A stretch of DNA of 29,559 nucleotides from Nitrospirota bacterium (GTDB lineage Bacteria > Nitrospirota > Thermodesulfovibrionia > Thermodesulfovibrionales > UBA6898). This document shows positions 1 through 29,559 of this stretch, piece by piece. Numbering within the stretch: the first letter of the stretch is position 1; each line of letters opens with the position of its first letter. The translations under genes were made by a program, and so were the position numbers. The stretch spans positions 1 to 29,559 of the forward strand of contig JAYWMP010000141.1 of NCBI GenBank assembly GCA_035873255.1, read 5' to 3'. The notes beneath the pieces were generated by a model. That model was not told the origin of the DNA. It did no database searches and saw only the letters and a list, made by a program, of their open reading frames with translations.

Positions 1-834
1 TTAAAGACAACGGTTTTGATGGTAACATTGACACTGATGCTGATAGCGATTGGGGGTATCCTGGGTGGTAAAACAGGGATGACCCTTGCCTTCATCATAG
101 CCTTCGCCATGAATTTTATCTCATACTGGTTCAGTGACAAAATTGTGCTCAAGATGTACAAGGCGCAGCCGGTCTCGCAATCAGACGCCCCGGAACTGTA
201 TACGATGGTAAGAAGACTTGCGCAAAAGGCGGGACTTCCAATGCCAAAGGTTTATATCATTAAAAAGGCCCAGCCGAATGCCTTTGCAACGGGACGGAAT
301 CCTGCAAACGGCGCGGTTGCCGTCACTTCAGGTATAATGCAGATCCTCACAAGGGAAGAGCTGGAGGGTGTCATCGCGCATGAGCTCGCCCATATTAAAC
401 ACAGGGACATCCTTGTTGGTACAATCGCGGCCACACTGGCCGGAGCAATAAGCTATCTTGCGCAGATGGCGCAGTGGGCGATGATCTTCGGGGGAAGGCA
501 GGATGATGACGATGGAGGAAGCCCGATTGCCGCCATTGTCATGATGATCGTCGGCCCTATAGCCGCAATGCTGGTGCAGATGGCGATATCACGCTCAAGG
601 GAATATGGGGCTGATGCCGCCGGTGCAAGGATTTCAGGCAACCCGGCGTATCTTTCCAGCGCACTCAAAAAACTGCATATGGCATCCCAGAAGATACCGA
701 TGGATGTGAATCCCGCGACATCCCATATGTTTATCGTGAATCCGCTTAAAGGCGGTTGGCTTTTAAAGCTCTTCAGCACGCATCCGCCGATGGAGGAGAG
801 GATTGCACGGCTGGATTCGATGAGATCGGTATGA
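1..834 (+). CDS. htpX: Zinc metalloprotease HtpX (M48 family), 5'-truncated by the window edge
   Basis: HELAH (HExxH) motif, PNAFATG motif, SRSREYGAD and [10 protein letters not shown] motifs. The frame is open from base 1 (LKTTVLM...), so the true start probably lies upstream of the window. Confidence 0.93.
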
Positions 835-840
835 TATCCC

Positions 841-883
841 GGACATTATCTGATCTGATAAGTCCCTGCTTTTCCTTTAACAT
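841..883 (+). terminator. Possible weak intrinsic terminator after htpX
   Basis: GGAC(A)TTATC-6 nt loop-GATAAGTCC: 9-bp stem with a 1-nt bulge, followed by CTGCTTTTCCTTT. Confidence 0.3.
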
Positions 884-1049
884 CTCGTAATCAAACAAAT
901 CCTGGCCATTCGGATGTTCATTCCGTATGGTGACAGCCCTTAATCCGTGCCAGGCGAAACCCGCAAATTATAGTGGCAGATCCGATATCCCAGGTGTTTT
1001 TCTTTTCCGGCCACATTCCAGAAAACGATACTCTTATTATATAAAAAGC

Positions 1050-1078
1050 TTGACAAGAGTGTAAAAGATTTATAATAT
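1050..1078 (+). promoter_or_regulatory. Candidate sigma70 promoter of the magnetosome cluster
   Basis: Perfect TTGACA at 1050-1055. TATAAT at 1071-1076 (15-nt spacer) or overlapping TAATAT at 1073-1078 (17-nt spacer). Very AT-rich stretch ~120 nt upstream of the first cluster ATG. Confidence 0.6.
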
Positions 1079-1090
1079 CAACATTATTGT

Positions 1091-1111
1091 AATTATAAGT
1101 TGATTATAATT
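1091..1111. promoter_or_regulatory. Inverted repeat AATTATAA-N5-TTATAATT, candidate operator
   Basis: Perfect 8-5-8 inverted repeat just downstream of the candidate -10. It is A/T-only in an AT-rich region, so it could be chance. Confidence 0.3.
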
Positions 1112-1199
1112 TTTTATATATTTGAAAAACTCGTTTTTAATCAGGCGGAAATTTGCCTGAAAGCAGGAAATATGACACAGTGCTAAAGAAGGCCAGGCT

Positions 1200-1700
1200 A
1201 TGAAATCAGCAGCCAAAAAAGGTGTTTCATACAGCAAAAGCCTTGTCACGGAAACCGGCAGGTATGTCCGGGCGACTGCCGAGTATACAGGTCTCCTCAC
1301 CGCAAGCTACGCAGTAAGGAGCGGCAATCTGTTAACAAGTGCCGTGAGCAGGCTAGCCGAGCCGATAAAAAAGATATCTTTAAACTCACCCCTGAAATAC
1401 TGCAGGGAGACTGTCTCCCTGGTCGCCTCATTAACAAGCGCCGGGGTCAAGGGCCTTGGCAATGTAATCCCCGGATCCGGAGTAAAGCCGCCTGTCCTCG
1501 ACCCTGAAAGGATAGCGAGGATAGAAGAGATGCTTATGCGGATAGACAGGCGTCTTGCGGAAATGGAGAGTGGGGGAAGAGTTCACAGGTCGAAGACTGT
1601 TACTCATGCTGTCACCCAGGAAAAGGCGAAGCTGGGCGGGGCAAGGGACATGCTGTTGCGTCAACTCGTTGAGGCCAACAAGCAATTGAAAGAGGCGTGA
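1200..1700 (+). CDS. Magnetosome-cluster protein of unknown function with C-terminal coiled-coil segments (possibly Man1-like)
   Basis: 166 aa ORF with basic N-terminus, heptad-like ERIARIEEMLMRIDRRLAEME and C-terminal MLLRQLVEANKQLKEA. Lies directly upstream of mamK on the same strand. Confidence 0.65.
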   Translation: MKSAAKKGVSYSKSLVTETGRYVRATAEYTGLLTASYAVRSGNLLTSAVSRLAEPIKKISLNSPLKYCRETVSLVASLTSAGVKGLGNVIPGSGVKPPVLDPERIARIEEMLMRIDRRLAEMESGGRVHRSKTVTHAVTQEKAKLGGARDMLLRQLVEANKQLKEA

Positions 1701-1744
1701 CCAACGCCTGGGCGCGTACGGAAATTAAAGAGAGGAGTTTACAT

Positions 1745-2800
1745 ATGACCAAGCCGAAGCTTTTAAACGTGGGGATTGACCTTGGGACGTCAAGAAGTGT
1801 TATTGCCTGTGATAATGGTATGAGGATGTTTCTTCCGAGTTACGTGGGATTTCCAAAGGACAGTGTGTCGCAAAAGATGCTCGGAAAGAAAGTTGTCTTC
1901 GGGGAAGAGACGCTCAGGCACAGGATGTCCCTCGATTTCTTCAGGCCTATCGAGGCCGGTGTGTTGAAACACTCTGATGACCCTGATAAGGATCCCGGGG
2001 GCTACGGGAAGACCGTGGAAGTAGCAAGGACGCTCCTTGCGCACCTTGTTGAGCAGGTGACTGCTGAGGAGGAAGGGGATGTTGTGCTCCGTGGGGTTAT
2101 CGGGGCGCCTGCCCTGGCCAGCAGAAAGAATAAAAAGGCGCTTCTGGACATATCAAAGGGCATATTCGAGACGGTCATGATAGCCTCCGAACCCTTTTGT
2201 GTTGCTTATGGTCTGGGGCATCTGAGTAACGCTCTTGTCATAGATATAGGCGCTGGAACCGTTGACCTATGCCGGATGCACGGCACAGTGCCTGACGAGG
2301 CGGACCAGATAACCACGTTTAAGGCAGGGGACACGATAGACCAGGTCTTTTACGAACTTATAACCAAAAAGTATCCGGAAGCAGGCCTTACGGTTAATAT
2401 GGTGAAGCGTTTCAAGGAAGAAAACGCCACTGTTTCCGATCATGGAGACGCGATTTTTATTGAACTCCCAGTGAACGGAAAGCCAGAGATGCTTGATGTG
2501 ACAGAGGAACTAAGAGGGGCCTGCAGGGAAATAGTTCCGCACATAGTGGCCGGCATAAAGAAACTCGTTGCAACTTATGACCCCGAGTTTCAGAACGAAC
2601 TGAAAAATAAAGTAATACTGGCCGGGGGCGGGAGCCAGATAATAGGATTGGCGAAGGAGATAGAGGACTTCATGCACACGGCCCTCGGCTCCGGCAGGGT
2701 AACCAGGATCGAAGAGCCCCTTTATGCCGGTGCTAACGGGGCTTTGATGCTTGCTAAAGATATGCCCGACGAGTACTGGTATGAGTTGAGCGAGGCGTAA
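1745..2800 (+). CDS. mamK: Magnetosome actin-like cytoskeletal protein MamK
   Basis: Actin-fold motifs GIDLGTS, SEPF, DIGAGTVD, AGGGSQI and MamK-type C-terminus DMPDEYW. ATG at 1745 (MTKPKLL) follows SD GAGAGGAG; the track's 1697 start is an upstream GTG. Confidence 0.92.
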   Translation: MTKPKLLNVGIDLGTSRSVIACDNGMRMFLPSYVGFPKDSVSQKMLGKKVVFGEETLRHRMSLDFFRPIEAGVLKHSDDPDKDPGGYGKTVEVARTLLAHLVEQVTAEEEGDVVLRGVIGAPALASRKNKKALLDISKGIFETVMIASEPFCVAYGLGHLSNALVIDIGAGTVDLCRMHGTVPDEADQITTFKAGDTIDQVFYELITKKYPEAGLTVNMVKRFKEENATVSDHGDAIFIELPVNGKPEMLDVTEELRGACREIVPHIVAGIKKLVATYDPEFQNELKNKVILAGGGSQIIGLAKEIEDFMHTALGSGRVTRIEEPLYAGANGALMLAKDMPDEYWYELSEA

Positions 2801-2803
2801 AGG

Positions 2804-3016
2804 ATGAAGGTTAAGTGGCTGCTTGCGCTGATTTTCCTTTTTCTCGCTGTTGTATTTCTGGACCAGAACAATGTGCCCGTGCCTGTAAAGGTGATCTTTG
2901 GTAAACCTTTTTATTTCCGCCTGAGTCTTATAATCCTGGTGAGCATCGGTGTCGGCGCATTGCTGACCCTGGCGGGGATCAGGCTGCGGAAGCAGATCAA
3001 CGCTAAAAGACCTTAA
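2804..3016 (+). CDS. Small two-TM LapA-like membrane protein with basic C-tail (MamL/Man2-like)
   Basis: 70 aa, hydrophobic helix - QNNVPVPV - hydrophobic helix - RLRKQINAKRP. This is the architecture of MamL-type proteins, in a cluster with no other mamL candidate. Confidence 0.6.
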   Translation: MKVKWLLALIFLFLAVVFLDQNNVPVPVKVIFGKPFYFRLSLIILVSIGVGALLTLAGIRLRKQINAKRP

Positions 3017-3029
3017 GGAGGTTAGAGAG

Positions 3030-3380
3030 ATGGGGAAGGGACTGCGTTATAATATCGAGCATATTGGAGACACCTTTATTGATGTGATAATCAGGGCGTC
3101 AGACGCTGCAAGGACATCTGCAAAAGGGATTGTTCTGACTTATGATCTGAACGACCTTAAAAGGAAGAGAAGAGAGATTGTTCGCAGCATAGGGGAGAGG
3201 CTTGTACAGTTAAGGAAAGATGAGCCCGGCTTCAACATAGCAGCGGATGAAGAGATGACCCGCCTCCTGTCTGAATTCGACAGGACCGAAAAGGAGATCG
3301 AGGCTGCCGAAACGGAGATTAAAGAGAGGCTCTACCCATGCAAGAGTGAAACGGACCAGATAAAAAATACCGGTTATTGA
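3030..3380 (+). CDS. mad10: Mad10-like coiled-coil magnetosome protein
   Basis: 116 aa, strong SD AAGGAGG, charged helix YDLNDLKRKRREIVRSIGERLVQLRK and ERLYP ending. These resemble Mad10 as I recall it; the symbol is tentative. Confidence 0.55.
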   Translation: MGKGLRYNIEHIGDTFIDVIIRASDAARTSAKGIVLTYDLNDLKRKRREIVRSIGERLVQLRKDEPGFNIAADEEMTRLLSEFDRTEKEIEAAETEIKERLYPCKSETDQIKNTGY

Positions 3381-3397
3381 GAAAGGAGGCAGGCTTT

Positions 3398-3574
3398 ATG
3401 TCAAAGATTTTCGCTGGTGTCTTTTTCGGGGTTTTTATCGGCGCCCTGGCCTACGAGACGCTTAACAGAAGTAATCCCGAGCTGGTTCAAAGAATCAGGA
3501 GTAAAGTATCGAAAAAGCTGGACGACTATCTCGGTCCGATAGAGACCATCGAAGAAGGGGCGCAGCCTGAATGA
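3398..3574 (+). CDS. Small single-TM magnetosome-cluster protein (possibly Man3-like)
   Basis: ATG at 3398 after SD AAGGAGG. 58 aa with Gly-rich TM (FAGVFFGVFIGALAY) and amphipathic tail. Stop overlaps the mamP start (ATGA). Confidence 0.65.
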   Translation: MSKIFAGVFFGVFIGALAYETLNRSNPELVQRIRSKVSKKLDDYLGPIETIEEGAQPE

Positions 3575-4530
3575 GCTTTCCCCGCAAGATTGAAAGTCCT
3601 GTCTTTGTGGTCCTGATCGTATTAATTGGAATATATTTCTATTTCATTTACCCGAGCAGTATCTCCATCCCCATCCCGGATCTGAGTTTCCGGAACTGGG
3701 ATGAGAGGTTTTCTTCTCTCAGAAACGGCGATTTTTACGGCGCCCTTGTTGGTGAGCAGGACCGATCATATCACTATCAGGATGATGACCAGCAGGCCGT
3801 TGTGTTTAATAACAACATAGCAGACCCAGGGGTCTCGCCGGGGGATTTCCTTCAGCAGGGCGGCCAGACCCAGTCAGAGTGGTTTGTCAATCCCCTGAAG
3901 CAATCGCCACAGCTTAATGACCAGGTCAACGGACTGGTTCCTGTCGGGAACGTGCCTCAGCCACCAGTCGTACAGCAAGCGGCGCCGGACAAAGTGCTGC
4001 AGGAGGGACACTGGATCGGCCTTGAAGTGATCGGCCTTTCGTCTGCTATCGCAAGGGCCAACAATATTCCTGATGATGTCAGGGGTGTACTCATAGACGA
4101 GGTGACGCTGCTTGCCGCAGAATCAGGCCTTCTTGCGGGAGACGTGATTACAGGGGTTGCCGGATCCCGGTTGCAGGACCTCCGTTCATTCAAAGATGCG
4201 ACCCGGAAGGTGGCCGGTCTTCGTCAGGCAGTGGTCTCTGTTTTCAGGAAAGACAGGAATTTCGATATAGAGGTTGTCGGAACCGAAGAACTCGGGATCG
4301 CCCAGATGGAGGCCGCACCGATGATAACTGCCGCTGCTACCCGGCCCCACGGCTATTATGGTCCCTGCGACAGGTGCCATACTATATCGAAGACCACATT
4401 CAATCCCGGTCACCTGGCAAAGGACCAGGGAGATGTACTGGCCAGGACCGCACCCCCGATCGGGACAGGCGCAGCGCGACCGCACAGGGAAAGGGGAGAT
4501 TGTACCAGTTGTCACACGATATTGCCCTGA
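3571..4530 (+). CDS. mamP: MamP: TM anchor, PDZ domain and two magnetochrome c-type heme domains
   Basis: N-terminal TM, PDZ (HWIGLEV...GVLIDEV...GLLAGDVI), two PHx5CxxCH motifs (PHGYYGPCDRCH, PHRERGDCTSCH). Confidence 0.92.
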   Translation: MSFPRKIESPVFVVLIVLIGIYFYFIYPSSISIPIPDLSFRNWDERFSSLRNGDFYGALVGEQDRSYHYQDDDQQAVVFNNNIADPGVSPGDFLQQGGQTQSEWFVNPLKQSPQLNDQVNGLVPVGNVPQPPVVQQAAPDKVLQEGHWIGLEVIGLSSAIARANNIPDDVRGVLIDEVTLLAAESGLLAGDVITGVAGSRLQDLRSFKDATRKVAGLRQAVVSVFRKDRNFDIEVVGTEELGIAQMEAAPMITAAATRPHGYYGPCDRCHTISKTTFNPGHLAKDQGDVLARTAPPIGTGAARPHRERGDCTSCHTILP

Positions 4531-5432
4531 CAAACGAGACGTCCGGCGAGTTTTCCGACTGCACCTCGTGTGAAAAGAGGGCCGTCTGGGTTTCTGTTCT
4601 TCTGAACCTGGCCCTCACGATCTTCAAGGCCGTTATAGGTGTCTTCAGCGGAAGTAAGGCAGTGCTCGGTGACGCCCTCTATTCATTAAAAGACTTCGTG
4701 GCCTCCCTTGCGGTGCTCATAGGTGTGAGGGTCTCCAACAAACCGGCCGACAAGAACCATCCTTATGGACACGGCAAGATAGAATACGTAGTGGTTTTTC
4801 TTATCAGCATCCTCATAATCGGGGCGTCAGTATTCCTCTTTGTTCACTCTGTAAAGAATCTCTGGCTTGCCTTTGACGGTCATCACATGTCTCCGCCGAA
4901 GTTCATCGCCTTTTTTGCCGCTATTATATCAGTAATAGCGAATTACAAGCTTTCCGGCTATCTCCGCTGTGTCGGCACGAGGCTCAAGAGCCCTGCTATA
5001 CTGGCCAGCGCTGAACATAACCATTCCGACGCCACGTCCTCTATCCTTGTTGCAGGGGCGATTCTCGGGGCAAGGTTCGGTTTTTATTTCCTTGACCCCC
5101 TGGCCGCCGCCATCGAGACCGTGGACCTGCTGAGGCTGAGTGTCAACATGTTGAACCACTCCCTGACAGGTATGCTCGACTCGAGTGAGAGCGCTGATGT
5201 GAAGGAGGAGATAAGGACGGTCGCCGCCCTTGTCCCGGGTGTCAGGGGGATCCCGATGCTCAAGTCAAGGCGGGTTGGCCAGAATAAGTGGATAGATATC
5301 ATCATCAAAGTTGATCAGGACCGCTCTGTTGAAGAGGGACACAGGATCGGTCTGCATGTTGAGCAGACGCTGAAAAAAGCCATCGGTAATATTGCCGGTA
5401 TAACTTTATCCGTGGAACCGGAGGTCAAGTGA
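4509..5432 (+). CDS. mamM: Magnetosome CDF iron transporter MamM (start codon uncertain, non-ATG)
   Basis: CDF fold with MamM-type sites DALYSLKD (Y-x3-D) and HNHSD, HPYGHGKIEY, and N-terminal CxxC. No in-frame ATG near the expected start; candidates are TTG 4509, TTG 4500 and CTG 4527. Confidence 0.88.
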   Translation: MSHDIALTNETSGEFSDCTSCEKRAVWVSVLLNLALTIFKAVIGVFSGSKAVLGDALYSLKDFVASLAVLIGVRVSNKPADKNHPYGHGKIEYVVVFLISILIIGASVFLFVHSVKNLWLAFDGHHMSPPKFIAFFAAIISVIANYKLSGYLRCVGTRLKSPAILASAEHNHSDATSSILVAGAILGARFGFYFLDPLAAAIETVDLLRLSVNMLNHSLTGMLDSSESADVKEEIRTVAALVPGVRGIPMLKSRRVGQNKWIDIIIKVDQDRSVEEGHRIGLHVEQTLKKAIGNIAGITLSVEPEVK

Positions 5433-5545
5433 CTCTTGCGTATTTTCGGGGTTGTCCACGGAGAGACAGAGAAGATCCGGCCCGGTTGCATGCGCGAGAC
5501 GGGATGCCTGGCGTTGCAGGAATTTGGAATAGTGAAAGAGAATAG

Positions 5546-6202
5546 ATGAAAAGAGACTGGCTCATTAAGGCGCTCGACCTGACGGGAGCTTCCCTGCCAT
5601 CAATACAGAGGAAGGTGGCGGAGCGGAGGCTTGAATTCGAGCTACGACATGAAGGGAGGTCAAAGGAATTTATCTCACATGTCCTCGGCAGCCGCCTTAT
5701 AAAGGAGAAGGCATTGCGGACAGGTGGTATGGGCGGGATTCTTGCCGCGCCTGCAACGCTCCCGGTGATCGGCGCCATAGGAACAATAGCCGTGGGTGTG
5801 ACTGTGGACCTCTTCTATCTCATGCGTGCCCAGGTGGATCTCTGCTATGAGATGTCCGCTACTTACGGGACAGAGTTGGACGAAGAGGAATTAAAGGCTG
5901 TTGTGCTCGCCCTGCTCGGCCTTTCTGGCAGCGCAGGGGCCCTTAAGGGGATAGCCGCAACCACGCTGAAGAATGTGGTTGACCATATGTCTTCGAGCTA
6001 CCTGAGGAAGGGGTTGAGCAAGTCGGCGGCGGAGGTGGCTGAAAAGATGGGCCCCCGGATACTGGGCAAGGCCTACAGGCTGATCCCCCTGCTGGGTATA
6101 CCTCTGAGCGCCTCCATCAACATGGTATCAACCATGATGGTCGGCAACCAGGCGAGAAAGTATTTCAGGACGACGGGAGAGGGCTTGATTAATGAGATAT
6201 AA
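5546..6202 (+). CDS. EcsC-family-like protein (possibly Mad31-like)
   Basis: 218 aa with EcsC-like pattern (TGGMGGILAAP...DLFYLMRAQVDLCYEMSATYG...RLIPLLGIPLSASIN...VGNQARKYF). Overlaps the next gene by 11 nt. Confidence 0.6.
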   Translation: MKRDWLIKALDLTGASLPSIQRKVAERRLEFELRHEGRSKEFISHVLGSRLIKEKALRTGGMGGILAAPATLPVIGAIGTIAVGVTVDLFYLMRAQVDLCYEMSATYGTELDEEELKAVVLALLGLSGSAGALKGIAATTLKNVVDHMSSSYLRKGLSKSAAEVAEKMGPRILGKAYRLIPLLGIPLSASINMVSTMMVGNQARKYFRTTGEGLINEI

Positions 6203-6752
6203 GGCGAAAATCCTGCTGATCACATTGTCGGTATTCCTGGTCTCTTTTGCAGCTTTTGGCTACAACAGGTTTATTGACAAATTGCACCTTCTCCATATAG
6301 CCAATGGCAGGGTTGAGGCCGAGCTGCAGCGCAGGTATATCGTCAACTCCCGGAGCAGGGCGGCGGCTGAGCAGTACCTGGAGACAGAGGGTAAGATACA
6401 GGAGCACCTGATTGAGCTTAATCGGCTCATCAGGTCCGGCGTGCAGGCAGGCAGGCAGGCGGAGACCGAAAAGGAATTGGTCGGACTGGTCGAAAGGCTC
6501 GATGTGTTGAAGGAGGAATATCCAGGGCTCAGAACAAAGGGCCCCTATCTCTTTCTGATGGAGACTATCCAGGATTCGGGCTGGCGGGTGACCATGGAGA
6601 AGTTCCGATACAATGAAGCTGTTTATGATTACAACCTTATAAGGCATATATTCCCCTTTAAAACCCTTGCCTTCCTGTTCGGTTTTCACGAGGAGTCTTT
6701 CATGAAGGCGGAGAAGGGAGCAGAACGGGTTCCCGGCGTCGGTCGGTCTTAA
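6192..6752 (+). CDS. mamQ: Divergent LemA-family protein, second MamQ paralog
   Basis: N-terminal TM, then VEAELQRR...YPGLR...YNEAVYDYNLIRHIFPFKTLAFLFGF, a LemA signature. Confidence 0.75.
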   Translation: MRYKAKILLITLSVFLVSFAAFGYNRFIDKLHLLHIANGRVEAELQRRYIVNSRSRAAAEQYLETEGKIQEHLIELNRLIRSGVQAGRQAETEKELVGLVERLDVLKEEYPGLRTKGPYLFLMETIQDSGWRVTMEKFRYNEAVYDYNLIRHIFPFKTLAFLFGFHEESFMKAEKGAERVPGVGRS

Positions 6753-6761
6753 GCAGAGCGA

Positions 6762-7685
6762 ATGCAATACGAAGAATGTATAAAATGTGCAAAGTGGTCC
6801 CCGCGCCTGAGCGTGTTGGGCAATCTCCTTGCGGCTGTCTTTAAGTTCGTTGTGGGAGTGCTCGCCGGCAGCAAGGGGCTGGTGGCCGACTCTCTCCATT
6901 CAGCGGCTGACGCCATCTCTTCGCTCTTTATACTCATATCCCTGAAGATATCGGGCAAGCCCAGGGACGAGGACCATCCGTACGGTCACGGCAAGGTGGA
7001 GTACATCAGTTCTCTTGTAGCGAGTGTCTTCCTCTTTTTCGGCGCCACGGCAATATTTCTTGATGCCCTGCACACATTCAGCGCCGGCGGAGTGAGGGGT
7101 GTCCCTAAGAATGCCGCGATAGTGGCGACCGTCATCTCTCTCATCTATAGCTACCTGATGTACTCGTCGAACAAGTGTACCGGCACACAGATGGAAAGCC
7201 CCGCCCTTCTGGCTGACGCGGCTGAAAGCAAGGCTGACAGTGCGGCCTCTATTGCGGTGCTGGCCGGGCTTATAGGCACGAAGATTGGGTTTGTTCATGC
7301 CGATACCATCGCCGCCGTGGTGGTATCACTCCTGGTCTTTCACATGAGCGTGGAGATCTTCTTCACCGGCGTGCACGGCCTGGTGGATGTGGCTGTGGAC
7401 AAGGAACTGCTTGATGAAATCCTGGGAGTGAGCCAGGCAGTGGAAGGGGTCAGGGGAGTGAGTGATATAAAGACCCGCCGGATGGGACAGAAAAACGCTG
7501 TCGACATCAGTGTGGAAGTGCCGAGCGAGACCAGCGTCCTTGAGGCACACAGGATAGCCGGGAACGTCAAGGCCGCGATACAGGACCGGATAGGCAGTGT
7601 GGAAGCAATATTTGTGAGGACTGTCCCTGAAGGGACTCCCTGGGCGAGGCGGCTTGTGAGGAATATCCTGGATTTCAGATTGTAG
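6762..7685 (+). CDS. mamB: Magnetosome CDF transporter MamB
   Basis: N-terminal MQYEECIKC, ADSLHSAAD (H-x3-D), HPYGHGKVEY, and C-terminal cytosolic domain (KTRRMGQ...EAHRIA). Confidence 0.9.
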   Translation: MQYEECIKCAKWSPRLSVLGNLLAAVFKFVVGVLAGSKGLVADSLHSAADAISSLFILISLKISGKPRDEDHPYGHGKVEYISSLVASVFLFFGATAIFLDALHTFSAGGVRGVPKNAAIVATVISLIYSYLMYSSNKCTGTQMESPALLADAAESKADSAASIAVLAGLIGTKIGFVHADTIAAVVVSLLVFHMSVEIFFTGVHGLVDVAVDKELLDEILGVSQAVEGVRGVSDIKTRRMGQKNAVDISVEVPSETSVLEAHRIAGNVKAAIQDRIGSVEAIFVRTVPEGTPWARRLVRNILDFRL

Positions 7686-7729
7686 GTTGTTATTTCGGAA
7701 GGTTATAACCTGTAATCTGAAATGCAGGA
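7666..7729 (+). other. Long RNA stem-loop spanning the mamB stop and the mamB-mamA spacer
   Basis: 7672-7690 pairs with 7705-7723 (19 bp, 3 G-U). After one G/G mismatch, 7666-7670 pairs with 7725-7729. 14-nt loop, no U-tract. Confidence 0.6.
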
Positions 7730-7750
7730 CGATAAAAGGAGGTATTATCA

Positions 7751-8404
7751 ATGTCATTAATTGATTTGAGCGAACTCAGGTTTTTTCTCAAGGCGGTTTC
7801 CATTAATGCCGGAAAAGTTGTTGACACACTGGTCGACAGGTATAACCAGTTGCTTCAGCTGAAACCGGAGCAGGCACGGGATGTATATTTCGGGATCGGC
7901 AGGGACCTTGAAAAAAAGGGTGACCGTCCGGGCGCCATAAAGGCCTACAAAAAGGTGCTGGCGGAACTGAAACCCGACGATACGGAGGTCCTCTTCAGGC
8001 TCGGAAGGACTTACCTTGAATCCGGCATGGCCAGGGAGGCCTCGGAGGTGTTCGAGAGGTTCACGGTGATAGAGAGTAGTTCTCCCATCGCTTGGTACCT
8101 GCTCGGGGTGGCCTGCTTTTCGATTGAAGAACCCGCGAAGGCGGAGGGGGCCTTCAAGGAGGCGATAGGCCTTGACAGCGGCTATGCCGAGGCCTATTAC
8201 AAGCTCGGGCTGATATACGACGGTCGGGCTGATTTTGACAAGGCGATCGAGATGTATCAGAAGACAATCGCCCTGAAGCCAGATTTTGTAAAGGCCTACC
8301 AGAGCATAGGTCTGACGTACGAGGGGAAGGGCATGCGTGAAGAAGCGGTGAAATATTTCAAGAAATCGATTGAACTGGACGAGAAGAAACTACAGTACAA
8401 ATAA
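7751..8404 (+). CDS. mamA: TPR scaffold protein MamA
   Basis: Tandem TPR motifs (e.g. AYYKLGLIYDGRADFDKAIEMYQKTIALKP), SD AAGGAGGT, position between mamB and mamI. Confidence 0.88.
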   Translation: MSLIDLSELRFFLKAVSINAGKVVDTLVDRYNQLLQLKPEQARDVYFGIGRDLEKKGDRPGAIKAYKKVLAELKPDDTEVLFRLGRTYLESGMAREASEVFERFTVIESSSPIAWYLLGVACFSIEEPAKAEGAFKEAIGLDSGYAEAYYKLGLIYDGRADFDKAIEMYQKTIALKPDFVKAYQSIGLTYEGKGMREEAVKYFKKSIELDEKKLQYK

Positions 8405-8440
8405 AAAATTAAACTTTGATGGTATGAAAAGGAGGAGATC

Positions 8441-8659
8441 ATGTTAAATATTGTATTCGGCCTTATTGCGATATGCCTTGGGATCTGGGGGTTATTCAAC
8501 TACTGGTGGTATGTGCTTGATGTCTTTATCGCCATACTACCCATCGTGCTTATTACAGGTGGAGTGGTGGCACTTCTCGCGGGCATAAAGAATACAGGGC
8601 TGAGGACCAAGGTCAGGGAAGACAAAGCTCGGAATGCCGAGAGCGTTTCCGACATATAG
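8441..8659 (+). CDS. mamI: Magnetosome membrane protein MamI
   Basis: 72 aa, two TM helices, LGIWGLFNYWW and GGVVALLAGIK motifs typical of MamI. Confidence 0.88.
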   Translation: MLNIVFGLIAICLGIWGLFNYWWYVLDVFIAILPIVLITGGVVALLAGIKNTGLRTKVREDKARNAESVSDI

Positions 8660-8676
8660 AGATAAGGAGACGAGTT

Positions 8677-10428
8677 ATGGAAAGCGGAAAGAATACAAGC
8701 CAGCCAGGCACGGAAGGAAGGGCCCCGGCCGGGACCTGTCCCCGGAACTATAAGCCCTGGGTCTGGACACTCGTTGTTATGGCCATCCTGACGCTCGCCT
8801 GGGCTGTATACGAGAACGTCAGGGAGGACGGCATCGTCGATGCACTGTTAGATGCAGGAGATTTTGCCGCCGCGAAGAACGGGGACCGAGGTCCAGTCAC
8901 GCGGACGGCTGCCGTGAAGGGGACTGTTGGCGGCCTGCAGTTATCCTACCACGACATCATTGAGACGGTGAGACCGGCGGTGATCAGTGTGAACGCAGCT
9001 GTCGCACCGGCACAGATGGGCAGTGCGCCGGCAGGAACAACGCCCAGCCTGGTGGCCGGGCTTCCCGCAGTGAATTATACGAGGGTGGGCTCCGGAGTGA
9101 TAATAGACTCGAATGGTTACGTGCTCAGCAGCCTCCATGTTATAAAGGGGGCCTCTGTACTCAAGGCAACGGTTTACGGCAAGGGTGGCTCCAGGGAATA
9201 TCCGCTGAAGGTGGTGAATGCCGACAACAAGACCGACCTGGTGCTTCTGAGGATCCAGGGCGAAGAACGGTTTCCCTACGCCACACTCGGAGATTCGGAC
9301 ATGATGAGGACCGGCGATGTGGTGCTCGCGATGGGGAGCCCCTTTGGCTTTGACCAGACCATAACCGCCGGCATAATAAGCAGCAGGCACAGGACCCTGC
9401 GCATAGGCAATGAGATCTATGAGGATGTTATCCAGACGGACACCCCAATCAACAAGGGCAACAGCGGAGGCCCACTGGTGAACGTGAGGGGTGAAGTGAT
9501 AGGGCTAAACACTGCAATTTATTCTCCGACAGGCTCTTTCAGCGGGATAGGTTTTTCCATTCCCGTCAACAGCGCCTCCACCCTGGTGTCCGGAGTCGTG
9601 GACTTCAGGGACGCCCCTGTCCAGGTGGCGGGAGGACAGATCGTGGCCTGGACGAGGCAGGGCAGACAGAGGGGTAACTCCTACAAGCTGCCGGGAGGAC
9701 AGATCATCAACCCACCCCACCAATATCGCGGCAAGTGCAGGGACTGCCACCCGCAACTGAAAAAGGGGATTACTGGTTTCAATGTACAACAGGCGGCCCC
9801 AGTCCCCGGCATGCAACAAAACAGCGAGCCCTTTCTCGGAATGAATCTCATAGAGGTGAACGACGTGGTGGCGAGGAGATTCGGTCTCCTTAACCCCCGG
9901 GGCCTTTTAGTTGACAGGGTTTATCCCGGGACTCCGGCTGCCGAAGCAGGGCTGTCAAGGGGGGACATCATTATGAGGGTCGATGGCCGGAAGATAAGGG
10001 GCCTCAAGCTCTTCAAAGAAGTCCTCGCCTCCAAGAGACTGGGGGAGAGTTTTGACCTGGTACTGTGGCAAAACGGCGGCAGGGAGACGGTTACGGTAAG
10101 GAGCATTCCCTACCCGGCCTTTATGCCGGGGCAGCAACCCGGAGGCACTCCGGGGCCTGCGGAGTTTGAGTGGCTCGGCGCTGAATTCATGCCCCTGGAC
10201 GCCGCCCTTTCGGCTTACGTGAAGCATGGCGTCTATGTGGCGGAGGTCGAGGGATTCCTGTCCGGGTCAGGCCTGCAAAAAGGCGACATAATTCAGGCCT
10301 TTGACGGTAAAAATGTGACGGACATGAACGCATTTATCGGTCTTGCGAAGAGGGCCAGGCCCAGGAAAGGCTTCCTGCTCGAAATCCTCCGCTCCGGGAG
10401 TCCCATGTATATATCGGTGAAGGGATGA
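8677..10428 (+). CDS. mamE: MamE: HtrA/DegP serine protease with one magnetochrome and two PDZ domains
   Basis: TM anchor, trypsin domain with triad motifs (GSGVII...SSLHV, DLVLL, GNSGGPL), PHQYRGKCRDCH heme motif, two PDZ domains (FLGM..., WLGA...). Confidence 0.92.
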   Translation: MESGKNTSQPGTEGRAPAGTCPRNYKPWVWTLVVMAILTLAWAVYENVREDGIVDALLDAGDFAAAKNGDRGPVTRTAAVKGTVGGLQLSYHDIIETVRPAVISVNAAVAPAQMGSAPAGTTPSLVAGLPAVNYTRVGSGVIIDSNGYVLSSLHVIKGASVLKATVYGKGGSREYPLKVVNADNKTDLVLLRIQGEERFPYATLGDSDMMRTGDVVLAMGSPFGFDQTITAGIISSRHRTLRIGNEIYEDVIQTDTPINKGNSGGPLVNVRGEVIGLNTAIYSPTGSFSGIGFSIPVNSASTLVSGVVDFRDAPVQVAGGQIVAWTRQGRQRGNSYKLPGGQIINPPHQYRGKCRDCHPQLKKGITGFNVQQAAPVPGMQQNSEPFLGMNLIEVNDVVARRFGLLNPRGLLVDRVYPGTPAAEAGLSRGDIIMRVDGRKIRGLKLFKEVLASKRLGESFDLVLWQNGGRETVTVRSIPYPAFMPGQQPGGTPGPAEFEWLGAEFMPLDAALSAYVKHGVYVAEVEGFLSGSGLQKGDIIQAFDGKNVTDMNAFIGLAKRARPRKGFLLEILRSGSPMYISVKG

Positions 10429-11168
10429 AAGAGATAATAAAGAAACTATATGCCGAGGAGCTGGAACTCATAGCTCCAGCTCCTCCCGCTGTGGACACCA
10501 GGAAGAGAAGCCTCCTGGTTCGCCTGAGGGCCTTCCTGTGGGAACGGCATACGGGTCCGATCAAGGTGGCCCTTGCGGCGTTTGTTCTGGCCGCCATCTC
10601 AGCCACCATCTATTACTATAATATGTTCACGATCAACAACTTCAAGGTGAGGCTTGAGATGGCGCAGATCGAGGCCCACCTCCAGAGACGCAACGATCTT
10701 ATCCCGAACCTGGTGGCTGCTGTAACGGATTACATGGATTATGAAAAGGACATATTCAGGCATGCAGCCGATGTGAGGGCCGCCATCAAGGGGATAGAGA
10801 TTTCCGCCAGGGATGTCTCCAGGCCTGAAGACTTCATGTCGGCGCTCACCAGGTTCCAGGCTGTGGCAGAGAATTATCCCCTGCTTAAGGCCTCTGACGC
10901 GTACCAGACGCTGATGAAGGAGCTTGCCAATACCGAGACGCTTATTGCGGAGGCGAGGATGAATTACAACAGGGCGGCCAATTATTATAACTCCCGGCTC
11001 CGGATGTTTCCTGCTAATCTTTTCAATCTGTTTCTCAGTTTCTATCCCGTGGATACCTTTGAATCCGAGGTGCTGGCAAAGACCGCTCCCGGAATGAGAG
11101 GGGCTGATGAGGTGAAAGGCATGGTCCAGGATCCAGGGACAGAAGGCCCGGTGGAACAGACACCCTGA
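10425..11168 (+). CDS. mamQ: LemA-family magnetosome protein MamQ
   Basis: KKLYAEELEL N-terminus, TM, then IEAHLQRRNDLIPNLV, YPLLKAS and YNSRLRMFPAN LemA motifs. ATGA overlap with mamE. Confidence 0.9.
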   Translation: MKEIIKKLYAEELELIAPAPPAVDTRKRSLLVRLRAFLWERHTGPIKVALAAFVLAAISATIYYYNMFTINNFKVRLEMAQIEAHLQRRNDLIPNLVAAVTDYMDYEKDIFRHAADVRAAIKGIEISARDVSRPEDFMSALTRFQAVAENYPLLKASDAYQTLMKELANTETLIAEARMNYNRAANYYNSRLRMFPANLFNLFLSFYPVDTFESEVLAKTAPGMRGADEVKGMVQDPGTEGPVEQTP

Positions 11169-11244
11169 GTGTCCGGCAGGTATATAGATGTGAGCGAAAA
11201 AACGGACCACGGAATTGCCGCCAGGCCGAATAAAGGGAGTTTTA

Positions 11245-12138
11245 ATGAGAAAAGTCTTTCTGCTTTTGACATTTATAGTAGTAATATTAGCGATCTGTTT
11301 GCCTGCCGGTGTTGCTGAAGCGGCTACGCATACTACAGGGGTGGCGAACACCTTTCTACTTGTTATTATAGGGATTTTTGTCGGGGCCGTGGGAACCCTG
11401 ATAGGCGCCGGCGGCGGATTCCTGGTTGTGCCTGTCCTTATAATCTTCTACGGCTTCTCCCCGCAGTTTGCCGTCGGCACATCCATGGCGGTTGTATTTT
11501 TTAATGCCGTTTCAGGGACCTTTTCATACATGGCCCAGAGCAAGGTGGATTACGAATTGGGTGTCAAGTTTGCCGTGGCGGCAGTGCCGGGTGTATTTAT
11601 CGGGGCCTTCGCCACCCAGGCCGCAAATGTCACCTTTTTTTCAGGCCTCTTCGCCTGCCTGATGCTGACGATGGCCTATCTGCTTATCTTTGTCAGGGAC
11701 CTCCAACTCGTTACATCGGCGGCAGGCAGCTCCAGTGCGAGGATAATCCGGGACTCTTACGGCGCTGAGCACGTTTATACCACGGACCTCTCCATAGGGA
11801 CAGGAGGCAGTTTTCTGGTCGGAATCATATCGGGTCTCTTCGGTATCGGCGGTGGGATAATTCATGTTCCTTTAATGAGTTTTATAGGTATGCCCATGCA
11901 TATCGCCACAGCCACTTCGCATTTTATTATAACCATCACAAGTTTTATCGGCATGCTCATTTTTCTCGGACTGAAGACCGTTGAGATCGATTTCGCCATA
12001 CCCCTCGGGATCGGGGCGATAATAGGCGCTTACGCAGGGGCGAATCTGGCGTTGATTACGGGAGCGGAGGCCATAAAGAAGCTTATCGCGGTTCTGCTTT
12101 TATTGGGCGCGGCCAGATTGCTTGCCGGAGTCTTGTGA
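11245..12138 (+). CDS. mamO: TauE/SafE-family multi-TM protein, MamO C-terminal homolog (MamO-Cter)
   Basis: GTLIGAGGGFLVVP and GLFGIGGGIIHVP TauE repeats, no protease domain. ATG at 11245 follows SD AAGGGAG; position after mamQ. Confidence 0.72.
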   Translation: MRKVFLLLTFIVVILAICLPAGVAEAATHTTGVANTFLLVIIGIFVGAVGTLIGAGGGFLVVPVLIIFYGFSPQFAVGTSMAVVFFNAVSGTFSYMAQSKVDYELGVKFAVAAVPGVFIGAFATQAANVTFFSGLFACLMLTMAYLLIFVRDLQLVTSAAGSSSARIIRDSYGAEHVYTTDLSIGTGGSFLVGIISGLFGIGGGIIHVPLMSFIGMPMHIATATSHFIITITSFIGMLIFLGLKTVEIDFAIPLGIGAIIGAYAGANLALITGAEAIKKLIAVLLLLGAARLLAGVL

Positions 12139-12195
12139 CGCCAGTTCCTGAACAGGGTACAGTCTAAAACAAAATTTATGAGTGAGGAGGTAATA

Positions 12196-13875
12196 ATGAC
12201 TAACAATTCATCAAGCAGGCCGGCCCTGCTGGCCGGTGTGGCCAAGGCCCTGAACGCCGGCGGTAAAGCCGTGGTTTCCGTGTATGACACAGGCTCGGGC
12301 CTGGTGGAGAAGATCTTCTCCACCGTAAGCCAGGTGACTGTCCTGCCCGAGAAGGCGATGGACCTCGCTGAACGACTCGGATCGGTAGAAAAGTGGAAGA
12401 TAGAAAAGGAGATCAAGGCATCCCGGGCCAGGATAAAGGAACTGTATTACGAGATAGGCTGTATGGAGGCCGGGCTTCCTGAATCCGCCGGACCTTCCGA
12501 GAGGGAGCCATTAAAGAGGTTGATTGCGGAAGTCAGGGAATATGAGCAGGAGATTGGGAGGCTGAAGACCAGGCTTGCGGAGATTGGAGCTGCGCAGACC
12601 GGGAGGATGCCGGCTGAAGCCGATGTGGTCAAATCCGTGCAGAGCGCTATTGAAGAAGGGTTGAAGTCCGGGGTCTTTGACAACCCAGGGGAAAAGGCCC
12701 TCTTTGAGCGGGTGGCGAAGGATCTCCTCGACAACAATCTCGGTGTCAGGCTGCTGGCTGTGGCGGAGCTTGGGAAGTTCGGCAACGAGGCCTGTGTCCC
12801 CGTGCTGATCAGTGCCGCAGGGTTCAGGACTCCTGAACTCCTGTCTGAAATAATAAGCATGCTTGTGAGTATAGCTGACAAGCGGGCCGTTCCCTTATTG
12901 AAGGAGCAGTTGTCCTCCCCAGTCTACAGGGTGAGAACGGGTTGCCTGAGGGGGCTTTACAGTCTGGCGGATGAAGAGGAACTACTCCCCCTTCTGACCG
13001 GGGCCCTTGGTGACAGCCATCCGGATGTGAGGGTGACGGCGGCAACCCTGCTTGGATGGAAGGGCAGTCCTGCTGCTGTCGAGGCGCTTTCTCTCTGCCT
13101 GAAGGACAGGGACGAAGCCGTGAGAAGGGCGGCTGTATCCGCCCTTGCCAATATAGGGGACAGTGCTGCCGTGCTTCTCTTGATCAACGTGTTGGGAGAC
13201 AGGAGCTCAGAGATACGCCAGAAGGCGCTTGAGGCCATAACGTCTCTCACTGGCAAGGAGATAGCATTTGATGTCCAGGTGGAAGGAACGGCCCTCTCCG
13301 AGGCTATCGACCGGCTGAAAGAGTGGTGGAAGAGTGAATCAGGGGAGGATCGGTCTGAAGTCGGTATCGAGGTGGAAGCTCAGGCCGGTGTTGCGGATGA
13401 AGTTGAGCCTGTTGCGGATGAAGGGCGTGAGCAGGAGACGGTCCAGGCACGCGAAGAGGAGATGGAGAGGGCAGACGTGGAAGCTCCCGGTGCTGAAAAA
13501 GAACCCGGGATCGATATCCCCGGGGTGGAGGAGGCACTGGCGAGTATTTCATCCGAGGCCCTCGCTGAGATAGAAGAGGCGGAATCTCCGGAAGAAGAGG
13601 AAAGGGTTGTCTCTGAAGGGCGGGATGACATGGATATCGAGGTGACCATCGCCGAGGAGACTGAAGGTGACTCTGAAAAAGAGATGAATCTTGAAGCGGT
13701 AATCGCCGAAGAGGTGAAGGAAGAACCCGGTGGTGAGGTGGAAAGCCCCAGTGAGAGCAAGCTGAAGAAGATGCAGCGGGCCGACCTTGTAACCCTCTGC
13801 AAGGAGTGGGGGATTGAGTGTGATGAGACATTTACAAAGGCGGAGATGATAAAACGTCTGACAGGACGGAAGTGA
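12196..13875 (+). CDS. mad23: Mad23-like HEAT-repeat protein with N-terminal coiled coil, acidic linker and small C-terminal helical domain
   Basis: PBS-lyase/HEAT repeats (LGDSHPDVRVTAATLLG, LKDRDEAVRRAAVSALA, LGDRSSEIRQKALEAI). ATG at 12196 follows SD GAGGAGG; position after mamO-Cter. Confidence 0.75.
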   Translation: MTNNSSSRPALLAGVAKALNAGGKAVVSVYDTGSGLVEKIFSTVSQVTVLPEKAMDLAERLGSVEKWKIEKEIKASRARIKELYYEIGCMEAGLPESAGPSEREPLKRLIAEVREYEQEIGRLKTRLAEIGAAQTGRMPAEADVVKSVQSAIEEGLKSGVFDNPGEKALFERVAKDLLDNNLGVRLLAVAELGKFGNEACVPVLISAAGFRTPELLSEIISMLVSIADKRAVPLLKEQLSSPVYRVRTGCLRGLYSLADEEELLPLLTGALGDSHPDVRVTAATLLGWKGSPAAVEALSLCLKDRDEAVRRAAVSALANIGDSAAVLLLINVLGDRSSEIRQKALEAITSLTGKEIAFDVQVEGTALSEAIDRLKEWWKSESGEDRSEVGIEVEAQAGVADEVEPVADEGREQETVQAREEEMERADVEAPGAEKEPGIDIPGVEEALASISSEALAEIEEAESPEEEERVVSEGRDDMDIEVTIAEETEGDSEKEMNLEAVIAEEVKEEPGGEVESPSESKLKKMQRADLVTLCKEWGIECDETFTKAEMIKRLTGRK

Positions 13876-13923
13876 TATGACACGGATAGTTATATCCCGC
13901 TTATGAACGAGAGGCGTCAGTAA

Positions 13924-15915
13924 ATGAAAACGTGTTCTGAGTGTGACGGGGATGACCCTTTATGGGACCACAAAAGCCGTACTTTGGCTATCGTTGGAAA
14001 TCTTAATGTTGGAAAATCCGTGCTTTTTGAGCGTATGTGTGGGACCAGGGCTGCAAGTTTCAATGTCCCGGGCACAACGGTGTCGGTCAGGAAAGGACAT
14101 ATAAAGGGAACGGACTATGACGTATACGATACACCCGGGGCGTATTCGGTTTTTTCGATGAATGAGGATGAAAGGGCCTCAAGGGATCTCCTCCTGATGG
14201 GAGGGGACTCTATCAGCGGTGTTGATGGGATAATCCTTGTGGCGGATGCAAAAAACCTGAAGCGTTCGATTGCCATTGCACTCCAGTATGCCGGGTACGG
14301 ACTGCCCATGCTCCTGGTTGTTAATATGGTGGATGAGGCTGCCTCCCGGGGTATTGAGGTTGACAGTGATAGTCTCTCGGAAGTTTTCGGAATAGACGTC
14401 TGTACAACGGTCGCCAGCGACGGGATCGGGGTCAGCAGTGTCATATCCCGGCTTAATGATATGCGGGTTCCACGAAGACTGGTCGAATATCCGGCGGTGG
14501 TCAAGGGATTCCTCGAAATCATGGACAAGCTCTTAACGTCGACCGGGGTCTCACCGGAGGCGCTGGGGCTACTCCTGCTTAATGGCGACAGGAGGGCGGA
14601 GGAATATGTGGAGAGAAACTTCGGTCCCGGGATGTTGAAGCAGGTCAAGGACCTTATTGATGAATTCCGGCGGGAGGCCCCGGGGGAGTGCAGGGTCCAG
14701 ATGGGGACACTCTATAACATGAAGGCGGTGCAGATCGCCTCCATGGTCCAGGAAGTTGAGCCCCCATCCAGAAACGAGCACCTTATAACCTTTGGAGACT
14801 GGTGCACGCAGTTGCACACGGGGATCCCGATTGCCTTCGCGGTCCTGGTGCTGATGTATCTGTTTGTGGGTGTCTTCGGGGCCACCTTCCTTGTGGATGC
14901 CATAAACGGTACTGTCTTTGAGGGCTTCCTGATTCCCTGGGTGAACAAGGTTGTTGAGCCCATACCGAGTCCGCTACTGCGTGACATGATAGTCGACCCT
15001 GATTTCGGTGTATTGCCCACTGGTGTCTTCCTTGCCCTCGGGCTTGTATTGCCGGTTATCTTCTGTTTTTATATAGCATTCAGGATACTGGAGGACTCGG
15101 GATATCTTTCGCGGATCTCGATCCTTCTTGACAGGATTTTCAAAAAGATGGGACTCAACGGCAAGGGTGTCATACCTCTTGTGATGGGGTTTTCCTGTGT
15201 AACAATGGCCATTCTGACGACGCGAATGCTCGACACAAAGAAGGAGAGATACATTGCAACCTTCCTCCTTCTCCTCGGCATGCCCTGCGCCCCTTTGCTT
15301 GCGGTCATGCTTGTTATACTGAATAAGTTGCCCATATCGGCAACCGTTACCGTATTCGGGATAATCTTTTCTCAGATGCTCATTGCAGGTCTTCTGGCAA
15401 ACAGGATATTGCCCGGAGAGAGGGCCTCTCTCCTGATGGAGATTCCTCCCATGCGGGTGCCGAACCTCTTCCAGGTGCTGAAGGTATCGGCGTCAAAGAC
15501 CTGTTTTTTCATGAAAGAGGCGGTGCCCATATTTATCATAGCATCCCTTGTTGTGTTTCTTTTTGAAAGGGCGGGGGGATTGGCGGCCCTTGAGAGGTTT
15601 TTCAGGCCTGTGATCAGCGGATTCATGGGACTACCCGAAAAGAGCGTGCAGGTTTTTATCAAGACCGTGATCCGCAGGGAGAGCGGGGCCGTTGAGCTTG
15701 AGCACATCAACGGTATGTATACTAACCTGCAGCTTGTCGTTAACCTGCTGGTGATGACATTTCTGGCGCCGTGTATTAACGCGACCATCGTTCTTTTCAA
15801 GGAACGTGGTGGAATGGCGGCCTCCGCAATCATCGGGGCCGTGACCGTATATGCCGTTGTAATAGGGAGCATAGTAAGCCAGACCTGCCGTTTTTTCGGA
15901 ATTACATTCACATAA
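13924..15915 (+). CDS. feoB: Ferrous iron transporter FeoB
   Basis: G motifs GNLNVGKS, PGTTV, DTPG, NMVD. Membrane domain with LEDSGYLSRI, GFSCVTMA and MEIPPMRVP gate motifs. Confidence 0.93.
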   Translation: MKTCSECDGDDPLWDHKSRTLAIVGNLNVGKSVLFERMCGTRAASFNVPGTTVSVRKGHIKGTDYDVYDTPGAYSVFSMNEDERASRDLLLMGGDSISGVDGIILVADAKNLKRSIAIALQYAGYGLPMLLVVNMVDEAASRGIEVDSDSLSEVFGIDVCTTVASDGIGVSSVISRLNDMRVPRRLVEYPAVVKGFLEIMDKLLTSTGVSPEALGLLLLNGDRRAEEYVERNFGPGMLKQVKDLIDEFRREAPGECRVQMGTLYNMKAVQIASMVQEVEPPSRNEHLITFGDWCTQLHTGIPIAFAVLVLMYLFVGVFGATFLVDAINGTVFEGFLIPWVNKVVEPIPSPLLRDMIVDPDFGVLPTGVFLALGLVLPVIFCFYIAFRILEDSGYLSRISILLDRIFKKMGLNGKGVIPLVMGFSCVTMAILTTRMLDTKKERYIATFLLLLGMPCAPLLAVMLVILNKLPISATVTVFGIIFSQMLIAGLLANRILPGERASLLMEIPPMRVPNLFQVLKVSASKTCFFMKEAVPIFIIASLVVFLFERAGGLAALERFFRPVISGFMGLPEKSVQVFIKTVIRRESGAVELEHINGMYTNLQLVVNLLVMTFLAPCINATIVLFKERGGMAASAIIGAVTVYAVVIGSIVSQTCRFFGITFT

Positions 15916-15931
15916 TAAAGGAGGCCAGCCT

Positions 15932-16594
15932 GTGCTGAACGAAGAACAGGAAGAGATACTGGAGGCGATCTGGATTGCAGGGGAGTACAAAAATTGTTCG
16001 ATGGATTCCGTCAGGAATCTCTGCGTCATAGACTTCTCTGATGCTGACGTTGCGGAGCTTGAGCGGAAGGGTCTTGTCGTAAGGAATACCGATAAAGTGC
16101 TTTTTTCGGGCGAGGGAAAGAAGATATCCGAGGGCATCATAAGGAGACACCGTCTGGCCGAAGTGCTGGTGACGAGTATCCTGAAACTGAAGGAGTCCGA
16201 CATGGAAAAGGTGGCCTGCAAGGTCGAACACGCCCTGCTGCCGGAGGTGGAGGAATCGATCTGCACGCTCCTTGGACATCCGGAACTATGCCCCGACGGA
16301 AAGCCGATTCCAAAGGGCAGATGTTGCGAAGACAGGCGCAGGGAGGTGAATAATACCGTGGTCAGCCTGGTTGAACTCAATCCCGGGGAGAGTGGCAAGA
16401 TTACTTATATCAAGCCGGGGAGTCATTCGAACCTGCATCAGCTGATATCCCTTGGCCTGCACCCGGGGATTATAGTTACACTGCACCGGTCAAACCCGGT
16501 CTTCTGTGTGAAGTTTGAAAATACCGAGGTTGCACTGGACAGGGACATAGCCGCCAATATATTTGTGTGGAGGGTTAATCCTGACGGATGTTAG
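15932..16594 (+). CDS. DtxR/MntR-family metal-dependent regulator with C-terminal FeoA (SH3-like) domain
   Basis: RRHRLAE, ACKVEH, LGHPELCPDGKPIP motifs and FeoA-like tail (LISLGLHPG...EVALDRDIAANIFV). GTG start after SD GGAGG. Confidence 0.85.
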   Translation: MLNEEQEEILEAIWIAGEYKNCSMDSVRNLCVIDFSDADVAELERKGLVVRNTDKVLFSGEGKKISEGIIRRHRLAEVLVTSILKLKESDMEKVACKVEHALLPEVEESICTLLGHPELCPDGKPIPKGRCCEDRRREVNNTVVSLVELNPGESGKITYIKPGSHSNLHQLISLGLHPGIIVTLHRSNPVFCVKFENTEVALDRDIAANIFVWRVNPDGC

Positions 16595-16686
16595 TATGAT
16601 GGTAGCTGTGACCGATGTTTGGGAGTAGTAAATGCACACCTTGCCTTAAAGCGTTTTGGCCTGGGGTTACATCTTCAGTAAAAAAG

Positions 16687-16733
16687 TCGGGGAAGAGAAT
16701 TCTCTTTCCCGGAAAGTCCCCTGTTATTTTTTT
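16687..16733 (+). terminator. Hairpin downstream of the cluster, possible terminator
   Basis: TCGGGGAAGAGAA/TTCTCTTTCCCGG inverted repeat centred on GAATTC (16687-16712, 2 G-U). A-run upstream and a T7 run at 16727-16733. Confidence 0.4.
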
Positions 16734-16904
16734 GATGGTGCAGGGATGCAACGACAACCGCATCCACAATCAGATGTCCTGGTCTCTTTTGCAATTTTAG
16801 AAGCCAAAAGCCAAGAGTTTGCAAGAGTGCTGTAATTTAATTGAGACAGTTGCAAAGAAACAGGGAAAGAGGCGAAAAAATAAAATTGGAATTATAATTA
16901 TAGT

Positions 16905-18686
16905 ATGCAGGGAAAACTGTCAAACGTACCTGAAAAACCGGGGGTTTACCTTTTTAAGGACAAAAACAGCCGTATTCTGTACGTCGGCAAGGCAAAAGGA
17001 CTGAGAAGCCGCGTCAGGAGCTATTTCAGGAAGTCTGCTTCACTTGACAGGAGAAAGGCTGCAATGGTCAGGTCTGTTCGTGATTTCGAGTATACGGTAA
17101 CTGAAAACGAACTCGAGGCGCTTGTCCTTGAGGCGAATCTCATTAAACAGTACAGGCCGCGTTACAATATTCTCCTGAGGGACGACAAGAGTTATCCGTA
17201 CCTGAAGCTTACGGTGAATGAAACATGGCCCTGCCTGAAAGTAGTAAGAAGGGTAGAGAAGGATGGAGCGGAATATTTCGGCCCTTATCTTCCGGCAGGG
17301 GCGATGTGGAACACACTAGCTTTTATCAGGAGCAATTTTCATATAAGGACCTGCAAATATTCACTCGAAAAGCGTATGAGGCCGTGCATGCAGTTTCAGA
17401 TAAAAAGATGTCCCGCACCGTGCGCCGGACTGATCGGACATGCTGAATACTTAAGCGTAGTAAATGATATAAAGCTCCTGCTTGAAGGTAAAAACAGGAA
17501 GCTCATGGAGACGCTGAAAAAAAAGATGGAGAAACTTTCAGAGAAGATGTATTACGAAGAGGCTGCTGTTGTGAGGGACCAGATAAAGGCTATAGAAAAG
17601 ATATCCGAATCCCAGAAGGCGGCTTCGCCGGGCCTTGGTGATGTTGATGTGATAGGTTTTTTCAGAAAAGAAGATCATGCCGTCTTTAAGATGCTTTTTT
17701 CAAGAAACGGCCTTATGATAGGTTCCAGGGACTTTCACCTGAAAAACATATCCGGAGAGACTGATGGATATCTGATGCAGAATTTTATAGAGCGGTATTA
17801 TGAAAAGGAGATTATTCCTCCCCCGGAGATAATATGTGCGCATCTGCCCTGGGACCCTGCTATATTATCGTTATGGCTCTCGGACAAAAGGGGGTCGAAA
17901 GTGAGGATATCCGTCCCGCAGAGGGGAATCAGGCGGAAGCTCGTTGATATGGCGAACGAGAATGCAGGGATTATCTGTAAAAGCAGGATAGATTCAGGCG
18001 GAAAGAACGTGATGCATGATATTGCCGCTATTTTGAGACTGCATAAAGTTCCGGAGGATATCGGGGCGTTTGATGTCTCGAATATTTCAGGAAAAGAGTC
18101 TGCCGGGGCTTTTGTATACTGGTCGGACGGGGACTTCAGAAAGGAGAGATACCGCCATATTAAGATGGACTATGTTAAGGGACCGGATGATTACTCGATG
18201 ATGAGAGAGTTGGTCGGAAGAACAATCGGAAGCCTCGGCAACGATCTTCCCGACCTTATGATCATCGACGGGGGCCGGGGGCACCTGGATGCGGCATTAG
18301 AGGTCTTCAGAGAAAAGAGTATCGGAGACAGGGATGTCATCGGGGTTGCCAAGAATCCTGACAGGGCCTTCCCGGCGGACGGAAAAGCTCCTGTCGGCCT
18401 TGAGGACGGGAGACCGTCATCATTGCTTCTGAAGAGGATAAGGGATGAGGTCCACCGCTTCGCGATAAGCTATCACAGAAAACTGCGGGCTGAAAAGGTA
18501 TTTGAATCTCCTCTCACGAAGATTCACGGAATAGGCAGAAAAAGGAGGTTTGAATTATTGAGACATTTTGGTAGTATAGATGCAATAAAAAAGGCCGCGG
18601 TTGAAGATATCGCGGCGCTAAAGGGCTTTAATGGAAAGATTGCCGGAAGGGTCCTGGAAGCACTGACAAGGAGGAAGAATGGGTAA
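16905..18686 (+). CDS. uvrC: Excinuclease ABC subunit C
   Basis: GIY-YIG (PGVYLFKD...YVGKA), LRDDKSYPYL, Cys cluster, UVR domain, AFDVSN, GPDDYSMM, IIDGGRG, RDEVHRFAISYHR and HhH (GIGRKR). Confidence 0.96.
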   Translation: MQGKLSNVPEKPGVYLFKDKNSRILYVGKAKGLRSRVRSYFRKSASLDRRKAAMVRSVRDFEYTVTENELEALVLEANLIKQYRPRYNILLRDDKSYPYLKLTVNETWPCLKVVRRVEKDGAEYFGPYLPAGAMWNTLAFIRSNFHIRTCKYSLEKRMRPCMQFQIKRCPAPCAGLIGHAEYLSVVNDIKLLLEGKNRKLMETLKKKMEKLSEKMYYEEAAVVRDQIKAIEKISESQKAASPGLGDVDVIGFFRKEDHAVFKMLFSRNGLMIGSRDFHLKNISGETDGYLMQNFIERYYEKEIIPPPEIICAHLPWDPAILSLWLSDKRGSKVRISVPQRGIRRKLVDMANENAGIICKSRIDSGGKNVMHDIAAILRLHKVPEDIGAFDVSNISGKESAGAFVYWSDGDFRKERYRHIKMDYVKGPDDYSMMRELVGRTIGSLGNDLPDLMIIDGGRGHLDAALEVFREKSIGDRDVIGVAKNPDRAFPADGKAPVGLEDGRPSSLLLKRIRDEVHRFAISYHRKLRAEKVFESPLTKIHGIGRKRRFELLRHFGSIDAIKKAAVEDIAALKGFNGKIAGRVLEALTRRKNG

Positions 18687-19635
18687 CAGGCATATATTTA
18701 TATCGGGTTCATTGGCGTATGACAGGATTATGGACTTTCCAGGGAAGTTTTCAGACCATATCCTGCCGGATAAAATTCATATTCTGAACGTATGTTTCAC
18801 GGTCAACGGGATGGTGGAAAAATTCGGGGGCACTGCTGGCAACGTGGCATATACTCTGAGTCTCCTGAACGAGAGACCTGAAATACTCTCTACCATAGGC
18901 AAGGACTATGGACGTTACTTCGAGTGGCTGAAGAAGAACAATATCCCTGCGGAAGGCATAAAAATAATAGAAGAGGAATTTACCGCCGGCGCATATATAA
19001 CGACCGACAAGTCCGACAACCAGATCACCGGGTTCAATCCAGGGGCGATGAAATATCCTTCTGAATACAGATTCGGTGATCTCCGGGCGGAAGATTCCAT
19101 AGCCCTGATAGCGCCCGGGAACCTGCAGGATATGGTCGGGTATTCAAAGGTATATAAAGACAAAGGCGTTGATTATATCTGTGACCCCGGGCAGTCCCTT
19201 ACCGCATGGGAAGGGGATATGCTCAGGGAGTGGATCGATGGCTCCGCGATACTCATCTCCAATGATTATGAGTTCGAGCTGATAACAAAACTGACGGGCA
19301 GGGACAAAAAAGAGCTGTTAGGACTTACAAAAACTATAATCACGACCCTTGGAGAAAAAGGCTCGGTCATCAGCAGTGCTGACGGGGAGATCAATGTCCC
19401 TCCGGCAAAGGTCTCCGATGTTGTTGACCCGACCGGCGCGGGCGACGCATTCAGGGCGGGCATGATGAAGGGGCTTGTGATGGGCAAGGACCTGGAGACC
19501 GCTGCCAGGATGGGAAGTATCTCGGCTGCATATGCGGTCGAGAAGTACGGCACCCAGGAGCATTGCTATACATACGAGGAATTTCTTGAAAGATACAGAA
19601 GCAACTTTGGAGAAGTCCAAGGTTTATTTTGTTGA
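18679..19635 (+). CDS. PfkB-family carbohydrate/nucleoside kinase (adenosine-kinase-like)
   Basis: GSLAYDRIM, FGGTAGNVAY, ISNDYE, TTLGEKGS, DPTGAGDAFRAG. Confidence 0.9.
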   Translation: MGNRHIFISGSLAYDRIMDFPGKFSDHILPDKIHILNVCFTVNGMVEKFGGTAGNVAYTLSLLNERPEILSTIGKDYGRYFEWLKKNNIPAEGIKIIEEEFTAGAYITTDKSDNQITGFNPGAMKYPSEYRFGDLRAEDSIALIAPGNLQDMVGYSKVYKDKGVDYICDPGQSLTAWEGDMLREWIDGSAILISNDYEFELITKLTGRDKKELLGLTKTIITTLGEKGSVISSADGEINVPPAKVSDVVDPTGAGDAFRAGMMKGLVMGKDLETAARMGSISAAYAVEKYGTQEHCYTYEEFLERYRSNFGEVQGLFC

Positions 19636-20681
19636 ATGAAGAAGCCTTAAAAACTTATCTGGAAAATGAATTCAGGGAGGTGAGTCACCTTGAGATAAGG
19701 AAACTTGGCTCCGGAGTTCAGGGCTCTGGCTACGCTGTAGAGATAAAGACGGCGGAAGGCGCTAAATCATACGTCATAAAGACCCTGATCCCGGAAGGAT
19801 TAGGGCACGACTATCCATCAGACAGGGCATCCGTCTTTCTCCTTGATCTGGATGAATATAAAAATTTGCCGGGGCAGGTAAAGGCCATCGATGTTCTTGC
19901 GGAGATGGAGGACGGCTCGATAAAGTCTATTGGCGGGGGAGTAGAATATTATCTGCTGATGGAGCAAGTGGAGGGAAGGGACTATTTTAATGACCTCTCG
20001 GAATTTGCCGGCAAGGACAAACTCGAAACACCGGATATAGTAAAGATAAAGGCGATGGCATCGTATCTGGCGGAGATTCACTCGGTCAGGCGCGACTCCA
20101 GAACACTCTACTGGCGAAAACTAAGGGATACCGTAGGGCACGGCGAATGTCTTATGGGTGTCTTTGATACATATCCGGACGGCACGGTCCCTTATGAAGA
20201 GATAACGGATATCATCAAAAAGTCCGTCGACTGGATATACAGGTTGAAACCGGGCTATGGAAGGCTGGCGCAGATACACGGTGATTTCCATCCCGGCAAT
20301 ATATGGTTTAAGGACAATGCCGATTTTATACTCCTGGACAGGAGCAGGGGACCGTGGGGCGAACCAGCCGATGACGTGACGGCCCTCGCAATCAACTACA
20401 TATTTTTTTCTGTAAAGAAATTCGGTGATGTAAGGGGGGCTTATCTTGAGGGATTAAACCTCTTTTTTGAGGAATATAAAAAGACCTCTGGAGATACGGA
20501 GATAACGGAAGTTGTCGCCCCGTTCTTTGCCTTCAGGGCGGCAGTTGTCGCAAATCCGGTCTTTTATCCTGACCTGAGCGCAGAGGCCCGGGAAAAAATC
20601 TTCAGGTTTACGAACAGTATCCTGTCAGTGGATAATTTTGAGGTCCGAAGGGTGAATGAATATATAGCCGGCGACGCCTGA
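19629..20681 (+). CDS. Aminoglycoside/choline-kinase-like phosphotransferase
   Basis: Gly-rich LGSGVQG loop, LAEIH, catalytic HGDFHPGNI and LLD motifs. TTG start overlapping the upstream gene. Confidence 0.82.
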   Translation: MLNEEALKTYLENEFREVSHLEIRKLGSGVQGSGYAVEIKTAEGAKSYVIKTLIPEGLGHDYPSDRASVFLLDLDEYKNLPGQVKAIDVLAEMEDGSIKSIGGGVEYYLLMEQVEGRDYFNDLSEFAGKDKLETPDIVKIKAMASYLAEIHSVRRDSRTLYWRKLRDTVGHGECLMGVFDTYPDGTVPYEEITDIIKKSVDWIYRLKPGYGRLAQIHGDFHPGNIWFKDNADFILLDRSRGPWGEPADDVTALAINYIFFSVKKFGDVRGAYLEGLNLFFEEYKKTSGDTEITEVVAPFFAFRAAVVANPVFYPDLSAEAREKIFRFTNSILSVDNFEVRRVNEYIAGDA

Positions 20682-20699
20682 AATCCTGCCGGCATTGTC

Positions 20700-20747
20700 G
20701 GAATCCGGAACACTCCGGATTCCAGCTCAAAGGACCGGGGGAATGAC
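20700..20747. repeat. Perfect hairpin / REP-like element between convergent genes
   Basis: GGAATCCGGA-ACAC-TCCGGATTCC (10-bp perfect stem, 20700-20723), followed by GGAATGAC at 20740-20747. Confidence 0.55.
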
Positions 20748-20809
20748 TCCCTGTCTATGAAATCGCCTGATTGCTCCCTGTTAGAGTGCTGGTATCTGAA
20801 TATATCCGG

Positions 20810-21367
20810 TCAGGACTCTCTGTTTTTGGATGTTACACCTCCGGATACGATGAACGCCATAATGTCCCCGCTGTCTGCTTCAAGAGGGGTGACCTGATCT
20901 TTCTGGACGATCAGAAGGTTGCCTGCAAAGTTATAAGACTGCGGAAGATATACGGCAACCCTGTCCGATAATCCGAAGTTGTTCAGGCTCTCTCCCGTTA
21001 CGAACCCCATCACCTCAATGTTGGCGCCCGGAATCAATCTGACCAGTACCGGTTTGTTAAAGCTCTTCTTGTCGCCTACAAAGGCCCCAATCAGATCTTT
21101 TATAGATGTGTAAATCATCTTTACAAGAGGCAAGCGGGTGAATGTTTTGTCAACGATATGCACTAATCCCCGTGTCAGAAAATTCGAGGTGATGAAACCT
21201 ACTACCGTAATTGTGATGATCGTGACGATAAAGCCCGCACCCGGTGTTTTGAATCTGAAAATACTGTCGATCTTTATGAATACCAGATACAGCATGTATA
21301 TGGTTGCAGCCACGGGCACCAGAAATAAAAGGCCCTCAAAGAAATATCTTGTAAGTTTTTTCATCAT
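20810..21367 (-). CDS. DUF502 family membrane protein
   Basis: FFEGLLFLVP, RLPLVKMIYTSIKDL, MGFVT, VYLPQSYNFAGNLLIV, AFIVSGG. Confidence 0.85.
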   Translation of the reverse strand: MMKKLTRYFFEGLLFLVPVAATIYMLYLVFIKIDSIFRFKTPGAGFIVTIITITVVGFITSNFLTRGLVHIVDKTFTRLPLVKMIYTSIKDLIGAFVGDKKSFNKPVLVRLIPGANIEVMGFVTGESLNNFGLSDRVAVYLPQSYNFAGNLLIVQKDQVTPLEADSGDIMAFIVSGGVTSKNRES

Positions 21368-21464
21368 AATCCTCCTGATATAATTCCCGCCGCGGCCTGG
21401 AACCCGGAAGGTTGGTTTTCTTGTTCCCGTTATCGCCAGATAGGTTAAATTACATTGATCTCAA

Positions 21465-21502
21465 TTTTCAATTGAATATACATTTTTCAATTGAATATAC
21501 AT
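21465..21502. repeat. Perfect tandem 19-bp repeat, each unit carrying the palindrome TTCAATTGAA
   Basis: TTTTCAATTGAATATACAT at 21465-21483 and 21484-21502, in a divergent intergenic region. Confidence 0.85.
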
Positions 21503-21810
21503 TCGGGCTTCAGTATAATGGAGACAACTGGAATTATACTGTATGTCTGTTAATAAATAAAACCGCTTGCCGGTCAGGCGTACAGGTAACATAAATTTCA
21601 GAATGTGGGATACCGGGGTTTTGATATAAGGGCGAAGGAATTGGCCAGTTATTTGAATCTGGAACAAGTGGGCCCGGTTGAAGTCGCCACAACAAGGTTT
21701 TTAAATCAAAATCAGGGGGATACGTTACGAAAATAGAATGTCTCAGGCATACATTGGAGCCGGCTGGTGGAAAAACGGACCCGCTTTGATGGACATAAGA
21801 GGCTTTTGTT

Positions 21811-22902
21811 ATGAGTAACATTTATTCAGACGACTTCTGCATGGCATGCAGGCTCACGAAGCGTCCGCTCGGCCGGGTGCTGGTTGACGGCGGTTTTATT
21901 ACTCCGGAGAACCTTGGCCGCGCACTGGAAGAGCAGAAGGAAAGCAACGAATTTCTCGGCGTAATACTTGTCCGCATGGGCCTGCTGAGCCGTGACGATA
22001 TAAGAGCCGCTATTTTGGTGCAGAGGTGTCTTATTTCACCGGAAGCGGCTGTCAGGTCCGCCGCTGGCGAACGTCAGCTTCTGGGCAGGCTCCTTCTTCA
22101 GGCAAGGCGTATTACGCCGAAAAAGCTGTATATGGCCTTGCATGAACATGCTGGGTCCGAAAGAAAACTTGGAGAGGCGCTGCTGCGTCTCGGATATATT
22201 ACCCGAAGTGAACTTGATTCAGTACTGGCGTTTCAGCAGCATCAAAGTTCCCAGCGGATCGCGGGCCCCATCAGGCTGGGTGAAATACTGGTGGCGACCG
22301 GCCAGATTACCCGTAAACAACTCGAGGACGCACTGGAGAGGCAAAGACATTGTAACGCGAAAATCGGGGAAGTGCTGGTCGAATCAGGTGATCTGCAGCC
22401 CCGGCAGATTGCGTGCGGGCTGAAACTGCAGAATAAACTGATAACCGCTGCTTTAGTGGCTGTGTTGTCTCTGGCGCCCTGGGCAAAAGCTTATGCCGCG
22501 ACACCCGGAAGCGCCGGAGGTCAGAATTTATCCGTAACAGCCGCTGTCGAGGCCAATTCCGACCTGGAGGTGATCTATCAGTCGCCGGAAATGGTGGTCA
22601 CCAATATGGATGTGCTTCGCGGACATGTGGATTCTCCCTCTGCTTCCCATCTGAGGGTCACGAACCGTGGCGATACCGGTTATATGCTGGTCTTTGATGG
22701 CCTGGGCGGGCCTTTCAGGGAGGTTATGCTGAACGGGATGGGCAGAGACGTTCATATCAGCTCTAACAGGGGGTGGGTTGTTCAGCCTTATGCCGGTCGC
22801 GGCGTATATGCCTTTGAGCTGAGCTACAGGTTTATTCTGTCGGAAAACGCGCAGCCCGGCACATACGCATGGCCGCTGACAATATCGGTCAGTCCGATAT
22901 GA
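21811..22902 (+). CDS. Triple MshEN (c-di-GMP-binding) domain protein fused to a signal/TM segment and a pilin-like beta domain
   Basis: Six 24-aa xLGxxLxxxGxxxxxxLxxxLxxQ-type motifs in three pairs with 5-aa linkers, then KLITAALVAVLSLAPWAKAYA, then a beta-rich domain ending PGTYAWPLTISVSPI. Confidence 0.75.
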   Translation: MSNIYSDDFCMACRLTKRPLGRVLVDGGFITPENLGRALEEQKESNEFLGVILVRMGLLSRDDIRAAILVQRCLISPEAAVRSAAGERQLLGRLLLQARRITPKKLYMALHEHAGSERKLGEALLRLGYITRSELDSVLAFQQHQSSQRIAGPIRLGEILVATGQITRKQLEDALERQRHCNAKIGEVLVESGDLQPRQIACGLKLQNKLITAALVAVLSLAPWAKAYAATPGSAGGQNLSVTAAVEANSDLEVIYQSPEMVVTNMDVLRGHVDSPSASHLRVTNRGDTGYMLVFDGLGGPFREVMLNGMGRDVHISSNRGWVVQPYAGRGVYAFELSYRFILSENAQPGTYAWPLTISVSPI

Positions 22903-22980
22903 CATGCGGTGTTCGGTCGAATTCGTGGAAGATGGCAAAAGGGCCTGTGAGGGGGCACTCATGGCGGTCACTGTGTTACA

Positions 22981-23667
22981 TCAGCCTCTGGAGTCACCGG
23001 AAAATTTTATATAATTTTCCCAGACTGACAATAATCCGGCGGTTGCACGGAGATCACCCGCGCAATATCTGGCTATATCAATATGCCGTCCGGATTTAAA
23101 GAGGTCTTTCACTTCATATCCCGTAATGCCGTCTTCCTTGGGGCTTTTAATACCGAATGTGCGGCACCACATATCGAGGCTGAATTTCCTGCGTGAAGCT
23201 CCGTGGAATGTGAGTTGTTCCAGCAGGTCGATATGAATGTCTCCATATCTGTAAGGCATAAGTTCCTTCAGTGGCTTTATTTTATGCACGGCTGAACGCA
23301 CCAGTATGAACGGGCAGTCAAAGCCCCTGCCGTTAAATGTGATGAACTGATGGTAGCTTTTTATCACATTCCAGAATTTCCGGATTATCTCCTCTTCCGT
23401 TCCGGATTCGTATTTAATCCCTTCTTCTTCAAAAGGCGGAACCGGATCGCTGTTGTTCTGAAAGAAGACCACACCTTTGGCTGTATCAGGATTGAGCATT
23501 CCTATCGTAATGATTTCACCCGTCAAGGGGTAGAAGGAAAGACTTTCTTTCACTTCCGCCCTCTCATCTTCGGATTCGGCCCACCTGAGCAGATATTCCC
23601 GTACCGGTTCCTCCAGAGTCTCAAAGTCTCGGCCGGTGGTTTCTATATCGAATACTATTCGCGCCAT
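22981..23667 (-). CDS. Predicted 3'-5' exonuclease (PolB exonuclease / RNase H-like fold)
   Basis: ExoI FDIET, ExoII FNGRGFD, ExoIII YCAGD. Confidence 0.85.
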   Translation of the reverse strand: MARIVFDIETTGRDFETLEEPVREYLLRWAESEDERAEVKESLSFYPLTGEIITIGMLNPDTAKGVVFFQNNSDPVPPFEEEGIKYESGTEEEIIRKFWNVIKSYHQFITFNGRGFDCPFILVRSAVHKIKPLKELMPYRYGDIHIDLLEQLTFHGASRRKFSLDMWCRTFGIKSPKEDGITGYEVKDLFKSGRHIDIARYCAGDLRATAGLLSVWENYIKFSGDSRG

Positions 23668-23716
23668 TTTCTGACTGTAGTGGGAATCGGCAATAAAGCG
23701 TCAGCCCTTTTACCCG

Positions 23717-25045
23717 TCATTTGCTCCGGTCTTCTCTTATGCTGTTATCGGTCTGTTGCCCGAAGACCTTTAATGTCTTCGGGAGCGCCTTGAGGATGTC
23801 CAGTGCGCGCTGCAACTGTGTATCATCTTTTTCGTCTATGCCGAATGAAACAGGCGCCGTCTCGGGGCCCTTCATCTCCGGTTCTTCCTGTTCATTTTTC
23901 AGGTGTCTTTTAAGGTCTTTCTCCCTTATTACGGGGTGCTCCTGATCGCCATTTTTGGCTTGCAGCTTAACGACTATATCCGGCGTTATCCCCTTGTTCT
24001 GGATGGATTTGCCCGCGGGAGTATAATATTTAGCGGTGGTGAGTCTGAGACCGGAGTGGTCACTCAGGGGGATCACAGTCTGGACGGACCCTTTCCCGAA
24101 TGTCTGCGTACCGAGAATAACAGCCCTGTCCCAGTCCTGAAGAGCCCCTGAAACGATTTCGGATGCGCTTGCACTGCCCTGATTTACAAGGACAATCATC
24201 GGCCCGGTGAAACTGCCGTTTTTCCGTGTGAAAAATTCGGTCTTCTCTCCCGACCTTTCTTTCGTGTAAACCACCAGTTTGTCTTTCGGCAGGAATTGGC
24301 TTGAGACGTCAATCGCACTCTTTAATAGCCCGCCAGGATTATTTCTGAGGTCGAGAATCAGCTCGGTCACCTTCTTCCGGCTGAACTTCTCCAGGGCATC
24401 GGAGAGGTCGGACGCCGTCTTCTCCTGGAACTGGCTTATCTTGATATAGCCGATATTGTCATTCAGTATCTTGGACTTAACGCTTTTTATTTTTATTATT
24501 GCCCTGGTTATGGTGAAGTCCCTGGTCTTCTTCCAGCCCTCTCTGAGAATGGTGATGGTGACGGAGGTCGCCGGCGCTCCTCTCAGCCGGGTGACGGAAT
24601 CATGGAGAGTCATGTCCTTGGTGGACTCGCCGTTTATCGCGACTATTCTGTCGCCAGCCTTCACGCCGGCCTCGTATGCCGGGGTGTCCTCAATAGGCGC
24701 TATAATGGTAAGCTTGCCGTCCTTTATTCCTATCTGGATGCCGAGGCCGCCGAATTCCCCTTTTGTGTCTACCTGCATCTCTTTGAAATCTTCGGGGGTC
24801 AGAAAGCTTGAATGCGGGTCAAGAGAGTTAAGCATTCCCTTTATGGCCCCGTATATGAGGTCTTTGGTCTTCACCTCTTCGACGTAGTGTTTTTTGACCA
24901 TGGACAGGACCTCGGTGAAAGTCTTTAAGTCCGCATAGCTGTCTCCCTCCGCGCCGACACTGCTGACCGGGAATTTGCCGACAAGGATGCCTGACGCCAC
25001 AAGCAGGAATAAAAGCATCCATATGACTGTTGTTCTCTTTCTCAT
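23717..25045 (-). CDS. ctpA: Carboxyl-terminal processing protease (S41A)
   Basis: N-terminal anchor, LDPHS, PDZ (GLGIQI), DLRNNPGG, SASASEI, TFGKGSVQ. Confidence 0.92.
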   Translation of the reverse strand: MRKRTTVIWMLLFLLVASGILVGKFPVSSVGAEGDSYADLKTFTEVLSMVKKHYVEEVKTKDLIYGAIKGMLNSLDPHSSFLTPEDFKEMQVDTKGEFGGLGIQIGIKDGKLTIIAPIEDTPAYEAGVKAGDRIVAINGESTKDMTLHDSVTRLRGAPATSVTITILREGWKKTRDFTITRAIIKIKSVKSKILNDNIGYIKISQFQEKTASDLSDALEKFSRKKVTELILDLRNNPGGLLKSAIDVSSQFLPKDKLVVYTKERSGEKTEFFTRKNGSFTGPMIVLVNQGSASASEIVSGALQDWDRAVILGTQTFGKGSVQTVIPLSDHSGLRLTTAKYYTPAGKSIQNKGITPDIVVKLQAKNGDQEHPVIREKDLKRHLKNEQEEPEMKGPETAPVSFGIDEKDDTQLQRALDILKALPKTLKVFGQQTDNSIREDRSK

Positions 25046-25066
25046 AGTTTTATCTGACCTCCTGCA

Positions 25067-26239
25067 TTATCTGCGATTTCTCTTCAGCCACTGCGCCGGA
25101 TCGAGGGGCTTACCTTTGTAACGGATTTCAAAATAGAGACCGGGTGCGTTCAGTATGCCGGATGTCCCGACTTTTCCTATTACCTGATTTCCTTTTATTA
25201 TATCACCGGCATGCGAAAAAATTTTCGAGAGATTTCCATATAGTGTATGATACCCCCCGCCATGGTTAATAATCACGAGCTGTCCAAAACCCCTGAACCA
25301 ATCCGCGAAGATCACCTTTCCCCTGTAAACCGATCTTGCGTCTGCATTGGACCCTGTCCTGATATGCACTCCGTTTCTGAATACAGGGGTGTCGAACTGG
25401 GGGTCTTTCTGTGAGCCGTAAGGGATCGCTATCCTTCCAGCCGTGGGCCATGGAAGCTTTCTTTTAAGCTTCGAAAACCCGACTGCGGAATAAGTGTCGG
25501 TTTTTTCCGATTCCCTGATGATTTCGAGAAGTCTTTTGGAAGCCCTTTTCAGCTCTGAAAGCATTTTCTGGTGAGAAGCTTTTTTATGTCTGACCGAAGC
25601 CAGGAGCATCTCCTTGGCCTTCCTCTTCTCTTTCAGTTCTTTTTCCTTGTCTTTTATCTTTTTCTCGGTATCCTTAAGCTCTTCATGGAGTCCCTGCAGC
25701 TTACTGTTTGTTTCAGCCAGGATGGCCAGATTGTTTTTATAGGTGCTCAGGACCCTCTGTTCATAATTAGTAATATTTTCGAGGTACTTCCATATCCTCA
25801 TCATCTGGGATATATCCTCTACATTCAGGAGGACCGCCAGGAGGTTTCCTGAATGCCCGACTTTATTAATCATCCTGAGCTTTTTCTTTATCCATTCCTT
25901 CTGCTGGTCCATGTTTCCCTGTGTCTGTTTGATCTCGGAATTGATGGTCTTAATCCTGGTTTTGGTCTGCCGCAGTTTTCTTTTGTACATTCCGAGTTCC
26001 GCTTCAATTTTTCCGAACTTCCGGTTGATGTCGGCGATTTCGTTCTGCACGGAAGATTCACGCTTCTGCGCCTCCTTGATCTTCTTCTTCTGTTTAATCA
26101 TCTTCATCTGTATCTCTTTGTATTTATTGTATTTGTCCTTGGCAGGCACACTATGAGAGATACCGGGGAAGAAGATTAAGAGAGAAAGAACAATGCAACA
26201 GGCCTTTAGTTTCCTGTGGTGGGTGGAGACGGAAAACAT
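25067..26239 (-). CDS. envC: Murein hydrolase activator EnvC-like (coiled coil plus degenerate M23/LytM)
   Basis: Signal peptide, long coiled coil, LPWPTAG. The M23 domain lacks Zn ligands (NGVHI, YGNL). Lies downstream of ftsEX. Confidence 0.85.
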   Translation of the reverse strand: MFSVSTHHRKLKACCIVLSLLIFFPGISHSVPAKDKYNKYKEIQMKMIKQKKKIKEAQKRESSVQNEIADINRKFGKIEAELGMYKRKLRQTKTRIKTINSEIKQTQGNMDQQKEWIKKKLRMINKVGHSGNLLAVLLNVEDISQMMRIWKYLENITNYEQRVLSTYKNNLAILAETNSKLQGLHEELKDTEKKIKDKEKELKEKRKAKEMLLASVRHKKASHQKMLSELKRASKRLLEIIRESEKTDTYSAVGFSKLKRKLPWPTAGRIAIPYGSQKDPQFDTPVFRNGVHIRTGSNADARSVYRGKVIFADWFRGFGQLVIINHGGGYHTLYGNLSKIFSHAGDIIKGNQVIGKVGTSGILNAPGLYFEIRYKGKPLDPAQWLKRNRR

Positions 26240-27114
26240 CAGTACCTTAACCGTCCCAGTGCTATTGCGGCGCCCGTTATTCCAAGGAGGATTCCGACCA
26301 GAGGAAGTGAAAGGAAAATATTTTCGGGAATGACCACGGATTTGAACATAGGGACCTTGTCGGCCAACCTGAAAAAAACAATATAGCTGAACAGGTATAT
26401 TCCGATAAGGCTGAGTGCGCCGCCGCTGCCGCCGATAAAGGCGCCCTCAATAAGAAACGGCGTCCTGATGAAGCCTTTGCTGGCGCCGAGAAGTTTGAAG
26501 GTTTCGATCTCCTCTTTTCGTCTGTAAAAGAGTATCTTGACCGTGCTGTAACAGACGAATACAATACCCACCGACATGATGATTATGAATATCGTCCCCA
26601 GTGTCTGCAACCCGATTTTCAGGTAGTAAATGGTTGACAGGAATTTTTCACCATAGTTGATTTCAGTGATACCGTCAATTCTGGCGGCCTTCTCTGAAAA
26701 AGTTCTTACGACGTTGGGATCCACTGCATCTCTTCTGAGTTTTATTTCGAGAGAATCGGGCAGAGGATTTTCATCCAGCCCCTCAAATATGAAATCCGAG
26801 TCCTTTAAGGTTGATTTCAGCTCTTTAAGCGCCGCCTCTTTGGAAATATATCGTATTGAATTAACCTCTTTGTTCTTTTTGAGAGAATTAACAATCTGGT
26901 TGATCTCGTTCCGGTTCAGGCTGTTATCGAGGTATACAATCATGGAAAACTTGTCCGGAAGTTTCTTTGCGACGACGTCAAGGTTGTATACCGGAATAAA
27001 AGAGAGGCAGACAATAAAAAGTCCGGCGGCAATAGTGAGGATCGACAGCAGGTTAATCCATATTTCGCCGAAAAGTCTCTGTAATGAGAGTCTGAGGGAA
27101 TAAGGTACTGTCAT
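26239..27114 (-). CDS. ftsX: Cell division permease FtsX
   Basis: Four-TM FtsX layout, YISKEAAL, NPLPDSLEI, EIETFKLLGAS, PFLIEG. 1-nt overlaps with ftsE and envC. Confidence 0.9.
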   Translation of the reverse strand: MTVPYSLRLSLQRLFGEIWINLLSILTIAAGLFIVCLSFIPVYNLDVVAKKLPDKFSMIVYLDNSLNRNEINQIVNSLKKNKEVNSIRYISKEAALKELKSTLKDSDFIFEGLDENPLPDSLEIKLRRDAVDPNVVRTFSEKAARIDGITEINYGEKFLSTIYYLKIGLQTLGTIFIIIMSVGIVFVCYSTVKILFYRRKEEIETFKLLGASKGFIRTPFLIEGAFIGGSGGALSLIGIYLFSYIVFFRLADKVPMFKSVVIPENIFLSLPLVGILLGITGAAIALGRLRY

Positions 27115-27776
27115 TATTCGGCTTCCTCTCCAACAAGGTTGCCGGAGTCAAGCCGGAGGACCCTCCTGCCGGTATTTTTAAAGAGTTCCCTGTTGTGTGT
27201 TGCGATGAGGACTGTCGTTCCTTTTGCGTTTATTTCGTTGAAAATTCTCATTATTCCCGCTGCGGTGTCTACATCGAGGTTACCGGTCGGCTCGTCCGCA
27301 AGCAGGAGGATCGGTTCGGCGACTATCGCTCTCGCAATGACAACCCTCTGCTGTTCTCCTCCGGAAAGGGCTTCAGGCACGGAGTCTGATTTATGCCTGA
27401 GATTGACTGTCTTAAGGGAATGATAGACCTTTGTCCTTATGTCCTTCTCGTTCATGTTTCTTATCCTGAGCGCAAGTGCAACGTTTTCAAAGACATTCCT
27501 GTTATTAAGAAGCCTGAAATCCTGAAAAACAATCCCGACATTGCGCCTGAGCAAAGGGATGCCGGATTCTTTTAACTTCTCTGTTTCCCATCCCGCCACG
27601 GAGATCTCTCCCTTGTCCGGTTTTTCCGCAAGATATATTAATTTCAGCAGAGTGGTTTTGCCGGACCCGCTGGTGCCCGTAACAAAGACCATTTCACCCT
27701 TAACTATCGAAAAAGTGATGTTCCGTAACGCAGTTTGATTGTTGTACTCTTTTGTAACATCAAAAAATTCTATCAT
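27114..27776 (-). CDS. ftsE: Cell division ATP-binding protein FtsE
   Basis: Walker A GTSGSGKT, IVFQDFRLL, LSGGEQQRV, ADEPTGNLD. Confidence 0.94.
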   Translation of the reverse strand: MIEFFDVTKEYNNQTALRNITFSIVKGEMVFVTGTSGSGKTTLLKLIYLAEKPDKGEISVAGWETEKLKESGIPLLRRNVGIVFQDFRLLNNRNVFENVALALRIRNMNEKDIRTKVYHSLKTVNLRHKSDSVPEALSGGEQQRVVIARAIVAEPILLLADEPTGNLDVDTAAGIMRIFNEINAKGTTVLIATHNRELFKNTGRRVLRLDSGNLVGEEAE

Positions 27777-27792
27777 TTCGATAATGTCCAGG

Positions 27793-28185
27793 TTAACCGT
27801 CCTGCTTTATTATATAGTCGATAAGTATGTCGTCAAGACTTTTGGAGCGCCGGCTTTCAGCCCTGGATTTCTCCCCGGTCGCCGGTTGTTCCAATTCTGA
27901 ATCCTCATCCCGGTCAGCCGCCGCCGGCTCAGCCCCCGGTGTATGTTTTCCGGAAAGAAGCTCTTTTATCATGTCCCTGTGCTGCCCTTTCATTATCTCA
28001 CGCACCTTATCTTTAAAATCGGGGCGGGAGGCGTAATGTTCATAGCTTAATTTTTTTGAGGACAGAATAGTGCCTTTTAAAAAAAGCAGCGTAACTATAA
28101 CGGGTTTCTTTAATCCTTTATCCTCTGTCTGGATATGATATACATCCCCTTTATAGGTCACATTTGTATTATAGCCAACAAGCAT
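27793..28185 (-). CDS. Hypothetical protein
   Basis: 130 aa. Beta-rich N-terminal domain (GYNTNVTYKGDVYHIQTED), low-complexity linker and KSLDDILIDY tail; lies 16 nt upstream of ftsE on the same strand. Confidence 0.7.
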   Translation of the reverse strand: MLVGYNTNVTYKGDVYHIQTEDKGLKKPVIVTLLFLKGTILSSKKLSYEHYASRPDFKDKVREIMKGQHRDMIKELLSGKHTPGAEPAAADRDEDSELEQPATGEKSRAESRRSKSLDDILIDYIIKQDG

Positions 28186-28288
28186 CGGTATTTATGTATC
28201 AAAAACTCTTACGGTCTATTATAGATAGTGTTTTTTATAAATGCAATGCATGGCGGGGCACTGATCCAGGCAGGGTGGCAATGATTTT

Positions 28289-28564
28289 TCAGAATACTCC
28301 CACCACCTTTTCTTCATTTATCATCAGGTCCACAAGACCGTCATAGTCCAGTTCCCTGATCCCCTTATCGATAGAACCTATTCCCCTGAGTTTCATGTCT
28401 TCATTTAGCACGTACGCGGTTCCGCAAAAGCCGTTAAGCCTCCCGGTCATGGCAAAACAGACAGCATTCTGTATAAGGCAGATATCCGCAGCCATATCTC
28501 CGGCAAGTTTGACGGCCCTTTTCCCTTCAGGTGTGTCAGGGGCGCTTTTTACAATCACCAGCAT
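28289..28564 (-). CDS. DsrH/TusB-like sulfur relay subunit
   Basis: 91 aa, LIQNAV, YVLNEDMKLRGI, LDYDGLVDLM motifs. SD GGAGG. Confidence 0.82.
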   Translation of the reverse strand: MLVIVKSAPDTPEGKRAVKLAGDMAADICLIQNAVCFAMTGRLNGFCGTAYVLNEDMKLRGIGSIDKGIRELDYDGLVDLMINEEKVVGVF

Positions 28565-28677
28565 ATCGGTTTAACCTCCACCCTGAAATATAGAACTGAA
28601 TTTTATTTATCTAAAAAAGCAACGCATAATTAAAAGATGCATTTCGAGGGTTAATTTTACCATCCGGAAACCGGACT

Positions 28678-29031
28678 TCAGAAAATCATGACCAGCCCCG
28701 GTTCCCTGATTATTTCAGCGATCCCGTCGCCGCCCGTAACAATAATACCTTCTATAATGTCATCGGGTTCCAAATGTTCTTCCTTCAGTGACATCCTGTC
28801 CGCATAGACCTCAACACCCATATCAATACAGTCTGTGATCCCTTCTTCGGCGCTCAGATATTCGGTGCCGGATGTATCCTGTCTTTTGCGCGCCGCATGC
28901 ACGCCTCCATCCAGAAGGACCAGTTTTACCGACATATCATCCGTGATGCCGCCGAGGGCGTGACGGATGGCCTCGGGCGCGTCCACAGTGCCGTAAGGCG
29001 GTCTTCTTAAGATTATAGTCACACTTTCCAT
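28678..29031 (-). CDS. DsrF/TusC-like sulfur relay subunit
   Basis: MESVTIILRRPPYG...EAIR...LVLLDGGV...VYADRMSL...VMIF. ATG at 29031 follows SD GGAGGG. Confidence 0.82.
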   Translation of the reverse strand: MESVTIILRRPPYGTVDAPEAIRHALGGITDDMSVKLVLLDGGVHAARKRQDTSGTEYLSAEEGITDCIDMGVEVYADRMSLKEEHLEPDDIIEGIIVTGGDGIAEIIREPGLVMIF

Positions 29032-29041
29032 GGTCCCTCCA

Positions 29042-29386
29042 CTAAACACCAAAATTAAGGAAGACAGGGTCTGTCCTGATTACATTGAACAGACCTTTCA
29101 GAGAACTCATGTCACCGCCTTCAATAGAATCTTCAGCCGCAAGACCGCGGGTCTGTATGCAGCCGGTTCATATGTCCACCTTAAGCCCTCTGCCGACAAG
29201 ATCGCTCAACGCGGAAAGCGCCTGGGGGAGTTGTCCCTTAACAATAGAGAAGACACCGTCTCCCGACGCGATAAGTCTGACCTTGTGTCCTTTATTCAGC
29301 GCCGCATCAGCAAGTTTTATAATCGTATGAGTATTTTCGAAACTATAGGGTGTGGTAGAGAGAAACATCACTAGCTCTTTTTGCAT
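29042..29386 (-). CDS. DsrE/TusD-like protein, probable selenoprotein (Sec at in-frame TGA 29170-29168), 114 aa
   Basis: ATG at 29386 after SD AGGAGGGT. STTPYSFEN and ASGDGV DsrE motifs. Reading through TGA gives VDI-U-TGCIQTRGLAAEDSIEGGDMSSLKGLFNVIRTDPVFLNFGV-TAG. Confidence 0.88.
29134..29165 (-). promoter_or_regulatory. Bacterial SECIS-like hairpin
   Basis: mRNA after UGA: AC-CGGCUGCA-UAC-AGACC-CGC-GGUCU-UGCGGCUG. This gives an 8-bp lower stem (2 G-U), 3-nt bulge, 5-bp upper stem and a loop with G in second position, 18 nt after UGA. Confidence 0.78.
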
Positions 29387-29486
29387 TTTCACCCTCCTGA
29401 AATTTAGAACAATATGGTTATATTCTATCATAATTGCTTTTACAGGGATACAGTATGCGGAGCTTTTCCGGCAAATCCCCCCGGAA

Positions 29487-29515
29487 TTGACCTGGATGCT
29501 ACTTTGCGCTATGCT
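29487..29515 (+). promoter_or_regulatory. Candidate sigma70 promoter pointing out of the window
   Basis: TTGACC (29487-29492), 17-nt spacer, TATGCT (29510-29515). Divergent from the dsrE-like gene. Confidence 0.4.
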
Positions 29516-29559
29516 ATAACTATAATTGTCAAGTTAAATGCAGAGATATTATTCCTTAG

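Follow-up and report, generated by a model that had tools for sequence, protein, structure and literature searches.

A reduced man-type magnetosome gene cluster in a non-flagellated genus of marine-sediment Nitrospirota

The magnetosome genes of Nitrospirota have a published order, man1-mamK-man2-mad10-man3-mamP-mamM-mad31-mamQII-mamB-mad2-mamA-mamI-mamE-mamQI-man4-6-mamO-mad23-26 (PMC8353452, PMC9376291), and this canonical man1-mad26 cluster, as found in Ca. Magnetobacterium, Magnetominusculus and Magnetomonas plexicatena LBB01, spans 19-22 kb. Compact man-type clusters have already been published: those of the Dissulfurispiraceae were termed 'highly compact', and Ca. Belliniella LBB04 forms bullet-shaped crystals with a man-type cluster that lacks most of the mad genes (PMC9376291). 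A further putative magnetosome cluster, that of the third Nitrospirae group SG8_35_4, received mention in 2017-2018 (PMC5955933).

The window analysed here is a stretch of 29,559 nucleotides that holds, at positions 1200-16594, a 15.4-kb unit of 18 genes, bounded by htpX (1-834) on one side and uvrC (16905-18686) on the other. A sequence-only reading had reported 18 co-oriented, tightly packed genes, and all were recovered at the positions given, on the + strand, neighbouring genes being spaced by -11 to +113 bp. Domains and families were assigned with Pfam and NCBIfam profiles, and transitive BLASTP and profile HMMs linked the small unnamed ORFs to Man1, Man2, Mad10, Man3 and Mad31 of the published Nitrospirota clusters. 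The genes are as follows.

1200..1700, + strand: Man1-like protein, 166 aa, soluble and coiled-coil-like, directly upstream of mamK as published (Man1 HMM from 12 Nitrospirota clusters, E 4.9e-19)
1745..2800, + strand: MamK, actin-like filament protein, 351 aa (NCBIfam MamK NF040964, 460 bits, cut-off 400)
2804..3016, + strand: Man2-like small protein, 70 aa, two membrane segments (weak LapA_dom match; BLASTP family shared with the post-mamK gene of 18 clusters)
3030..3380, + strand: Mad10-like protein, 116 aa, between man2 and man3 as published (Mad10 HMM, E 1.6e-41)
3377..3574, + strand: Man3-like single-pass membrane protein, 65 aa, one hydrophobic segment (42-59% identity to the pre-mamP gene of 18 clusters)
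3571..4530, + strand: MamP, PDZ and two magnetochrome (CXXCH) haem domains (Pfam MCR 8e-14, PDZ_2; NCBIfam MamP 220 bits)
4500..5432, + strand: MamM, cation-diffusion-facilitator transporter (NCBIfam CDF_MamM NF033615, 370 bits, cut-off 350)
5546..6202, + strand: Mad31-like membrane protein, EcsC family (Pfam EcsC 33 bits; Mad31 HMM, E 1.4e-83)
6192..6752, + strand: MamQ-II, LemA family (Pfam LemA 2e-18; MamQ the sole NCBIfam match)
6762..7685, + strand: MamB, cation-diffusion-facilitator transporter (NCBIfam CDF_MamB best match, 250 bits)
7751..8404, + strand: MamA, TPR scaffold, directly after mamB (NCBIfam MamA best match, 2.4e-40)
8441..8659, + strand: MamI, 72 aa, two membrane segments (NCBIfam MamI 1.2e-20; Pfam MamI on orthologues)
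8677..10428, + strand: MamE, HtrA-type serine protease with one magnetochrome and two PDZ domains (Trypsin_2 and PDZ matches; NCBIfam MamE 248 bits)
10425..11168, + strand: MamQ-I, LemA family (Pfam LemA 2e-35; NCBIfam MamQ best match)
11245..12138, + strand: MamO-Cter, TauE-type transporter only, directly after mamQ-I (Pfam TauE 2e-46; C-terminal part of the NCBIfam MamO model)
12178..13875, + strand: Mad23, HEAT-repeat protein with a long acidic C-terminal tail (HEAT_2 3e-28; Mad23 HMM, E 9.5e-125)
13924..15915, + strand: cluster-specific FeoB, Mad17-like ferrous iron transporter (FeoB_N, Gate and FeoB_C domains)
15932..16594, + strand: DtxR-type iron-responsive regulator fused to a FeoA domain, Mad30-like, the last gene of the unit (Fe_dep_repr_C and FeoA domains)

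The nine core genes mamA, B, E, I, K, M, O, P and Q thus stand together in one co-oriented block, and their proposed identities were borne out: the magnetosome model is the best or a near-best match for MamB, MamA, MamI, MamP, MamE and both MamQ, while MamK and MamM exceed the NCBIfam cut-offs given above. MamK shares 60-69% identity with named MamK of Nitrospirota and Desulfobacterota, MamB 55-63% with MamB of named magnetotactic genomes, MamQ-II 30-46% with the MamQ-II that relatives have in the same place and MamO-Cter 51-61% with that of relatives; as in all Nitrospirota, MamO consists of the TauE-type C-terminal half only. MamE scores higher with the generic DegP/HtrA model than with the MamE model; its intact GNSGG serine motif at residue 261 and single CXXCH at 354 are the same in every Nitrospirota orthologue, as are the CXXCH motifs of MamP (residues 266 and 311) in all orthologues. 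The gene read earlier as L-like is Man2 or Man3 rather than MamL. The Man2-like protein has hydrophobic segments at residues 1-26 and 30-48. The mamK ORF has an alternative opening at GTG 1697, and mamM starts with TTG behind a GGGGAG ribosome-binding site.

The locus is of the man1-mad26 type, and the suggested agreement with the published gene order was confirmed: man1-K-man2-mad10-man3-P-M-mad31-QII-B-A-I-E-QI-O(Cter)-mad23 is shared, with man1, man2, man3, mad10, mad31 and mad23 all at their canonical positions (BLASTP families; HMM E 5e-19 to 1e-124), as are a MamP with two magnetochromes, a MamE with one and a MamO reduced to its TauE part. Protein identity to LBB01 is 26-63%. The present cluster differs in carrying 16 of the 23 canonical genes, being without mad2, man4, man5, man6, mad24, mad25 and mad26, and also without mad28, in having feoB and dtxR-feoA joined onto its end, and in belonging to a different host family. 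The mamB-mamA, mamQ-mamO and mad23-feoB adjacencies are real, with gaps of 65, 76 (mamQ-I to mamO-Cter) and 48 bp, and the 65 bp after mamB leave no room for a gene before mamA.

To the last gene, those absent are the ones that the sequence-only reading had named as missing, and a search of the rest of the assembly recovered none of them elsewhere. The host genome (308 contigs, N50 8 kb) and that of the sister species G001 (GCA_024275975.1) are 95% and 96% complete, respectively, and not closed. HMMs for the missing genes, built from 4-11 orthologues each, gave nothing at E<0.09 in the six-frame host genome, whereas control HMMs recovered Man1, Mad10, Mad31 and Mad23 at 5e-19 to 1e-124; tblastn with the LBB01 genes likewise did not find them. 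The Mad2 profile had no match in either genome (controls 8e-48 and 5e-60) and neither had that of Mad25; in the host genome man4-6 gave no match better than E 0.12 and mad24-26 no significant match, and the Man6 profile yielded only a 14-bit chance match. In G001 the Mad2, Mad25 and Man6 profiles found nothing, with strong positive controls. In D. magneticus RS-1 the crystals are normal only if mad2 is present (cited in PMC8353452), and its absence here counts against a functional cluster.

The host is a genus of marine-sediment Nitrospirota in a third family (f1) of the Thermodesulfovibrionales, outside both families known to hold magnetotactic Nitrospirota, the Magnetobacteriaceae and Dissulfurispiraceae. 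Of the 317 species examined in the order, those with true MamK fall into three families: 18 of the 22 species of f3 (which holds LBB01 and Magnetominusculus), 7 of the 68 of f6 (to which MYbin3, nDJH13bin21 and FK1.bin72 belong), and 2 of the 54 of f1, both from this genus. In a ten-protein tree the present clade forms a long branch outside the clade of f3 and the MYbin3-type members of f6 (support 100/99); the cluster branches outside the Magnetobacteriaceae/Dissulfurispiraceae clade. The earlier proposal of a minimal cluster from an undescribed magnetotactic lineage holds as regards the reduced gene set and the position of the host, and 'undescribed' was not confirmed: the SG8_35_4 group could be this same genus, and lists of putative magnetotactic genomes may already include the lineage.

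Other reduced or compact clusters resemble this one in part. In those of the Dissulfurispiraceae (MYbin3, nDJH13bin21, G122; PMC9376291) mamB also adjoins mamA, iron-uptake genes are close by and the hosts lie outside the Magnetobacteriaceae, but man4-6 and mad24-26 are kept, mad2 has only moved behind mad26, the clusters are nested inside the Magnetobacteriaceae clade and the hosts have FlhA. FK1.bin72, a Nitrospirae MAG of f6 on the same side of the tree as the present clade, similarly ends in mamO-Cter, mad23, feoB and dtxR without mad24-26 there; it differs in keeping mad2, in having about 2 kb between mamQ-I and mamO, in lacking mad31 and in a FeoB only 36% identical to ours. The man-type clusters of Ca. 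Belliniella magnetica LBB04 (Syntrophales) and Pelobacteraceae (PMC9376291, PMC7449369) are likewise reduced and outside the Magnetobacteriaceae, in a different phylum, LBB04, which forms bullet-shaped magnetite, being likened here from its published description. One Desulfuromonadales locus was compared, ELA679, with 57-62% identity.

The cluster is compositionally foreign to its host genome. Its GC content is 53.4%, against about 48% for the genome and a mean of 49.2% (sd 1.1, maximum 52.3) for other 15.4-kb genome windows; its tetranucleotide distance is 0.232 against 0.100 (sd 0.018), and the GC3 of most of its genes lies at the 97th-99.9th percentile of the genome. The same 18 genes in the same order were found in G001 (about 95% amino-acid identity, same htpX and uvrC flanks), on an ENA scaffold, and in GCA_054014435.1, a relative with 61% GC (64-91% identity, both flanks different) where cluster GC equals flank GC and where dtxR-feoA is the last gene shared before the right flank diverges. 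Cluster proteins average about 79% identity to this relative, compared with 46-71% for nine housekeeping orthologues. These data suggest that the cluster entered the 48%-GC genus from a GC-rich relative, a direction that is based on composition and only nine flanking orthologues. In both lineages it lies near the same ftsEX-M23-ctpB block, a shared neighbourhood that also fits vertical descent with a local inversion. All 18 genes are under purifying selection, with dN/dS of 0.03-0.49 against G001 and, at dS of about 1, of 0.03-0.18 against the 61%-GC relative, small accessory genes included; for the Man1-like protein dN/dS is 0.16-0.32.

Neither host genome encodes FHIPEP (FlhA), FliP, Flagellin_N or Flg_bb_rod (rod/hook genes), all present in LBB01, and the same four markers, which come from different operons, are absent from a single-contig genome of the same family; each of the 25 other genomes in the order that bear MamK has FlhA. 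Both hosts do have genes for type IV pili and for Che proteins. The lack of flagellar genes takes away the ordinary benefit of a magnetic compass, and any magnets may instead assist surface motility by type IV pili or have some role apart from navigation during swimming. Magnetotactic Elusimicrobiota (DUR002/DUR003; bioRxiv 10.1101/2022.07.08.499144) similarly combine a magnetosome cluster with type IV pilus and Che genes and no flagellar genes, but their clusters lack magnetochrome proteins and MamK and have their own mae genes, whereas the present one has the full MamK/MamP/MamE core.

The foreign composition, the lack of flagellar genes and the absence of mad2 and other accessory genes would all suit a horizontally acquired passenger, silent or no longer making magnetosomes in a non-flagellated host, and silent acquired clusters are documented, as in Rhodovastum (bioRxiv 10.1101/2022.04.19.488322). 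No RNA sequencing run was listed as containing this sequence. We nevertheless consider a passenger unlikely, given that at least four independent assemblies show every one of the 18 reading frames intact, that over a dS of about 1 even the small accessory genes keep a dN/dS of 0.03-0.18, and that gene order is frozen in two lineages with reshuffled flanks; if it served no purpose, a cluster of 15 kb should hardly have persisted over such a span in a genome that measures about 2 Mb.

It is quite improbable that the cluster only seems minimal, with the missing mad/man and flagellar genes hidden in the unassembled 4-5% or in unbinned contigs. Although the host assembly is fragmented, and Magnetobacteriaceae hold mad28/29 and feoAB at separate loci (PMC9376291), in four assemblies the genes that would normally flank mad2, man4-6 and mad24-26 directly adjoin one another, two independently assembled genomes gave no profile match, and the flagellar markers are absent from both of these and from the single-contig genome. 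A chimeric or misbinned contig, with the cluster taken from another organism, might explain a GC content 5-6 points above the rest of the bin, but the 14 kb of this contig that lie outside the cluster match the bin in composition (47.6% GC) and carry the bin's only uvrC and a family-type htpX, the same junctions recur in G001 and on the ENA scaffold, and the upstream genes of that scaffold are 94-99% identical to host contig C9, which makes such an artefact highly improbable.

The locus is an intact, reduced man-type cluster that selection maintains, and its most likely function is to form membrane-enclosed crystals of magnetite; the LBB04 crystals, formed without most mad genes, provide a precedent for a working reduced cluster. 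We infer that the 18 genes suffice for making magnetosomes. By analogy with work on Magnetospirillum and Desulfovibrio magneticus RS-1, the vesicle would be formed and coated by MamI, the two MamQ, MamB and MamA; iron import would fall to MamB/MamM, the dedicated FeoB and MamO-Cter of the TauE type; MamP and MamE may balance Fe(II) and Fe(III) through their magnetochrome haems, with MamE also processing partner proteins; and MamK would organise the chain together with Mad23, the HEAT protein, and the small Man/Mad proteins. Only tentatively do we extend this to a naturally minimal, self-contained and horizontally mobile 18-gene, 15.4-kb module, sufficient for magnetite magnetosomes without mad2, man4-6, mad24-26 and mad28, and kept by non-flagellated sediment bacteria for a non-swimming use such as magnetically oriented type IV pilus motility or an iron/redox function. 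The DtxR-FeoA fusion probably couples expression to iron supply. FeoB-DtxR pairs lie alongside magnetosome clusters in several other lineages, and the host has a second, housekeeping FeoB on contig C110 with 34% identity to that of the cluster.

The window is an entire contig, 29,559 bp long, from a metagenome-assembled genome of 1.93 Mb (308 contigs, 48.0% GC, 95% complete). On it 18 genes, all on the + strand and spaced by -11 to +113 bp, occupy positions 1200-16594 between two housekeeping genes:

1-834, htpX, housekeeping flank
16905-18686, uvrC, housekeeping flank

MamK and MamM score above the curated Pfam/NCBIfam cut-offs, and the same collections identify MamB, MamA, MamI, MamP, MamE and two LemA-type MamQ, along with a TauE-type MamO-Cter, a HEAT-repeat protein, FeoB and a DtxR-FeoA fusion. 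MamP carries two CXXCH motifs and MamE one, the counts found in all Nitrospirota orthologues compared, and the serine-protease motif of MamE is intact. As a reference for naming the small genes, the genes of Ca. Magnetomonas plexicatena LBB01 were labelled by the published canonical order; ORFs from 23 cluster loci were grouped by BLASTP, and HMMs were then built for each group. The unnamed window genes matched the Man1, Man2, Mad10, Man3, Mad31 and Mad23 groups with E values of 5e-19 to 1e-124, so that 16 of the 23 canonical genes are present, in canonical order and followed by feoB and dtxR-feoA. The sequence-only reading of 18 co-oriented magnetosome genes is confirmed, the mam identities by Pfam/NCBIfam and the man/mad identities by BLASTP groups and HMMs; its interpretation as a whole is largely supported, and this gene content suggests that the cluster would form magnetosomes. 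Mad23 (12178-13875) is extended at its C terminus by a long stretch rich in glutamate and aspartate (residues ~390-565), which ends in a short basic helix-like segment and is matched by none of the Pfam models; LBB01 Mad23 is shorter by about 130 residues. A promoter search upstream of man1 gave a best site (1050-1078) no better than chance overall.

The magnetosome clusters of Nitrospirota have been called exceptionally uniform in their genes and gene order. The same reading held that mad2, man4-6 and mad24-26 have no room here, and this is borne out, as the gaps at their usual sites measure 65, 76 and 48 bp, leaving no space for them. Nor do these genes appear elsewhere in the 95%-complete assembly: tblastn of the LBB01 proteins against all of it returned no mad2, man4-6 or mad24-26, and HMMs of Mad2, Man4, Man5, Man6, Mad24, Mad25, Mad26 and Mad28 had no match below E 0.09 when run against the genome translated in six frames. 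The Mad2, Mad25 and Man6 profiles had no match in the sister species GCA_024275975.1 (96% complete), while two control genomes gave 8e-48 to 5e-148. A second magnetosome locus in the genome was considered and rejected, since only ordinary paralogues (a CDF, LemA, HtrA, TauE, FeoB at 34% and DtxR at 37%) lie outside the cluster. A 138-aa coiled-coil protein encoded elsewhere (contig C145:2347-2760) is a weak match to the Mad10 HMM (E 1e-5).

None of the clusters compared is identical to this arrangement, and the window cluster represents the known Nitrospirota type in reduced form. In MYbin3-type clusters mamB adjoins mamA, as in the window, but all other genes are kept and mad2 is placed after mad26. 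The Nitrospirae MAG FK1.bin72 shares the mad23-feoB-dtxR ending but, unlike the window, retains mad2; in its loci (L049, L142) mamM is followed directly by mamQ-II, without mad31, and mad23 directly by feoB and dtxR. Reduction has here taken a second form, with a different arrangement, in the family of MYbin3. Two copies of Mad2 flank the cluster of another Dissulfurispiraceae genome, G122 (C16:23576-23962 and 44364-44756). Because LBB04 (Syntrophales) still makes bullet-shaped magnetite with most mad genes absent (PMC9376291), losing these accessory genes is compatible with function.

The identical 18-gene set and order recurs in three further assemblies: the sister species, with a cluster ~95% identical and the same flanks; an ENA scaffold; and GCA_054014435.1, a relative of 61% GC whose cluster is 64-91% identical and whose flanks both differ from the window's. 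Among 5.8 billion proteins, relatives of MamE were found at 100%, 86% and 81% identity, then none above 56%. Every gene has a dN/dS of 0.03-0.49 against the sister species and of 0.03-0.18, at a dS of ~1, against the 61%-GC relative. Since all 18 genes are kept in four assemblies and dN/dS is low throughout, the cluster is not a decaying remnant. The public runs that carry the sequence are metagenomes from hydrothermal vents, marine sediment and marine sources, with no RNA run listed among them. To our knowledge no magnetosome-bearing member of the Nitrospirota has been cultured, which leaves the roles of the man/mad genes putative. The window cluster offers a natural test of the need for accessory genes, seven having been shed and purifying selection persisting in two diverged lineages, which could tell us which of them are dispensable. 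Its small size also makes it a candidate for transfer to a tractable host, so as to have magnetite of the deep-branching kind, probably bullet-shaped, made there.

To place the host, 317 species genomes of the order were searched for true MamK (identity >=59%, E<1e-120), which was found in three families. One has it in 18 of 22 genomes and is Magnetobacteriaceae, as LBB01, Magnetominusculus dajiuhuensis and Magnetoovum fall there; the second (7 of 68) includes MYbin3, nDJH13bin21 and FK1.bin72 and on that ground is Dissulfurispiraceae sensu PMC9376291; in the third, the host family, true MamK is confined to the window's genus (2/54). So far we have found no earlier discussion of the host family for magnetotaxis in the literature searched, which covered hydrothermal, cold-seep and Thermodesulfovibrionia magnetosomes, lay outside Zhu et al. 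2025 and the GdbMTB tables, and held nothing on the window lineage. A genome named SG8_35_4 has been mentioned as a 'third cluster' (PMC5955933) and may belong to the window's genus; the sister species, being GCA_024275975.1, is not that genome. Of 53 non-magnetotactic host-family genomes, 40 have a solitary gene for an actin-like protein with 43-47% identity to MamK, which neither magnetosome-bearing genome has:

Loci L017-L040, e.g. L019:9488-10495 and L020:5977-6981, lone MamK-like gene (NCBIfam MamK)

This gene clears the NCBIfam MamK cut-off (413-419 bits vs 400) without a cluster, so in this order a MamK annotation alone is no marker of one. The idea that the 45%-identical gene of relatives is an ancestral remnant of the cluster locus was dropped, as it adjoins htpX in only 2 of the 24 loci examined.

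The composition of the cluster is foreign to its genome. Its GC content is 53.4%, against a mean of 49.2% and a maximum of 52.3% for other 15.4-kb genome windows, its tetranucleotide distance lies ~7 standard deviations out, and the GC3 of most of its genes is in the top 3% of the genome; the GC offset is likewise +6 to +7 points in the sister species and the ENA scaffold. In the 61%-GC relative the cluster and its flanks are equal in GC, and between that genome and the window's genus cluster proteins average ~79% identity against 46-71% for nine flanking housekeeping orthologues. Equal GC there and cluster identity above housekeeping identity fit a transfer of the cluster into the window's genus from a GC-rich relative, a reading weakened by the comparison of just nine such orthologues. 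It is weakened too by a fit with vertical descent of the cluster and rearrangement, as the same conserved block, ftsE-ftsX-peptidase M23-ctpB(S41)-RNase H-like, lies 6-9 kb from the cluster in both genomes, inverted:

Window 22981-27776, - strand, ftsEX-M23-ctpB-RNase H-like block
L156:5920-10687, the same block in the 61%-GC relative, on the opposite side of the cluster and in opposite orientation

The borders of the cluster show no tRNA gene, flanking direct repeats, integrase or transposase. A clean 'empty site' was sought and rejected: in none of the 52 non-magnetotactic host-family genomes does htpX lie next to uvrC, so no insertion scar can be defined. In a maximum-likelihood tree of ten proteins the window's clade forms a long branch outside the clade of Magnetobacteriaceae and MYbin3-type Dissulfurispiraceae (100/99 support), on the same side as FK1.bin72 and a man-type cluster from Desulfuromonadales; as the tree is in effect unrooted, we claim only that the window's clade is not nested in Magnetobacteriaceae. 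With a third MamK-bearing family, carriage by 2 of 54 species, foreign composition and a branch outside the Magnetobacteriaceae clade, the cluster adds one more case to the debate on whether magnetosome genes spread by vertical descent and loss or horizontally.

LBB01 has FlhA, FliP, flagellin and rod/hook domains, none of which was found in the window's genome, the sister species or another host-family genome, one assembled as a single contig. FlhA occurs in 22/22 genomes of Magnetobacteriaceae, in 62/68 of the MYbin3 family, all seven MamK carriers included, and in 12/53 of the host family, with none in the window's genus. A single published parallel was found, in magnetotactic Elusimicrobiota that lack flagella (bioRxiv 10.1101/2022.07.08.499144); their clusters are without MamK or magnetochromes, whereas the window cluster has both. 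The window lineage would accordingly be only the second flagella-less one with a magnetosome cluster and the first with the classical core. As its MamK/MamP/MamE core is complete and flagellar genes are lacking, the purpose of magnetosomes in non-swimming cells would become directly testable. This purpose, and the possible sufficiency of 18 genes, are to us the most interesting points. The genome encodes pilB-pilT-pilC-pilS-pilR and a single chemosensory cluster (contig C98:548-13009, locus L153) with CheA, CheY, two CheW (three CheW domains), two MCPs, one of them fused to a phosphonate-binding domain, a DUF4388/PATAN protein and an AAA_22 ATPase. The chemosensory cluster also encodes a 664-aa HEAT-repeat protein, which is the second-best match of the Mad23 HMM in the genome (E 6e-34).

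Follow-up and report, generated by a model that had tools for sequence, protein, structure and literature searches.

The window, by which we mean the whole 29,559-nt stretch of DNA that was analysed, carries a forward-strand open reading frame (ORF) whose predicted product joins three putative c-di-GMP-binding modules to an internal signal-peptide-like segment and a C-terminal beta-sandwich domain. The features of the locus, with the evidence on which each rests, are as follows.

21465..21503, forward strand: tandem 19-bp repeat, 2.1 copies, with the palindrome CAATTG in the unit (TRF, 100% matches)
21797..21802, forward strand: AAGAGG, Shine-Dalgarno-like, 8 nt upstream of the ATG (sequence reading)
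21811..22902, forward strand: whole ORF, 363 aa plus stop (full-length homologs; 90% identical ortholog in the same synteny)
21865..22023, forward strand: predicted MshEN_N module 1, aa 19-71 (NF053729, motif alignment; four helices in AF2)
22078..22236, forward strand: predicted MshEN_N module 2, aa 90-142 (NF053729, motif alignment)
22273..22431, forward strand: predicted MshEN_N module 3, aa 155-207 (NF053729, motif alignment; AF2 helix 197-229)
22432..22497, forward strand: signal-peptide-like segment, aa 208-229 (sequence reading; resembles the signal peptides of stand-alone relatives)
22528..22554, forward strand: donor-strand-like segment LSVTAAVEA, aa 240-248 (alternating hydrophobic and small residues; conserved, unstructured in AF2)
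22558..22899, forward strand: predicted periplasmic beta-sandwich domain, aa 250-363 (AF2, Foldseek; unnamed family)

The ORF lies between a divergent DUF502 gene and a convergent gene for a PolB-type exonuclease, and no pilus, secretion, ATPase, usher or chaperone gene adjoins it in the window. The initial annotation had already remarked that no ATPase, usher or chaperone gene was adjacent, and the same proved true of the whole assembly. An ortholog from another sample, 90% identical, keeps the synteny (UvrC, PfkB, APH, DUF502, the gene itself, exonuclease, CtpA, M23 peptidase, FtsX and FtsE). Upstream of the ORF is a 443-bp intergenic region holding the tandem repeat, which is a possible operator; its 19-bp unit is present in one copy only in both same-genus relatives, and the remainder of the region is 89% identical across three same-genus genomes. 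A riboswitch or other known RNA was rejected for this region and for the window, since the Rfam search found no match even at E values up to 1.

Six 24-residue MshEN half-motifs start at aa 19, 48, 90, 119, 155 and 184. The starts are 29 residues apart within each of three pairs, whose spacers are KESNE, AGSER and RHCNA, and only the fifth half-motif (aa 155) begins with RLG, exactly as had been noted from the sequence at the outset: three pairs of 24-aa motifs, 5-residue linkers, and RLG in the third pair alone. The NCBIfam model NF053729 (c-di-GMP motif, MshE-related) matched three stretches of the protein and scored 144.6 bits, the cut-off being 38. The closest match among solved structures was Thermus PilF, which has three GSPII domains, and AF2 predicted four helices for each module with pLDDT mostly 80-92. 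The gaps between modules measure 12-18 residues, into which the MshEN_C subdomain (∼80 aa, alpha/beta) does not fit, and no Pfam match to T2SSE_N was found in the protein; together these observations indicate that the modules are, at the level of sequence, minimal MshEN_N units and not full MshEN domains. The earlier description of three MshEN domains consequently holds for the motifs, found in three stretches by NF053729, but not for the domain as a whole, MshEN_C being absent. Isolated MshEN_N of 62 residues binds c-di-GMP with a KD of 0.35 µM (PMC5013675), so minimal modules of such size can bind.

The modules differ in how well they preserve the residues that contact the ligand, which in each half-motif are R1, L2, G3, L17, L21 and Q24 (Wang et al., PMC5013675). 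Only in module 3 is the set complete, both halves being fully canonical (RLG...Q178 and KIG...Q207), and this module is a strong candidate for a c-di-GMP binder. Module 2 combines a canonical second half (KLG...Q142) with a degenerate first half, in which L90 occupies position 1, R99 replaces Gly10 and H113 replaces Gln24, and we read it as weakened in the window protein. The halves of module 1 begin with PLG and FLG (P19 and F48); both Gly3 and both Gln24 are present, position 1 is basic in neither half, and binding by this module appears doubtful. In GSPII-A of PilF the position-1 Arg of the second half-motif and both Gln are required for measurable binding, and the same study indicates that context can silence even a perfect motif (PMC12002112). 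Among 119 relatives, all six half-motifs retain Gly3 (97-100% of sequences) and Gln24 (76-100%), and position 1 is basic only in the second half of module 2 and in both halves of module 3; elsewhere it is L/P (first half of module 1), L/M/Q (second half of module 1) or L/M/F (first half of module 2).

Such a pattern could mean that the MshEN-like modules have lost c-di-GMP binding altogether and now form a cytoplasmic scaffold in front of an ordinary exported protein, serving for instance in oligomerisation, localisation or the binding of another protein or nucleotide. The family-wide lack of a basic position 1 in three of the six half-motifs is in keeping with this, as are the precedent of PilF GSPII-A, which shows that a close match to the motif can be a non-binder (PMC12002112), and the fact that Pfam sees the modules only as a PatA_N/DUF4388-type match. 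Three observations argue the other way: the R/K, L, G, L, L and Q contacts of module 3 are kept in both halves in 82-100% of the 119 relatives, the Gly and Gln contacts are near-invariant in every module, and modules 1, 2 and 3 each exceeded the NF053729 cut-off when scored singly in the genome search (56.9, 50.4 and 56.0 bits). A complete loss of binding is judged quite unlikely.

Directly behind module 3, aa 208-229 comprise K209, a 13-residue core (L210-A222), P223 and A227-Y-A229, which confirms the internal Sec-like segment with its basic K, hydrophobic core and A-Y-A site that had been proposed here. The segment fits the Sec/signal peptidase I pattern of a basic n-region, a core of 7-15 residues and small residues at -3 and -1, except that it is not N-terminal, beginning at residue 208 after ∼207 residues predicted to be cytoplasmic. 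Stand-alone relatives have an ordinary N-terminal signal peptide at the equivalent place, and fused and stand-alone forms alike have a median uncharged run of 15 residues. The core is followed by the motif [AV]xA in 72% of the fused proteins (n = 203) and in 66% of the stand-alone ones (n = 53), compared with 12-18% in control windows; a frequency similar in the two forms and far above background argues that the cleavage site is still selected for. Within the fused forms the core is conserved to a degree unusually high for a signal peptide (L210 98%, A213 95%, L215 95%, A217 94%, L219 92% and S220 92%), which argues that it does more than target the protein. AF2 modelling of the full protein with a 36-sequence alignment (mean pLDDT 80) gave one unbroken helix, residues 197-229, that runs from the contacts I200, L204 and Q207 through the hydrophobic segment, after which residues 227-247 are unstructured (pLDDT < 50). 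The conserved core and its predicted continuity with the last ligand-binding helix argue for a functional coupling of ligand site and hydrophobic segment.

One form that this coupling might take is a permanent bitopic inner-membrane receptor, held by an uncleaved signal anchor and signalling inside-out with a LapD-like logic. Binding of c-di-GMP would shift the oligomeric state or the position of the helix, and the tethered domain would capture or release a periplasmic partner, which in pilus operons would be the chaperone, the usher or the subunits. An anchor of this kind would account for the 92-98% conservation of six core positions, which include a small-xxx-small pair (A213...A217), and for the single predicted helix leading from the ligand site into the membrane; moreover, control exerted after export requires a physical connection across the membrane, and relatives of the gene lie inside chaperone-usher operons. 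It fits less well with a core of just 13-15 uncharged residues, behind which come a helix breaker and an [AV]xA site as frequent in fused as in stand-alone proteins and far above background, or with a domain that clearly works elsewhere as a free secreted protein. We regard a permanent anchor as possible though doubtful, and as nearly as likely as the explanation favoured below, in which c-di-GMP controls export or release of the domain.

The C-terminal 134 aa terminate in PGTYAWPLTISVSPI, and the last strand of the domain reads G-x-Y...L-T-I-S-V. When aa 244-363 were folded alone, AF2 returned an all-beta sandwich with a pLDDT of 90.6, so that the beta-rich C-terminal domain of ∼130 aa described in the initial annotation is well founded. 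The segment aa 240-248, directly after the predicted cleavage site, follows the family pattern I/V-x-V-x-A-x-V-x-A; it is conserved and yet lies outside the predicted fold, as one would expect of a donor strand. No Pfam or NCBIfam family matched the C-terminal domain of the window protein, and none in Pfam matched that of the stand-alone relatives. A Foldseek search with the domain model ranked donor-strand polymers and chaperone-usher pilins first or nearly so: CanA (E 3e-4, TM 0.55) and PapA (TM 0.55) were among them, and further pilin-type matches were CfaB, the PapG pilin domain, PapK/G, MyfA, PsaA and SafD. Probabilities for the pilin-type matches (CanA, CfaB, PapA, PapG) were 0.97-1.0, but their TM scores were 0.39-0.55 and the best E value was 3e-4; jelly-roll CBM, GOLD, APC10 and FlhE matches were interleaved with them, those to CBM and GOLD folds scoring close behind. 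Searching Foldseek with the full-length model added nothing to the domain-only search, and a profile search of PDB sequences with the C-terminal domain was empty. An hhalign comparison with the SCPU proteins of relatives' operons was colinear over the full length, from the signal peptide through the first strand to the final G-x-Y...L-T-v-t-v strand, but with a probability of only 6%. Homology of the domain to SCPU pilins was rejected on the hhalign value and the empty PDB search, and we conclude that the domain looks pilin-like in sequence at both ends while not being a demonstrable member of any pilin family. Structure prediction and comparison thus yielded a confident beta-sandwich and a weak similarity to pilins (TM at most 0.55). 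The chaperone-usher/SCPU resemblance suggested at the outset fares likewise: it finds no pilin family match and a fold that is weakly pilin-like, and it is upheld by the operon links in relatives described below.

A word-indexed search returned 479 homologs, and the 120 that were listed are almost all of 350-400 aa, with 45-55% identity at 94-100% coverage. More than 100 listed full-length homologs, from many independent assemblies, keep the whole architecture, and the alignment is conserved in both halves. An exhaustive HMMER search with aa 205-363 and an E-value limit of 0.001 recovered 813 cluster representatives. In the length class of ∼150-190 aa an ordinary N-terminal signal peptide precedes the domain, and in classes of ∼200-280, 300-340 and 355-375 aa one, two and three MshEN modules, respectively, stand in front of it; matches to giant proteins in this search were spurious, being RTX-repeat proteins. 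Assembly or annotation could in principle have joined two genes at the window locus, by a fusion or a lost stop, and in that case homologs might have appeared as two separate ORFs, a possibility raised in the initial annotation. Full-length homologs are instead widespread, and the same colinear, stop-free ORF recurs in hundreds of independent contigs from differing samples and phyla; an artefact was therefore rejected and is regarded as wholly improbable. The E-values and the conservation of the whole architecture likewise exclude chance. A set of 20 titled genome loci, whose flanks are described below, represents Nitrospirota, Desulfobacterota-type 'delta proteobacteria', Syntrophorhabdaceae, Geobacter, Thermoanaerobaculia and Paraburkholderia, and includes one cultured carrier, Paraburkholderia elongata 5N, in which a relative stands beside a chaperone-usher operon. 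A full-text literature search found no description of an MshEN architecture combined with chaperone-usher or signal-peptide elements, nor of c-di-GMP together with spore coat protein U, in agreement with the first impression that no characterised protein is built in this way. The window protein is a member of an undescribed but widespread family.

Usher genes, which had been suggested as something to look for near homologs, were found close to many of the relatives. Four of seven metagenomic homologs with inspected contigs lie inside operons of the order SCPU, gene, PapD, usher, SCPU, and one of these four copies has the gene between chaperone and usher. In a sample of 401 genomes of the phylum, eight of 22 full-length copies are within ∼3 kb of an usher gene on the same strand. 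The C-terminal domain occurs in 23 of 38 usher-positive and 11 of 363 usher-negative genomes of this sample, a cross-tabulation in which related genomes are not independent. Among the 20 titled loci from several phyla, eight have a chaperone and/or usher in the flank and two more have an SCPU gene only. Co-location and co-occurrence with ushers give strong genomic support to a chaperone-usher/SCPU link in relatives.

The genome from which the window derives, a magnetotactic Nitrospirota MAG of 1.93 Mb and about 95% completeness, departs from this association. Pfam searches for Usher, PapD_N and SCPU found no match in the whole assembly, and neither tblastn nor HMMs made from the operon proteins of relatives detected a chaperone-usher match there. 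The Pfam searches succeeded on the operon-carrying genomes used as positive controls (G040 and G057) and found no usher, PapD_N or SCPU match in three other near-complete genomes that carry the gene; usher, chaperone and SCPU genes were also not found by Pfam in a same-genus genome. A maximum-likelihood tree of 27 copies placed all eight copies labelled as orphans on one side of a branch with support of 90/93. One more copy groups with them, and its genome has an usher on another contig. The orphan clade comprises the window's genus together with representatives of a second family within that order, a pattern compatible with one departure from the operon, after which the gene was kept for a long time. 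Since the genomes of the orphan clade are without a chaperone-usher system, pilus control as such cannot be the role of the window copy. Sister orphan lineages share a convergent gene for a 98-aa PilZ protein; the window locus is without it and a PilZ homolog lies on another contig, so that a set of neighbours common to all orphan copies was rejected.

The donor-strand-like motif is retained in 16 of 17 pilus-linked copies and in three of 11 orphan copies, those three being from the window's genus. This difference ties the motif to the pilus context and shows the window's genus to be the least decayed among the orphans. Could the window gene, then, be what remains of a pilus operon that was lost, and do little or nothing today? 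The failure to find usher, chaperone or SCPU genes in the assembly or in the same-genus genome would fit, as would decay of the motif in most other orphan copies. The dN/dS of 0.32 against the same-genus ortholog, obtained in all three parts of the protein, is not low, and that ortholog has CTG where the window gene has its ATG start. On the other hand, the orphans group in a single clade that covers two or more taxonomic families, their ORFs are all intact and keep the invariant residues of both halves, and the strand motif is still present in the window's genus, where the locus and its 443-bp upstream region are also conserved (89% identity, against a dS of 0.26). A relic is on balance very unlikely. 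About 11 GGDEF genes (12 matching stretches) predict that c-di-GMP is made in the window genome, which also has seven other MshEN-motif loci.

Both interpretations offered in the initial annotation, a transmembrane c-di-GMP receptor and an exported pilin-like protein gated by c-di-GMP, stay the leading models. The explanation we favour, tentatively and with rather less than even confidence, is that c-di-GMP controls export of the C-terminal domain and/or its release by signal peptidase. Three predicted cytoplasmic MshEN_N four-helix modules are joined directly to the n-region of the signal-peptide-like segment, and the beta-sandwich that comes next is predicted to be exported; in other genomes this domain occurs as a small, predicted secreted accessory protein of archaic (SCPU/Csu-type) chaperone-usher pili. 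According to our proposal, at least module 3 would bind c-di-GMP, its last helix continuing into the hydrophobic segment, and binding would control a post-translational membrane step, either Sec export or release by signal peptidase I at A-Y-A or both, so that the level of free periplasmic domain would track that of the second messenger. The window copy, from a clade outside the pilus operon, would export a domain that acts on another partner or alone. Controlled export or release accounts for the conservation of the core as well as for the retention of the cleavage site. The narrower claim that c-di-GMP at module 3 decides translocation and/or cutting by signal peptidase I, with pilus-independent re-use in the orphans, is unlikely as it stands. 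Several observations count against the favoured explanation. Modules 1 and 2 are without residues that PilF GSPII-A needed (F48 and H113 stand in their places), and so strongly conserved a core is unusual in a signal peptide that is cleaved and suits a permanent anchor equally. The window genome has no pilus system, its ortholog has the CTG start, and a dN/dS of 0.32 denotes only moderate constraint. Nor do we know of an earlier case in which a second messenger gates Sec export or cleavage by signal peptidase.

Chaperone-usher pili are, to our knowledge, thought to be assembled without an inner-membrane component and without direct signal input, and the c-di-GMP control of them that we know of is transcriptional. 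The protein described here may form a direct connection between a periplasmic component of pili and the second messenger of biofilm formation. If a ligand-binding helix does run into the export signal of a pilus-associated domain, this would be a new kind of second-messenger output, and if gating is true, the chaperone-usher pathway, which is energy-free, would in pilus operons receive a signal directly at the post-translational level. The orphan clade suggests in turn that the module can outlast the pilus system, and it cautions against reading every member of the family as a pilus regulator. What is new here is that clade without chaperone-usher genes, the grading of binding module by module, and the context-dependent conservation of the donor-strand-like motif.

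Among known systems, the 53-residue unit of two 24-residue motifs and a 5-residue spacer, forming a four-helix bundle (predicted for the window protein), is common to Vibrio cholerae MshE, the GSPII domains of Thermus thermophilus PilF and the protein studied here (PDB 5HTL, 6F8L; PMC5013675, PMC11731258, PMC12002112). Like PilF, the window protein has a tandem of three units, probably not every one of them able to bind. Unlike MshE and PilF, it has neither MshEN_C nor an ATPase, and the array is joined to a hydrophobic segment for export and to a predicted exported domain, not to a cytoplasmic enzyme. It resembles NfrB and other MshEN-fused glycosyltransferases in having MshEN_N on a membrane protein, the NfrB kind being one that makes a surface structure (PMC8669469), and NCBIfam gave partial matches to the MshEN region of NfrB. 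In NfrB, however, the module sits at the C-terminus and switches on a catalytic domain in the cytoplasm (PMC8669469), whereas the window protein has no enzyme and its output would lie across the membrane. With the SCPU/Csu-type (archaic, sigma) pilins (PF05229) it shares a similar size of the domain, predicted export by a signal peptide, an alternating hydrophobic strand at the mature N-terminus, a C-terminal G-x-Y-x-x-x-L-T-v-t-v strand and, in relatives, an encoding in SCPU-chaperone-usher operons; it differs from them in having no Pfam match, an hhalign probability of 6% and Foldseek TM scores of at most 0.55. LapD of Pseudomonas fluorescens is said to connect a cytoplasmic c-di-GMP receptor, through the inner membrane, with an output domain in the periplasm by which a surface adhesin is controlled, and is reportedly built from a degenerate GGDEF-EAL pair, a HAMP domain and two membrane helices. 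The logic would be alike, but sequence and fold are unrelated, the window protein having MshEN_N modules and one signal-peptide-like segment instead. MrkH of Klebsiella pneumoniae, a PilZ-type activator of the transcription of type 3 fimbriae, reportedly places a chaperone-usher pilus under c-di-GMP control; there the control is exerted on transcription, whereas here, if pili are involved at all, it would act at the level of a protein in or across the inner membrane.

Three genomes of the window's genus share 89% identity across the 443-bp intergenic region that precedes the gene (21368-21810). Since this conservation exceeds that at the gene's synonymous sites, where dS relative to a same-genus ortholog is 0.26, the region probably contains regulatory elements; no match to an Rfam family was found in it. 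At 21465-21503 a 19-bp unit, TTTTCAATTGAATATACAT, which includes the palindrome CAATTG, is duplicated in tandem as perfect copies, and a promoter-like sequence (TTGAAT-17-TATAAT) lies directly downstream of the duplication. The unit is duplicated in the window, whereas it is single-copy in both same-genus relatives. At the position of the window's ATG start, the ortholog in same-genus genome G308 (loci L039:8001-8003 and L007) has CTG, and it carries Leu where the window protein has Met11. Antisense to the gene lies a 147-aa ORF (22528-22971, minus strand), which probably arises only as a side effect of the GC-rich coding frame.

In the sister Nitrospirota lineages whose genomes carry the gene as an orphan, that is, without chaperone-usher genes, the gene is followed every time by a convergent 98-aa single-domain PilZ gene (L037:3527-3823, L040:1331-1624, L041:9139-9432 and L042:1744-2037). 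In the window genome a PilZ with 41% identity is encoded on a separate contig (C297:5991-6212).

The window genome is a magnetotactic Nitrospirota MAG, and among titled relatives 'Nitrospirae bacterium Dive96_bin3.242' is the nearest to it. Pfam domains identified a magnetosome gene cluster together with iron-uptake genes at 1-16594, the Mam names below being putative readings of those domains:

1697-2800, MamK-like actin
3571-4530, magnetochrome protein
4374-5432 and 6762-7685, two cation-diffusion facilitators
6192-6752 and 10425-11168, two LemA/MamQ-like genes
7751-8404, TPR MamA-like gene
8677-10428, trypsin-PDZ MamE/O-like gene
13924-15915, FeoB
within 1-16594, M48 peptidase, TauE, HEAT-repeat protein and DtxR-FeoA

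The triple MshEN_N array also precedes other, longer C-terminal regions, in open frames of 333-629 aa (genomes and contigs G221:C8:232892-233581, G209:C3, G131:C1 and G095:C2:2685565-2686335, and others), and no match to the beta-sandwich domain was found in these longer regions. A relative is encoded by a cultured organism, Paraburkholderia elongata strain 5N (L051:6047-7102), and could serve as an experimental model. Two MshEN modules of this relative score above the NCBIfam model threshold, and it is convergent with a PapD-usher-SCPU operon.

Follow-up and report, generated by a model that had tools for sequence, protein, structure and literature searches.

An open reading frame of 114 codons, interrupted at codon 73 by an in-frame TGA, was found on the minus strand of the window (the whole 29,559-nucleotide stretch of DNA that was analysed). 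As judged from its sequence and from those of its relatives, this frame is very probably a real DsrE-like selenoprotein gene of a magnetotactic Nitrospirota bacterium, in which UGA-73 would be a selenocysteine (Sec) codon served by a SECIS element located within the coding region. The gene is a mis-annotated member of the DsrE-like selenoprotein family catalogued since 2004-2005, to which it is likened by domain, motif and SECIS. The features discussed below are collected in Table 1.

Table 1. Coordinates of the DsrE-like gene, of its signals and of the genes that follow it in the window
Feature	Position	Strand	Description
DsrE-family selenoprotein gene	29042..29386	-	114 codons + TAG, predicted Sec at codon 73 (translation with TGA=U)
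In-frame TGA, read as U73 in the motif U-T-G-C	29168..29170	-	aligns with the Cys of Cys-type homologs and with DsrE/TusD Cys78
Shine-Dalgarno-like AGGAGG	29393..29398	-	6 nt 5' of ATG; read from the sequence
Conserved SECIS-like hairpin	29135..29152	-	stem 29152-29146 with 29141-29135, loop GUCU 29145-29142
DsrF-like gene, 117 aa	28678..29031	-	PF02635 44.8 bits; no Cys/Sec in active-site column
DsrH-like gene, 91 aa	28289..28564	-	PF04077 39.4 bits; third gene of the conserved trio
RomY-like gene, 130 aa	27793-28185	-	RomY N-terminal domain NF053858, 108.6 bits

The read-through frame and its product

The frame starts with the ATG codon at 29386, with an AGGAGG sequence on its 5' side. Past the TGA at codon 73, 41 further codons are open and lead to a TAG (29044-29042), which is directly followed by GGAGGG and then by the ATG (29031) of a DsrF-like gene. 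On direct reading, all that had been claimed of this arrangement from the sequence alone held, namely the truncating TGA at 29170-29168, the continuation over 41 codons and the TAG abutting the Shine-Dalgarno sequence of the next gene. The 114-residue read-through product, which includes the sequence ...KVDI-U-TGC-IQTRGL, was matched by the Pfam DsrE domain (PF02635) across the TGA, from residue 6 to residue 99 of 114, with a score of 41 bits compared to a cut-off of 22.7. A scan for promoters and terminators gave nothing decisive.

The family profile aligned the column of residue 73 (U or C) with Cys78 of Allochromatium vinosum DsrE (2hy5_A; residue counted from the printed alignment) and with the active-site Cys of Escherichia coli TusD (2d1p_A). 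The best match among solved structures was YchN (1jx7, E 1.5e-15), in which CKTC stands at the position of UTGC and the first Cys corresponds to the U/C column. Matches to designed PPR repeats, obtained when the single protein was compared to the PDB with phmmer, were spurious and were resolved by the family profile search. In the AlphaFold model (pLDDT 88, pTM 0.82), a strand (residues 69-73) ends with residue 73 and a helix (residues 74-79) begins there, and a Foldseek search with this model retrieved YchN, TusD, DsrE and DsrF with TM scores of 0.78-0.83 (0.83 for YchN, 0.81-0.83 for DsrE, YchN and TusD). In the Cys-type homologs recovered by an exhaustive profile-free search, C-x-x-C occupies the columns of UxxC, and Cys is nearly invariant in the column of residue 73 (20 sequences). 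The assignment of Sec to the catalytic-Cys column within a UxxC motif, as proposed by the sequence-only reading, is thus supported by the profile alignment to Cys78, with which the Cys-type homologs agree.

That standard annotation would treat the gene as a truncation had also been anticipated, and in public records the gene does appear as "DsrE family" stubs of 72 residues, next to which an orphan ORF of 38 residues is sometimes entered. No NCBIfam model recognises the DsrE-like gene as a selenoprotein.

Conservation of the TGA and of a downstream hairpin

When 5.8 billion proteins were searched with a word index, over 100 clusters were obtained, nearly all of them ending at exactly 72 residues, with source names that include Nitrospirota, Thermodesulfovibrionales, Dissulfurispiraceae and Candidatus Sulfobium. 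When 60 related genomes were searched in six frames, 39 full-length matches were obtained, each with one in-frame TGA and with identities ranging from 96% down to 40%. Among 80 species-representative genomes, the codon of the U/C column was TGA in 75 and TGC in the five others, all labelled Chloroflexota, and x-x-C followed in every case. A sequencing error was rejected as an explanation, since the TGA is conserved in 75 species. Assembled contigs from four metagenomes, representing 90-96% relatives, span the DsrE-like gene; no run was clearly the source sample, and these contigs carry no firm weight at the read level for 29168-29170. A TGA form with 79% identity was found on a Chloroflexota-labelled contig (L131), where its presence may be due to gene transfer or to an error in binning. 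A genome labelled Thermodesulfovibrio yellowstonii likewise contains a copy of the gene, with 79% identity.

The matches comprise two Sec subfamilies that are 40-50% identical. The 114-codon gene belongs to subfamily A, characterised by the motif ...KVDI-U-TGC-M/I-x-x-RGL, the corresponding motif of subfamily B being ...KVYL-U-GGC-L-N-F-RRAA. Some genomes (G006 and G012) harbour both paralogs, with identical hairpin geometry. Comparison with 13 subfamily-A relatives gave pN/pS ratios of 0.12 on the 5' side of the TGA, 0.21 on its 3' side and, past the hairpin described below, 0.17 over codons 86-114. Ratios of 0.17-0.21 downstream of the TGA indicate that this part of the gene is translated. 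The sequence-only reading had asked for checks of Cys/TGA pairing in homologs and of conservation of the post-TGA sequence; the 75 TGA and five TGC codons provide the former, and the 39 full-length alignments with these pN/pS ratios the latter.

A hairpin consisting of a 7-bp stem and a 4-nt loop begins 16 nt past the TGA. In an alignment of 30 sequences starting from the TGA, the stem corresponds to columns 19-25 paired with columns 30-36, on which manual reading and RNAalifold agree. At these positions 89% of the cells were paired, compared to 39-58% when the partner strand was slid by one to three columns. Four of the seven stem pairs show compensatory changes: at columns 19/36, 20/35, 21/34 and 25/30, both partners of the pair differ between the subfamilies, and A-U is exchanged for U-A, C-G for U-A (two pairs) and G-U for C-G. 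Inside subfamily A, pair 20/35 alternates between C-G and G-C, and pair 24/31 is U-A in place of C-G in two sequences, in which Ala is thereby replaced by Thr. Over 83 distinct Sec sequences, the apical loop was GUCU (43/43) or GUGC (39/40). The stem was paired to 90% in one Sec subfamily and to 86% in the other, compared to 57% in the five Cys forms. Third-codon entropy in subfamily A was 0-0.27 bits within the stem as against 0.95-1.95 bits outside it, synonymous sites being frozen only within the hairpin.

The stem of the 114-codon gene itself contains a single C-C mismatch. Three additional pairs beneath a bulge of 2 nt compensate for it and lengthen the hairpin to 29155-29134; folded alone, this hairpin has a free energy of -7.9 kcal/mol. 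As in bacterial SECIS elements of the fdhF/fdhA type, the stem-loop lies soon after the UGA and G-U opens the loop. The loop motif is also alike in the fdhA gene of the same genome, which presents GUGGCC-GGUCU-GGCCAC after its TGA, the corresponding sequence of the DsrE-like gene being CCGCG-GUCU-UGCGG. The 76-nt fold of the single sequence was no better than those of shuffled sequences (z = -0.48), and its minimum-energy structure, which differs from the conserved, covarying hairpin, was rejected as a SECIS candidate. Rfam contains no general bacterial SECIS model, hence no family score can be given for the hairpin. The earlier claim that a hairpin fitting the SECIS pattern follows the UGA therefore stands as regards a conserved, covarying 7-bp stem and does not stand as regards the single-sequence fold, which was not significant. 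The two paralogous Sec subfamilies, with one hairpin geometry and different sequences, form a compact set of natural examples of the way in which a coding region accommodates a SECIS.

Selenocysteine machinery and other readings of the TGA

The genome is a 1.93-Mb draft of 308 contigs, 95% complete. It carries selA (594 bits), a full-length selB (379 bits) and selD (346 bits), all above cut-off, selD itself containing one in-frame TGA. Two fdhA genes scored above the family cut-off (C53:2889-4886 and C243:9429-11426), one with one TGA and the other without, and look like a Sec/Cys isoenzyme pair; the hairpin with the GGUCU loop belongs to the TGA copy. Canonical selC (UCA) was not found by ARAGORN and Rfam searches of the whole 308-contig genome, and BLAST with the selC of a same-genus genome and its flank detected no copy in the draft assembly. 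The sole Rfam tRNA-Sec match over threshold (RF01852, 50.4 bits, C34:7495-7587) has the anticodon GCA. The corresponding tRNA gene (C34:7493-7591; L013:1499-1597) displays the tRNA-Sec architecture, with a 6-bp D-stem and a long variable arm, and is a selC*-type tRNA-Cys, a class described by Mukai et al. and reported from Thermodesulfovibrio and Nitrospirae among others (PMC5389517). At least five related genomes have an ortholog of it with the anticodon GCA in addition to a normal selC(UCA). A canonical tRNA-Cys is encoded on contig C84.

The same-genus genome possesses tRNA-Sec(UCA) in addition to the GCA form, and selC(UCA) is present in most of the relatives searched. Since only 38 tRNA genes were detected in the draft, with none for Trp or Ile, the absence of selC is weak evidence, for which a gap in the assembly is the preferred explanation. 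Thus, of the genes selA, selB, selC and selD to which the sequence-only reading had referred, the draft provides all except selC(UCA), which the same-genus genome contains.

Other readings of the TGA have to be weighed against these data. That it is a true stop in a decaying or truncated dsrE gene, of which only the 72-residue fragment would be made, is what all public gene calls imply by ending at the TGA, and the lack of tRNA-Sec(UCA) in the assembly goes in the same direction. Such a stop would nevertheless have been kept in 75 species and in two subfamilies 40-50% identical, in front of a covarying hairpin and of 41 intact codons whose sequence is conserved and subject to purifying selection, and the resulting stub would be without its active site and would miss two strands of the fold; we regard this reading as highly improbable. 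Extremely improbable is a split gene, in which residues 1-72 would be complemented by a second polypeptide initiated at an internal ATG just past the TGA. This reading would account for the 38-aa ORF called beside the 72-aa one and for the presence of ATG at codon 77 in many subfamily-A relatives. However, codon 77 is ATA (Ile) both here and in the same-genus relative, so that an internal restart is unavailable in the 114-codon gene, where the next start codon is codon 92. Furthermore, no ribosome-binding site precedes codon 77, and a product started there would lose residues 73-76 (U/C-x-x-C), the most conserved part of the protein.

Recoding of the UGA to Cys or to another standard residue by a suppressor tRNA appears very unlikely, even though the genome offers a candidate in the selC*-class tRNA-Cys of contig C34 and selC* tRNAs whose anticodon is UCA are able to decode UGA as Cys (PMC5389517). 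The copy of this genome and those checked in relatives have the anticodon GCA, which reads UGC and UGU and not UGA, whereas the conserved SelB-type hairpin and the selA, selB and selD set point to Sec. With Sec as the preferred reading, the ribosome would read UGA-73 as selenocysteine instead of stop, and the hairpin 16 nt downstream, as a putative SelB site, would recruit SelB with Sec-tRNA(Sec). The predicted product is a 114-residue protein of about 12 kDa, with the DsrE fold, in which a Sec nucleophile, at the strand end and helix start, would replace Cys78 of DsrE/TusD, with a second thiol, Cys76, three residues after the Sec (UxxC).

The gene trio and its relation to known systems

The DsrE-like gene is followed by an F-like and an H-like gene, an order observed directly 3' of the E gene in nearly all of 80 related loci. 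The three adjacent genes are of the E/D, F/C and H/B types, and the active-site residue is found in the first only, the DsrF-like protein having Ala in this column. The nearest solved relative of the DsrF-like protein is A. vinosum DsrF (2hy5_B, E 1.3e-7), and those of the DsrH-like protein are TM0979 and DsrH. All three genes scored below the NCBIfam cut-offs for the DsrEFH/TusBCD equivalogs: 17.2 versus 89.25 bits for the DsrE-like gene (TIGR03012), 23.9 versus 94.15 bits for the DsrF-like gene (TIGR03010) and 45.2 versus 49.2 bits for the DsrH-like gene (TIGR03011). In the genome, dsrAB is located on contig C87, dsrC on contig C194 and four tusA-like genes elsewhere; no link of the trio to dsrAB/dsrC or to tusA/tusE/mnmA was detected at the locus, nor any to dsr genes in relatives. 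Therefore, the DsrEFH-like trio announced by the sequence-only reading was recovered as far as the F-like and H-like genes directly 3' of the E gene are concerned, and falls short of DsrEFH proper, given the equivalog cut-offs that were failed and the lack of a dsr or tus context. The predicted-complex score of the pair formed by the F-like and H-like proteins was 0.02, a value that counts neither for nor against binding.

In relatives, the usual operon (L080:7645-12693 and most of L100-L179) opens with the gene for an ArsR/BigR-like regulator, which is followed by E(U), F and H and then by genes for an SQR-like flavoprotein, for an MMPL/RND transporter and for a small YgaP-like membrane protein. 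The best named NCBIfam match of the ArsR-family regulator is BigR, below cut-off, and the SQR-like flavoprotein (Pyr_redox_2) weakly matches "type III SQR, selenoprotein subtype". In the genome under study, no SQR-like gene was found with the query from relatives, and the matches to the ArsR and MMPL genes of relatives were distant ones (24-35% identity) located on other contigs; the trio is followed on its 3' side by a RomY-like gene and ftsEX.

If assembled with its neighbours, the Sec-containing DsrE would form, with the DsrF-like subunit devoid of an active-site residue and the DsrH-like subunit, a hetero-oligomer of the DsrEFH/TusBCD type in which the selenol would bear sulfane sulfur in an Se-S adduct, or which would cycle through a selenenyl-sulfide with Cys76. 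We give this proposal about an even chance. As to the pathway, the ArsR/BigR-like, SQR-like and MMPL operon partners of the relatives point to sulfide or persulfide handling rather than to tRNA thiolation or a classical dsr operon; for the present genus, in which these partners are missing, such a role is a tentative suggestion. It is a tentative possibility, on the doubtful side, that the Sec-containing E subunit and its F/H-like partners are the carrier of an undescribed sulfide/persulfide (or selenium) module of Thermodesulfovibrionia, consisting of a BigR-like ArsR regulator, DsrE(U)FH, an SQR-like flavoprotein and an MMPL exporter. Were this so, selenium would make a sulfane-sulfur carrier more reactive, and the hidden E subunit would alter the use of "dsrEFH" as a sulfur-oxidation marker in this class.

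We consider it unlikely that the trio is a true DsrEFH that supplies the DsrAB pathway with sulfur through DsrC; if it were, the rule that dsrEFH denotes a sulfur oxidiser would hold for these Nitrospirota. This would fit the presence of dsrAB, dsrC and four tusA-like genes in the genome, the proximity of the second gene to A. vinosum DsrF among solved structures and the Sec in the Cys78 column; moreover, the two partner genes are already named dsrFH in surveys (PMC11033732). By contrast, all three genes are far or just below the equivalog cut-offs, the neighbours in relatives are not dsr genes but ArsR, SQR-like and MMPL genes, nor are there dsr neighbours here, and UxxC/CxxC is the motif of YchN and not that of DsrE and TusD, in which a single Cys is present. 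The trio, being below the DsrEFH equivalog cut-offs, is not to be taken as an oxidation marker. dsrEFH serves as a marker separating sulfur oxidisers from reducers, and according to one survey most Thermodesulfovibrionia "possess dsrFH, but no dsrE" (PMC11033732). The missing dsrE is probably the Sec-truncated E gene, its annotation as a 72-residue stub being the probable explanation of this published pattern. The value of the present analysis lies in an annotation correction and in a caution on dsrEFH as a metabolic marker. "DsrEFH-like" is a fair name for the trio, "DsrEFH" is not.

Several other features of the region and of the genome were recorded. The position of the RomY-like gene beside ftsEX was unexpected; two paralogs of it are located on contigs C159 and C213. 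In Myxococcus, RomY regulates the polarity GTPase MglA. Elsewhere in the genome, a second, conventional sulfur-carrier pair is formed by a TusA-like gene and an adjoining DsrE-family paralog without internal stops (C185:19264-20244). In a sister genome, fdhD lies divergently upstream of the trio operon. Homology to this genome ends at position 29482 of the window, positions 29483-29559 being unmatched. The sister spacer between the trio operon and fdhD (L082:7370-7740) contains a dispersed repeat of about 100-350 nt, for which BLAST detected some 50 matches in the genome under study, many near contig ends; this repeat is probably why the contig, and the assembly generally, breaks there.

Among systems already described, the closest in kind are the catalogued DsrE-like selenoproteins, and the earlier statement that such proteins had been predicted computationally is correct. 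A "DsrE-like protein" with PF02635 and UxxC was represented by two sequences with a predicted SECIS in the Sargasso Sea study of Zhang et al. 2005 (PMC1088965), and the 2006 bacterial survey of Zhang et al. reported a DsrE-like selenoprotein in Desulfovibrio vulgaris (PMC1794560). The family is also listed, with reference to Kryukov & Gladyshev 2004, in a 2026 review (PMC13188914), which describes such selenoprotein families as functionally uncharacterised. WP_014524487.1 is one of the published DsrE-like selenoproteins. The gene described here shares with them the PF02635 domain, UxxC with one Sec, a SECIS with G in the apical loop and the existence of Cys-type homologs. It differs in that it heads a trio of E/F/H-like genes, whereas the catalogues give neither function nor partners, and in that there are two paralogous Sec subfamilies, both common across Thermodesulfovibrionia, to one of which it belongs.

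With DsrEFH of A. vinosum (2HY5), the sulfur donor to DsrC, the trio has in common three consecutive genes of the E, F and H types, the same fold and an active-site residue confined to the E subunit in the Cys78 column. Here, however, Sec takes the place of Cys, a second Cys completes UxxC, no dsr operon surrounds the genes, the scores are below cut-off and the proteins are shorter (about 114 versus 130 residues). A similar balance applies to TusBCD of E. coli (2D1P), which acts in the sulfur relay to 2-thiouridine in tRNA: the fold, the three-subunit gene logic and the Cys78 column are alike, whereas the TIGR03012 score is 17 versus 89 bits, neither tusE nor mnmA is nearby and the motif is UxxC.

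YchN of E. coli is a stand-alone protein that forms a homo-oligomer, and we know of no function for it. Its structure (1JX7) resembles the model at a TM score of 0.83, with CKTC where UTGC stands, that is, with a CxxC at the strand/helix junction of a fold of ~115 residues. The DsrE-like gene differs from it by its F-like and H-like partner genes, YchN being encoded by a stand-alone gene.
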